Assembly (NCBI GenBank): GCA_002633005.1
Contig: NMRA01000302.1
Location: forward strand, 336,704 to 400,703
Length of the DNA: 64,000 nucleotides
From: Phoronis australis
Taxonomy: Eukaryota; Animalia; Phoronida
Direction of reading: 5' to 3'
Below are positions 1 through 64,000 of this stretch, piece by piece. The notes under the pieces were generated by a model, which saw only the letters and a list, made by a program, of their open reading frames with translations, made no database searches and was not told the origin of the DNA. A program made the position numbers and the translations under genes. Within the stretch, counting starts at the first letter, position 1. Each line of letters opens with the position of its first letter.

Positions 1-6
1 GAAATT

Positions 7-609
7 GTGAACCTTGTTTACCTGGTTGTACCTACGAGCAAATATCTTAGCTCTAAGCCCTACAAAGTATATGATTTTCTTAAAGGTAAATTAATTTCGT
101 AACAAAATTGATTATTATTATTTACTTGTGATTATTTTCGGTTATTGAAAGAAATTTTAAAACTATTCTTCTTCCAATCATATTGGTCTTATTTCAACAG
201 TCATGATACTAACAGCATTTTTGAGGGAAGTGTGTCTCAGATTTTTTAAATAGGTCCTAGTTTTTCGGAACGAAGCCTTCAAAAATCAAGAGTACGGCCA
301 ACTTGGCTCAATATTTCTTGCAAAATCGATAATTAAAAAATACGACCTATTTTATTATTCACCTGTTAACGGAATACTAATATGATTAGATGAACAATAT
401 TTTTAAAAACTCTGTTCAAAGTCAAAGAAAATCTTTTAACCAAAAACTAATTTTTGGTAAAATAATAAAGACAATGAATAAGAATAAAAATGTTGATAGG
501 AAATTTATTCACCATTCATGAAAAAATATTTTATAGAGGTTAGAGCAAAAGAATTTAAGATATTTGCTCATAAGTACAACATGGTAACTAAGGTTCACGG
601 TTATCTTAA
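7..609. mobile_element. MITE-like inverted-repeat element, left end near or beyond window edge, ending at TTAA
   Basis: 7-50 (gtgaaccttgtttacc...caaatatctta) is an imperfect reverse complement of 556-598. Homology to the paralogous region at about 40441 resumes right after ttaa at 606-609. Confidence 0.6.
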
Positions 610-1017
610 GCGAAATTAAATGTCAAATTGTCACTCTGCCGTAAATTGAATGATATGATAATATAGAACAAGGGCCTATTACTTTTGTGGATGTTCGTCC
701 TCTCGAGTAAGTCTGGATGCAACAACGCTAGCGAAAACGCCTGTAGTTTGGGGGTAACTGAAACCTCCGGATAAGCTCCAGCAGAAGTGACTCCTTTGAC
801 CGTTCACAATACTGGCGTTTTTGATGCTGGCGTCAGTGCCATGCAAAAAATCTAGCGCTTTATCCAGCGTACGATACGGGTAAAAAAGTAGCTTAGTGAG
901 ATGAGATAGGACTATTTTTAGAAAACAAATGTGTACAGGTCAACGCTGCAATTCCTCTGATGTCAACGATAACCCAGTGACTTTTTAAATTTTGCACGTG
1001 ACACATGGCAGTCTTAC

Positions 1018-1099
1018 CTCCAGTGGCCTGAGATATGAGAAGGCAGACGGCAATGTGTACCGGAAACACAACTGAAACAAGATGCGAAATAACGTGCAT
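1018..1099 (-). CDS. Signal-peptide exon 1 of paralog B of the Sushi-Ig-GPI gene (rest lies left of the window)
   Basis: [27 protein letters not shown]+G|gtaaga. Same 82-nt length and phase-1 donor as 40820-40901, 21/27 aa identical. Flanks 605-1130 are homologous to 40441-40930. Confidence 0.75.
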
Positions 1100-1384
1100 A
1101 AGTCTCGCCTGGACATTCCTTGGTCTTTGGTAACACCAACAATTTTAAACACTTTAATTTTTCTAAAGAAACATTACAGAATTTGAACACACTGACTGCT
1201 AGCTAACATTACATCCGGCATTGAGTCATCCGTAGATATCATAAAGTATTTGAAATCATCACGGTTGGTTTACTGATGCCGACGTGTGCCCCATGTTTCT
1301 TACATTGCCTTTCAGTGAACCAACAAATTGACTATAGCAACTCAGTAATTAAAATAACAGATCAGTTTTTGGCCACAATAAGAT

Positions 1385-3140
1385 TAAAAACCGGACTATC
1401 GCCGCACAAATAAAAAAGTTCATGTTCAATTCAACGTTTCGTTTTTTCATTAGACATCATCAGGATCATATTTACAACAATTTAGGACAACAAGTGCCAA
1501 CATACAGCTCAGGTAACATCCATAGAGTGAAGTGAGAGATACATAGAATATAGTCAGTAGCTGGTCATCACCATAGTTGCAGGGTCACTGAGCTCTGCAT
1601 GTTATTCAGAGAATCAGTGGCATGCTGGTTTTGAATGGCCAATGACTCTTTAATGTACAGTAACTCCTTATTATGTTCTCTGCAGATAATACTAACAGAG
1701 TTGGCTTAGTGATTGTAGCGAATACAATGCTTATACATGTATGTGTTACTTTTCTCTGAGGTGTGATGTTCTTTCAACCTGTCACAGAGGCGTCTTTGTG
1801 TGAGTCCTATATAGAATTCCTTACAGTTGTCACATTCAACCTCATACACAACCTTGTTTTTGTTCAATAAAGGGATGGGTGACTTGAGTTTAATCAGCAT
1901 ATTGGAAAGTTTCCGAAGAGGTTTGAAAACAACTATCAGTTCAACTGCTGGGTCTATGCAATGAATAAGGCGACATAACTGACGTTTCAATTTTATACTA
2001 CTTGGCCCGGTGTAACCAAGAGAAAAGAAAACTTTCTTTTTCTCGGTTCTAATAACAGCTACCTTATCTGCCTTATTCATTTTTGAAAGAAAGTGCCTTT
2101 TACAGCTATTCAGAAAATTCAGAGGATAACCATTGGCACGAAATAACTGGAAAATCGTAGCTACGTCACTATCAAAATTTAAATTGGTGGAGCAGATTCT
2201 CCAGGCACGGTGTAACAAGCAATTGACTAGACCTCTCTTGTACTGGATAGTCACAAAACTATCAATTTTAAGATAATGTCCAGAAAAACTGGGCTTACGA
2301 TACACAGATGTAACAACGGTGCTATTCTCACGTTCAACCAAGACATCTAGAAAAGGTAAACACGACTCAGATTCAATGGTGAAGTTGATGGACGGATGCA
2401 TATTGTTCATGTGATTAAAAAAGGTGTTGACTGCGCTCTTGGACGAAAACACAACAAACGTATCGTCAACATACCTACGATAAAATTGTGGTTTACAATA
2501 CGGTGGACAACTAGCCATAGCCTCAGTCTCGAGACTGTTTAACAGAACCATTTTCTGTTTGATGATAACTTTTATGATCAGATTGACGGAATAGCCATGG
2601 GTTCACTCCTGGGACCAGTGTTAGCTAATAGTTTCTTGTGCAATCTCGAGACTGAAGTCACCCATCCCTTTATTGAACAAGAGCAATGTTGTGTATAAGG
2701 TTGAATGTGACAACTGTAAGGAATTCTACATAGGACTCACACAGAGACGCCTCTGTGACAGGTTGAAAGAACATCACACCGCAGAGAAAATGCATTGTAT
2801 TAGCTACAGTCACCAAGCCAACTCTGTTAGTATTATCTGCAGAGAACTTAATAAGGAGTAACTGTACATTAAAGTGTCATTGGCCATTCAGAATCAGCAT
2901 GCCACTGATTCTCTGAATAACATATGCAGAGCTCAGTGACCCTGCAACTATGGTGATGACCAGCTACTGACTATATTCTATGTATCTCTCCCTTAATTCT
3001 ATGGATGTTACCTGAGCTGTATGTTGGCACTTGTTGTCCTAAATTGTTGTAAATATGATCCTGATGATGTCTAATGAAAAGACAAATAGTTGAATTGAAC
3101 ATGAACTTTTTTATTTGTGCAGCGATAGTCCGGTTTTTAA
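1385..3140 (-). mobile_element. Penelope-like retroelement, 5'-truncated, with inverted duplication of its 3' part
   Basis: ORF 1706-2551 carries RT motifs (YRRYVDDTF, LPFLDV, VYRKP) and a GIY-YIG endonuclease (VVYEVECDNCKEFYIGLT..R..EH). 1385-1885 is largely mirrored as an inverted copy at about 2655-3140. Confidence 0.9.
1706..2551 (-). pseudogene. Penelope-like RT C-terminus + GIY-YIG endonuclease fragment
   Basis: YVDD catalytic motif, thumb region YKRGLVNCLLHRAWRICS, GIY-YIG with CxxC. Confidence 0.88.
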
Positions 3141-3890
3141 AATAACAGAAGTTGTTAGCCAAAGCCTAGACAAAGCCATCAATATCTATTTTTTGCGAGA
3201 CGCCAATCAATTAGTCACTGGCCAGCAAGCTAACTGCACGTGTATGCCTGAACGTCAAAACACAAGAGCTACGGTTCAAGTTTAAAGTTGTTAAATTCAT
3301 AAATGCTCGTGTAGCGTTTCACAAAGTAGTTATAACAGGAACGAATTTTTTTAGTTACCCAAACTAAATTCTATCACTCTTTAAATACTCGAATTTTGCA
3401 GAAGGATACGTGAATACATTCCGTCTTTAGATGACTAGAACAGGCAGAATGGAGTTATGGAAGGAAAGAAGCGACGCTCACAATTTCAGTTCGCTACAAG
3501 TCTTTTTGCGGTCCTCGAGCAATGAGATTTACATCAAAATGTAACATGTCTACAGGGCATGTAGGTTGATGCAACTCCGACGACGCTAGGAGAGTCATTT
3601 CCTATTTCTCCACTTTAAAAAAAATAGGTGTCAATTTCAAAATAGTGCGCTCGTGACACAACGCCCACATTTGTTCGATTTTTGGTCTGGTGAATTGGCA
3701 TTTTTTCAGAGGTGGTAAAAACTTCGCCACAAAGAGAATTGGCTCAGATTTCGGCTGCTGGTAACAAAATGATCAAAGCTACTAACGAATTGAAACCTTT
3801 CCTAGCAATTTGTATACAGCTATGCTCCCCAATAACCATTTCTTGAGCAGAACCTATCATTTATTAGGAAGGGATGGGACAAAAGATCAG

Positions 3891-4041
3891 CCTCCCGTTC
3901 AGTAACGCTACGACCTCGCTAAAAAGCAAGACTTCGCGAGAATACGTGAGATTTCGCCGTGTATTTTGCATAAGAACACGTGAATTTGACTAGGTTTTAG
4001 CTAGGTCCTAGCGTAGGTCCTAGCGTCTACTGAACGCACGC
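3891..4041. mobile_element. About 150-bp MITE (Harbinger-like, CAG target duplication)
   Basis: Ends cgttcagta...tactgaacg, cag on both sides. Near-identical copy at 23841-23991; related elements at 17878-18015 and 49780-49922. Confidence 0.65.
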
Positions 4042-5919
4042 CAGACTAACGCCTCACCCAGTCCAGCCAAAGCGCCTCTTAGCAACTACCGAAGACACCG
4101 GGATGCACGACCAAAGTCCAAGAGTAACCTTTCGACAACTCGCCACCCAGATAGAAACGAAACGTGTGTTGTGACACACATTGTGGCACTCGACACATGT
4201 TGTCCCCGAGTATTGTTATATGTGGCTGTGGTAAAAAAGTGTATAAATTCATGTATATAGCTTTTGAAAGACTAGCAAAATAAAATCTAACAAAAACTGG
4301 AGCTAGAATGCCTTCGTTATGCTGTTTCTTGCGGATCTACAGCAAAGTGCCAAGAAATAGAGTGTTATTTAATTAATGGCCAATATCTTTTTTCGCCGAT
4401 TCTTTAATCAATGTTTCTTCTTTCCTTAGGTTGCGTACACTTCCCTGCACTGAATTTACTTGGAATGGTTTCTCTGTCACGAGTTTTTAGCATTTTAATA
4501 GCAGCAAATTGAATTTCCGATTATCTTTTCCTTCAGCGCAGCTCTCGTTATCTCACGAACGATGTCGATGTCGCAAAGTTCGAGCAAATGGCACGTGTGT
4601 GTGTCAAGTTGACGCGAATTTTTCTTTGTTACAAGTGGCGGAATTGACCACAGCCAGACGAATTTTCCAATGACTCTTAAACGTACAAATATATACACAA
4701 AACGTACCGAGGGTGGCGTTCATGAAGTAATATCGAACGAGACATTATTCCACTTATCGACCGAGACCGAAGGTGCTGCAACTACTTTCCATGTCAGAGG
4801 TCACTGTTGAAGTAGTGCGGGAGCTGAATACGGAAAACATTATTACATGTACATGGCCGTATTGCAATCGACAGATTCAACGCTTATGGGATAAACATAA
4901 AGGCTGGACACTAAAACTTTGCCGAGCCGAGGTTACCAACTTCAACTGTCCCAAATCGAAATGAAGGTGCGTGCATCTCCCTCAGACTAGTATTACATAC
5001 ACATCCTCTTTCGTAGATCGCATTAAATGGTTTTTGTGAGAGGTGAATTGGCAACGGAATCTCCACAGCAAACGGATTTCAATTGTTCTTTAACTTGTAC
5101 TCCTGTCAAGAAAAAACTTCGAATTTCATCAAGCACCCCCAATGTCAAAATCAAGAAATTTTTCACTAATTTAAATGATTGGGGTTATTAAAATTAGTAT
5201 TGCACTTATATGTGTAATTTGCTCGTTTCGTCATTTAACTTTGAATTTAGTTGCGAGAACTGCCGTATCTTGTGTTTCATCTTGACATCACGTGCTACTC
5301 TTGGTTGAAGCACAACGAACATTCGGCTTTTGTCGGAATTTTCCGATGTCTGACCGCATGTTTAACCAGAAGAAATCACTTATCGACCTGCCGGATTTCG
5401 CAATACGCCTACGTTAGTAGCCAGTATTCCGTGGTTTTTCGGATATATTTTACAAAACCAAAATTAAAACACATTCAAACTGACATTAAATTATGTGAAG
5501 GCACTCTGAATAACCGGATCTATACGAATGTCGTCTGCTATGAATGTCACAAAATAAGGTTGTTGAATTTGTGGTTTCGGCGTTTTTTGACATTTTTGTC
5601 GTCAAATCACCACTCCGCAGCAATTTGATGTGATCAAGCCAAAGAAGGCATTCAAACGTTTGTTCGATGCTGACTTCGTAGAGTTCCATGCACATTTGAG
5701 CAGAAAATTCTGAGCAAACATCGTTTTTAGTTTCAGTGGTGATCGAGGAACCGAGGAACTCAAGCGCCAGTGAATTTTGCATGTACCCTGTCTGCAGGTT
5801 TACAAAATGTCATGACAAGATGTAACAATTTTTTCGTCGCAACAACCTTGCACATTATAGCCTTTGCAAATATTGTAACCAACAATTTTGGAAGAATAGC
5901 GTCAAATTACAGCCTGTGG

Positions 5920-7440
5920 TAGCCAGCCAGCTAGGTGTATGAAGACTATCGTCAAAATACAGCTACATGTAGGTACCGTTTAGCCTTGGGTACAAAGCTG
6001 TATACTAAATATGCAGTTTTGCGCCAACGTGGGTAAAACCTGACCAGATAAAATACGACACAAAATAAGTGTCATTAAAAACTACACACTTACTTGAGTA
6101 AATAACATATTTCTGGTTTTGGAGAAATTGGAGTTCTACCCTTATTCTGCTGTTAAACCCGTGGAGTGATCTTCTGCGTTGACTTTCGTCACCTATTGGC
6201 CAGTTTCTTTTTTCGCCAATTCTTCAATCAGTTGCAGCTATTTCACGAGGTTGCGTACAGGTCACAACAAATTATCGGAACTGGTTACACTTCATTATGA
6301 GATTTTAGAATTTTGATACCAGCAAACAGCATACAGCTTTGTACCAAGGTTATCATGTACCTAGCTGTACTTTGACGATAGTCTTCGTACAGCTGTCTGG
6401 CTGGCTAGTAGCCTTGGTACAAAGCTGGAAAGTAAAATATACAGCTTTGCACTGATATGGGTAAAAAAGTGGTAAGAAGAAATCTGACACAAAAGTAGTG
6501 TCATTAAAAACTACAGTCTTCCTTGAATAAACTAGATTATTTAACGGTGTAGGAAAAAATGACGTTCTGCCGTTATTGCTGCTAAAGTTGTGGAGCGATC
6601 TTCTGCGTGGACTTTCGGCGCCATGAAATATTGCGTCACCTATTGGCCAGTTTCTTTTTTCTCCGATTCTTCAATCAGCTATTGTTCTTTCACGAGGTTG
6701 CGTACACGTCACAACAAATTATTGGAACGGGTTTCACTTCATTACCAGTTTTTAGAATTTCGATACCGAAAAACCGAATTTCAGAACAAATTTTGCTGCT
6801 GCGAAGTTGTCGCAAAAACTTCGGAGATAACGCGTGCACGTGGCACGAGCGTACTGTTTTCAAAACGGCAACATACTTTTCATTGTTACGAAAGGTCGAA
6901 AATGACGCAAAAAATGACGTTTGTTGCATTGATTTTCACTTAAACGGTTGTAAAGGGCAAGGTGAGGGTTGACTGAGTCCTAGATTTTGCATGCACCCCG
7001 TCCGGTCTTTAGTTTTACATGTTGAAACAAGTTTCACCATAGATTATAGACAAAGTCTATGGTTTCACTGCGAGGTGACGAGCAGAACTACCCTGGCTGT
7101 GTGCAATTTCGGGGTCTATGGAAGATAAGCACACAGTGATACGTACACTGTAGCTGTATTTAGACGATAGTCTTCATTTGGGACAGTTGAAGTTGGGAGC
7201 CTCGGCTCGGCAAAGTTTTAGTGTCCAACCTTTATGTTTCTTATTTTTGGTTATGAGTCATCGGGAAATTCGAGCGCCTGTGATTTTTTCCAACACTGTT
7301 AAATAATTTCGATTACTCAAGGAGGAGTGTAGTCTTTAATAATACTAATTTTGTGTCAGATTTTATCTGCTCAGTTTTTTACCCACATCTGCGTTATATA
7401 TATTTTTATAGGCCTACAGCTTTGCGCCAAGGCTAAGCCA
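5920..7440. repeat. Compound non-autonomous element with tandem and inverted subunits
   Basis: 5985-6350 is repeated at 6410-6800. Motif gactatcgtcaaaatacagct occurs in both orientations; related pieces at 4370-4520 and 23780-24020. Confidence 0.55.
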
Positions 7441-8029
7441 GTGGGCGATAGCAGTGATGGGTGTAAGTGATATATAGACTTCAAAATTTCACATATTTGT
7501 GGTGTCGCCCGGGAGAAAATAACTACCCATTGCGACAATGAAGGTTGCATTAATCCCTCGCGCTTTTTACGGGCCAGCTAAAATGTTGTGATGGAATGGA
7601 GTGAATGTTGCTTGCTCGGCCTTCCCTTATTTTGCCATGAGTTGCGACGATCAGGCATATAAAGTTTGTTCCTATCTGATTCTTGAGAATTTTTGCAACG
7701 GGTTTCTAAACATGCACTTAACCTCCACAACCTACCTTCGATGTAATCCGCGAACATTGCACTGGGTTTTTTTTCAGAACGTACGCTGATCTTGATTTTA
7801 GCGTTCAATCAAAAAGTTGTAGGAAACGCAGTTTCTTTCCAGATGAACACGCGGTCATACAATCATGATCCGTCATTAGCAGAACAACAACAAAAACAAG
7901 CATATCCATTCTTATAGTCATTCACACCTCAGGAAAGAACATTGTCGTATCTCGTATAAAGTTAATTGCTACATGTACATGAAGTTACCGTGAAGAATAA
8001 AATTGTCCCTTTCCTCAGAGAAGCTGTCA

Positions 8030-8700
8030 TACACAAAATTTTCATCCGCAATTAATTTTCCAGCATGATAGTTCTCATGAGTATATGTAACAAACTTGAG
8101 AATATTAGTTATACTTTTGTGGCGCCTATATGTATTGTTTGGCTAGTAATAACAAATTGTTAAATACATTGTAGAGCAGCGTGTGTCTCATGAAGTTCAA
8201 GACCAACACATTTGTAAGGGAAACAGTCAGGAGGTTGAATGAGAAACTTTTAAAGTACTTTTCTCATTTTCCTTCCAAAAATGTTCTACAAGCGGACCTT
8301 CCCAAAAAAGGCGTGACACCGTATCTGGAGAAACCCCAATTTGGAGTTTGACTAAAAGGTTTTTGTCCCAATAGCACTGTGTAATATTCCAAATTGGAAC
8401 CTTTTTAAAGCAATGTTTTCTTTCAATCTAACTCTCTATTTCCCTTTTGCACACTGACTTGGAGGTTTCTTGATGTTGTTAAAAAGAGAACGAATATGTC
8501 TACACTTCACATCCTTCCGTAAGTGGATAATTGCTAAAGGCACGCTAGGAGAATTGCATCTAAATACCTAATCTTTTAATAACAGTTACTCTACCAAACG
8601 GCGTTAAATTTCGTCGACTCCAATTTTTTAATAAAGACTTGATCACCGCCACTTTTGCAGTGAAGCTCTTTTGCGTCATACTATCTGATTGAGTATCAAA
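8030..8700 (-). mobile_element. L1/Tx1 non-LTR retrotransposon fragment (post-RT and 3' end)
   Basis: IKSLLKNWSRRNLTPFGRVTVIK; 3' part homologous to 42860-43350. Confidence 0.7.
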
Positions 8701-9309
8701 ATAGTAGTATAGTAAGTTGTTTAGGCGCCCCATTTTATGAGAGTCCTCGTTCAAAGGTCATAAGTCCGAAATGAAACGTCAACGGTCACGGGTGATAGAT
8801 GCAACCTAAAGAACCATCATCCGCCTACCGAACGGAAGTGTCAATGACGTCACACCTCATTACGTAATAGGTTTAATTGGACCCGTTAGAGTGGGACATC
8901 GATCCAAGGTCAAGATCATGCGTGTAACCGAAAAACGTCGGTAAACCCGGGAAGGATGACGAGGTTGAATTGGAAATCACGTGACTGCTGACGTGATCAA
9001 GTAAGTTAGGGCGTGGCACCGTCCGCCATCCGGATGTTCTGACACGAAAAAGATGACGTTGGGTTTGTTCAACTGATCGAAAATGGAGCCTCCACGGTAG
9101 GAGTTACTTTCATCAATTTTGTATGAGTTATAAGAATAACAATTATGGAAACTAGTTCAAAGGTGGTAAACTGAAACGTCAACGGTCACGTGTGATGGAT
9201 GCAACCGAAAGGACCATAATGCGCCTACCGGACGGAAATGTCAATGACGTCCTACGCCTTTCATTCGCAATGAGACAAAAGGGAAGGATACAACGTAAGG
9301 TTGATGGTA

Positions 9310-9660
9310 AATTAAGACGAGTGAACTACGATCCAAGGCACCCAGGAGGTTTTGGAGGAATAGACTCCACTCAACAAGGCCTGAAAGGCAAATCGTAGAA
9401 ATGATTGTGAAAAAATGGCTCAGTAACCAAGACACTTACCTGTAAGTTCGGCACAAACCTCTGGTTAGAAATTTTAGGAGACGACATGTTGTTGTGTATA
9501 CACTGACCAACAGTTTCAGGCGGACTTTGTAGACGTGTTCAAGTTGGCAAAATTTAATGACGGTCACAGGTACATTCTTACCTGTATAGACGTACTCATT
9601 AGGTGTTCCACTCAGAGATAAGACGGGAAAAAGTTTAGTTGAAGCTTTTAAATTTTTTGT
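9310..9660 (+). pseudogene. Polinton-type retroviral-like integrase fragment (frameshifted)
   Basis: YDPRHPGGFGGID, VKKWLSNQDTY, HKPLVRNFRRRHVVV, QFQAD.VD, NDGHRYILTCIDV read across frames. Confidence 0.8.
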
Positions 9661-9667
9661 CTCTGGT

Positions 9668-10717
9668 TTGGGTGACGAATACGTGGACTTGGCAAACGCG
9701 GAATTTTACGTCAGGGCAAATATAGCCAATGCAGATGGATCGGATATCGCTGCGGATGTCGACTGTGCCCCAACCAACGTGTGGCTACATTCGATGTTCA
9801 GTAAAGTCGTTGTCTTACGGGAGGACAAGAACGGACATTTAACTGCATCGCTATATGATACAAGGATACTAGCGGTAAATTTGACACCCTAAGCGACGTT
9901 GATTTAGGATACAAGACACGTAAAACCCTTGCGGCAGGAAGCGCTACCATTATTTTAAAAGGGAAACTCCACATGTATTTATGCAATACAGATACCTACT
10001 CAACAACGTTGACATAACAATAATATTGGTGCAGAGCAAGAATTCGTTCGCCGTCATGTTCCCGACGGCGGCTGCGAGTTTCAAAATCAAGATCAAAGAC
10101 GCAGCCTACGGCGTGAGGAAAGTGAAACTCAGCCCCACTGTGCAACTAGCACAAATGAAGGCCCTCGAGAAAAGCACTGCAAAGTACCCTCTGCGACGCG
10201 TCGAATACAAAGTGTTTTCAATCCCCGCCCAACACCTGTCTATGACGCAAGATAATTTGTTTTTAGGTCAAATTCCGAAGAGGGTCATCGTGGGCTTTTG
10301 TGATACTGGCGCCTATAACGGATCGTATGGCAAGAACCCTTTCAATTTTAAACTTTGCTGTATCAATCATCTCTTTCTATATATATAAACGTCGACGGGG
10401 TGCAAGTTCCTTCTAAACCCCTGAACCGAAATTTTGAGCTTTCACCACCTTGTTTTCGGCAACGGGGCAGAATTATGGGGACGAAGGACGACATAGGACG
10501 TCTGGATTATGCCGGTGGCAACACGCTGTTTGCTTTTGGTCTGACCCCTGGCCTATGGAATGGCGGTCACTTTAATCTCATAAAACAAGGAAACCTCCGC
10601 TTGGAAGTTGATTTCCCGTCGGCGCTGCCTTCTACTATAAACGCCGTTTGTTATGCCGAGTTTGAGAACATTGTGGAAATTGACAACTTTCATATCCAAT
10701 TCTTTGAATTAAAATAA
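9668..10717 (+). pseudogene. Polinton/adintovirus major capsid protein (F54H12.2-like), frameshifted and partly deleted
   Basis: EYVDLANAEFYV, LHSMFS, RYLLNNVD, AKYPLRRVE, DNLFLGQIPKRVIVG, GSYGKNPFNF, GNLRLEV, YAEFENIVEID. Confidence 0.85.
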
Positions 10718-11790
10718 TGCTTTGTAACCCTCGACAGCCCTCAAAAGCTTTGGAAAACTGGGAAATTCTTTTTGAAGTGTGCAAAATGGATGACTGAACG
10801 ACAATTGATTGAAATCATCAACTCGGAGTTGAGTATCCTTTAAACACCAGTACAGTGAGGTTGTGTCTTAACGTCCTGTTTCCTTTTTCAATGATGGGAA
10901 CATAATCTTTAATGAGTTGCCTTTGTTTCCAGCGTGGTAGCAGTCATCAGTTGTATGTATCTGTGGTCATGATTTCACCTGTTCTTTTTGGGAGTTGGCG
11001 CAACTTAAAAAGAGCCATTTACAGGAAGCTTGTAGGACATCAAGTTGAAGTAGCCTTATAACACCCTTTTCATGGAATATGACCGTGCAAAACGCGCCTT
11101 CTGAGAAAATCAACCCGTCTATGTCATGTATGAACCCCCCCCCCCTCCCTTTCTAGGAACGGGTAAAGTCGTTCTTCTTCTAACTGCTTCTCCTGCAAAC
11201 AATAATACGATAAAACGGAAATGTTTAAATTGTTAGACACGATAGAAGACCACTCCCTCTCCTACTATTGAGTCACTAGACGAAGCACGCGCTGCTAGAG
11301 TGACTCCAAAAGAACATTCCGTGGGTACTCGCTTCCCTCCCCAACCACCAAACACTCCCTGAACCCTTCAACAGAACAGCTTCTTATCGGCATGGCAGCG
11401 AAATAGCGCGTGCACCTAAACTTTACAGTAAAAAAATTACCTAAAGTTTTTTTCTAACAACAACTTCGTTTAATCTTTAAAAGGTTTAAGTTGTGTACCG
11501 GTTATCTTGCTAAATCTTGTTAGTTTTGTTTCTTCAACATCAGTGTTTATCAAAGTGATTACTTTGAAATGAAGGAATCTCCCTCAAGGGGAGACGAGGA
11601 CACAGTTTCCCAGATAGGTAGTCTTCCACTACATTTTGGAGTGCGTGAAACGTTTGACTTGTTTGCAAATTTTACGTAATTCTGTATGAAGACATTCCCC
11701 AGAAGAAACTTTCACGTGAAACATCCACTTCAAAAGTTTTGCTGGATTAGTGTAGTGTCAAAAGAGGTCGGCTCAAGCAAATTGAGACTG

Positions 11791-11796
11791 TTTATT
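11791..11796 (-). promoter_or_regulatory. Candidate polyadenylation signal of gene A
   Basis: AATAAA on the minus strand about 125 nt downstream of the stop codon at 11920. Confidence 0.45.
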
Positions 11797-11919
11797 GTCT
11801 ATTTTGTGTTACACGTTTTGCTATGCACTTGTTGTTTACTTGGTTTTTTGTCAATGACCACAAAACTTTACTTGTATTCAGACTCGACTCGAAAGTTCGT
11901 GACTTCCCTGATATGTGCA

Positions 11920-12083
11920 TTAATGGAAAAATATCGTTGCGGCCAAAGTCAAAGCAAGCATTGCTGGTCTGGTCATCTTTGCCTTGGAGCCTACGTTCTC
12001 TATACTTGCGTCCATTTCTTGGAAGTCGGCGTAGTGTTCCGCTTCCTTTTCCGCGTCTACCACAAACTTTCCTTCGACTTTCT
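11920..12083 (-). CDS. Gene A exon 9: acidic stalk + GPI-anchor signal
   Basis: ttttcag|AG AAA...: [54 protein letters not shown]. Small residues, polar spacer, hydrophobic end, no cytoplasmic tail. Confidence 0.8.
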
Positions 12084-15000
12084 CTGAAAACATTTGAACA
12101 AGACTTGTGTTTCAAAAAATGGTGAAAATGAATGTTGCACTTGTAGATGAGCACTAAATGTCCTTTGTTACGTAATAGTCAAGTTAGTGCGAACCATGTT
12201 TGTGCTAAAAACGCCAGGGGCCCGTTCCAAGAGACTGACTTAAGTTCATTTTTGACTTAAGTCTAAGATTTGGCTCAACTTCCAAACTTTGAAACTTCTC
12301 CACCCACTAAGATAGTCAAAATTAAGAGAAAACTAAAGTTAAAAAATTAAGTCAAACTTATGATCTCTTTCTTGAAACAGATTTGAGATAATTTGAAGTT
12401 TTGTTTTGAAATTGACGGAAATTTAAGATTTGTCTTAGCTAAATCATTTTTCTTGGAACAGGCCCCAGCTCTTGATTTGTACAGCTTCTCGTTGTAAAGG
12501 TAGTCCAAGTCAGGCCGCTAATCATATTGAGTTCTGAGCTCTGTCGGGAAGCAATAACGGTTCCCTTTTTGGTTTTGGCCATTGGTCGACCGTCGACTGC
12601 AGTATTGCCACTACATCAGGAACACGAGGCTATATCCGAAATAATGGCTTTTTCGCGGCCTCTTTTTACCCAAGTGCTTAGCATGTATTATTGGTGCGTC
12701 TGCCTACGTTTCGCATATAAGTCCAGGTGATGTCCCTTCTACAGGTCCATACATTAATTCGCATATAGGCGCAGACGTTTTCTATTTAATAAATTGACTT
12801 GCTTTTCATGAACAACTTTGGCTCATGGACTTATATCCGAAATGATGACCACCTAGTTTTGCCCAAGTAGTTCAGATATTGGCGCGTGCGCCAAAGTTCG
12901 CATATTAGCACAGTTCCGCACAGACCCCCATGGACCTGATGACGCGGCAATACAATAAACCGATTCGCTGAGCCAAGTTGATGTCAATTCAGCTACGTCT
13001 TGAGCTTAGCCCAGGGCGTGATAGCGCGACGAACTCTGATCTGAAAGCTCGTGCGTGCACTACCTGGCAAATGCAGTTGTTCTGTTGAGCAGTACAACTA
13101 ACGTCCATTGCGACAACCCACTCAATTAAATTATGACACATTTGGGTGGTTCAATTTTCAATATGTGAACGTAAGTACATGTAGGACATCCGGCGTCACT
13201 GTTTGATTGAAGTACAACTTGAAATATCCAAAACAAAAACTGAAAACACGATTTTTGTTCAAAATTCCAATGGCAAAATGTAAATTGTACATTGAAAATG
13301 TGTGACTTGCTCAAAATCCCGTTTTGTGGGGATGCACATACAATTACTTAAAGATACGTTTGCCTAAGTTATAGCTGAATAAAATGCGTCAAATCCCGGT
13401 CTTATGTTGCAACAAAACAACTTACCACCGAGCTTGAAATTGTTTGAGGTCACTGTATTCGATACGAATCCCATGGTGTCATCTGGTACCGTCACTTTGC
13501 AACTGTTACAAATGGAAGATAGCTTTAACGACAGTCTATTCTATTGGTATCACAAAGTATGGTACAAAGTTAGTAGGGAACCAGGGGTAGGGAAAGAAAT
13601 ATGTGTTTGAATTGATTCCAAATAATGAGATTTATGGCACTTTGACATAAATTCTATTGTTTGGGAAAATAACATTCTACAGCCGTTCATGCTTCATGTC
13701 CATAATCCTAGTTACATGTAGTTCCTACCAAGTCCGATGGTAACGCTGTGTGTTCTTTCTCTTCAGCTTCCTGTTGGCCCAGCCAAAAGCAACAGTACGT
13801 TCACTTGTAAGTTATCCTAATTTGATACCTAGTAGACTCCTTCCTGTTCGGCGTTAATTGTCCTGGACAAAAGTTACTTCACGCATTTATTACTTTTAGC
13901 CACAGATGGCTTTTCTAACGGCCGATTTCTTTGGATTCTAATGCCCCTCAAACCCAAACCAATCCCCTCAGTCCCCAATAACGCTTCCTCACTTGGCCCT
14001 GGTTCCAAACAACCACTCCCCTGGGTATAAGTGGGATATCATGCGTCTGGTTTTGGAGGAGACCCAGCGGCGAGGTAGAAAGGTTATCAATGGGTCGGAT
14101 AGGCAAGGGACCTGCCATGCTGCCAAGGTTGAGTTTGTCCCACGCCTGTTGGGATGGGTGAGTTGCCGATATCAAATTTCTTGTTGTGGTGTAGCTTTTC
14201 GTGTCCGTGTATTGTAACCTAAAGCTATTTTAAGCCTTAACAAGGAGTGAAGCATAGTTAGGGTCCGGGTACCCATGTAGAATGCGTTAGTGTCAGCGGT
14301 TGACAAGTGTGTGACCCAGGCTCCAGAGGTACTGGTGGCCCGGGTTCGAAACAGGCCTCGGTTTCCCGCCAAAGTGTTATCTCACTAGTGAGATAACTTT
14401 ATGGGTTATTACACACTTGTATCTGCCATTCGAGGCTAATATTGTGGCATAAAATAAAGAAACAATAAAAATATACAAAACAATAAAAACTAACCTGTGA
14501 AATGAAAAAACTGATAATGATAAATCAAAAATTAGCAAAACGTACATTGTATTTAAACGACATTTGACACGATTCGTGGCGATTGGTACCACATGACAGG
14601 ATTGTTCATCCATGAACAGCCCTGCCCACCACGTTCCTTACAATGTCTCTTTTTATCTCTCTGGCTGGTCTGCTCACTCAGCTTGTCCAGAACTTGCTTT
14701 GAAGTTTGTTATAGCCCAGTTGGCTGTTTGGTGTACCCACTTGGTACTTTATATATTTGCACATTTGGCATTTTGTACCCACTTGGTACTTGTTATTGAA
14801 TTTGCCGTTTTGCTCGACCCACTTGGCAGGCAATCGGCCAATACCCATTTTGGATTGTGTACCCATTTGGTACTATGCTAACCTGTGCCACTTAGTATCC
14901 CATACTCAATTACACATTGGGTATCGGAAATGTGTGTGTTATCTCTTGTAATTAAGAAACCCATCTGGTTCCTTCTGTGAAATATTCAATTGTAAAGCTG

Positions 15001-18000
15001 TGACCCTGAAATTCCAAATACAATCTAAAATATATGTTATTCTTGTTGTTTTATTTGTCCCCAATAAAGTACCACTAATGCAGTGCGGCCATATCCAAGA
15101 GCAACTAAATGATTTCACTGGCAGTAAAAGGAACAACATCAGAGGCAGTGAACAACACTTTCAGTGATTTAACACGAGGATCAAACACAAACATTTACAC
15201 CAGAGTCGCGTAATAGTAAAAGTCAGTTAAGGATAACTCTAACCACAAAACATTTTCCGTTTTTACAATATTTTAAATATGTCCAGCAAAATACTTTTTC
15301 ATCTTCATTCTCGGGGAACTTCAAATACGAAATATATACATGTACCTTGTACAGAGAAACAATATTCTGCAGATTTTAAAAAACGCTGTGAGGATTTTCA
15401 ATATGAAGGCCTAGTTTTTGGGTAATGTAACAAAGACGTATACGACTGCTATTTTACAGCAATATCTTACGTTTTGCGAGTTGATTTGTCATAGAAACCA
15501 ATTTAAAAGACCAATCAAGAAACTGGTGAAACTTTTGTTTGAAAGAGATTTCATAAAACTCCACCGACTGGTCATTTTGCTATGAATGTTCCCCACTAAA
15601 AAAGAAATTGTGACTCAAATAAGATGTTGATGTAATAGCAATAAGATTATAAATACTTTGACTAGTTGACGATGCCTGTTATTCTGATGAGCAAGTTAGA
15701 ATGGAGGCCACTAAATAAGGTTTTATATAATCTTACAAAGAAATTTACAAGGTCCCCATCAATCTAAACAACAATATTCTCTAAATTGTTGTTTATATTT
15801 ATTATTATAAATGCCGTATTCTTAACATTAACCGAATTTCCCCTCGCTATGCGCAGTTACTTACATATTTAAGTGCCGCGGTGTTGTAACGCCATGTTGT
15901 AACCGAAAATACAAACACCCCCATTTTTGTTTGTTATACATCTGTGACGTAGTGTAGAAAAAGAATAAATATAGCATCAGATGAGCATAGAAGTATGGAT
16001 GAAGAGTAGTTTGAACGGTACAGGGATGATTAAGCGGACTATTCGTATGATTCCGACCGTTCAAATATCGAGGAGGAGACGAGAGACTCAATAAGAACGA
16101 TTACTGTTCACAGACAGCTGTTCTTCCTCGACCCCCGGCCCTTTCAGCCCCAGCTGGTTTGTCGAGTGGGGCGGACCTACTTAGGCAGAGGGTACGCAAG
16201 AGTTACGACAGGACGTTAGTGACTGATAAGAATATTGTTTAGCAGGTGGAGTAGGTTTAAAAAAATATTTTGGTGTTTAATATATAGGCGGCCCTTCAGT
16301 GACAACACTGCTATTCATAAGGGTTCGCCCGATCGGTATTGTCTGTTTTGATTAGTGGTAAGTGGGTGCCGATAGGGTTCAGGTTGGAAGTACAGGCCTC
16401 ACGACTTGTGACCAAAAAGTCGTAATGTTCTAAAACCACTCGACCCCACACCCAACAATCCCCTGAATCCACGAACCCTTTTACCGGCCCACTACCCCCA
16501 CAACCCCCCTTGACCCACGACCTGCGGCCACTTCCTACACGCAGATCAGCTCTGGCTCTAGTCTGGTGGTTCAAAACAGAGAGTGACGAAAGAGCATGAT
16601 CTGATACAGCGGACTATGAGCGTGCTATCGTTGTCATGGAAATAATCCACGAGCGCCTACAAATGGCTCCGCTCTACTAAATTTAGGGAGAGAGTACATT
16701 ATCCTGAATGCACATATGTTTATATTTCCAGGTGAATTATTTCTAAGTGTCCGACGAAATTTTAATCTTTTGAATGGTTCATTGTTTTACCTTGCATATA
16801 TACTGAATTTTTTATAATTTTAATATGGAATAAAACTTAACTAGTTATTTCACATCACAGATAACCGGCGCGGGTACACTTGGCATATATATAACCTCAT
16901 ATACATATAACAACAATCCAAAGCGCATGGCAACAAGATATGGCCGCGATGCAAATATGGGATAAATAGGTTATCCTACAAACATAGCAATACTGCTGCG
17001 ACATAACAGTATCTCGAACTCATTTCATCTTGTAATGTCCTAACAAGATCGAATATGAAATGAATTTTGGAGTAGTATGTACGTGGAATAAGCTATGCAT
17101 CATGGCGAATGTTCTCGAAGCACAGTTTCCTCAAAGGTACCTTAACTTGTCTTTCGATGTAAACTTGCTCATAACTAATAAATCAGCTTTCCCTGTAATT
17201 CGTCCAGTGCTCGGGTCATAGGATAGCCTCGTTGTTAGCTGAAATTTCCGGGATTGCGTGGGTCCCACTTTAGTGAATGTGATCATGACCATCCGTAAAG
17301 CTGGAAAATATAAGACATTTGTTGGTGCAATACAAATCAGAAGGTTACTTTTTGGTAGCCGCGTTGACATCGGTGAAAGCTTACAAAAGTCTTTTAAGCA
17401 TAAATTACGTATTCCTAAAGCAGTCGTTGTTTGGATACGTTAGAAAGACGACTCATAAGTATTGCCATTTCAACAGTAGTTGGGAGATACGCAGTAGGAA
17501 GACAAAGTTTAAAGTTTGCCATATCGTAAGCTTTTAACTCCATGAAACTGGATATAACAGAAGACAAAGTTCAAGTCATTGTTGCTTGACCTTTCTCATG
17601 ACCAGATTGATCAGTCACTGCTCGGTACTCCGACACATTGCAGTGTTTGTTGAAAAGCAGATTAAACCATCACTTATATTTGGCGTGGACACAGATTTGC
17701 TACTGAGACAAGTACGAGACAAATTACTTTGTTATTTAGATTGTTACGAGTGATGAAGGGTGTTCAGAGAAAATGATATGAGTTAAATTCGTCACGGTTT
17801 TGAAGCACATTGATTGCATTAAATTTATTTATTTTCCACCTGATTTGTGGTTAAAATATTTGTACTCTCTCAACAGGATAGCGTTCAATAACGCTGATAC
17901 CGCACAAAAAAGCAAGTTCTCGCGAGATTCCGCGAGATATTGCCCTGTATTTTAAATGAGACTATTTGTTTTTGTCTAAATTTTTCTCGACGCGAGACAG

Positions 18001-21000
18001 TTATTGAACTCTATCCAAGTCGTGGGAATAAATGGAATACCACAATTCTCTTCCCTGTGATGCGCACGTATATTCGTAAATAGGTCAACAGTATTGTTCA
18101 GTATGGCGGAAAATACCTTCCTCTGTCGAGACAAATCCGATCAGAGCGCTACATGAAATGGGGACCGTCGATCCGTATTCCAATGTTTTGCCGTTGATGC
18201 CGTCGAGTTGCATTCTTTTCGGTGCCACTGCAATGTAACAATATCGTGTTTAGCGATAAGTGTTACAGCCGGAATTGGCTATAGCTAATCTATGGGGATT
18301 AGCTCCCTGAAGCAATGTACATGTAAGCTTAGCATATCCTTGCAACAATATCTTAGACGAACTTGACAAATTATATGAATTTAACTACACAATTTTGAAC
18401 TCATGAGAAACCAACATTTAACCACACGCTCAAACATACGAAAACCAGTTTTCAAAGCTAACAGAGAGCAATGCAAGAATCTGGTGTCTTCATTTCTTAG
18501 CTCTTCCAAACTCTTGATATATAGGACGTACGACTTGGACAATTGCAATTTGCCGATAGTTTTCAATCAATGCAAGATGACTAGATTTGCCCTGACGTTA
18601 TCTAATCGGTTGTGTGATGGTGTGACTTAATTCTGTTGGAAGCGAAAGTCGTCTTTCTTTGATTGCTTATTCAAAATGTGCTCAAGTAAAGTGTCTTTGA
18701 ATTTTTATTATGTTTGCAGCCTAATCTAGGCTCGCACTTGATGGCTCTCAACCTAAATTTACAAATTCAAAATGAAGTCGAAATTTTGAAGTATGACCTT
18801 AACTTTATCAAGTGCAGACTAGTTCTCATGTGTACAGGCCACAACATGCTAATCCAAAGAAAAGACATCGTCAGTTCATGCTAAAGTAAAAAAAATCTGG
18901 AGAGATTCGAGTTCGCCTTCAAGCTTGGAAGTTTTGCAAAAAAGTAGGAATTTTTGAAAAAAACTGCTACACGTGACTTTTCCTGAGTGAGATGGGGCGC
19001 ATCAACTGTTCGATAACGACATTATCAGATTATAGTCTAAAAGCTAGTCCTCGGACTGGAGTTAGAACTAAAAAATTATGATTATAGACCGCCTGGACTT
19101 GTGATACAGTGCATTGAGAGTGACGTACATGTAGATAACTAACCAATCCAGGGTCGTATTTCGCGACTCCAACATCACAGCTACGAATTTCTTTGAACGT
19201 AATTGTCGAGCTTCAAAACAAGCGAGTAAAATTTGACAATAATGCGGAATTTTTGATAACTGACAAATTCTGACGGCAACTGAATTCCAGGGGATCGGGC
19301 AACTTCACCTTAAATGCGCTAAGTTCACCCTTGCGGAAACGATTTTAAGAGGTACAAAACACTAACTACAGAGACATTTAGAAGTTGATGGCAATGGGGG
19401 GAGCAATGCGTGAATTTCGAGACTTTCTTATCTTACAGCTACATGTCAAATAAAATTGAGGTCGATTTTTAATGTCTCAAAAGCTAGTCTCATAGCTTGT
19501 ATCTACTGTGCGCGGGCAGTCAAGCCCTTACTTCACTAATCCGCAACTGCAAAACCATGCTGCACGTCTTCCGTTCATTCGTGAAGCGGATACAAAGCAA
19601 CTTTTGATCAAGACCGCTTACTGTTATGGAATTGGTCTCGGATTGTTTCTTATACAAATTGCAATCAATTTTTGTCCTTCGAAACAACTTCGTTTTTGAT
19701 GCAATTCAGGCCCTACAAGTAGGCCTGTCAACGCTCGTCTCTTTTTTACGCGTCGAGTATCATCGCAAGCGATTCCCTTGCCACCTGGGCAGGATTAAGT
19801 TGAGACCAATGCTATTTCATTGGGTGATCTACAGTAGATCGAACTTCGCCTCTTGCCGGAACTTATCAAATTTTGAATGGTTTTCGCGTTCGATATAAGA
19901 AATTGAATTTAAGGCCCTGGTTGCTTTCTTCAAGAACTCACAAAAACGTCCGTTCTTGCCAACAGGGGGCGGTGGGTTCTTGGTGCGTTCCGGTGGAGAA
20001 TGTGGAGGTTTTGTTGTTTTGAGTGTCTCGATTACACCCTGGCGAACACCACACAAGTTTGAGCGCAATTTGAATCCGTAGCCTCCCTTTAAGTGTTCCT
20101 CGGCTACACATCTAAATGGAAAAATATTTCAATGATGAAAAAGTTGACAAAAAACGACCCTAAAAATTTGATCAGTAAAGAAGAAAAATAGTAAATCTGT
20201 GACAAACAAAATGAAGAGCAAGTTGTTAGTTCCGGGCATTCTTGACAGCGGGGAAGCCGTGGTAAAATATGCAGGAACAGATATTCATTGTATCTGCTCT
20301 CTTGATTAAAACACGACTGCACTCAGATAGCTTCACAACGCTTGTTCGCATTCTTAGAACAGTTTGCAATCATCAGGGTTGGGTTGCATAAAACTTTAAA
20401 ACGATGCGCTGGATAAGTTTGATTGTTGCTATTCGGCGTATAACTTTCATGCAAGTGGGCCCAGGTGTACAGTTACAAAGTAAATAGAGAATCCTACACA
20501 AGTCTTATGTTATGACATGGGCAAAACCTCTTGGAAATCCCGAAGCTTTCCGAGGGACTTTGACGAAATTTCCAACAGATTTTGCCTATGTCATAACCTG
20601 AGACGAGTGTAGGATTTGTTTTCTCACATGAACCGTAAAAACAATATCTTTTGCTGAAAAACTCGACGTGTCTAAAACTTTCAATCACCAACTTTTGTAA
20701 AAACACGCTTACGCAATGTAAAGTGACTCAGTTACTTTTTGTTAATATTTTTAGTTTAAGCTTAACATTTGTAAATTGCATTCAGCTTTAGTAGCAAGTA
20801 TACTAAAGTTAGAATCTAATAAATAATCTTTAAAGTCGTAATATTAAAACTTAAAAGATATTTATAAATAACAATCGGGAAGGCTTGCTCGTGCGTGAAC
20901 ACTGCATTAACCTTAAAACTGCACAGCTACAACCGATTTCATAAGGGTGGTTTTAAAGTTAAACCTGGTTTAAACTGGATAACCCGCACTTCATGAAGGA

Positions 21001-24000
21001 GGTTTAACTCTTAGAGCAGTGGTCTAGTAAAACGTGGTTTAATTCCAGGTTAGACCTGATCTAAGTCAGTTTTCATTTCACCATTTCACCTGTATTATGA
21101 ATTTAAACCAAGTTTAACTTTAGACTTGGTCAGACCCAGGTTTAATACAGTTAAATATGTCAGACATGTACGGTATAGATGCAACTGAAGGATTCTACGA
21201 CGTCCATTTACGACGCAGTTTAAGAGAATGGAGTATTTTCAATTTTCAGTATTACAGCACAAGATTAATAAAATAAACGTAGTAGGTGCGTATCCAGGAT
21301 TTTTAAGGGAGGGGGATCGGATCAAGGATTTTTTTAAAAGGTGGTCCAAGTCAACAACTTGAAAGTTATAAATTTGATATCACTAAAATCAAGGGAAAAG
21401 GGGGTCCGGATCCCTTGATCCACTGGACCTGTACATGTTGCAGGGTTTACTTTGGACTCCTCAGAATACGACTGTTGGATCAGCGCCTGATCGCCGCAAG
21501 CGCTAAGGGTCTGACTGAAGACGGCATCTTCTGATTCTTATGTGTGAGTACTACTCCAATAATGGTCCCCAATTTTAGGTTGCAGGCAGGGGTCCTGCCT
21601 CCCCTCCCTTGGCCGCAAAACAGCACTAAAATGAGACGAAAATGAATTTTCTCAATTATGTTGCGGTTAATCGTGAGCATGTACTTTAATGCGTGTGCGT
21701 GTGGTGGGCACAGACATTACAAAATTAAAAATGTCCCCTCATGATACCCTATATCTGACATTGTGTCCCTGAGGCGGATCCAGGATTTTGAGTTAGTGGG
21801 GGAGGCAGGGCAGAGTAATAGCCAGAGTTTTACCCGTCAGACATTTGCACCTCCAAGCTGTCAAATGGAATATGGGATAATTTCAGAGGGGCATGGCTTA
21901 AATGCCCCTCCCCCGTAAATTCGCCACTGGGACCGTCACCGTTTTTCTTTGAAATTTTATTAATGATGAAACTTTCTTCCTTGCCTTGATTTTTCAGTGA
22001 TACCCTTTAACTGTTTGTCGCTGCATTTATCCGATTTTGGTAACTGCAGCCAGTCTGGACCAATATCTCTCTAAGTCGGCTGCTTAGGTTGACTTGATTT
22101 GGCACTAGTCTTCTTGTTCCAGGAGGGAACATTTTTAGACATTTTTCGGAAATGTCTACTACTGTGTGTCATTGTATACTTATGTGATCAAGGTTTCTTT
22201 GAAGCACTTCAATAGTTTCTTTGTTGGGTTAATCCAGGTCGACACAGTAGGGTGGTTTGGATACTTTAAACCTGGTTTTACTAAACCTGCTCTCTGGTCT
22301 AATAAAACCAGGCTCTCAGACTTTTAAAATAGGCTGGTGAAATGCAAGTTAGGTTTCAAATAAGACTGGGTTTAGGAAGACCAGGTTTAAGACTTGAACT
22401 TGGTTTTGTTAAATCACCTTTATGAAATCGGCTGCTAGAGTCTAGCCGCGTTTCTTGAGGTGGGGCTCGTCTCCGTTTGAATGAACGTGCATATGGAATT
22501 CGCTGTCGAAGATGGATCCGTTTAAGAACTTGTTTGCATGTCTTTCCATCTGGGAGTACGTACAGTTGCGTCACCCAATTTGTCAATCATAACCTTGTCA
22601 CCTTTACAAAATTCCGATGGTTTGGTTGGCGCGCGTTTGATTGTTTTAGTGTTTTGCAGACGATAAACTGCATGACGTATGGATTTCTTCTTTACAGTAC
22701 TTTGTGATTTGCTCATGTCATATCAAATACTTACTATACTCTATCACAATGCTACAAAAGGTAGCACTGTGGTGTTGTTTATCATGGCTTCTCATTGGTT
22801 AAAGTGATGAAACCGACGTCATAACTTTCAGTCATTCCCATTGGTTGAAATACGGGAAACCCTTTCAGTTTACTGTACCGTAGTATGGCGATCACCTTTG
22901 ACTTGAATAGTTGCAATTTATTAAAACGGGCAGTGATCGAAGTAAACAAAATCAAGGAAACCCCGATTCCGTGGCTAAGCCCAAGCAAGTACAATGTATT
23001 GAAGGCGTGTGCAAGTGGTGGCGACGTGATCCATAAACTTCCGACCAAGCATGCGCATTGATGCCCACACACGGAATTCAGTGTGTCGTTCATCATGTTT
23101 CCACAAGGCCACTTTCCATTATAGGTGGTGCTGTGTCAGAGGGTAGTGCTATATCAGCAGACACACAAAAGAACTCGTGCGCTGGCTTAAAGTCCTTCTC
23201 TCACGCGTTGTTAACCCTTATTGCATGGTTAGAAGATGTTATAAGGATCCAAGAAGTACCTACCCCATAACTAATACACGATCCGTACTCGAAAACAGTT
23301 TAAATGAACGTGCCACTCACGATTCGCACCCGAAGAAACACCGCTTTTTTGAACTTGCCGCGAACCCGGAGGTACAATTCATTCAGGAACCCAGGCCGAG
23401 AAAACGCCGCCAGTGCGACTGGAGCAGTGCCTGTACTGTTACCAGCCAGCAAACGGGGATAAAAAAAAATCGACAGCGCGCCTTAATTTTGATAAAATCA
23501 AACTACGGACAATTTTATGGAATTTGCTGAAGAAATGTGGCGAATAAATTTTGACAGAAATTATTTTGCCAGACTCGGGACCGCAGCCTATCGGACCCGG
23601 TGCGGATCGAGACCAGACACTGGCGAACGGTAAATGCATGCGGTTGCAAGCTGTTTTGTCGAAGTAAAATGGTCAAATGATAAATGCTGCATATATTCAA
23701 GGGTAGTTTCAGACACTTGCATGAAATTACGGGCTGGTTAGTCCTGTGTCACACTGCCGCGGCAGACCTTAGTTAGCCTCAGTCACCAGCTACCAGTGAA
23801 GACTATAGTCAAAATACAGCTTGTTAGTAGGCCTAGACAGCCTCCCGTTCAGTAGCGCTAGGACCTCGCTAAGAAGCAAGACTTCGCGAGATTACGTGAG
23901 ATATTGCCGTGTATTTTAAATGAGAACATGTGACTTTGACTAGGATTTTGCAAGGTCCTAGCGTAGGTCCTAGCGTCTACTGAACGCACGCCAGCTTTGC

Positions 24001-27000
24001 GCCAAGACTACCCTTAGGCCTAACTGGTCGCTGGCCACAAACACAAAAAACACGAAAATTGAACAAAGTTTCTTTTTTGTAGCAACGTTTGTCAAAATGT
24101 ATCAACGTTAAATCTTCACAAATTACAAAGTAGCCGATTGAACATGCCTTTCAGTTCAGCAAAAGTCGACATTGTAGGTGCCGCCAGAAATGAGACGAAG
24201 TCCAACGGGAATTGTGAGCACATTTATCACTTAATGAGTAACAACTGCGAGGCTGAAATTTGGTGAACACTGCTAAATCGTGCAGAATAGTAAGTAAAGA
24301 TATGTCTAACTAAATTTCACCGTAATTTGTTGGCGAAAACAATTTACACAAAGTTTTAAACTCGTAACTCATCCCGCTGTCCTCCAATATGGCCGACGCG
24401 ATCCAAACAAAGTGACCCAAATTTCGCCACAAAACTTGCAATAACTTTACAGTGCTTGCCCCGATTTTGATATTTTTTCGATTTTTACTGAGTAGAATGT
24501 ACTACTTTTCCGATGATAGCAAAGTACTTTTTCAAAACGAGGACAAAATAAAGCCGAAAAAAATTGGTTCGACCCATATTGGTTCCTAGGTTCGAACCGC
24601 CTACGTAAGGAACTAACCACCAATGCTATTTTAACATACTAAGTACGCGTAACATTCCAAAAAAAATCAACGACCACTAACTACAAACTATAAATACACT
24701 ACATATGCAAACGAATCACGATATATTACTAATAAAACAAAAAATAATGAAGACTTTTCGAGCAAGCCATAGCACATTCAGTTACAAGGAAAAAATGGCG
24801 GCGTTCAGGACAAGTTCCTGAACTGATGAGCCGGAAATGTGGGTACGGAAATAACCGATGACAACCGGTAATCATACGCTCAGAGAGAAAGGTCAAATAC
24901 TGTTAAAAAATCGCTTTTGGCAAGAAAGGCAAAAAGAATATATAGAAAGGGTGTCGAAAATAAGAATTTATGTAGTAAGTATTTTCGGATACTGGAACCA
25001 CATGGGCAGTTTGCAAGAAGGACTTTAAAAATGGTCTTGAATGAACCCATCCGGCAAATATACGGACAACCTTCGGGAGAGAGAGTATTCCGTGTGTCTA
25101 ACGCTGCTTGCCAACATTGTTGTGAAAAACAACCACAGTCGGGGAACATTACTCTGACAAGAGTTCTTCTGAAAAAAGTGAAATAGGGAACTTTAGTGTT
25201 TTAAATAAGCTTCCCGATAATTTTGCTATGGAGCTTGAGGCACACATAACACATTAAGAACTCTGGTATAGATTGAAAAGTTCGAAAAATGAAAAAGCCG
25301 CTGGTCAGATGGTTTCACAAATGAACTTTTCAAGTTGTTCTGGACAAATTTAGACTATTTTCTTTAAGTCACATAAACGAAAATTATGAAAAATCGGAAT
25401 GTTAAACACGCAAAAAACGGGGGTTATAATTTCAATTCCGAAGTCAGATAAGGCTAAAAATTCATAAAAATTGGAGACCAATAACTTTGCTCAGCAGTGT
25501 TTACAAGTTGGCATCCGGATTTTTGCTACACGTGTGTAATTTCCCCGGATCAGACGGGATTTATAAAAGGAGATGATGGGTGAAAACAGTAGATTTACAA
25601 ATGAAATTATGAATGTAGTGAACAAATGGTATACAGGGGCTGTTATTACAAGTAGATTTTGAAAAAAGCTTTCGATAGCTTCATAAATAACGTTTTGGAT
25701 ATTGTTAATTTTAAAGCCTCAATTAAGCGTAGGATTAAAACTTTTGTCCGGTGTCATACATTGTTCAAAACGGTTTTCTGTCCAGAAGTTTTACTCTGAA
25801 CAGGGGCTGTAGACAAGCTGACTCTCTTTGTCCACGTGTTTTCATCTCGTGTGCTGAAATACATGTATTATGGTGACGAAACAAGGTATGAAAATTAAAG
25901 GCATTCAAATAAGAAATGATGAATGTATACTTACTCAGTATGTTGATGATACAACGTTTTTCTTAGATGGTTCTCGGCGTAGTTTGGAAGCTACTATGGA
26001 AGTCTTGAGTAAATATGCAGAAATTTCTGGTTTGACTCCAAAACAACTATTATTTGAATGGGCAGTAAAAAATCTATAAAGATGTTTTTCACAATGCAAG
26101 GTGGAAGTTAGAATGGAGCATATCACAATTTAAGATACTAGGTATCAATTTCAGTGGTAACCTAAGAAAATGATTGACATCAACTACATTGAGAGGATTG
26201 ATAAATTCAAATGATGGTGGCAAAATTATTCACATAATGACAACACTGCGTACTCCATCAGGAATTATTATGACTGAATTTAAGGCAAAGAATTTAAGTA
26301 TATTTGGAATAACAAAGGTGAGAGAGTGAAGAGAGATGTATTAAATAATTCTGACGATGATGGGTACAGTGAAAATGATGATCATGATTCTTTAACAAGG
26401 CTATAAAAATTCCATGCCTTTGGATAAAAAGACTACTTACCTTTGAATCAAAAATAGGTGAAGTTATTTGAACTTGAAACAGGCATTGCGAAGTCAAATA
26501 TTACAGTTTTGGAAATGATTATATTAAAACTCATACTGAAGTAACCAATCCTTTTAGAACGAAATTCTAAGTAACTGATCTTTTCTCATATATTAAGATC
26601 CCCGTAATGATGCAAACGGTTTACTCTAAACAGGTTTATGGCATATTGATGAAATGCTAATAGACAAAAAATCTATCTACTTTAGTAAGTACGCTAGTGG
26701 TGATGTTCTTTTTATTAATGACCTACTTGATGAAAATAACAGGTTTTACTTATTTATTGAACATAAAAATATCTCAAAAATACCGGCACACTTTTTGGAA
26801 TATTGATCTCTGATCGAGTTTATTATGTCGTTTCTGAAAAGAACACCATTACAAGTGCACTTCATTAAGATATATTGACCAATAATACCTTTTTATATCC
26901 GTGGCTTAAAGTGCACGTCAGTATGTAAAATGATATATGAAATTATTTGCCAATATAAAATTTTGCCTATTGCCCAAAAAAGATATCAAGAGGAAGCTTT

Positions 27001-30000
27001 TAGCTTTGAAAGTGATGACGGGAAAAATAATATTCATTGTCATTTGAAAGTACGATTTCACGTTATGTACACTGCAGTTTAAACTATTACATAGAATTCT
27101 TGTAACCAACTCTTTTCTAAAAAATAACGTGGTGGAATCTGATATATGTATTTTCTGCCAGTCACAAACTGAAACAGTAGATCACATCCTTTTCGAATGC
27201 AATAATATAAAAACATTGATGGAACAATTACGCCGTTGGGTGTTGTCGGTAAAAAGTATCAATTTCATTATTGACAAAAACAATGATTTTCGGCTTGCCC
27301 ATAAGTAACTGAAATAAAGTTTTAAACTGAATTTTTTTGCAAATAAAATATTTATTTACGTATCTATGTGTAAAAATTATCTCAAATTTCCGCCATTTTG
27401 TTAAAATATTAGAAAGATAATTTTATACTTAAGAAGAATTTTTATTATTAAATAATCGTAATTTAGATGAATACCAGGCAACCTGGAGAAACTGGTTAAC
27501 CATATTTTTCCTGACAACATCCTACTAAAAGTGCGTGGGTATGTTGAGGGTGGCGGGTGCATGCGTCCATGTGTGTGTCTTCAAAATGAGAATGGCTTGC
27601 ATTTTTGTCTTAGTATTTATGTTCTTTATACCATTAAAAAAGACAACAAGTGTCATTGCAATGCAAAAGGTGAATTTGGGCGTTTGATTTGAGTGTGACA
27701 CATATGTGCAAACTCATTAAGTACTATTTGAAATTCTTAAACATGAATGACGATAGATTGCCAAGACGATGTTACATAATGCAGCGTGAAAACGATTTGA
27801 AAGGTCAAAAGAACTGGTTTACCTTAGTAAAATTTATCATTCACAACTGGATTTGACTGTGTTTGGTTGCAACAAGGGGCTGGTGATGAAATGATTTTTA
27901 AAATTTTTTAAGTAAAGACATAGGGATATAAATTTTCAATTGTGGTCGTTTTCACTTGCAAATACGGATAAATGAAATTTTCACCGTTCAAATAAATCTG
28001 AATTAACATGCGAAAAGTATTTATGTAGTAGAATGTCATTACATAAAGTATTAGTTATAGCAAATTTGAGGTGTTCGACGCATCATCTTATGACTGAGTT
28101 GAGTAGGGGAAACAATGTACCTTGACCAGAAAGAATTTGTAAAGCTTGTAACACTGATGAAATTGAAACAGATGCACACGTTTTATTTGATTGTCCTATC
28201 CTTGCAGACCTACGGAAATATCTATTGCCACAATGTATTCTTGGAGATAGAAACATTAAAGCACTCTTAGGTTCAGATTCTATTTCGCTTTAAGTAATAC
28301 AACATCCTTCATTCAAGAAGCAATTGTAATTAAGAGCGAATTTTTGAGTATTTGATGAATTGGCGAGATGGTACTTTTTGTTAATAAGTTGAACTGTTTT
28401 GTTGTTGTTGTTGTTGTTTTTTGTTATTGTTATTAATGTTACATGTTAACTCTTTTAAGGTCAGGTGTAGAAAATGTCTACTTATGATAGAACATGTTGA
28501 GTTCAAAATGTAAGTAATTTCTATTTCAACACAGTTTTGACACCGTCTCGTTGGATCAAGGAGTTGGTGGCAAAATATCATTTAACGCACTTTGAAGTCA
28601 TCGATATCATTTACGAAAACTGAATACGTGTTGCCAAGCTATAAAGTCAAATAATTTTTTTCAACAGCTAAGCGCCAGGCATTATTCAGACGTGCAGGAC
28701 ATTTTTACTCATTGTTAATGAAAGACATGTGAGATTACAGTCAGGCAACAGTCCACGTCTTCATAACACAGCATAAAACCGTACCTATAATTATTTCCCT
28801 CTTTGTATGTGGTTTCCTTGGATATGATGTCGGTCCCTTTATAACTGAGTAGCTTCACTTCGTGAATAAGCCTGATGTTTTTAAAATAACCATCTGTTTC
28901 GTACAGACTCACGGATCTTGGTCCTGAAAAGAAACCTTGAGTCACTCGACTTGACTGTCGTTCCGGAACTGCAAAAATTTAGCGAAAGAAGTTAAAGAGA
29001 TCTCGTCATCGTTTATTACAGAGTGGAAATATATCGCAGTTTTATGTGAACTTGCAATTTCAGGAGGCTCAGGTCCTCACGTCTACGGACTAAAGCACGC
29101 CAGGTGTCAATCAAAGTTGCGTCACTGACCAATAGACCAAGATCGTTCTCATGTTGTAAACAAACACCTTCTGATGACATTTTCCTCGGACACTTTTCTG
29201 TATGTTAAGACAAATGCAAGCATCGGTGAATTTGAGACAATAGGGTTAAAAGGTGTCGGAGAACATTCCGTAGATCAGATAGCAGATATCCCGATCGTTT
29301 AACGGGATATAAAACCTAGTTTTCGTCAGTCTACTAAGACTCGTTCTGTCACCTGCTAATTTATCATTTGAGTGAGGCTTAAACCAAAAATGCATACTCC
29401 CCATGCCACAGGTTGGGTATCGGGGTTCTTGGCGGGTAATCAGTGTATCTTGCGTAAAGCTTGGGTCACGCTTGTCCATTTAGCAAACTTTGAAATGAGA
29501 TTTCAAATTTTGCTCCAAACTTTTGAGGGTTGTCGATGGTTACAGAGCAATATTTTTGTTTCAGAGAACTGGCACGGAAGGTCGTTTGGAATATCTGTTG
29601 CTTGGCCAATACTGGACTTGGTTCCCAGTTTATCTGGAAATAACTTTTTCTATTACCAAAAAAAACCCTGACCGGCAAAACTTAAATGAAAGCGCTCCGA
29701 GGAGCAACACTTGGCGAAATTAACAGGAAAGACGACGATAGAGATGATGACAAAGAGGACGACTATGACGACGATGGTGGCGATGATGAACAATTCAAGT
29801 AAGGATAACATTCACAAGACGAACGTAGAGGCCAGACATCATATAGGCTACAGTCTTGAACGACACTTGGCGAAATTAACTGAAAAGACGACTACGGAGA
29901 TGATGACGAAGAAAATGAATATGATGACGATGATGATGATGCTGAACAACATCATAAAATTCATATGAAGCACTTAGATGTCATAAATCAGCAAGAAATA

Positions 30001-32658
30001 GGCTACACTCTTGCCCAATAGAAACTAAACAAACATCAATGCAGCAAGAGCGCTCAACAACGGAGCAGCGCTATCAGGAAATCTCAAATAATTCAAAAAG
30101 TAGACGTCCTAGCGAAAAATGGAAAACATCTTCTGAAAGCCCGTTTAAAACTTTATGTAGACTGATGATATAGCTTAATTCCGTAAATTTTTTGAAAAAT
30201 GAAATTTTGCGTTCTTTTTAAGAATTTCAAAGTCAAATTACTTGAAAAAGGTAAGTTTGAGAAAAAATTGTTCCAGGTCATATGAAAGGCTATACTTTAA
30301 AGAATCCACATGCAAAAATTCACGTCATTCTCTCTTCCCGTTTAAAATGGCACTCCAGTATGACTGAAAATAGATCAACATAAGCCAAATCCGCTATCTT
30401 GGAAGCAATTTCCGGTTTTTTAGATGTAAATAATAGAATGTCACAAGAAACTAACACCTGCAAAAATTTGGAGGAATTGCCCCTATAATGCGCCCTCTAC
30501 AAGAGAAAACGTTTTTGTCCCAAAATCGAGATGCGCATGCGCGATTGCCGATATTTCCGCCATCTTTAACCGGAAGTTAACAATTTCCGCCCTCTTCAGT
30601 AATTGTATCTATTCTCAGTGCCGTACGTACAAAATTATAGCCTCCAGGAGTATTTGAATCTTAAAATGGAAACAAAATGGCTGCCATATTCGTCACCTTG
30701 GATCCGATTATGACGAAAAACAATAGGCTTCCAGGACTTCCGAAACTACGGGTTATGTGTAAATTTCGTGATGATCGGACAAAAATTGCGACCTGTAACG
30801 TGCGAACAGACAAACAAAAAAATGAAAGCGCTCTGAGGAGCGAAACTTGGCGAAATTAACCAAAAAAACACGTTCGAGAGGACGAGAAAAGACGACGACA
30901 GAGATGATGACGAAGATGACAGCTATGACGACGATGGTGGCGATAATGGACAGCACTAGTTATGATATCATTCATATGACGAACGTAGAGGTCAGAAATC
31001 ACTAAGACATAGGCTACAGTCTTGAGCGACACTTGGCGAAATTAACTGAAGAAAAGACGACGTCGGAGATGATGATGAAGATGACGAATATGATGATGGT
31101 GGTGGCCATGATGAAGAACATCGTAACATTCATATGACGAATTTAGATGTCATAAATCATTAAGAAATAGGCTGCAGTCTAGTTCAATAGAAGCTAAACC
31201 AACCTGAATGCAGCAAGAGCGCTCAACAAAGGAGCAGCGTGATCACAAAATCTCAAATAACTCAAAAAGTAGACGTCGTAGAGAAAAATGGAAAGCATCT
31301 TCTGAAAGCCCGTTCAAAGTTCTATCTAAATTGATGGTATCGCTTAATTCCGTAAATTTTTAGAAAAAAATGAAATTTTGCGTTTTTTTTTTAAGAATTT
31401 CAAAGTCAATTAACTCAAAAACGCTAAGTCTGAAAAAAAATTGTTACAAACTATTTGAAAGGTAATACTTTAAAGAATCTACATGCAAAAAATCACGTCT
31501 TTTTCTCTTCCCGTTTAAAATCGCACTCCAGACGACTGAAAATGGGTCAACATGCGCCATATCCGCCATCTTGGAGGAAACTTCCGGTTTTTGGTTTTGT
31601 ATAATAGCATGTTACAAGAAACTAATACCTGTAAAAATTCGAAGGAATTGGTCTGATAATGCGCCCTCTAGAGGAGAAAACGTTTTCAAGCCAAAATCGA
31701 GGTGCGCATGCGCGATCGCCGATATTTCCGTCATCTTTAGCCGGAAGTAAACAATTTCCGGTATACTTGTAGCAAGCTTCCGGTCCATTTACTGTGCCGA
31801 TTCTTAGCCTTTTACGTAAAAAATTGTAGCCTCCAGAAGCATTTGAACCTTTAAATGGAAACAAAATGGCCGCCACAGCCGCCATCTTGGATCCGATTNC
31901 CAGTTGAACCTGACCAATGTCAACCACACACCAATTGGATGTTTGCACACAAGTAAGAGGATCTTTACCGAAGATGTGGTTTCTTTAAAAACCCCATTAA
32001 ACTCTGCATTGTCACCTAAGTTGCGCGCAGACTTAATTGAAAAAATGTACAAAACTTCCCTGCCGCTCACTGGTGGTAATAGTTTACGAGACAGCATACA
32101 TATTTCTCTCATTCCTTATATGGAGTTTGATCTTTTACCTTTCTGTTGAAGCCAACCAAAAAGCTCAAATTCGGCTCAGTTCTAGCGAAATTAAAATACT
32201 TTGATCTACTTAGACTATGTAGCCATTTTGGAATGCCCGATTTTCTTCAAGTGTTTGTGAATCTTCTAATCTTTTCTGCAGACGGAGCTAAAATTTAATT
32301 ACCCAATGTTAAAACAGCCATTCAAAACTGAGATAAAGTGGAGTGAGGCAGTAAGGGAGCGGGAGAGAAGGGAAAAAGCCAGCAGGACGGAGAAAGACAC
32401 AGAGAGAGGAAGGGAGGGGCGGAGAAAGGGAAAGGGAGACAGGCAGCGAAGAAAGAAACGCGATATACATGTATATATGTACATATGCATACACATATAC
32501 ACACGCGCGCGCGCACCCACACACGCGCGCGAAGGAGACAGCCCGTTAACAACAAGTATTGTGCCTTTAACAAGTTTTGCACCATGCAAAACGTGCTGCC
32601 CAAGTACAGCAAGTCAAATATCTGCATATCTGTGTGTGTGTTTATGTGTGTGTGCGTT

Positions 32659-32704
<46 letters not shown>

Positions 32705-35700
32705 AGTGAGAGTGTGTGTGCGCGCAAGTGAGAGTGTGTGTGAGTGTATTTTGAGAGCCTATGACAAGTCTCCATTTTCTTACCTGCACTGAAGTCAGCC
32801 TGGCCTTTCATAAAATGGACTCTACAGACGATCGTCAATTTTTCACCGTTCTTTTTACTGTTCCAGCCACTTGACGATAACTTCGAAATGCGGGGTAACC
32901 CTGAAATAAGTGCTCGTCCCCTGGATCAAATCTCTATAGGCCAACCGAATAGTATGCGTTTGATTAAGCACACCGCAACAAGAATGGTACCATAAACATG
33001 CCGAAGATTCATCAGAGTTTATGACCCATGGGAACCAAAAAAATCACTTTCAAGTTATACATAGCACAAACCAAAGCAAACTTTATTGTTGTTGTTTTTA
33101 TTTTGTATTTGATATATTTTTTTGAAAAACTATTGCTATGTCTACGCTCGAGCTAGGCAAACAGTTATCAAACAAGACGAGTGAATATCAAACAATTATG
33201 CTTTGAATTCAAGGCAAGAAACACAATAGAACCGGTTTCTACATAACTTTTGTGTTATCATGTCCTTGTTGTTTTCTTTCATTAGTAATCTCACAAGTTT
33301 ATAATAAGTAACTTAAAACCTCTAATAAATTACATTTGCTAAGTATTACTAAAAATATGCCACATGAAATGCTGAAAATTATACTGACATAAATCTTCAT
33401 TAAGAAAGCACCACTGGATTTTTGAAGAACAGCACGAGATTGCAGCTATACTGACACCAACAAGGATGTTTTTGAAAACAACATTCCCTTTCATGTTGAG
33501 GTCACGTTTACACTGAACTCAAAAATAATGTGATTTGTGTTTTCCAGCCTCACATACGTATATCTGAGGATGAGGGCATTGTACACAAGTTGATGTGCCC
33601 ATGCTCACTGGGTGATGGTGGGTATAACCAGCGGAGCTGTGATAGTCATGATGCTGTGCCTGTGGCAGATGCTGAGAATAGTCCATTACAGTGAAAAGGG
33701 GCCCGTTCCAAAAACCTAACTTAGCGAAGACAAATCTTAAATCTTAGTAAATTTGAAAATAAAAGTTAAATTTGCGCCAGTTATTAGTTTATTATTGTTG
33801 TGGCATATACATGTACGTTTGTGCGACCCCTGTCGAGTTGTCTACTTCTTCCGCTTTTGTGTCACGAGCTTGCGTTTAAATACAGTTACATATTTGGCTG
33901 CACTTTGGTGTTTGTTTGTCTACTGGCGTTGTCTAAAAACCCTTTCAAGAAACAGATCTTAAGTTTGAGTTAAGTGTTTGACATAAGTTTTCTATTGATT
34001 TTAACTAACTTACTAAACGTGGAAGTTTCAAAGTCTGGAAGTTTTAAGACAAATCTTAAACTTAAGTCAAAAATGAACTTAAGTCAGCGTCTAGGAACAG
34101 GCCACAGGTCTATAAAAAGCGACCTGTCACCTGTATTTTGCTCATGCCTGTGAGTATTTCGTATAAAGACAGTTTTGGAAATTCAGTTAAGCACACTCAC
34201 TATGCATTCATGTGACTCTGTGAAAGAAAACACTGCTGACATGACGTTTGGAATGACCTTTATCATGTTCCTTCCAAAGCCCTGTCTACCCCCCGCAAAA
34301 TCCCAGATCCCCATGTGTGCAGTCTGCGTCAGAACGTTATTTCACTTCGTAATGCTGCTTAGTGTTGTTAATGCGCCCTTGATTTGTAACAGTGAGCATT
34401 CTGTACAAATGTCTAAAACTGAATTGTGACAAACCGAGTCATTTTTCTTGTGTGTCAGTTGAACAGAATTATAAAAAAGCGAATTTGCATGGGCTGAGAG
34501 TGTGCTATTTGGGAATATTGACAGGGCTGTTGATATATTTATTCATGTTTAGCACTGTATGTAGTCCTTATTATCCATTTAGCTAAATAATCAACTGTTT
34601 TGGCCCTGCGCAAAATATGGTCTACATCTTGTCCTCGCGAAGTAATTCAAAAGTTGTTGCAACCAGAGAATCAACTGACCGAAATAAGATACGCTTAGGG
34701 CCTTACACGAAACAGGGTCCGCTTCGTCGCTTTAGGTGCATCTCGAAAGTGGTGGTGACCGCTGAGGGAGAGCGGCAGTACGATAATTGTGACGACGGAA
34801 ATTAAGTGTTGGCGCCACAGGGGTGTCTTTCATGAAAATTGACTTAAGACAGAGATTTGGTCTTGCAATCCACTCACTTTAGAAAATAAATATAAATTAT
34901 CTGAAAATATACTCATAAATCTTTCTTATTGATAAAATTTGTACAAATTATTTCCAGGCTATTGTGTATTGATGGTTACAGGACTAAACCTTGCAACTGT
35001 GAAGTGAAAACATTATTACGGCTTCACTGTATGCCTCTGACATGAATGTTCATTAAAGGCTGTATTATTGGCAGGTTCATAATAAGGTACGGGTTTTGGC
35101 AAACTAAACAAAGCACAATAAAACAAATTCATTATTTGACAGTTTTGTATAATGTTTGTCTGAAAATTAAGTATAAATACTGAAACAGCCATGACAATGT
35201 ATTGCCAACAGCACATTCTATCAAGTCTTCAGCTGTTGAAGTACACTAGGCAATGAAAGGTGTTTTTCTCGTATATATTGCAGTGAAGAAAATTTTATTT
35301 TATTTCATTTTTTTTTTGATTCATCACTTTTGGTTTCTTTATCATAAATGAGGAATTCGCAAGAGTCTACTGTTGTTATATGCTGGCCTTATACAAATAT
35401 ACTGACCACAACAACGGGCGTCTACCCCAACATATTTCCGCAATACAAGGGTTTGGTCACATATTGTGCCGCTTTATCTACTTTGCTTGGAGTCAAGAGT
35501 CAAGCAAATGATATTTTACTCAGACTCAGTACTTAACGTGTCTAATGCATGTATTCGTTTTTCCTGCTACTTAGTACTCGGATAAATGTGATTTCTTTAT
35601 GGTACTAATAAACAGAATTTATGCCCGATATCATTTCCTAGTTTCATAATGAAAATCGTATGAGGACTTAAATGCAATGCAACCGAATTATTAAAGCTGC

Positions 35701-38700
35701 TACCAACCCACATTCCATCAATAGTAAACCTAACTTTTCATTTAAATCATTTTCTGCATCAAACCTCCTTTCAGTAAGTTTCTTTACCCACCTAGAAAAA
35801 ATGACATGATGTTTCAAGCCAACTTCATAGCTGAGGCTCGGTCTATAACGAACTGTCAGTTCTTTCAAATTCAAGGAATCACCTGCACTTTGAGTAAGGA
35901 ATAGGTCGATTCAATTAATAGTCAAAACCAAGAGGGGTTTAGTTGAAGGAAGGCAGGTTTATAGCAGCTTTAACAGCAATGACGTAATCACATTAAGGAA
36001 CAGAATGTATTTTCACTGCCAAGGTTTAACCCTGCACAACATCAAATGCATTTCACTGAAGTAATTCTCAACATAACATAAATGCAAATGCACACAATAG
36101 TTGCTGCATGACATAATAAATACGCAAAACGTACCGTAGAAGACGTAATATCCCACGAGACATTATTCCGCGTATTGACCGAGACCGAAGGTGGCCCCTG
36201 GAAATCATGTGTCAAGTTTGTGCACCCCTTGATATTTCTTCATACACGCCACTCTCGGTACGTTTTGTATTTATCCCATATACGCTTCGAATTCCTAAGT
36301 TTCTTTCATTTTTCAGCAAATTCTTAAATACTTCACTTGGCGGATCCTATATGTATGTACTTGCGCGATAAGTTGCAACTTTCTCTAGTAACAGAAACCA
36401 TTTTAAATGTAACGATTTATTACTTGAAGAGATAAAAAAGATGAAAACAAAAATAACTGTGCATTGAATTTGTGACATTTCCTGAAAATAGTCAACAATA
36501 TTTGATATTGAAGTTACCAAGGAATCAGCGCCTGAGTTGCAGACGATATAATGTTTAGCAATTGAATGAGACAGAACTGTCATTTAATTAACAGTCCTGT
36601 TCCAGGTGCATCCAACTGAGACCTGATTGTATGTTGAGTGTTATTTACACTGCTGCAATTGTATTACTTTAAACTATTTTCGTTTGATACTTGAACTGGC
36701 TAACGACGTCGAGTAGACATTGACCTACCCTTTGACCTTTCCATTTTAGATGTCACTGTTCAAGTAGTGCGGAAAGGGAATACAGAAAACATTATTACAT
36801 GTACGTGGCCGCATTGCACTCGACTGATTCAACGCGTATGGGATAAATCGGAAAAAGGTTGGAAGTCATGGACACGTATTACGTAGTCAATTCTTACCAC
36901 CACGTGGTTCAACAAAGGCAGATGATGCTAGCTGATAGAATCAACCTTAACCAAGTTACATGAACATTTCAGTTACAAAGCAGATACCATATCAGTGTTT
37001 TGGAGTCACAAGTAGGCAAACAGTGATCAAGTAGTGTTGGTTTACTTTCATAAAAGTAAAATGTCAGACTTTTATGCTGCACAGTAAACAGATAAGGTTA
37101 AAATATTGTCATGTCCTGTTGTATTGACTATAGTCTATATCCCCGCCAAGCTACTGTGCATAAGTAACTTTAAAAATAGTGTCAAGTGTTCACTGAAGCA
37201 GTGATAGTCTCTTTTGATAGATCAATTAACATTTGTTGCCATTGCAAGAACATTGACCTCACGGCAGTGCACAGGGTGGCCCCTGGAAATCATGTGCCAA
37301 GTTTGTGCACCCATTTTTCTTCTCTCAAGTATCTGCTAATCAGTATGGACGCCAGAGGAAGTGGCGTATAGACCTTTCTTAGCCTTTTACTGCAGACTCC
37401 TTGGATTTCTCACTGAACTGCCTGTGTAGCCTGTACATCTGTACGTGTAAACGAATTGTAAAAAGTTACAATATAATTGATCACTGCCGGAAACACTAAT
37501 CAACGATTCATGGCAAACAAAACCACCATTGAGTACAATTAATGAACAATCGTACCCATGCCACTGCCAATGCTAATGTCAACACGTGCGATAGGTTGTA
37601 CTGTAAGTTAAAAAGATGATGCAAAAACTAACGCACGCATTGCCATTTGACTCTTGGTATAAATCTTCATCGCATCATAACTTTTGATGGCCATTACAAA
37701 ACACTTTATAGTTTACATGGCTCCTAGAGCTCTAAGACTGGAAATTGAACCCAGAACAATATGGTTATGTCCCAAGTGCTACTCAGTAGCAGTTGCATGA
37801 CTATGAAGCTACCACATAACTGTTTTATCAATCTCATACTAGGTTCGTACTATCATCGTCGATCAGCAGGTAATAAAAAACATCATTCATAGACGATAAA
37901 GTTCTATTTTTTGCAGAACAATTACTGTGACTATAAAACCCTACACAACTTAGCTTTTGATTTTAACCACTTACCAGTATCAAACCAATCTCTGTTTTTT
38001 CCTTATTGAAATGATAAAATAATTTTTGGTCTTCCAAAGAACTGGCTGTTCATCATGGTTGAGACCATGTCAAATGAATGAAATGTCATGCTGTAGCAAG
38101 TCAACCTAAAGAGACTGTCTCAAGTAGTAACAAATCATTGGAAATTTTCAAGCCCCAAATTCACACCTATTTTTATCGAGAAACAATTCGAGATCAATTT
38201 CATACTAACGAAACGTTGGTTTTCGTGTCAGAAGGCAGGTTTATGGCTACCTTAAATTCCAATAGAACATAGACTCTTTACACGAGCAGACACAAACCTT
38301 TGATGCAGATTGTGAGGACGGCTGTAGGTGATAAAGAAGTTAAGGACAAGCAGCAGATCTGAATCCCTGCAAGATGACAATAGTGATATTTGTAAGAAGA
38401 CATTCAGTTTAAAATTCATTCTGAGGACCCTATACTGAAAACTCAGATCTGCATATATGAATCTGAAACATTGACATTGAATCGACAGATGGAATCATAC
38501 AAAGGCGAATTCAGGGGAGACGAAGGGGCTCGGGTCTCATTATGAACTTGGAATGAGAACCAGTCAAAATACCGGCTTTCAGTTATGCTGATGGTTATAA
38601 ATCAAGGGTGTCATGTGCACACACAATGGGCCTTTTGGAATTGACACCGCAAGTGCAGTGAAAATAATTCTTTATGAAGCCTGTTCTTGGCCATACAATA

Positions 38701-40901
38701 TCCCAATTGGGACTCCTCCGACTGAGATCAGTTACCCATTGAATACTCTAAGGGTGTATAGAAGTCACTGAATATTTTAAAAATTGCACACTTACTTGCC
38801 CATCGAAAGCCTTGCAAATCTTCACGAGCTCTAACATACAATCTTGCCCTCATTGTTTCCCACCTCATTACATTCTGTAGTTCAGACGAGAGGGGTGCTG
38901 AACGTGCGATAACATCTGGCTCTTTTGTTAACTGCCCAACTCAGTCTTTTGTTCCGTATGATAAGAAGCAGGCAAATTATCTCCCAGGCTTCAAAGGAAA
39001 CGTATGGTGGTTGCACGCTATTGCCGAACGCGTATTCAGAACACAGTCAAACCAAGTGCGTTGGTAATCCGTTTGGACGGAATAGATTTCTTAAATTCTC
39101 TTGTAGTTGGGCGATTTTGGTGGTTCAAAAACTTAACATGATCAGCATTTGACGAGGAATTCAGAAATGCTATTGGTTTAAGCGCAAATATGTTATAACT
39201 TAACTTTCGTTTTTATCAGCCCAGCCCAGTCAGGCTAGATATGATCTGATTGGGGATTAGAGCAATTATCGAACAAAAGAGCGCAGGCCCTCCAACCATA
39301 AGTGACAGACTGGAGTTAATCAGTCGTGTAAGATATTGGCTAGGGGGGTAAACTTCCCAACTTGTTGGGCTATAGAATCGAACAAGTTGGGAGCAACGGG
39401 ATGTCGACGTCATGTTTCGAACAAGTCGCTTAGGTACACGGTTTGTTGGTAATGCCACTTTTTGTACTGACTAACTCGTCTTTTTTCCGAATCTCGTTGA
39501 GCAGGACGACCGCGTTTCGCCCTCGGCCGTACACTACCAGTCTCCACCATTTGTATTTTTGTTAACTTCTGTGGCTGTGCATCCGTTGTTGTGTACTATC
39601 ATTTTATTTTAATGATTATCCTTTTTATTCCTTGTAAATATCTCATTCGTTCGCAGTATTAAAAGCGATTTCTTCGTTTTTTTGCTCGTGTTCAAAGTTA
39701 ATTCTAACCTTTTGAACTTTAAGTCATACCAAAAAAACGGCTAAAACGGCGTTAAGGGGTATTTTGTCTATAACTCGGACAATAGGCCTTTAAAATCAAG
39801 CAATGTTTGATGAACCCGAAGGACAATCCGGCTTGTCTCTACCCAAAAGGGAACCTCTATTCTGTCTGTAGATAGTCATCCAATGACTTATCAGTGCTGA
39901 GCAAACGAATTAAAGTGAGCAAACCCTTTTCTAGTTGAAAAACATTTAAACTAATTTCCAAAACTACTGCATGGTAATCGAACGACCTGACGTCATCGTA
40001 CATTTGCACTTGTGTTTCTCGTTGTCAAATTTGTCCCACTTGTTGTTGCCCATGCACGTCGCTTCGATGGCATTATCTTTGCTCTCGTCGTCACCGTTGA
40101 ATTTCAGGCCAAATATACAATCGTGCGTGATCTTCACACCCTTCGCGACCTGTCCCGTGCGAGATGGTTTGTAGCCAAAATATTTGTCGATTTGGCACAT
40201 CTCTGCAATCGAATTGCGTTCTAAAAATGACTTAATTCTACTGCCCATAATCGTCTGAGACCCGTTAGGCTACCACGTCACTATTTCAGAGTTATAATAA
40301 AGCCCAATTATTGAAATGTTAAGGTTCACACCAGTGGCGAAAACTCTAGCGTTTTACAGTAAATAGCCAAACAAGATAGTTCTCCGCGGAGGGGTAAGTT
40401 TCGCAAACGGTAAATTTATTTCCATACCACTCGAGTCTCTCTTAAGGCGAAATTTGATGTCAAATTGGTACGTTCGCTCTCTGCCTTCAACTTTGAATGA
40501 CGTGACTATAGAACAAATGCCTCTTACCCCTGCGCAAGTGTGTCCTTTGAAGTAAGCTGTCTGGATGCAACAGCGATGGCGAAAACGCCTGTAGTTTAGG
40601 GGTAACTCAAATCTCCAGCAGAAGCGATTCTTATCATCGTTCACGTTACTGGCGTTTTTATGTTATCTGCAGTACTATGCAAAATTTTTAGCCAGCGTTT
40701 TAGCCAGCATTTGAACCGATTAACAAATAGCTTGCTGAAATGAGATGAATTGTTCAATGCTGCACTTCCTGATAACGATAGCCCTGTGACACACTGTACG
40801 TGACACACTGTATTCTTACCTCCCCTGGCCAGAGAAATGAGGCTGCAGATGGCAATGTGTAACGGAAACACAACTGAAACAAGATGTGAAACAACGTGCA
40901 T
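11920..40901 (-). CDS. Gene A: predicted GPI-anchored protein, signal peptide + Sushi/CCP + 2 Ig-like domains, 421 aa, 9 coding exons
   Basis: Exons 40820-40901, 40002-40202, 32784-32900, 28785-28968, 19942-20111, 18117-18227, 17141-17300, 13426-13502, 11920-12083. All introns GT-AG with matching phases (1,1,1,2,1,1,2,1); total 1266 nt with no internal stop. Confidence 0.8.
12218..12465. mobile_element. Harbinger-type MITE
   Basis: TIR gggcc(c/t)gttccaaga, 3-bp CAG target duplication; related inverted copy at 33698-34104. Confidence 0.75.
13426..13502 (-). CDS. Gene A exon 8 (end of Ig-like domain 2)
   Basis: gtaacag|T TGC...GGT G|gtaagt; (S)[25 protein letters not shown]. Confidence 0.8.
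14280..14455 (+). repeat. 3' end of the palindrome/tRNA-like repeat family
   Basis: gttatctcactagtgagataac palindrome at 14376-14397, preceded by a ggttcga B-box; matches 46500-46637 and 48743-48906. Confidence 0.7.
14565..14940. repeat. Element with internal short tandem units (tgtacccacttgg)
   Basis: Several degenerate copies of acccacttgg/acccatttgg between 14710 and 14900. Confidence 0.5.
17141..17300 (-). CDS. Gene A exon 7 (middle of Ig-like domain 2)
   Basis: tattttccag|CT...TTA AG|gtacct; (A)[52 protein letters not shown]. Confidence 0.75.
18117..18227 (-). CDS. Gene A exon 6 (start of Ig-like domain 2)
   Basis: acattgcag|TG...GAA G|gtattt; (L)[36 protein letters not shown]. Confidence 0.8.
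19942..20111 (-). CDS. Gene A exon 5 (end of Ig-like domain 1 + Pro-rich linker)
   Basis: tttttccatttag|A TGT...TTT T|gtgagt; (R)[56 protein letters not shown]. Confidence 0.8.
20930..22434. mobile_element. PIF/Harbinger DNA transposon derivative with nested small insertions
   Basis: TIR ca(a/g)ccgatttcataa, 3-bp CTA target duplication, subterminal ttaaacctgg repeats, and a decayed Myb-like ORF end (KKNGDGP) on the minus strand near 21930. Confidence 0.7.
22440..22720 (-). mobile_element. Gypsy-like pol C-terminal fragment
   Basis: [12 protein letters not shown]...TPR and YVLPDGK...RIHLR resemble the post-integrase tail. Confidence 0.45.
23841..23991. mobile_element. About 150-bp MITE, copy of 3891-4041
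   Basis: Near-identical sequence with cag flanks. Confidence 0.65.
25230..27510 (+). mobile_element. L1/Tx1 retrotransposon, degenerate RT and 3' region
   Basis: [54 protein letters not shown]...[10 protein letters not shown]; many frameshifts. Confidence 0.88.
27630..28360 (+). mobile_element. Non-LTR retrotransposon 3' end (RTE-X-like)
   Basis: [40 protein letters not shown] zinc-knuckle tail. Confidence 0.7.
28785..28968 (-). CDS. Gene A exon 4 (middle of Ig-like domain 1)
   Basis: atttttgcag|TT...TAT AG|gtacgg; (V)[60 protein letters not shown]. Confidence 0.78.
29686..31898. repeat. Two tandem units of about 1.14 kb (possibly Helentron-associated/DINE-like) with GAY-rich microsatellite
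   Basis: atgaaagcgct...cttggcgaaattaac at about 29686 and 30822; units are colinear throughout; the second ends at the N at 31899. Confidence 0.75.
32340..32750. repeat. GA-rich tract and (GT)n microsatellite
   Basis: Purine-rich run 32340-32460, (GT)n 32630-32745. Confidence 0.9.
32784..32900 (-). CDS. Gene A exon 3 (start of Ig-like domain 1)
   Basis: cttatttcag|GG...GCA G|gtaaga; (W)[38 protein letters not shown]. Confidence 0.8.
33698..34104. mobile_element. Harbinger-type MITE related to 12218-12465, opposite orientation, with extra internal sequence
   Basis: ggggcccgttcc...ggaacaggcc ends; internal cttaagtcaaaaatgaacttaagtcag is the reverse complement of the 12.2-kb copy. Confidence 0.7.
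35020..36931 (-). pseudogene. Three phase-compatible exon-like segments of an unidentified gene inside intron 2 of gene A
   Basis: 36898-36931, 35792-35882 and 35020-35103 splice to [69 protein letters not shown]. Confidence 0.35.
40002..40202 (-). CDS. Gene A exon 2: Sushi/CCP domain
   Basis: gattgcag|AG...AAA T|gtacga, symmetric phase 1-1; pattern C..G..I...C..G.....C.....W........C (4 Cys + Trp). Confidence 0.82.
40820..40901 (-). CDS. Gene A exon 1: signal peptide
   Basis: [27 protein letters not shown]+G|gtaaga; A-x-G cleavage-type motif at the exon end. Confidence 0.82.
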
Positions 40902-41569
40902 AAGTCTCGCGTTAACATTCTGTGATCTTTAGTTTTAGCTATTTTTAAACAGAAGTTTAGTGTCCAAGCTTTATGTTTTAATAGTGAGTGACATCAATGG
41001 TGATCGACGAACAGATAAACTCAAGCGCCTGGGAATTATGCATGTATCCCGTCTTGTCGTTAGCTCTGCAGGTTTATATGTCATGCCCAGATGTTACAAT
41101 TTTTTCGTCGCAAAAACCTTGCAGAATGTCGCTTTCGGGAGATATTGTAGCCAACCATATGGAAAGAATAACGTAAAGGTAGCCATGTTGTTATCTATGT
41201 TTCGCATTGACTTTCTACGATCAGGCAAATGAAGCTTGCTTCTATCTGATTCTCACGACTTTTTAGTAACGGATTTCTAAACGTGCGCTAAAAGTCCATT
41301 ACCTACTTTTGATGTAATCCGCGAACATTGCACTGGTATTTTTCAAAATGCACGCTGGTCTTGGTTTTAGCGTACAATCGAAATCATGCACGAAACTTTA
41401 TTTTCGAGATTGACACGTGCTCATGCAATCACGATCCGTCACTTGCAGTTTCTGTATAAATTATTAGCATAAGTAAACAAGTACAAAATACACAAACAAG
41501 CACATCCATTCATACACGCATGCACACGTCAGGAATGGTAATTCTCGTATCTCGAGAAACTGTCAAATA

Positions 41570-42850
41570 TTTTTTACAAACTTGTGAATATTAATCGGTA
41601 AATAAAACAACAAGAATGGATCAACTGAAATTTGAAATTTTCGGATGTAACAACTTCCTTTATCAACAAAAACAGAAATAAAGTAAAATCAAACACAAAA
41701 TGACAATTGACATATAAGATATGGTGTAATGAAAATGATACATTTTTGCGTAAAAAATTAAATGACATATTTTAAGAAGTTTTTATGTTCAATCCATGAG
41801 GTTCTATTATATTCAGTTTGTCTATTCAATATTGTTCTCTTTTAAGTCTGTGAGGGGTACTGGGGTGTAGGAGTTTTTCTATTATTTGTACAGGAAGATT
41901 TTGAATATTATGGTTTTTGGAATTGAAATGATTACCTATAGTATCAAAAATGTTTTTATGTATTATGTTAAATATATGATTACGAAACCGAGTTTGTAGA
42001 TTATGTTGAGTTTGTCCTACGTATTGGATAGAACATTTTTTACAAGTTATAAGGTAAATAATATTGTTGGTGGTGCAATCAGAATAATGTTTTATTTCAA
42101 AGTTTTCATTGGTTTGGGAAGACTGGAAAAAAGTGCTATCGTTGATGAAGTTACACATTTTACACCTAGTTTTGTTACATTGTGTGTTGCCAATAGGTTT
42201 GTCAGTTTGGTGTATATTGTCGATATTAGCTTTAACTAAATAATTTTTTAGATTTTTACATTTTCTCCAAGAAATTATAGGGGGATGAGGAAATAGGTTT
42301 TTCATTTGAGGGGAAATATGCAGTGTAGAAAGATGTTTTTTGAAGACGTGGCTAATTCCGTTTAAACATGGATTGAACATAGTTATGAAAGGTATTCTAT
42401 TAGTAGTATTGCCTTTAGTTTTAGTTCTTAAAGATTCATTTCGAGTAATTGAGCGGACTTTGTCAAACTGTTTGTGTATAAGATGTAAGGGGAAATGACG
42501 TTGAATTAGATAGTACTTGAGTTCTTTTAAACGGTTATTAAAGGAAGTTTCTTCTGAACAAATGCGTCGAATTCTTAGGGCAAGGCTATATGGAAGGCTT
42601 TTCTTGCAATGAAAGGGATGACACGAGTGATATGACAGATACTGGTGTTTGTCAGTTTCTTTACAGAATAAGTCAGTTTCTAGTTTATCATTATTAAGAG
42701 TGATAGTTACATCTAAAAATGAGACTTTATTTTGAGAAATGTCATGAGTGAACTTTATAGTAGGGTGAAATTTGTTAATATTTTCTAAAAATACATCGAA
42801 TTTTTGTGGACCATGGGTCCATATCATAAAAATGTCATCAATGTGAATAT
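41570..42850 (-). mobile_element. Penelope-like retroelement, 5'-truncated
   Basis: ORF 41826-42827 just after the (I)DDIF motif: VSFLDV, KSLPYSLALRIRRICS, Cys-rich linker, IIYLITCKKCSIQYVGQT GIY-YIG. Confidence 0.9.
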
Positions 42851-42854
42851 TAAG

Positions 42855-43850
42855 TATACTTATGGGACACCTCTCGTTGTAAATGTACTATTTGGCTGGT
42901 AATAGCCAAATGTAAGTAGAACATCATGCGTCTCTTTAAGTCTAAGAATAACACATTTGCCAGTACGAGAAACAGTTGCGAACCAGAATTAGAGACTTTT
43001 GAAGCAGTTTTCTGAATTCCTAACAAAAATCGTCTGCAGGGCGACATTCCCAAACAGGGTGTGACAGTGTCTCTGGGACTTTATTACAAAATGAAGTGTT
43101 TAGAATCCTTAATTTGGATTTTGACTAAAAAATATTTGTCACAATAATCCTATGTAATATTCTCAATTTGAACCATCTAATGTTGGGACAAATGTTTAAA
43201 GCAATTCGTATATTTTCTTCCAACCTTAACATCTTTTATCTATTTCCCATTTACACTCTGACATGGAAGATTTCTTGATGTCGTTTAATATGGAACAAAT
43301 ATGTCTTCAATCTTTCACATTCCTCCGTAAGTAATTTCTAGACGCGTGTAAGGAGAATAGATTAACTTTAAATTTACTTTGAAATAGACTTTTTTGAAAC
43401 CTTCTTAGCATAGAACAACACCACTATACTCTACAAATCGAAACCGTTTATCGTACGTCTAATCTAACGAAATCGCCATCAAAGGTATACACATTTCTGA
43501 TAAATCTTAAGCCTTTTATAAGACTCATAAAATACTTCTGCCTCCGATACCCAAGTTACTATTATATCACAAAGGTTGATTCAAACAGTCTTCTTTACTC
43601 GCTACGATTGTTTTCCCATAAAAAGTTGTCCTGCTTCCAAGTACACCGCGCCGATAGGAATTAACAATAAGAGTCAATCCTACGCTAAGTTGAGTTCCCA
43701 CCAAACATCAGCAATATACAGTCCTGAACAAATCTCCATCAACTTCATCCGCGACTTCGGGTTATTAAGCTGGCGATAATTAAGCTTGTCTTCAGACTAA
43801 TCGAAAGCAAGATTAAAATCGCCTGCCCAAATAACACAGTAATTTCCTAT
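42855..43850 (-). mobile_element. L1/Tx1 fragments (APE endonuclease part and 3' end)
   Basis: IWAGDFNL, NNPKSR, ADVW at 43700-43840; WFKLRILHRIIVTN at about 43135-43175. Confidence 0.7.
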
Positions 43851-45039
43851 CAATATATATAGGTTATACAATGTACTTGTTTGTATCAGTGTGTTAGTAT
43901 ATCGAGATTCGTGATATGCAAAAGTATTCGCCCTCGTTCAAATACTTCTGCATATCACGAATCGAGATATAATAACACACTGCTACAAACACGTATGTTG
44001 TATAATCTATTTATCCTATGCGCCCTACTGAGGATTCTTTAAAGAAGCGGGTTTACACAGATTGCTCCGCTTGTCGTGGTGTCGATTGTCATCTTTTCTC
44101 AATGATGGTCGCAGCTCGCGTGACACGTATACGTGCACGCAATTTTTATGAATGAATTTTTTGCAGCGATTGCACGTCACGGTAGTCAAGTTGTATTTTA
44201 CACCAGCTACAGGCTTGGGGCCATGTGCATATCTGCGATTTTCAGTATTTTCGTCAAAGTTTGCATTTAGCTAAATCTATTTCTAAGTTAAAGTTTGCTT
44301 ACATTTCTGACGATTTTTCTTGACTTTGTTGAGTAATATCTGTGCAAGACACCCAGACGTTGTGGCTGATGCACGTTCAGAAGCTTCTTTAAAATGCTCC
44401 TTGCGCGCGGTTCTTATCATTTTTAGGTAGAAAGTATTCTGAAATTTATCGTAAAATTGACAAAAAATACAGTGCTTACAGAAGTTGCAGTTTTGTTTTT
44501 GGGCTCGACGTATTTTGATTGTTATGAGAACAAATTTAGAACTCACATTTGACCGTAAATATCATCAACTAGTGTAGTGCAATAGATGACTAAAAGCAGG
44601 CATGCAGTGGTAATGTATATTGCTTTCCTAAGCCCAAACATACAGTATTGTGGCAAGTTCGAGATTTTTTTGTGATTTAAGTGTTCTGCGTCAGTGCAAA
44701 ATTTCACGGTATATTAAGAAACATTGTCAACAACATTTTTATTTCACTTTTTTGTTTAGTTCTCAGAAGTCATATCATAGTATGGACGTGAAATTATTGC
44801 GCACGGAGCTGAACCCAAAGTGATGCTATATATATAATCATGTTACAGCTACTTGTAGTGTATTGTGTGCACAGGACGGAACTTTGGCGAGAAAGAAGGC
44901 ATCCGTATTCAACGTGCGTTGAATACTGAAATTCCATATTTAATGCGCGTTGAATATGGAAAAGTAGTTCTTCATTAAAAAACCTCAAAATACGATCCGT
45001 ATTTTATGGCCATACAATCACGCGTTTATGATAAATTTA

Positions 45040-46637
45040 GATTATTACATGGCGAAGTCGTTATACCCCGTTATCTAGAGCCCGAGTGGATTTTGGAGAA
45101 TTATCGCCCGAGGGGCGCTAGCCCCAAAGGTGATAATTCTGCATAATCCACTATTTATACCACATACTGAGCGAGAAACATTGCAATGAATCGATCTACC
45201 TTTCTCGACTCGCCTCGGCTTTGTAACTACTTTCTATGTCAGAGTGTCAGAATATAATCTGACAGTATTTTTAGTTGCATTGTTTTGTTTTGTTATTCTG
45301 TTTGATTGGCATGACCCCTGAGTTAAGTACAGTGATGATGTAATTTGTTTACTACAAAATAGTGTGGAACTTTCTAGAAGACTGAGGTCAGAACAGCGAT
45401 GATGTAATTTGTTTACTACTATTGTGGAACTTTCTAGAAGACTCTAGCATGACAGTGATTAATGCAGTCTGGATTATTCTAGAGACTAGTACATGTTTGT
45501 AGAATGATTGGGTAGGTTCCAGAAAGTTCTGGTATGTGCTTGAATTGATGAAAAGTTCTAGAACAATGCATTAGGCTATAAATACACAAGCACTGGTTTG
45601 TGTTAGGGACTTGAGTCCAAGGTGATTAAGTCAGTTGAGTTAAAGATTAAGTTAGCTGAGTCCAAGAAGATCAAGTCGGGAGATCAAGAGAAGATCAAGT
45701 AAGTTCAAGCAATTTAATCAAGAGAACTACAGTTGAGTTGCAGTGAAGAGAATCAGCAGTTACAGCGATAGTCAATAGAGAGCCAGCTACAGAGACAGCA
45801 GGTTATTGAATCAACGAGTGTAACAGTTGCTGGAAATATCTCAGAAGTTCAATACAAGTCAAGGCTTCGCAGCACTGGCTGGAGCATGAACAGACATTAC
45901 GTCGGACGTTTTGTTTGAGTAGGCTTGTGAACGTACAGTCGGGATTAATAAAGGATTAACTCGAACCAGTCTTCAGTCAATCTTCGCACCGAAAGCTATT
46001 AGCACCGGTCTGTAACAACCTGCGCCCACCCACACACGGGGAAAAACGTGACACAGAGGCCCGGGGTCGGAGGTCGTGATCTTTTAAGAAAAGCCGAGAT
46101 ATTTTTGTAAAATAATGCTTTTACTCAAAACCAATTGAAAAATAAAACAGAATAGAAATAAAGTAAATCTATAAATTAAGGTTTAGCAACTATAATAGCT
46201 TACTACACATTTTATCACACTAAGCTTCGACCGGGACTACATGTACATGTATATCGTCTGCTAAAATAGGTTACCACTAGTAACTGACTATAATGCTCAA
46301 GTCAAAGGATTCCGACCACACGACACCTGCATTCAAATTGGAGATCGGTGATTTACAAGTGAGAGAACACGAGAGAAAATTTTCACTGAATTAAAATATC
46401 GTTTTTATGGAAATTATGCTTTTTATTTGTCATAGCGTTTAAATGTCGGTGCAATGCCATACTTAAAAGTATTCTATTTTCACGTTCGATGACGTCATCC
46501 TCTGAGTGGTGCAGTGGTCGGTGACTCGCAACTGTTGAGGCCCGTGTTCGAATCCGGCCTCTGTTTCCCGCCAAAATGTTATCTCACTAGTGAGATAACT
46601 TTATGGGTTATTACACGAGGCTAATATTGTGGTATAA
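45040..46637 (+). mobile_element. Non-autonomous hairpin/palindrome element copy 1, interrupted by a solo LTR
   Basis: Colinear with 48039-48906 once 45245-46058 is removed. Confidence 0.8.
45245..46053 (+). mobile_element. Solo LTR, 809 bp, 5-bp target duplication
   Basis: tgtca...tgaca ends, CAGAG on both sides, TATAAA about 45577, AATAAA about 45947; empty site at about 48284. Confidence 0.9.
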
Positions 46638-46724
46638 TAACCCATATAGTTATCAAGTTATTCTGCCACGTTCTTCAGGTGTGTTTCTTTTTCAAGCTGT
46701 CTGGCCCAGCATCTTAAATATAAA

Positions 46725-46961
46725 TTAGCGACAGAATTGAGGAATCCCCGGTTTCGTCGTTGTCGTTTGTTGATTTGGTGCTGGCGTCCGCTTGCTTTCG
46801 TTGCCCACGCGCATGGTTCTTTTCAGTAGTGCCGTTGTTTTAACATCCAGTGGATTAGGTTTGAACATAAAGTATACTAGACCAAGGATGCCACAACAAA
46901 GAATAAATCCAAAGTTTCGCCGGAAATGCCGGATTCCACGGATCCACCTGTTTAGCCCCAT
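46725..46961 (-). other. Isolated exon-like ORF resembling a type II membrane protein N-terminus
   Basis: tttcctttgcacag|aATG; MGLNRWIRGIRHFRRN-FGFILCCGILGLVYFMF-KPNP..., 78 aa to stop. Confidence 0.35.
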
Positions 46962-47485
46962 TCTGTGCAAAGGAAATGTTACTTCAACTGTGTCAGCACT
47001 GGAGTAAGCGCCACCAAAGGCGAATGCCACTCACTATATTATATGCTCGGTACAGCTGTCAATGTTTTTTGAAGTCTTTAAACACGTCCACCATACAGGC
47101 CCAGCTTCCCCTAAATGTTTCAAATGTCGACAGTCAGTCAGACATTATTGGGTGGAAATGTCAATATAATTAGCATGTGTTGCCTGATACCAGCAGCAAT
47201 AAGCGCAAAAAGAATTTTCAATCTTGGCTGCCTTGGTCTGCATAATTTGTGCAAATTTTCGATGCATCCACCTCTAAAGTGGCCTCATAAAACTGACTGA
47301 CCATACAAACATAGGTGAAACATTACAATAATCTACCTGCAGTACGTGATAAGGAAGTTAAAACCAAAAATAGAATTTTGCATGATGGCATTTAAAGTAA
47401 TGCTCAAGGTTGCCATAGTTACCAACCAACTAAAATGCTTCAGGGGTGTTACCTAGACATGAAACAAACAAGAAAACTTATAATA

Positions 47486-47824
47486 CATGGGCGTGCACCA
47501 TAGGGGGCTGGGGGAGGGCTATAGCCTCCCACTTTTTTCAGTGCTATAAGCTGTCGCACAAAAGATGTCGTCACAATCAACAGTCCCGGTACCAATTTTA
47601 AAGAAATTCAGCAAATAAAGATAGAAAGTCGTGTCAGATTTTTTCAAATCAGCTCACGTACATCTCGGATATGGCGTCAATAGAAGCAAAAACGACTTTG
47701 TGGAGTAGAGTAGAGTTAGGAGACCTATAACGTTGATTTCAGTGTGAACTGCTAAACATGGGCGGCGCACCAAAGGGGGCAAGGGGCTATAGCCTCCACT
47801 ATATTCAGTGCTGCACCGCCCATG
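47486..47824 (+). mobile_element. Small TIR element (catgggcg...cgcccatg) carrying a decayed copy of the GAK 5' region/exon 1
   Basis: 47549-47732 aligns to 51522-51784; ATG changed to GTG at 47631; in-frame TAG. Confidence 0.75.
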
Positions 47825-48038
47825 GTCTATAGGAAGTGCACCAAAGGGCGGGATGGGGGCCTTAACGTCATTTGGTATCATACTTTGCCGCCTTTTGTAA
47901 CAAAGAAGTGTGTCGTCCGTTTCAAAAACAGCACGCTCGTGACACGGCGCAGGTGACGTAATGGCAAAAAGCAAGTAAGCTTAATTGGCATATGTATGAC
48001 GTCATGTAACAACAAGCCAAAGCGCCGTGATGCATATA

Positions 48039-48906
48039 GATTATTACATGGCGAAGTCGTTATCCCCCGTTATCTAGAGCCCGAGTGGATTTTGGAGAAT
48101 TATCGCCCGAGGGGCGTTAGCCCCGAGGGTGATAATTCTCCAAAATCCACGAGGGCTCTAGATAAGGGGGATAACGTCTGAGAACATGTAATAATCTATT
48201 TATACCACAATTAAACGAGAAACATTGCAATGAATCGATTTACCTTTTCTGACTCTCCACGGCTTTGTAACTACTTTCTATGTCAGAGACCCTGGGTCGG
48301 AGGTCGTGACCTTTTAAGAAAAGCCGTGCTATTTTTGTCAAATAATGCTTTTACTCAAAACCAATTGAAAACTTAAATATAATAGAAATAAACTGAATTA
48401 ATAAATTAAGGTTTACCAACTATTATAGCTTAAAACACGTTTTTTTCACGCTAAGCTTCGACCGGGAAATTATCGTCTGCTAAAGTTGGTTACCACTGGT
48501 AACTGAATATAATTCTCAAGTCAAAAATCCTGACGACACGATACCCGCATTCAAACTGGAGATCGGTGATTTACGAGTAAGAGGACATGAGAGAAAAATT
48601 TCACTGAATTAAGATATCATTTTTATGGAAATTTTGTGTCTTATTTTTCGTAGCGTATAAGTACAGTACAATGCGATTTGTTGAACGTGCGATTATTGCG
48701 CGTGCTCATTTAAGTATTCTATTTTCACTCTTGATGACGTCAGCCGCTGCGTGGTGTAGTGGTTAAGGTCGGCGACCAGCAAACTAATGGTACCGGGTTC
48801 GACTCCGTCCTCGGTTTCCCGCCAAATCGTTATCTCACTAGTGAGATAACTTTATGGGTTATTACACGGTTGTATCTGCCATTTGACGCTAATATTGTAG
48901 TATAAA
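48039..48906 (+). mobile_element. Non-autonomous hairpin/palindrome element copy 2
   Basis: About 158-bp imperfect inverted repeat 48039-48196; tRNA-like A/B boxes 48752-48806; 22-bp palindrome 48829-48850. Confidence 0.8.
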
Positions 48907-48909
48907 AAT

Positions 48910-50240
48910 ACATATATATATGGGATAAATAAGTTATACGAATACTGCTACAACGATCCTAGTATCTCGAATTCATTTAATCTGGAAATGTCCTAACGAG
49001 ACCGAAGATAAATGAATTCTCGATAGGATATGGAAGTAGTATGTACGTGAGGTAACCTACACATCATGGCCAATGTTTTCGAAGCGCAGTTTCCTCAAAG
49101 GTACCTTAACTTGTCTTTCGACGTAAACTTGCTCATAATCAACAAATCCGCATTCTCCGAAGTTTCCGAGAGTGCGAGTGGGCTCCACTTTGGAAAATGT
49201 GACCATGGCCATCCGTGTTGAGTAGCTGGAAAATATGCCATTAGTTGGTTCAACTTTTTGGTTTCAGTAACAGCCACGTTGACCCCCGTGAAAGCTTACA
49301 AATTCTTTTAATCATAAATTGTGCATGCGGAAAACGGTCGTTGTGTGGATACGTTAGAGAGACGGCTCATAAGTATGGCCACTTCACCAGCAGTGTGAAG
49401 ATACGAAGTGGGAAGGAAAAGTTTAAAGTTTGCCGATATCGTAAGCTTTTAACTTCGTAAAAATGGCGATAACAAAAGACAAATTTCAAGACATTGTTAA
49501 TCGACCTTTCTCATTGCCAGGCGGAGCAGTCATTGCTCGCTACTCCGACACAAGGCATCCCAGAGTTTGTTGAAAAGCAGACATAACTATGGCTTATGTT
49601 CGTTGTGGACACAGATTTGCTACTGTAGCAAGTATGAGTCAAATGACTTTGTCATTTTTACTGTTATGAGTGACGAAGGATGCTCATCAGTTAACTTTGA
49701 AGTACCTTGATTCTATTAAAATTCAATCATTTCCTTCAGAACTTTGGATAAACTATTTGCACTCTGTTGTCAAGTCACCGGTATAGCATTCAATAACGCT
49801 GATACCTCGCAAGAAAAGCACGTTCTCACGAAACTCCAGTAGATATCGCCATGTATTTTCAATGAGACCACGTGATTTTGGCTAGAGTTTTCTCGACGCC
49901 AGACAATTATTGAACTTTATCCAGATTGTGAGAATAAATGGTTTACCGCAATTCTCCTCCCTGGGATGCGCACGCATCAGTTTTCGTGTATTCGTGAAAA
50001 GGTCAACGGTATTGTTCAGTATGGCGAAGAGTACCTTCCTCTACCGTGATATGTCATCAACATCACAGCTAAAAGCTCTTACTTGAACTTAATTGTCGAG
50101 CTTCAAGACAGACAATTAAAATTTGACGAAAATCCGGACTTATTGATAAGTGACAATTTCTGATATGGCGTGTCAGGCAACTTCACCTTAAATTCGCCCA
50201 ACTTCGCCCTTGTGGTAGTTTTAAATGGTACAAAACGTAC
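48910..50240 (-). pseudogene. Remnant C: decayed copy of the gene A exon 6-7 region
   Basis: 48910-50045 aligns to 16950-18125 and 50055-50240 to 19170-19370. The exon 7 copy (49105-49225) has indels; exon 6 is nearly all deleted. Confidence 0.8.
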
Positions 50241-51681
50241 AAACTACGTCCATTCATAACAGTTTTGGGCTCCAAGACATATATTTTGATTGATGAGATT
50301 AATGTACACTGTATAGCAATGAATGTACAGGTCATTCTCTCAAGACGTTTCATATGTTCTCAGTTTTTGTTCTGATTGAAGCATAAATTGATGTCCTGCT
50401 GTAATATTTCTTATTGAGATTTAAGATTTTATTACGCAAAACTGATACATGTCTCTCAACAATGTGTACATGTAGGACACTATTCAACTCTTGAAACACT
50501 GCAGGCACGACACAGTCACGTAAAAAACACATGCATGCCTATTATCAATTTGTATTCTCACTGCGCGGCCGTGCCGCCTTAAAATTGCGAAATTAAAGTC
50601 AAATTATTGTATTAGATTGTGAAGAAAGAAAGGCAAAACCCGGATGTATGCATAAGCTACACGCCTCCTATGAGCATTATCGTGCCCATAGAATTGTGTC
50701 GTTTCACGTATATATTTCCATTCTAAAAGGGTATATGTACAGTGTAGTTATTTGGATTAGCGACTTTAAAGAAAGATACCTCCACACCCCTGAACTTACA
50801 TGGAATTCTTGAAAATATTTAGAAAGGCAAAGAGACTTACTATTTTGTCGGAAAATGTAAGCTTTTGTACGGGTAATGTGCTGCTGTTTCTTTAAAAGGA
50901 TATGCTAAGCACTGTTTGTGACGATTTCAGCCTATCCTCCTTCAGTCACCTGGCGTCAGTTTTGAAAAAATAGCAATAAATTAAAACTTTTTCCTCCCTA
51001 TTTAATAGATAGGATATTGTAGCTCTTGGTGGGTAGTATTTCCCCACAGTTGCGTTGTAACTTTCGCTAAAAGCGTAGGTTAGGTTTGGCCGTTTTAGTA
51101 GACTTCAAATTTCCCTCCGATTTGAGGATTGTTCGTGATAGAAGATTATTTTGTTTCAGGGAATTGAATGGGAAAGCGTATTTCGATGTCTTGCATTAGG
51201 CCAAAATCACATTTGGTACACCGTCGGTGTACACTAGACATCACAGCGGCACCGGCCGGGGTTGGCAAGATAAAAGAAAAAACGAGTTCCACCTATAAAA
51301 CAGCAGTTAGAGTTCAATTGAACCTTGTGGAGCACCTTCGAGCGCAGACAACAATGAATTTTTTTATGGAGTTATAAATTTTCAGATGCCCTAAAGCCTC
51401 TGTACTTTCCCCGCAATGTGTAGGCTACTTGCTGGGGATTGGGACGCTCGCCTTTAGCCAATGCTGTTCATTGTACGCTGCTTGCTTGGCTCAGTTCACA
51501 GAGGTGTCTGCCGGAGTCATCAGCTGACACACAAAAGATGTCGCTACAATCAAGAGTCCCGGCAACAATCGGTTGAATTCGGAAGACAACTTCCGTTTCG
51601 CCATTTAAAGTTTTCGGGGGAGTGTATCAGTCAGCATTCAGAATGATTTTAGAGAAATTCAGCTAACATAGATAGAAAGTC

Positions 51682-51811
51682 ATGTCAGATTTCTTCAAAT
51701 CTGCTCTCGGATATCTCGGGAGTGGCGTCAGTAGAAGCGATAATGACTTTGTGGGTCAGAATGTAGAGTTAGGTGACCTAAAACTGCGTGTGAAACGAGT
51801 CATCGCGGAAG
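51682..51811 (+). CDS. GAK: GAK exon 1
   Basis: MSDFFKSALGYL...RVIAE+G|gcaagt (GC donor). Confidence 0.9.
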
Positions 51812-54800
51812 GCAAGTCTAGTTTTTCCAGTTGCTGTGGGATCGATATTTACGTCCAGAAACGATGGTATGGAAAATCCTGATTTTTAATCGTGTAGTTT
51901 AACTGATTTTCTAATCTTTTCAGGTGGATTTGCCTTTGTTTATGTGGCACAAGATCAGTCAACATCCAAAGAATATGCTTTAAAAGTAAGTTCAGGTTTT
52001 GTCTTTTTTCAAGTTCATTTTCCAGGATTAAGACTAATCGGTAGTGATTGCCATTCTCTTACATTTTCTTGGTGCTCTTTTATTAAAATGTCTTCTTTTG
52101 CATGCTCAACTGTCTCAGTAATGATGCCACTGACTGTGAAGACTGTGAAATTGTTGAGATTAGTTCCATTGGAATGAAATGATAATTAATGCCATTGATT
52201 TCTCTCCCACATGTTTCTGTGTGTTTAGGAATGATCAATACAACAGGAATAACTGACGATTCACTTCCCACTGATGAGTTCCCTAGTTGTGCTTATATTG
52301 CTCATGTATTAACTTATTTCTCCATGACATTTCTTTGCGTATCTTCTAGAGGTTACTTGCAAGTGACAAAGAGAAGAATGATGCTGTGTTAAAAGAGATA
52401 CGGTTTCTTGTATCCTTAACTCTTGAGACTATTTAACGCTTGATATTTGTGTCAAAGTGCAGAAAAGATGTTTGGAAAAGGTATTTTATGAATTATTTTA
52501 TCCAAATGTAAACATTTTTAGGCTGTACTTGTTTTCATGAAAAGAGTTTCAATCTGTTGTTTTGTTTTTACTTTGAACAAACTTGAACTAACCAAAAGCA
52601 AGTCACTTCTCCCATGTTGGACCCTGAAAAAGTGTTGGAAGATGTTGTGTAGCAGGGGTTATCTCTCTTATTCCCAAGACAAAATAACATTATTGCTCTG
52701 TATTTTGAGAACCAGTTTTCTCCACTGAATAACAAGTATCAAACTGGTTCTGAAAACCCGGGTGACTATTGCCCAAATAACTGCAACTTTGAAACAGAGT
52801 CATGATAAAGTTACTTGGTTTTTGTTCCAGTACAGTGCTTCTATTTAGGACAAAAAGGACTTCTAAAAGTGCCTTTTGTCTACATTTTGCGAAGCCTAAT
52901 TTCATTGCTACATACTTTCATAAATAAATTTATCAAATGTATGCTTGCCAAGGAACCATCCATATTAAGAATAACTTTGGTTGAAAATTTTCATGAAACA
53001 GAATTGTAGGCCTGTCTTATCGTGAACATAGCACTTGTAATGCATGATTCCTTAACTGGTCACAGAAAAAGCTATGCAATCATCCCAACATAGTGCAGTT
53101 CATGGCAGCTGCGTCCATAGGGAAGGATGAGTCTGATCATGGACAGCATGAGTACTTGTTGTTGACAGAGCTATGTGCAGGTGGGTCAACATGTTCATAT
53201 GGCGAGTAAGAGTTCCTTATTTCACGCAATAAAATCGTAGACAGAATAAAGTTGACTGAATGCTTTAACTTGTTGCTGTCTTGTTTTAATCAAGTTTGAA
53301 GTTTGCAACTTCGACTCGGCCAAATTAACGCTGCATGGGTCTTAAAGTGAAAGTATTTTGTATACTATGACTTGTGACAGAAGCAGTTTGATGTGAGATC
53401 TCCAAAATGAGGCTAGTATGTTTTTAGCGTAATTTGCTTAGAAGTCTAAAATTCCACCTGCCAAGTTACTTATGCTCTCAACTGCAGGGCATCACCATTT
53501 CCTGTGCCATGCCTAGTCTGGATGTCTTGCCTTGTCTTGTCTGCTTATACACGCTCACTGTCTGGTACTTAGTCACTTTCACTAAGAAAATGGTCTACAT
53601 GTAATGGGTGTTGAGTTCTGTTCATTAAACGCAGTCACGTGTCCATTGGTTGAGTACAGTTCAGTAAATGCCATACTTCACATTCAGCCACTGTAAGCCT
53701 GCTCATTATTGCATTATTGTCATGTGAAGAAGACAACCTTTCGTCGCCGTTGCAGGCCAGTTTGTCGATGTGATGCAGTCGCGAGGCTCGTTAACTTGTG
53801 ATGAGGTCGTTCAAGTGTTCTACCAGACTTGCAGGGCTGTGCAACATATGCATAAGCAGAAACCGGCCATAATACACAGAGATCTCAAGGTGGGTCAAAG
53901 GTCACCTCGTCGCATTAGGTTGATAAAGTTTCTGTTTACTTAGTGGCCATCCTGAGGCATCTAAATGCTTCAAAATTTATGAAAATGGCGTCATGATGTG
54001 AAGGTTGGGTTATTTTGTCTGAATACTTTTCACATGTATCTTGTCACATGTTTATCATAAGCACTCTCATCTTGTAGCATCATAAAATCTCGTTCTAAGT
54101 AATCATCCTGAATCCTAATGTCGTCTCTTAATCGCATGGTGAATGCTGTCTAGCAGGGTCCTCGATGCCTTAATTTTGGGGACTAATATTGGCCCCATTA
54201 CCCTATGAAAAATATTTAAAAATCATGAGAAATTCCCCTCGTCAGATACCAAAATTACACTCAAATGATTAAAATGTTACACTCGGTGTTAGAATCATTT
54301 TGTTATGCAAAACTTGAGGCATTGCCAATGAGGGGTGGTGATGGGGGGGGTTGGAATTGGTGGTGATAAGGGATGGGGAGAAATTTTCTCCTCAGAAGGC
54401 ATGGGCACCTTTTCCCTCAAGTTAGCGAGGTCCGTGTCCAGTGAATGGCATACCTGTGCTAAAATAATCATTTCCTTTTTATAGATCGAGAATTTACTAC
54501 TGTCTATGACGGGAGTGATCAAACTTTGTGACTTTGGCAGTGCCACCACAGAGTCTCACTATCCTGACGTCACCTGGTCGGCCATACAGCGCAGCCTGGT
54601 GGAAGACGAGGTAGGTGTATTGACATGCTTGAATACAATATAAGCTACGTGTGTCAAAAGTCATCGGTGCTCACGAGTTGTCACGGCTTTTTTGTTTCTA
54701 ATTTTCAAAAACCAAATTGTAAATGCAAGGTAATAGGAATTCATAACATTTATCAACTTTAAGTGTTAGCTTGACTTAGTTTAAGTGATCAGGTATTCAT

Positions 54801-57800
54801 TCACTGACGCATTCACTGCTGTTTTATTTAATTCACACCAAGGGAAATGAGAGTTGTATGCAGTAGCTCTCATTTGTGATAACTTGTCCTATATACCCAT
54901 TTTCCTTGGATGCCTGACTATTATCAGATATTAATAAATCATCATTAGTGACTGATGACAGATTGATTGGCATGCATTAAGATTGATAGCTGTCACTGAA
55001 GTTCATCTGTTGCTGCTTTTAGTGTTTTCAATTCTTATTGTTCAAGCGGAAGTCTGCGGTTATCTCTTAAATTTTTACCCGTGGTTTCCTGTTTGAGATT
55101 TGTATGTTTGTGGGTGCTGTTTACTGACCATTTGTTAACTTCATTTGATTTCCGTTTTACATCACTCGGCTCGTCTTGCAAGATATCTTCAGATTACAGT
55201 GTCCGTGTTTCACATTGTAATGTTGCCTGATGCCCGTGATTACTGTGCCAAGCTAAACCCTGTCAGTGGTGTGTAAGATGTGAGCACTTAATAACGACTG
55301 CTACTGGATAGCTATGTCTTTATGATATATCTAGAAGCTTAGTGCCAGCTCATCAATATAGAATGGGTCAACTGTATTACTGCTATCCTTTCAGAGTGTG
55401 CACTGCTCAGTAACAGCGTGTTGTTTGTCAGAGCTTGAGTGGTTATCACATATTGATCAGACATGAATATGCAAATTTTAAAGTGCATTTCCCTGTGACG
55501 ATTCAGTGAAGTGTGTTTCTAATAACAGTAATCTGGAAAAAAACAGGCTTTACTTTAGCTACTGTACACGCCCGGACACAGAAATGTTCTGGTAATAAGT
55601 ATTTTCAGCTGTGTTGCTTTAAGTAGAAATCTTTTGGAGCACAAAAATTTGTAAATCCAAACACTAACTGAAGACGCAGCTCTGGTTGTTAATTAACATA
55701 GAAAAAATCAGGTGATCAATGAAGTCATTAGTATGTGCAGAAATATCAACGTGTTCCTCACAAATCTTTTCTTCTCAAAGTCATTTTATCAAATGTGCCT
55801 CTACAAAAAAATTATGTCTTGATTTGAGAAACAATGTCAAATTTGATTCAATCAAATTCAAATTATTTTCATGACAGACACCTGATTTAGTTATTACTTG
55901 TGTGAGCCATATTTAGAAACGAAGCCAGTCGTCGAGCCTTTTGCTAGTGGAAATAGACAGCAGAGTTGATTTTTGGACCTGCAAATTCTTGTGAAGTTCT
56001 TGTGAATTCACTTATTGCACAAATTCTCCATGATGCTTGAAAACAAGGTGTTGTGTCCAAACTAAAAAGGCTCTGCATGTTTGTGAGACTCGTGCCTTTA
56101 TGTTGTGTTGTTAAAACTGATGCTAAAATTAGGCATTGTGCCCTAAACAGCAATGCACGACAATCATTTTTGCACCGCCACCAAGTGTGCAAGCAGTGAA
56201 TAGAACTGAGGATGTTTTTTAACAACTGTGGAGGTGGAATATTCCATATTTCTTTGAAATACTTTCCTTGTGTGACTGGACGTTATTAACTATACGCTTA
56301 TTGTTATTCTTATTTAGTTATAATTGTTCAGTTATTCTTATGCTAATGTCTTTGTTGCATCTCAGTGCGCCTTTGTTACGTGAGCATGCGGGCGCGACGG
56401 TATGTGTCGGGCACTTCGCTACCGACAGGCTTCGGAGAAGGGTGTTTCCTTCCTTTGCCTGTATGGAATTGAGAGTTATCATGTGTAACTGTACTGAAAT
56501 ATAAGCATGACGAGGTGAAATACACATGGTTGCACAGACGAGTATGCAAAGTTAACAGCAGATAAAATGAAAAACGCTTGGCAGCGTGCTCAGTATTTTA
56601 CTGACACTTCGAATGATAGAAATAAAGCTAGAAATGATACCCATGCGTTCGCCCAATCCCGTCCGGTTGGTGCTACGGTATTTCTGAGAGATCACAGTAT
56701 CACGGGGAGGAATAAAATTCAGAATGTATTTGGTTCAGTTCCTTATCGTATTGTCTCTCGGAGAAACAATGAAATCTCAGTACGAGCAGCAGATGATGCC
56801 GGAACCATTAAAACTGTGAATAGGTCAGAGATCTTGGATGGTAGGGACTTGGTTCATCTCTAGTTTTTTCTCTCTCTCCTGCTGCTGTTGCGAGCGCGCC
56901 AGGCATTGCCGTGCTGGAAGTGAGATTTGCGTTATGATGTCTGTGGTATGAGGAAACTGAATGTTTTCCATTATCCTTTGTTTCACTGCGCTTTGTTTTC
57001 ATATTGTATGTTAATGATGTCGGGACGACATTTTCTGCTAGGGGGGAGAATGTGACGGGACGTTAGTAACTGTACGCTCATTGATATTCTTATTTAGTTA
57101 TAATTGTGACGAGGTGAAATACACATTTTTGGTGTTCACTGGAGACTTGCTTTGTTACACTGGGCAAGCAAAGTCAGCACATGTGGGACTCTAGTTTCCG
57201 TCTGTAGACACCATGCGTCAAAGTCATGTTGTCACAGCTCAACTTGAATGTATCACAACTCCATCTTCAAACCACGACACCTTGCTAATGTTGTTTTTCT
57301 TGTGCTTAGATTGCAAAGAATACGACCCCTATGTATAGAGCCCCAGAGATGCTTGACCTGTATTCCAACTATCCAATCAACGAGCAGCAAGACATTTGGG
57401 CCCTGGGCTGTGTCTTGTTCATGCTGTGCTTCAGGGAGCATCCATTTGAGGATTCGGCCAAGCTGAGGATCATCAACGCTAACTACAACATACCCGCCTC
57501 CGATAACAAATATGTAGTTTTCCACGATCTGTTAAGTGAGTTTATCAGAAAATTTACGAAATAGTTGGTTCAGTGAATGTCAGAAAATTGGGCTCCGTAA
57601 AGACCTATGAGCCGCCAGAGGTCCATGCCAAATTTTCAGGGCCATTTGTGTGGTTTCTAGTGATGAGCGAGTTTATTTTTACAAGCTTATGCATTATATA
57701 CAAGTGCGTTCTATCTGACCTTTTGACCCAGATGAGCATAATATGACATTTGTTCTAATTATGTTCAATTAATATGATTCCTGGGGTACTCTGGGATGCC

Positions 57801-60800
57801 AGAGCTACAAAAGCTGATGTTTACTGTAGGAATTATCCACCTCCAGGTTACTTCGTGAAATTTCTAACATTTCTTGCCAATTCACAATACAGATATCCAC
57901 TCTTTTTAGTTTTTGTTTATTTTCTGAGAGAAGAATTGTAATAATTACATGCACACTGTTTTAGTCGATTGAAGAAAATCTCAAAACATTTAAAGTGTCT
58001 ATATAGTGAAAGTCTCACAGTGTGATCTCACAGAAGTCATTGACAGGAACTGTATTTGATATTGATAAGCATATTATCTCTTTAATTGACCAGTAAGCCT
58101 TCTGTTTGATTGATAGCTTTGTGTTCGTGTAGGAGCCATGTTACAAGTGGACCCCCGTAACAGACCCCCAAGTACTGAACTAGTAGCTCAGCTAACAGAG
58201 ATAGCTGCCTCCAGGAACGTCAATCCCAAGCTGTCGCTGACATTTGCCCATGAACTTGTCACCTCTGCCCAGACTCAAGGTAACTAGTCTCCAGTGGTGC
58301 GTTCTCTAGTATACCGTAGCTGTGACCTTTGTCACCTCCAGAGAGTAATCCTTAACTAACCATCATTATCCAACATGAGCTACATCTATATAAAGCTGTT
58401 TTTAATATTAGAGGCCCTTCTTAAGCTTTCTGTGACAAAAGAGTTTGATTGTTGGAAATATAGTCCATTCGCAGTTTAAACTGATTTTTGTGAAAGCTCA
58501 TTTTGCATTGGTCATTCATCATTGTGCTCCTTTCAGCTCGCTCTAGTCCACAGAGACAACCACCACAGCACCAAGCTGCCAGTGACACCTCAGGCAGTGG
58601 TAGTTACTTTCTCAACTCGATAAAAGGTGGCGCTGGCAACCTCATGAAAAACATCAAAGATGCATCGGCCAGAGTCGTGGAGACTGTCTCAGCGTATGTT
58701 CCGTTCTGTCATCTTCTGTGTTCTGTATTTAGTAACTGACCAGCGTAATTGTCAGAGTGGTGGTTTACTATAAAATTAGAAATGTTTACGAGTTCAAGAG
58801 CTGGAGTCAGTTCAAATAGGAAACATGACAGCAATTTACTGTAGTGTGTGAGAGTTTGGACTCTTGGCTCTGTTTCTTACAAAATCTGTTATGCCCTTTT
58901 TCAGAATGAACAAGCAAGACATGGATTTCTCCTACATCACCTCCAGGATAGCAGGTAAATGTGGTCTAGATAGTCTTGTTTTATTGTGTTAGATGTTTAC
59001 GTTAACACAAGCATCCATTTGGTGGATAGCATTGCTTTAATAACATTGCCTTTATTGTGTCACACAAAATGCAGTCGCTGAATTCCATTCGGTTCATAGT
59101 GTGAAATTAGTGATGCCAACTCATATTGAAGAACTCTACTGTATGCAATTGTGCATTAGTTATGCCTTTGCAGCGCGCCTTTATCCAGAATTTTCCCTGT
59201 GCACCTTTATATGAAACACAATGAGTCACACCAATCGGCAAATTTCCAAAAATATTTCGTGAGTGCAACTTATCCATTTCAAAATGTTTGATGATGATGT
59301 GATTTCAGTTTAACAGTCAATCAATATTGAATGAAAAGAATTAAGAGTGGTTGAAAACGTATCATTTTCAAAAAAGCACTTGGTATCTGTTCAGCTTCTT
59401 GCCCTATAAGTGAAGATCCAAAACAATGAGTAAAAATGTCATTGAAAAAAACGTCATTTCAGGTAATAATATATGAATTTAGAACAATATAATTTAAAAA
59501 CTGATTCCGCACCAAAATATAGGTGGTTGGTACATGACGTTAAACGTCTGGTCTCTTTTACAGTTATGTCGTTCCCTGCTGAAGGTATGGAAGCCGCATT
59601 CAAGAACAACATTGATGAAGTGAGGATGATGCTCGACTCTCGTCACCCCAACGCCTACGCCGTCTATAACTTGTCTCAGCGGTCCTACAGGAACGCAAAG
59701 TTTCAGAACAGAGTAAGTTCTTGTGTAATTTTGAAATTAGACTCCAATGTAATAGTCACGTTAGTCGTAAGTCTGGGTTCTGTATGCATAATCTCATTTC
59801 AAAGTCCCTGCTGTGCTAATTACGTCAAGTCATGGCCAGGAACGTCATGCTTGAGTTAATGAAGTTAATGGTGGTAAATCTTTGCGTTGACGCAAACTCC
59901 CCTCGGTCTTTCATTATATCATGCAATCATAAAGGCTAACTCACAGTGTTAAAAAACAAAAGGAAGTATTCTACCCAAAACAACTGACAACAGTTTTCAC
60001 GACCAGACCATTCAACTTTTTGTTTTAAACTAGTAAGTATTTATGGTATCTTGGTTATTTCATTGTGCTTCCTTTTCGGCAGGTCTCTGAGTGTGGCTGG
60101 CCTCCCAAGAAGGCCCCTACCCTGCATAATCTGTTTGCCATTTGCAAGAATATGCAGCTGTGGTTACGACAGAGTCCTCAGAATGTCTGTATAGTTCACT
60201 GCTTGGTAAGTGGATTAGGCACTTCTTTTCATTCAAGGTAAATTGACGCCATCCTGCACTGGGATTTTTGAAGGTTTTAGTCCTACAAGCAAAGCTCATC
60301 TCTGATAGTGAAATGTGAATGTTTACGTCATGGGTAGTTCTGTTTACTGCCATATTGGCTATGATATTGAGTCTCAATTTTAATCTCTGGCTTGATGCAG
60401 CAGGTCTCTGCTTCACTGTTTATTACACAGGTCATCAGTCACAGTCGTGTTGAAACAAAATAATCCTTTGACCATTGTCCATTAAAGAGGTCATAAGTTA
60501 CAGAGAAAGTCCCCAAATCATGGTTTATTACAGAGGTAATAAATTGCAGTTGTAACGAATCGGGTCCTTGGATCACTGCTCTTTGAGTTGAGCATAAATT
60601 GCCGAGTCGTTGTTCATTGTCAACCGTTTCACACCCAGGATGGTAAAGCTGTCTCGGCCACAGTGGTGGCAGCATTCACCTGTTTCTGCCGGCTCTTTGA
60701 CAACTCCAAGGGCCCGATGCACATGTTCACAGTGAAGAGAATGAATCCGGGAATAAGTCCGTCGCAGAAAAGGTGGGTCATGTTGGTTATCGTTGCACCG

Positions 60801-63661
60801 AAAACTGTTAGCTAATTTGTACATATAAAATGTGGTTTGAGCATTACCGTATTTGGTGTCCCCAGCAGTGCTAATTAGGTCGAGCCGAAGTTGTGGATAA
60901 TTTTAGAATTGGAATAAATCAAGTTAGTAGCATGAATGTTTTCCTTGGAGCAATCAATGATCTTAATTTGATTAATTGCTTTATTTTGCGCATGTAATTA
61001 ACCGTATCAAAAAACAAACGGGTTTCGCCCCAAAACGTGAACCAGAACAATGTTTTGTAAGATGATGGACGCAACATTGGGATTTAAAAGCCTCTGGTTT
61101 GTAGTTGTATTTTTTGATATATTGTACTAATCTATTTTTAATATTCTACACAATGTGTACCGAGTAAGTCCATTGAATGCTTCAGCTAATAAATTCACTG
61201 CCGTACACTTTATTTTTAATACTAGTTCAGACTTGATGGCATCAACTTTATCATTAGAGAATCATTCAACCAAATGCTAGTGTTTGGTGGTTTTTGGCTA
61301 ATTGTCAAAACTACACTAACTTGAAAGTCGTTTTGAATCCAAAACATTCATCGCGGGTTTCAAGGCTGTTTTGAAGCTCTAAAGTTGTCACCGTGCTTTG
61401 TGTGTTCACAGATACGTGGAGTACATTTGTGACATGGTGAAGAGCCCGCCAGTGTTGCCTCACAACCGTCCTGTCATGCTGTCTCAAATCACGCTAGCCC
61501 CTGTACCTCTCTTCAATAAAAACAAGTGAGTATGGGAAGTAACTGTCGCAGTCACGTAGAATTACGTAACTAATTACGACTGTGCTGGTTATAGTGTCTT
61601 TATTTCTGTGTCATTTTTTTAAATCTCATCAGAACTTCAGCGCGTTTTACAAACTGCCTTTTTTCAAAGTAATGAACTTTCAACATGGCATTATATTTTA
61701 ACTGTTGGTGTAAGCCAGAAATTTTGAAGAGGTGATTGTCACATTGTTGACAATTCATATAAAAATAAAATGTAAATCTGCATTTATTTTTAAAATTTCT
61801 GACGCTAGGTTGAAGGAAACCGCATTGGTGTGTTCTTAATTATCAAGCCTGGGGAACAAGACGGAACCTGTTTAAGTAATAAATATAATTTCAGGATATT
61901 TATTTCAGCACCCCGAACATTTAAATTCATTTGAGTGCTCTTCACTGAGTTGGTGGTTGCGTTTTACTCTGCTCACAAGCTTGTGTCTGTTTTCAGGAAT
62001 GGATGTACGCCATTCATTGAGATATATGTTGAGGAGGATAGAATACTGTCTACGTCACAGGCGTATGAGAGAATGCGGTATGTTTTTGTTTGTTTACATC
62101 TTTTAAACGGTTTATTTTCAGTTCGTTTCCGGAATAGATAAGCTTTTATCTGTTAAAGGAATTGTATGTAAATACGTTGTCTAAATTTCCACTTTGCATG
62201 TGCATATGCCAGGCTTGTATGCTAACAATTTGTTAAGTAATGTCAGTTGTCTAGTCAGAGTATGATACGTGAATATTTTGTCATACGGGTACAGACGTAA
62301 GTCTACAAGACGAATTTATGAATTGCCATGCTGAGTGTTACACGACCTCTTGTCATCCTCTGGACGTCCAGGGTCACTTCTTTGTTACCCGCCGTTAAAA
62401 AAATTGTGAACTACGCTGTTTGTAGAAGTCTAGCAAATACATTTTGACCATTTTAGACCGTTCACAATTGAAGACGGCAAGGTTGTGATTCCACTGAATA
62501 TCTCAGTGACAGGAGATGTCACCATTGCTGCATTCCACGCTCGCTCCACATTTGGCGGGAAGGTTCAAGGAAAGGTACACTATCTCGTTTCGTGATTAAA
62601 TTTCACTTGTTGTTTTGCAGTGCAGATTTCCTCTGATTGAAATTGATTTATTTTCCTTCATGCGACCAACCGTAAAATATTGCGCTGACTCTGAAGCATT
62701 TTGTTTGCAGTCTGAGAAAAGATATATTATCTTTCAGCTGTAAAAAACAATGCCAATATTTTAGCAATGAAAAAGTGCACCCTGCTAATTTAAAGTAGAA
62801 AATTTAGTATCTTAATGACTGGTCTGAGAGGAGTGAGGGTAGGTTAAGTGGAAACAAACAATATTTTAAAGGGAAATGTAATCCACTATGATGTGACCTT
62901 TAGTAAAAATCAAAATCTTTGGTTGTCTGGGAGAGGCATTTTTATTCAGTTAATTCCCTTGGTGTACTTTGTATGAAAGTGCCCAGCAAACGGCCAGCAT
63001 CTTGATTCTGCATTCTAATTCTGTTGAGTAAATAACACAAATGATGGACACAAGTGGTGTTAATACTGTGGTGGATGTTACATTTCTTCAATGGAATTGA
63101 GTACTGCGCCAAGACACGGACCTTTGTTGGGACATTCACCTCACATTCTATAGTTCCTTGGATAGTAAATGCCTGCATAATGTACCTTTAAGATAACCAG
63201 GTATCTGTAGTTTTTCTAAACGTACCATCAAAAGCGGTTGAATTCCCCTCTGAGGTCGCCCTTTTGATCTTAAGCCTGGTTATGCCACTAGCTATGGGAA
63301 AATCTGCAAGTAGGCTGTTGAACCACATGTCAAGTCCCAGACGACTGGACAGGGCTGCAGCTTGTCTGATGATGTTTTAGTAATAAGTCTATTACTGGGG
63401 TACCGCATTGTGAGAACCAGTTTTCTCCACTGAATAACCAGCATCAAAATGGTTCTCAGAATCAGGGACCCTGTACGTGACTATTGCCAATATTTCAACA
63501 GTTAATTGAGCATTACTGCAGTAATGTCACAGTGTATGATCCATGTCTAACAATGTCCTTTTAATGTTTTTTATTTTTTAGATAACCTCTATGAAAATGT
63601 TCCAAATACAATTTCACACTGGTTTCATCAATCCCACACTGAAGTATATCAAATTTGCCAA
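51682..63661 (+). CDS. GAK: Cyclin G-associated kinase / auxilin, first 17 coding exons (continues beyond window)
   Basis: Spliced 2006 nt: IAEGGFAFVY, YALK, HPNIVQF, IIHRDLK, KLCDFGS, TTPMYRAPE, DIWALGC, then PTEN-like (DFSYITSRI, HCLDGK) and C2 (CTPFIEIY, QFHTGFI). All splice phases consistent. Confidence 0.96.
51924..51985 (+). CDS. GAK: GAK exon 2
   Basis: GFAFVYVAQDQSTSKEYALK. Confidence 0.93.
52350..52409 (+). CDS. GAK: GAK exon 3
   Basis: RLLASDKEKNDAVLKEIRFL|gtatcctt. Confidence 0.92.
52410..53065 (+). other. GAK: U12-type (minor spliceosome) GT-AG intron
   Basis: 5' site GTATCCTT; branch TTCCTTAAC at 53048-53056, ending 9 nt before the exon; no polypyrimidine tract. Confidence 0.92.
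53066..53180 (+). CDS. GAK: GAK exon 4
   Basis: KKLCNHPNIVQFMAAASIGKDESDHGQHEYLLLTELCA. Confidence 0.93.
53756..53889 (+). CDS. GAK: GAK exon 5
   Basis: ...FYQTCRAVQHMHKQKPAIIHRDLK. Confidence 0.93.
54485..54610 (+). CDS. GAK: GAK exon 6
   Basis: IENLLLSMTGVIKLCDFGSATT...VEDE. Confidence 0.93.
56271..57159 (+). mobile_element. Internally deleted Gypsy-type LTR retrotransposon in GAK intron 6
   Basis: Two LTR copies start tgtgac at 56271 and 57051; PPT aggggggagaa 57040-57050; ORF 56567-56863 resembles the integrase C-terminus (VGATVFLR..GRNKIQ); flanks cttg/ctgg. Confidence 0.82.
57310..57535 (+). CDS. GAK: GAK exon 7
   Basis: IAKNTTPMYRAPEMLDLYSN...DIWALGC...FHDLL. Confidence 0.94.
58133..58279 (+). 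CDS. GAK: GAK exon 8
   Basis: AMLQVDPRNRP...IAASRNVNPK. Confidence 0.9.
58537..58693 (+). CDS. GAK: GAK exon 9
   Basis: ...SIKGGAGNLMKNIKDASARVVETVS. Confidence 0.9.
58905..58954 (+). CDS. GAK: GAK exon 10
   Basis: MNKQDMDFSYITSRIA. Confidence 0.9.
59564..59712 (+). CDS. GAK: GAK exon 11
   Basis: MSFPAEGMEAAFKNNIDEV...YNLSQRSY...FQNR. Confidence 0.93.
60083..60205 (+). CDS. GAK: GAK exon 12
   Basis: VSECGWPPKKAPTLHNLFAICKNM...VCIVHCL. Confidence 0.93.
60639..60772 (+). CDS. GAK: GAK exon 13
   Basis: DGKAVSATVV...PGISPSQK. Confidence 0.92.
61412..61525 (+). CDS. GAK: GAK exon 14
   Basis: YVEYICDMV...PVPLFNKN. Confidence 0.92.
61997..62077 (+). CDS. GAK: GAK exon 15
   Basis: NGCTPFIEIYVEEDRILSTSQAYERM. 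Confidence 0.92.
62457..62574 (+). CDS. GAK: GAK exon 16
   Basis: PFTIEDGKVVIPL...HARSTFGGKVQGK. Confidence 0.92.
63582..63661 (+). CDS. GAK: GAK exon 17
   Basis: ITSMKMFQIQFHTGFINPTLKYIKFA. Confidence 0.92.
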
Positions 63662-63842
63662 GTGAGTTTTTTTGTTGTGTTAAAGCTGCCATGAACCGGC
63701 ATTCTGTTTTTTTGTTGTGTTAAAGTTGCCATGAACCGGTATTCTGTCAAGAAATAGGCACTTACCATATTATTATAAAATCAGTCTCAACTTGTTCCTT
63801 ACTTAGATTGGAGGTGACTTCTGAGTTAAAGGAGAACTGGCA

Positions 63843-64000
63843 GTTGGCTATTGCTTGACACCAGGCTCAATGATTTGGTATGACATGGCCGGTCTGTTGG
63901 CTATTGGTTGACACCAGGCTCAATGATTTGGTATGACATGGCCAGTCTGTTGGCTATTGGTTGACACCAGGCTCAATGATTTGGTATGACATGGCCGGTC
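63843..64000. repeat. 53-bp minisatellite, about 3 copies, runs to window edge
   Basis: Unit starts at 63843, 63896 and 63949. Confidence 0.9.

Follow-up and report, generated by a model that had tools for sequence, protein, structure and literature searches.

Recognition genes of invertebrates are usually clusters of divergent Ig-type genes which are missed by profile searches. Such genes are described as not conserved across phyla (PMC12582321). The FcoR/Fester genes of Botryllus form a clustered multigene family with Ig and Sushi domains in one ectodomain, FcoR showing a Sushi followed by two Ig domains, and their Ig domains can span three exons (PMC12582321). The Alr genes of Hydractinia constitute a tandem IgSF cluster of expressed genes and pseudogenes, with unusual Ig domains that lack the core Trp and escape profile searches (PMC9546547). 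Allorecognition loci such as Alr1/2 and fester are recognised by tens to hundreds of divergent alleles. Members of the Dpr/DIP/IgLON family (Wirins) have two or three Ig domains, are held by a GPI anchor and lack a tail; they were expanded by duplication and act in adhesion with paralog-specific binding (PMC10084454). Finally, Drosophila Hikaru genki (Hig) joins CCP to Ig domains (PMC9083331) and CD55/DAF is a GPI-anchored protein (PMC5054108). The locus described here lies in a window of 64,000 nucleotides, i.e. the whole stretch of DNA analysed, and is compared below with these systems.

Gene models and layout of the cluster

RNA evidence was taken from three raw-read runs (X5, X6 and X7) chosen by species label. 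According to these reads, gene 1 consists of 10 exons on the minus strand (41.39-11.78 kb) with a product of 404 aa; all nine introns are GT-AG and leave a single open frame of 404 aa. Eight of the nine introns are read joints, with 192-701 reads per run in X5 and X6 and 0 in X7, and the ninth (exon 5/6) is given by matching loose read ends from both sides. Several of the true exons were missed by ab initio exon scans. The features are as follows, read counts being given as X5/X6 or X5/X6/X7.

41307..41389, minus strand: gene 1 exon 1, 5' UTR and first 7 codons, ATG at 41328; RNA 5' ends cluster at 41383-41389, and 361/325/0 reads join it to 40873
40820..40873, minus strand: gene 1 exon 2, 54 nt, encoding the signal peptide's hydrophobic core (hydropathy); joints 41307>40873 and 40820>40202, the latter with 268/235 reads
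40002..40202, minus strand: gene 1 exon 3, 201 nt, phase 1-1, Sushi/CCP domain; read joints
32784..32900, minus strand: gene 1 exon 4, opening third of Ig-like unit 1, with Cys 118; joints with 701/570 and 283/192 reads
28785..28923, minus strand: gene 1 exon 5, central part of Ig-like unit 1; joined to exon 4 by reads, with the start of exon 6 matched by the loose ends of 384/316 reads
19942..20111, minus strand: gene 1 exon 6, closing part of Ig-like unit 1, with Cys 179 and an additional Cys 198, followed by a Pro-rich linker; the loose ends of 369/291 reads lead back to exon 5, and 366/270 reads join it to exon 7
18117..18227, minus strand: gene 1 exon 7, opening third of Ig-like unit 2, with Cys 260; read joints
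17141..17300, minus strand: gene 1 exon 8, central part of Ig-like unit 2; joints with 380/310 and 326/280 reads
13426..13502, minus strand: gene 1 exon 9, closing part of Ig-like unit 2, with Cys 326; joints with 326/280 and 354/311 reads
11782..12083, minus strand: gene 1 exon 10, with an acidic stalk, a predicted GPI signal, the stop at 11922 and a 3' UTR containing AATAAA; RNA 3' ends pile up at 11782
7736..7801, minus strand: gene 2 exon 1, with its ATG at 7757 and homology to gene 1 exon 1 (blastn 81%); RNA 5' ends fall at 7797-7819, and 331/249/0 reads join it to 1071
1018..1071, minus strand: gene 2 exon 2, 54 nt, with 9 differences from gene 1 exon 2
604..1017, minus strand: start of gene 2 intron 2, homologous to gene 1 intron 2 (p=0.20)
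8097..8554, no strand assigned: sequence upstream of gene 2 with homology to 42842-43358, which lies upstream of gene 1 (blastn 65%; nhmmer)
48918..50247, minus strand: decayed fragment of a third copy, ~1.3 kb, with a piece of intron 6, intron 7, an exon 8 homolog and the start of intron 8
51682..63656, plus strand: 5' part of GAK (cyclin-G-associated kinase), head-to-head neighbour 1.4 kb from the decayed fragment

An earlier note on this DNA had paired an 82-nt signal-peptide exon at 1018-1099 with a copy at 40820-40901. The likeness itself stands, both being on the minus strand with 11 of 82 nt different and donors beginning GTAAGA, and a match of this kind is expected by chance within the window at ~1e-20. 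The true exon is, however, of 54 nt (40873-40820 and 1071-1018): RNA reads splice out 41306-40874 (361 in X5, 325 in X6) and 7735-1072 (331 and 249), so that the first 28 nt of the supposed exon, ATG included, are intron acceptor tract. The start codons placed at 1099 and 40901 are thereby intronic and the second paralog starts at ~7.8 kb, with 33,571 bp between the ATGs of the two genes (41328 and 7757) instead of ~40 kb; 39,802 bp is the distance between their second exons. Likewise, the announced 421-aa protein has to be replaced by the read-supported product of 404 aa, the ATG of the earlier note giving 406. Its count of six changing and two silent codons is obtained when reading from the ATGs at 1099 and 40901, but two of the 11 differences, one in a "changing" and one in a "silent" codon, are intronic. 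The 6:2 ratio was consequently rejected as a sign of selection, the count being drawn partly from intron.

The flanks are homologous as claimed (604-1131 versus 40440-40933, 70.5% over 546 columns), and the likeness between 8097-8554 and 42842-43358 implies that the duplicated unit reached ~2 kb above the gene 1 start. A Sushi-type exon was also expected downstream of the 1018 exon, and reads do join gene 2 exon 2 to such an exon left of the window (loose ends in 437 and 369 reads of X5 and X6, agreement 1.0). Since only 76 nt of gene 2 coding sequence are inside the window, its full architecture is out of view. Genes 1 and 2 are a real tandem array of expressed paralogs.

The internal copy reported at 48.9-50.2 kb is real as well, but of the exons it retains only exon 8 and the final ~10 nt of exon 7, together with stretches of intron. 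It matches gene 1 at 72% (16955-18124 versus 48918-50042) and 73% (19170-19369 versus 50058-50247), and a deletion of ~1 kb removes exon 7 except for its last ~10 nt. The exon 8 homolog (49225-49105, 121 nt) carries indels of +5, +2 and -46 nt, its splice sites being intact and its first part frame-shifted. No homologs of exons 1-6, 9 and 10 were found in 41.4-51.7 kb. A 330-bp match collinear with the fragment (29298-29631 versus 50891-51226) was left out of it because a dispersed repeat overlaps.

The neighbour was identified as GAK by a PDB match to GAK (E=4e-33) and 15 collinear HSPs with nemertean GAK. Its summed scores are 993 with nemertean, 976 with bivalve, 961 with annelid, 960 with amphioxus, 912 with gastropod and 877-914 with four vertebrate sequences, a thin margin in a comparison set without cnidarian, echinoderm or lophophorate, so that the host can be placed as spiralian-like only tentatively. 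With two expressed, spliced paralogs and a decayed fragment on the same strand, the birth-and-death cluster beside GAK proposed earlier is supported.

Predicted architecture of the gene 1 protein

The gene 1 product is predicted to comprise a signal peptide, a Sushi domain, two Ig-like units and a GPI-type tail, with no cytoplasmic part. Sushi domains have a Trp before the last Cys and are encoded by a phase 1-1 exon. Exon 3, a phase 1-1 exon of 201 nt, encodes 66 aa with Cys 28/54/75/91 and Trp 81, and fits the CCP module of ~60 residues with four Cys (PMC9083331). In the ESM Atlas, the top score of exon 3 was 0.96 and 22 of 30 hits fell within Sushi-bearing clusters; all of the 10 best family-bearing hits belong to one clan, PF00084 being present on 15% of the top cluster and Sushi_2 on 81% at rank 9.

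Pfam returned 0 families for exon 3, and likewise for the other exons scanned singly (exons 4-8 and exon 10) and for four exon-containing frames. The single-sequence model of exon 3 (pLDDT 43.6) was unusable and Foldseek gave nothing at E<=0.001, while the PDB sequence search with exons 3, 4 and 5 gave 0 hits at E<=10. A word-indexed homolog search among longer proteins, in itself weak evidence, retained 0 of 2 candidates for exon 3 and 0 of 6 for exon 8. Phmmer of exon 3 against 1.84 billion representatives yielded 4 hits, each to a tandem-repeat protein; two of these are CBM_14 peritrophin-like and the other two unrelated, and all were rejected as summed weak matches. No close relative of gene 1 was found in these sequence searches.

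Exons 4-6 and 7-9 likely encode two Ig-like units, as read from motifs only. The Cys pair of Ig strands B and F is spaced by 55-75 residues. The pairs 118/179 and 260/326 are 61 and 66 apart, and both units are spread over three exons with identical phases (1-1-2-1). Exon 7 showed a weak match to CD276 Ig domains (best E=0.72; two weak rows in the PDB search). The core C-strand Trp is absent from both units, Trp occurring only at positions 81, 93 and 105, and some Ig domains are described without it (PMC9546547). No similarity between the two units was detected by blastp.

At its C-terminus, gene 1 has a hydrophobic tail of 14 residues (mean hydropathy 2.25 over 13 residues) with no residues after it. 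By hand rules, a GPI-type signal can be read there, with polar stretch, small residues, spacer and hydrophobic tail, candidate omega sites at 375, 380 and 383, and a signal at the N-terminus; this layout matches the one described in PMC5054108. From this hand reading, the product is likely GPI-anchored and, with nothing after the tail, would not signal alone. The "surface receptor" of the earlier note is therefore only partly supported. The mature chain has a pI of 9.3 and no N-glycosylation sequon.

Expression and divergence of the paralogs

Gene 1 is expressed at ~250 RPKM in X5 and X6, with no junction reads in X7, and gene 2 reaches a similar level in the same runs (depth 494/408 on exon 2 in X5/X6). 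Over 24 nt at the Sushi start, a third transcript type (87/80 reads in X5/X6, hand comparison) shows 3 differences from gene 2, all amino-acid changing. At 90% likeness, extra reads raise the depth to 859/688 on exon 3 and 732/562 on exon 4, exon 5 being without them (436/320). One paralog read set (235 reads in X5, hand comparison) agrees with exon 7 at >=94% and then, across the exon 7/8 junction, shows 10 differences in 30 nt (4 of 10 codons); this patch is a biased sample, having been picked from loose ends for its divergence. The divergence between paralogs looks patchy, not even.

The earlier idea of a fast-evolving recognition family is not borne out by the true 25 signal-peptide codons of genes 1 and 2, in which dN/dS is 1.08 (11 differences, p=0.73) and dN (0.17) is not above the intron divergence of 0.17-0.27. 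Introns are ~20% diverged in both copy pairs, which suggests copies of similar age. Reads of at least 99% likeness number 3118 in X5, 2625 in X6 and 94 in X7, and no variant falls in gene 1 exons among the 40 rows listed for each of two stretches (209 and 2191 further rows). Consequently, the gene 1 allele of a second study looks near-identical to the assembly, in a comparison of two samples in which the RNA animals may be kin of the sequenced animal.

Candidate functions and comparison with known systems

The locus is likely a lineage-restricted birth-and-death cluster of adhesion/recognition proteins. With somewhat better than even confidence, the two expressed genes and the decayed fragment are taken as a tandem cluster whose complete member is likely a GPI-anchored Sushi-Ig-Ig ligand for adhesion or recognition, used in particular tissues or stages. 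Such a cluster would have arisen by local duplication of a unit including the promoter, most of one copy then being lost. The protein would be attached to the cell surface by GPI, and the Pro-rich linker would hold the membrane-distal Sushi and the first Ig unit outward for binding in trans; signalling, if any, would pass through a separate co-receptor, and local patches of change would give the paralogs different binding preferences.

The expression of both genes in X5 and X6 at this level would also be expected of an abundant coat, mucus, matrix or gamete-surface protein, duplicated for dosage and with largely interchangeable paralogs. The ~250 RPKM, basic pI and missing sequons suit an abundant coat or matrix protein equally, and no signalling tail is present. 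Sushi and Ig-like domains combined with an intact anchor-type tail, as in gene 1, rather suggest membrane-bound binding, and the divergence looks patchy rather than even; duplication for dosage is a clearly less probable alternative to the adhesion/recognition ligand.

Less probable still is that the locus belongs to a polymorphic cluster of self/non-self or immune receptors like Botryllus FcoR or Hydractinia Alr, in which gene 1 would be a GPI-anchored decoy or ligand. A Sushi followed by two Ig domains corresponds to the proximal part of FcoR (PMC12582321), and tandem genes with pseudogenes and Ig domains without core Trp recall Alr (PMC9546547); there are also at least three transcript types, and changes cluster where a loop of Ig unit 2 is predicted. 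On the other side, gene 1 is without transmembrane helix or cytoplasmic tail, the allele of a second study, from animals that may be kin of the sequenced one, looks near-identical to the assembly, and only two genes and one fragment are seen in the window. Equally improbable is a bolder proposal, namely a lineage-specific, many-membered Sushi-Ig-Ig recognition family of a spiralian-like animal which would have reached the Botryllus co-receptor domain kit independently, its GPI-anchored paralogs with varied Ig loops serving as a code for self/non-self or gamete compatibility.

Uncollapsed haplotypes or an assembly artefact are scarcely credible and largely refuted already: contig depth is a rough measure and there is one N at 31899, but this sole N lies inside gene 1 intron 4 and is bridged by reads, intron and promoter divergence is 15-23%, intron 1 differs in size by 6.2 kb, and the ~20% intron divergence together with single-copy DNA contigs of similar depth over both genes (36-52; 36.6-51.9 for the gene 1 5' half, 35.8-50.6 for the 3' half of gene 1 together with gene 2, from the 8 longest contigs in each case) indicates that the copies are not haplotigs.

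In its lack of a detected close relative or single-exon Pfam hit, its tandem copies, its dead fragment and its sample-restricted expression, the locus resembles recognition clusters. If polymorphic or paralog-specific in binding, it would be a candidate recognition system, none having been found for this animal group in the literature searched; if not, an abundant surface protein would simply have undergone a small duplication of an ordinary kind. Under either reading, the corrected gene model is useful for follow-up.

Compared with the known systems, CD55/DAF is built of Sushi domains and is not known to have an Ig, and Hig has five CCP and one Ig. Unlike gene 1, in which the Sushi directly follows the signal peptide and a GPI-type tail closes the chain, FcoR carries an Ig domain at its N-terminus, a transmembrane helix and an ITIM/hemITAM tail, and its high polymorphism was not seen at gene 1 in two samples. 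Alr has single-exon Ig domains, ECS, transmembrane helix and cytoplasmic tail (PMC9546547), whereas gene 1 has three exons per Ig-like unit and no tail. The Wirins are conserved across bilaterians and no Sushi is described for them, in contrast to gene 1 with its N-terminal Sushi and no homolog found for exons 3 and 8; with the exons tried, no PDB hit to IgLON/DIP structures was obtained. The Dpr/DIP/IgLON family is nevertheless the best model for the way in which gene 1 may work.

Transcribed structure of the two paralogs

Mapping used a single DNA run (X1) and the raw reads of three RNA runs (X5 with 12.8, X6 with 11.3 and X7 with 11.0 million records, in each case 18-19% of the run), all under the same species label. 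Likeness was set at 90% over 21400-41399, the 5' half of gene 1, and at 94% over 600-20599, which holds its 3' half and gene 2. Gene 1 was defined by stranded read joints, those listed being the best supported (beside 392 and 133 further joints).

Exons of gene 1 (from RNA joints) and the neighbouring gene
41389-41307, minus strand, gene 1 exon 1
40873-40820, minus strand, gene 1 exon 2
40202-40002, minus strand, gene 1 exon 3
32900-32784, minus strand, gene 1 exon 4
28923-28785, minus strand, gene 1 exon 5
20111-19942, minus strand, gene 1 exon 6
18227-18117, minus strand, gene 1 exon 7
17300-17141, minus strand, gene 1 exon 8
13502-13426, minus strand, gene 1 exon 9
12083-11782, minus strand, gene 1 exon 10
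from 51682, plus strand, GAK, neighbour of the gene cluster

Eight of these joints are backed in both X5 and X6 by 192-701 reads per run, and by 0 in X7; the exon 5-6 joint, which spans both mappings, is supported by matching loose ends from either side. All introns are GT-AG, a 404-aa open frame runs from the ATG at 41328, and the exon depth of 400-500 corresponds roughly to 250 RPKM. Since only the best-supported joints were listed, gene 1 may also have less frequent isoforms, one with a transmembrane tail for instance. At its extreme 5' end (41387, minus strand) the leader of gene 1 carries an out-of-frame ATG that opens a frame of 6 codons and is missing from gene 2.

The earlier note had placed the start codons at 40901 and 1099, in paired 82-nt signal-peptide exons. 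The paired stretches are indeed present in the sequence comparison, with 11 differences and, read from those ATGs, 6 changing and 2 silent codons; the computed chance expectation for a pair this similar is about 1e-20. According to the RNA joints, the ATG at 40901 falls 28 nt within intron 1 of gene 1, in the pyrimidine tract, and that at 1099 is likewise intronic in gene 2; the signal peptide of gene 1 is divided between exons 1 and 2. The end of gene 1 lies 4.0 kb above the start of gene 2, which is actually near 7800 (ATG 7757); intron 1 of gene 2 measures 6664 nt versus 433 nt in gene 1, with splicing seen in 331 (X5), 249 (X6) and 0 (X7) reads. The expected Sushi-type exon downstream of 1018 was found, 437/369 reads (X5/X6) running from there into an exon beyond the window, whose first 30 nt show 5 differences (3 silent and 2 conservative, by hand) from the gene 1 Sushi exon. 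A third transcript type (87/80 reads), differing from gene 2 in 3/24 nt at the Sushi exon start, all residue-changing, comes either from a further paralog or from a divergent allele.

Several repeats were observed. Intron 1 of gene 2 holds a 298-codon Penelope-like retroelement frame (1709-2602, minus strand; GIY-YIG E=0.0064, below cut-off), the 3' part of which recurs inverted at 2651-3140 (91%). A fragment just upstream of gene 1 (41.7-42.7 kb, minus strand) is presumably Penelope-type by its motifs; it matched 0 Pfam families and gave no blastn similarity to the element in gene 2. A LINE remnant with pieces of RVT_1 (E=0.0065) and of zf-RVT (E=6e-7) lies in gene 1 intron 5 (25858-27305, plus strand). 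Two tandem 1.1-kb copies of a high-copy repeat, 80% alike (29684-31898), end at the single N of the window (31899), possibly a scaffold joint in intron 4, spanned by spliced reads. Plus-strand RNA reads at 14600-15270 (depth about 100 in X5/X6, many fixed differences) are transcripts of a related repeat elsewhere and not local. Short tandem arrays (40-bp x2 and 53-bp x3, 95-97% alike) occupy a GAK intron at 63666-64000.

Origin and age of the copies

Window self-comparison shows homology of 604-1131 to 40440-40933, of 5733-5905, 7630-7954 and 8097-8554 to parts of 40994-43358, and of 16955-19369 to 48918-50247. The last stretch is the decayed third copy, which is real and lies upstream as claimed but amounts only to a remnant of 1.3 kb, which has lost part of intron 6 and most of exon 7. 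Three indels shift the frame of the first part of the exon 8 homolog while splice sites and net frame are kept, and no homolog of other gene 1 exons was found in 41.4-51.7 kb. The exon 8 indels (49105-49225, minus strand) sum to -39 nt and leave an open frame with correct entry and exit phases, probably by chance. Another stretch, at 50891-51226 and roughly 450 bp away from the start codon of GAK, matches gene 1 intron 4 (29298-29631) over 330 bp and may be a repeat or an outer remnant of the third copy.

Intron divergence is 0.16-0.18 between gene 1 and the fragment and 0.15-0.23 between gene 1 and gene 2; both duplications would thus be of similar age, with divergence far above allelic levels. 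Uncollapsed haplotypes are further argued against by the similar depth of the eight longest single-copy contigs (36.6-51.9 in the first mapping, 35.8-50.6 in the second; rough figures; X1 possibly comes from the very sample that was assembled), and the copies being an artefact is extremely improbable.

Predicted protein build

In gene 1, residues 1-25 are hydrophobic, and residues 26-92, with four Cys and one Trp on a single phase 1-1 exon, grouped with Sushi clusters (ESM Atlas, score 0.96; 22/30 matches), with PF00084 present in just 15% of the top cluster; Pfam and PDB searches with this exon gave no match. Cys pairs 118/179 and 260/326 mark two units, each on three exons with identical phases, joined by a Pro-rich linker. 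The F-strand motif of the first resembles the usual D-x-G-x-Y-x-C, and the start of the second weakly matches CD276 Ig domains (E=0.72). Because the usual core Trp is absent from both and searches were by single exon, these units are graded only as likely Ig-like. Homolog searches with exons 3 and 8, short and therefore weak queries, found no close relative. The C-terminus (acidic stalk, small residues 375-385, short basic spacer, 14 hydrophobic residues and one residue after) matches the GPI signal layout described in PMC5054108 and is predicted to be too short for a membrane span plus tail. The mature chain has a pI of 9.3 and no N-glycosylation sequon.

Rate of evolution, proposed role and known systems

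The earlier note had likened the cluster to fast-evolving recognition families. Over the 25 true codons, gene 1 and gene 2 differ by 7 changing and 1 silent (dN 0.166, dS 0.154; ratio 1.08, binomial p=0.73), which is uninformative; signal peptides tolerate change. At 90% likeness, X5/X6 depth is 859/688 on exon 3, 732/562 on exon 4 and 436/320 on exon 5, paralog reads raising the first two and adding none to exon 5. A further read set (235 reads, X5) matches exon 7 down to 18131, where it passes into an exon 7-8 junction that has diverged; at least one expressed paralog therefore also carries the second Ig-like unit. At this junction 10/30 nt differ beside a stretch at least 94% alike, a position that would correspond to the B-C loop of that unit. 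Paralog divergence thus looks patchy, which counts for fast evolution, as a lead, the loose ends having been selected for divergence. Against it counts the near-identity of most second-study gene-1 reads, though the animals may be kin: reads at least 99% alike to the assembly number 3118 (X5) and 2625 (X6) versus 94 in the non-expressing X7. Among the 40 rows listed per mapping (209 and 2191 further rows), no variant lay in gene-1 exons. A polymorphic allorecognition or immune cluster is considered improbable.

The reading somewhat favoured is that of GPI-anchored adhesion or recognition ligands: local duplication would copy the gene together with its promoter, the paralogs would be co-expressed in certain tissues or stages, and their products would bind in trans, as in Dpr/DIP/IgLON, while being incapable of signalling alone. 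A dosage-amplified coat or matrix protein is a less probable, though still serious, alternative. The cluster is small in view, with selection and function only candidate, yet it is real, expressed, lineage-restricted and testable.

For comparison, the sources used cover Botryllus fester co-receptors (FcoR; signal, Ig, Sushi, Ig, Ig, transmembrane, tail; PMC12582321), the Hydractinia Alr family (PMC9546547), Wirins (PMC10084454), and CCP and Drosophila Hig (PMC9083331). On the features tested and as described there, gene 1 does not qualify as FcoR, as Alr or as Wirin, and no Sushi-Ig-GPI family of this build was found described in the literature search, most subscription papers lying outside it. 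Tandem clusters of Ig-type surface genes are known; what is new, relative to the literature searched, is the architecture.

Follow-up and report, generated by a model that had tools for sequence, protein, structure and literature searches.

The question raised by this locus is whether nine short exons, dispersed along the minus strand of the window (the whole 64-kb stretch of DNA that was analysed), belong to a single gene and, if so, what kind of protein it encodes. The gene is real and is spliced across exons 3–9. The best explanation of its product, to which we assign a probability of about one half, is that this nine-exon gene, one of a small family formed by duplication, encodes a protein tethered by GPI at the cell surface that would serve, on a tissue surface, to distinguish self from non-self or to recognize microbes.

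The RNA evidence comes from runs X1, X2, and X3, chosen by species label, whose reads were mapped to positions 11400–29100, and from a 2015 contig set of a different study (X4). Exon 3 (32784..32900; phase 1-1; this and all other exons on the minus strand) forms the opening third of the first Ig-like module with its putative B-strand Cys120, and the 3′ end of this exon is found in reads. Exon 4 (28785..28923; phase 1-2), also represented in reads, encodes the central part of the same module; exon 5 (19942..20111; phase 2-1), confirmed by joints on both sides, closes it with Cys181 and continues into an odd Cys200 and a Pro-rich hinge. The second Ig-like module is distributed in the same manner over exon 6 (18117..18227; phase 1-1; opening third, Cys262), exon 7 (17141..17300; phase 1-2; central part), and exon 8 (13426..13502; phase 2-1; closing part, Cys328), all three supported by reads. 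Exon 9 (11782..12083), likewise covered by reads, harbors an acidic stalk, the likely GPI signal, the stop codon (11922–11920), and a 3′ UTR with AATAAA at 11796–11791 and a read end at 11782. The exact joints were represented in X1/X2 by 247/220 reads for exons 4–5, 366/270 for exons 5–6, 380/311 for exons 6–7, 326/280 for exons 7–8, and 354/311 for exons 8–9. Nearly all reads spanning them belong to one strand, and two of these five joints are contained in the X4 contigs.

The reads also corrected the model. A total of 322/219 reads (X1/X2) exit exon 4 at 28926, and their loose end matches 32787–32816 exactly; hence, exon 3 is spliced to the acceptor at 28923. The acceptor at 28968 had the better score in a rough scan, yet it was rejected as the main site because the reads use 28923, although it may still serve a minor form outside the best-ranking loose ends that were considered. 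Therefore, the main protein comprises 406 aa instead of 421, 15 residues of exon 4 being lost, and the corrected nine-exon model is translated without a stop. The original 421-aa model is likewise free of stops; its junction phases follow the series 1,1,1,2,1,1,2,1, and GT-AG ends are found throughout. Thus, the original prediction of nine GT-AG exons encoding a stop-free 421-aa protein stood as to the places, ends, and phases of the exons and failed as to the exon 4 acceptor and the protein length. Six of its eight junctions are now supported by spliced reads, one of them at the shifted acceptor.

The remaining two junctions, those of exons 1–2 and 2–3, are predicted from the sequence. Exon 1 (40820..40901; phase 0-1) carries the ATG and a signal peptide predicted by hydropathy at aa 1–27, and exon 2 (40002..40202; phase 1-1) encodes a putative Sushi/CCP-like module at aa 28–94. 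Their inclusion is suggested by the phases, the signal peptide, the Sushi pattern, and the existence of a paralogous exon 1 with the same donor. A rough scan for additional phase 1-1 exons, with an acceptor cut-off that would itself miss three of seven real exons, yielded no candidates in intron 1 and three in intron 2, none of them Sushi- or Ig-like.

Sushi/CCP domains are about 60 aa long and are hallmarked by four Cys, a Trp before the last Cys, and a Gly-aromatic pair after the second Cys. This pattern, expected by the original prediction in a phase 1-1 exon, is present in exon 2 at aa 30–93 (Cys30/56/77/93, Trp83); it appeared in 0 of 100000 shuffles, the pattern having been written once the sequence was seen. 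The ESM feature search of exon 2 returned Sushi with 0.96, and 10 of the 10 best family-bearing matches belonged to one family or clan. At the same time, the comparison of exon 2 with Pfam gave no family, the PF00084 profile being unmatched, and the PDB sequence search gave no match. The single-sequence fold model of this exon (pLDDT 43.6) was of insufficient quality to be compared with known folds. A HMMER search over 1.84 billion representatives produced four matches and no true relative; the four, i.e., two insect peritrophins, a trypanosomatid repeat protein, and a shark GTPase with a repeat, were discarded as summed scores on repeat proteins. A word search of 5.8 billion proteins, confined to longer targets, retained neither of two candidates at E<=1, a weak negative. 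Overall, the ESM result and the Cys/Trp pattern argue for the Sushi module, and the Pfam and PDB sequence searches lend it no support.

In IgSF domains, the B- and F-strand Cys are located 50–80 residues apart and are flanked by characteristic motifs. Two such pairs are found downstream, Cys120–181 and Cys262–328, with spacings of 61 and 66 and a B-strand motif each; two pairs of this kind occurred in 2 of 100000 shuffles, these patterns also having been written after the sequence was seen. The exon phases 1-1, 1-2, and 2-1 recur in both modules. The translation contains no C-strand Trp between the Cys of either pair, and no similarity between the two modules was detectable in the 421-aa model, where 385 of 500 shuffles scored as high. 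In the PDB sequence search, the sole molecule matched by exon 6 was CD276 (E 0.72), aligned on the Cys strand in a segment which we take to be an Ig constant-type strand. Exons 3, 4, 5, and 8, searched singly, had no PDB match; the PDB matches of exon 7 (an acetyltransferase and AIP1) were rejected as unrelated proteins, and its ESM feature search gave no usable match. When the exon 6 region was compared by word search with the 5.8 billion proteins, again confined to longer targets, 0 of 8 candidates remained at E<=10, another weak negative, and no exon matched Pfam or NCBIfam in exon-by-exon comparison. Each Ig-like domain is split over three exons, and the profile and PDB searches used single exons.

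These data bear on the idea that the downstream modules are some other beta-rich two-Cys module and that the architecture is misnamed. It draws on the missing C-strand Trp and on the lack of profile, PDB, or ESM support past E 0.72, but it is quite improbable given that the motif pair and the three-exon phase pattern each occur twice, and that divergent Ig domains of Botryllus were likewise recognised through structure prediction alone (PMC12582321). The two divergent Ig domains of the original prediction are kept in part: the Cys spacing, the motifs, and the single weak CD276 match agree with them, and the absent C-strand Trp does not.

The predicted layout comprises a signal peptide, the Sushi module, Ig-like module 1, the odd Cys with the Pro-rich hinge, Ig-like module 2, the acidic stalk, and the hydrophobic end. 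Cleavage of the signal peptide after residue 27 fits the -3/-1 rule. GPI-anchored proteins usually display, in this order, a stalk, a small-residue omega site, a polar spacer, and a hydrophobic end at the very C-terminus. By inspection, this arrangement is recognizable here, with D377, N382, and S385 as omega candidates under small-residue rules and a rather short hydrophobic run of about 13 aa (aa 393–405; best 19-residue mean 1.17). The hydrophobic C-terminus without a cytoplasmic tail is present as originally described, and GPI anchoring appears plausible in spite of the short run. The protein is basic and Lys-rich (pI 9.17). No N-glycosylation sequon is found in 358 aa, which is also the case for 5% of shuffles; such an absence is unusual in a surface IgSF protein. 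Alternatively, the C-terminal stretch may not be a working GPI signal, and the protein could be secreted into mucus, tube, or cuticle, its basic modules binding polyanions. The shortness of the hydrophobic end, the high abundance, and the basic charge would suit such a matrix protein, which is nevertheless unlikely, since a separate exon encodes the stalk, the omega candidates, the polar spacer, and the terminal hydrophobic run in the succession typical of GPI signals.

A family context, absent from the original prediction, surrounds the gene. A tandem paralog on the minus strand (604..1131) retains exon 1 (1099–1018) and the start of intron 1, the remainder lying past the window edge; its exon 1 is identical to that of the main gene in 71 of 82 nt and 21 of 27 aa and has the same donor. 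Three further minus-strand blocks within 5733..8554 were found by self-blastn to be homologous to the upstream region of the gene (40994–43358); they are about 4.6 kb away from the ATG region of the paralog, the equivalent distance in the main gene being about 60 nt. A decayed partial copy (48918..50247, minus strand; 72% identity) consists of a piece of intron 5, the final 8 nt of exon 6, intron 6, an indel-bearing exon 7, and the start of intron 7. The reads contain, in addition, a second, diverged transcript of similar abundance, whose reads are also recruited by exon 6 and which may represent a paralog or an allele, in the latter case one diverged by over 10%. With the tandem paralog, the decayed copy, and the second transcript, the gene belongs to a small duplicated family. 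The locus is neighbored by a GAK gene, and the GAK tree places the host among lophotrochozoans, with an annelid as the probable source.

Expression is high in two of the three raw-read runs and absent from the third, X3, which was gauged by this gene alone. Each joint of exons 4–9 is represented by 220–380 reads in X1 and X2 and by none, at all five, in X3; after background subtraction, near-identical reads amount to roughly 240–260 per million per kb in X1/X2 vs. about 0 in X3. Spawning invertebrates are well known to possess gamete proteins that are abundant, basic, and fast-evolving. There is some chance, if a rather low one, that the gene encodes a fast-evolving, GPI-anchored protein of the gamete surface binding the other gamete, its on/off pattern reflecting gonad or sex. 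The high-level on/off expression, the basic, Lys-rich, sequon-free protein, and the failure of the searches run to find relatives are all in line with this possibility; however, several diverged co-expressed copies suit a recognition repertoire at least equally, and known gamete families were unmatched in any search run.

The claim that the protein is lineage-specific and belongs to no named family holds within the protein searches run, as no true relative was matched. Nor was a Sushi–Ig–Ig–GPI family in annelids described in the literature searched, most subscription papers lying outside its scope. The nearest published architecture found is that of Botryllus FcoR, in which a Sushi domain precedes two divergent Ig-like domains and Ig domains can span three exons; Fester/FcoR genes form multi-copy birth-and-death clusters with about 32% mean identity among members (PMC12582321). 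The predicted Sushi and Ig-like modules, the three-exon Ig organization, and the multiple copies are shared with the present gene. In contrast, FcoR has an additional N-terminal Ig, missing here (with the exon 1–2 joint predicted, as stated above), as well as a transmembrane helix and ITIM/hemITAM-type tails. The present protein has neither: reads connect exon 8 with the terminal exon 9, which contains the stop, leaving no tyrosine-motif tail. Moreover, the host of FcoR is a tunicate, the present one a lophotrochozoan by the GAK tree, and no motifs common to the FcoR sequences (PMC12582321, supplement part 3) and this protein were seen by eye. It is conceivable, though improbable, that an FcoR-like Sushi–Ig–Ig ectodomain was reached independently in a GPI form. 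The gene would then be the first-seen member of an annelid self/non-self family. The second transcript would be a highly diverged allele or would stem from a variable cluster as a partner expressed alongside, and cell type or haplotype would account for the silent run.

Another comparison is offered by Dpr proteins, which combine two Ig domains with a hydrophobic C-terminus, lack an intracellular domain, and bind through the N-terminal Ig (PMC6525511). Provided that the Ig assignment is right, the signal peptide, the two Ig domains, the hydrophobic C-terminus, and the missing intracellular part would be shared with the Dpr/ZIG-8 (Wirin) proteins; the N-terminal Sushi, the Pro-rich hinge between the Ig modules, and the lack of a C-strand Trp set the present protein apart. 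In both worms and flies, synapses are organised by CCP modules, and CCP and CCP+Ig proteins function there, e.g., Hikaru genki of Drosophila, a synaptic matrix protein combining CCP with Ig as here but with five CCP and one Ig (PMC9083331). Still, a Dpr/ZIG-8-like wiring or synaptic protein with an added CCP has a small likelihood: the N-terminal position, used by Dprs for binding, is occupied here by the Sushi-like module, solved Wirins had no match in the (insensitive) per-exon searches, and an abundance of about 250 reads per million per kb would seem high for a wiring receptor measured in bulk RNA. Hydractinia Alr1/Alr2 resemble the present gene in their divergent Ig-like ectodomains and duplicated clusters with pseudogenes and differ in that each Ig domain is encoded by a single exon and that the proteins possess a transmembrane helix and ITAM/ITIM-like tails, none of which is found here (10.1101/2022.03.25.485889). 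Allorecognition loci of the Alr and fuhc type are distinguished by extreme allelic polymorphism from which fusion or rejection can be predicted; the second diverged transcript, allele or paralog, is what was observed here in this respect. As to complement regulators, the present protein shares with the CD55/DAF type a predicted CCP, a stalk, and the likely GPI anchor. CD55/DAF-type regulators contain multiple CCPs in tandem and lack Ig domains, whereas a single CCP is predicted here.

Under the preferred reading of a fast-evolving, GPI-tethered recognition protein, the signal peptide would be removed near residue 27, and a GPI anchor would replace the hydrophobic stretch at the C-terminus. The predicted Sushi module would be projected outward on the two predicted Ig-like modules, so that the Sushi tip and Ig-like module 1 could engage a partner located on a different cell or surface. 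Since a cytoplasmic tail is absent, autonomous signaling is not expected; the protein might serve as a tag for adhesion or identity, or it might depend on a separate co-receptor to pass on a signal. Dimerization may be mediated by the odd Cys200, with which the Pro-rich hinge begins, and as copies duplicate and decay, the specificity of the protein would become more diverse.

Invertebrates commonly possess orphan IgSF/CCP surface genes, and if the present gene is an ordinary one of this kind, not much is gained beyond a correct gene model. Even so, such genes slip past profile annotation: all exons are silent in Pfam in spite of an abundant, sample-restricted transcript. If the recognition family is true, a second birth-and-death cluster combining Sushi with three-exon Ig modules would be on record, and annelids would gain a tangible candidate gene for gamete or self/non-self recognition.

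All nine segments of the predicted gene were recovered on the minus strand at the expected positions: exons 1–9, numbered from the 5′ end of the gene, occupy 40901–40820, 40202–40002, 32900–32784, 28968–28785, 20111–19942, 18227–18117, 17300–17141, 13502–13426 and 12083–11920, with GT–AG borders at 8/8 introns of this model and an exon G+C content of 40–51% vs. 39% in the window. RNA evidence came from three raw-read runs (X1–X3) and one 2015 contig set (X4), all bearing the same species label; reads were compared with 11400–29100, a stretch containing exons 4–9, and about 18–19% of each raw run was read. The five junctions between these exons are exact in X1/X2, being spanned by 247/220 (exons 4–5), 366/270 (5–6), 380/311 (6–7), 326/280 (7–8) and 354/311 reads (8–9), and first mates of the junction reads, except two, lie on the plus strand, which fits minus-strand RNA in a stranded library. 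The molecules read accumulate at 11782, immediately beyond AATAAA at 11796–11791. In X4, coming from a separate study, two of the five joints are present; in X3, a comparison lacking a control gene, repeat-derived reads are present there and all five junctions have 0 reads. After background removal, near-identical reads amount to roughly 260 (X1), 242 (X2) and 0 (X3) per million per kb.

A loose read end at 28926 (322/219 reads in X1/X2) matches 32787–32816 with zero mismatches; hence, exon 3 is spliced to 28923. The acceptor at 28968 was accordingly rejected as the main form, the reads using a site 45 nt inside the predicted exon 4, and the main protein therefore has 406 aa: the originally predicted 421-aa frame does translate without stops but is not the main product. 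Overall, six of the eight junctions are supported by spliced reads, but junctions 1–2 and 2–3 lack such support. The gene is almost certainly real, and its transcript is abundant, spliced, sample-restricted and derived from a duplicating locus.

Residues 1–27 are hydrophobic and satisfy the −3/−1 cleavage rule; the protein would be secreted. Within residues 28–94, encoded by one exon of phase 1-1, four Cys and a Trp stand in Sushi order, and an ESM feature search ranked Sushi-bearing clusters at the top (0.96, recognition 2449), but Pfam and PDB sequence searches gave no match for this predicted Sushi module and its single-sequence fold was unusable. The two modules that follow comprise three exons each, with phases 1-1, 1-2 and 2-1 in both, and in each a B-strand-like Cys motif is paired with a later Cys at a distance of 61 or 66 residues. 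Two such pairs, defined by textbook motifs, arose in 2 of 100,000 shuffles, an optimistic figure because the patterns were written after the sequence had been seen. Exon 6 alone, compared with the PDB, matched CD276 only, on the Cys strand (E 0.72); the remaining exons, searched singly rather than as whole domains, gave no relevant match. The Cys pairs, the repeated phases and the weak CD276 match speak for the two divergent Ig modules originally proposed, but the C-strand Trp is absent from both, and the modules show no similarity to each other; non-Ig folds of these modules, compatible with the other readings, are improbable.

Between the Ig-like modules lie an odd Cys200, through which the protein could perhaps dimerize, and a 36-aa hinge with eight Pro. 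Module 2 is followed by an acidic stalk with candidate omega sites D377, N382 and S385, and the protein closes, as predicted, on about 13 hydrophobic residues without a cytoplasmic tail. This stretch (best 19-residue mean hydropathy 1.17) is too short for a membrane anchor; GPI attachment at the C-terminus is likely. With a pI of 9.17 the ectodomain is basic, and it lacks an N-glycosylation sequon, as do 5% of shuffles. Taken together, a Sushi-Ig-Ig-GPI layout is probable.

Exon 2, searched against 1.84 billion representatives, gave four matches, all rejected as repeat artefacts, and no true relative; in word searches of large protein collections, neither exon 2 nor the exon 6 region brought up a match. 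Since exons 3, 4, 5, 7, 8 and 9 were left out of these queries, the absence of relatives, and with it the presumed lineage specificity, holds for part of the protein only. The literature searches brought up no annelid Sushi-Ig-Ig-GPI family. Within these searches, the domain order is new, and the modules themselves are known.

Botryllus FcoR proteins are signal-Ig-Sushi-Ig-Ig-TM molecules with tyrosine motifs and a mean identity of about 32%; their clusters undergo birth and death, and either one or three exons encode the first Ig (PMC12582321). The present product would at most work like a tail-less version of the FcoR ectodomain, and membership was rejected, the N-terminal Ig and the tail both being absent. 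In Hydractinia, each Ig of an Alr gene occupies one exon, and the product has a membrane-spanning tail (10.1101/2022.03.25.485889); Hikaru genki combines five CCP with one Ig (PMC9083331). Dprs likewise have two Ig domains and end in a hydrophobic stretch, but their binding is through an N-terminal Ig (PMC6525511, PMC10084454).

The two Ig-like modules and their flexible hinge would hold up the Sushi tip for display. Lacking a cytoplasmic tail, the protein would have to serve as a tag for adhesion or identity, as a decoy, or as the half of a receptor pair that binds the ligand. Among invertebrates, orphan surface genes of the IgSF/CCP kind are frequent. Recognition of self/non-self or microbes at the tissue surface, taken as a whole, ranks first, with a probability of about one half. 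Gamete recognition comes second and is rather unlikely; a role in neural wiring, ranked after it, is less likely still, and so is a secreted matrix protein. Equally doubtful is the narrower view of a self/non-self family that reached a GPI-anchored, FcoR-like Sushi-Ig-Ig ectodomain independently.

The next gene, on the plus strand from about 51680, encodes cyclin G-associated kinase (GAK/auxilin), with at least 15 exon cores at 51682–63662, and continues past the window end. By identity, the best match to its kinase exon is from Owenia fusiformis (87%), while by E-value a nematode protein comes first, at 67%; scores summed over all exons did not single out Owenia. In a quick 50-row tree it fell within a lophotrochozoan clade (SH-aLRT 99) and next to Owenia with weak support (84). 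Used to place the host, this gene points to a probable annelid. Elsewhere, two overlapping plus-strand frames at 9924–10717, with a weak double-jelly-roll Pfam match (E 0.038), are likely a decayed Polinton-like capsid gene, and a 353-aa Penelope-like frame (41826–42887, minus strand; GIY-YIG match, E 5.8e-05) lies about 0.9 kb upstream of the nine-exon gene. The intron 7 repeat at 13621–15062 has heavy opposite-strand read cover at 90–95% identity and a joint reaching back 1442 nt (68/55 reads in X1/X2); it is a tandem or terminal-repeat element whose expression comes from other copies. Intron 3 holds a tandem duplication of about 1.17 kb (29684–31898; 80% identity, internal 160-nt subrepeats), followed by the sole N of the window at 31899.

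A same-strand paralog has an exon 1 that begins at 1099, is identical to that of the main gene at 71/82 nt and 21/27 aa and uses the same donor; its intron 1 is about 70% alike, and this intron homology ends at a short MITE-like inverted-repeat element (7–598) in the paralog intron. Just upstream of the paralog ATG, at 1384–3140, long inverted-repeat arms (91–96% complementary) overlap a Penelope-like RT/GIY-YIG frame (1706–2602, minus strand). This inverted-repeat, GIY-YIG-bearing element sits between the paralog and its upstream homology blocks, which are 4.6 kb farther away than in the main gene, so the paralog may or may not be active. In a decayed relic at 48918–50247, exon 6 survives as its final 8 nt, alongside intron 6 and an exon 7 with indels.

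A second transcript is represented by 402/311 reads (X1/X2) that agree with exon 6 as far as 18131 and differ from there on; their 30 loose bases match nothing within the window and differ at 10 positions from the spliced exon 6–7 junction, keeping the frame. Depth in X1 is about 790 on exon 6 vs. 420–520 on the other four internal exons; thus, the second transcript would be similar in abundance and mostly below 90% alike elsewhere. A paralog such as the copy at 1099 is its simpler source, a very diverged allele being a possible one. The original prediction had treated the locus as a single gene; with the paralog, the relic and the second transcript, it is a small, fast-changing family.
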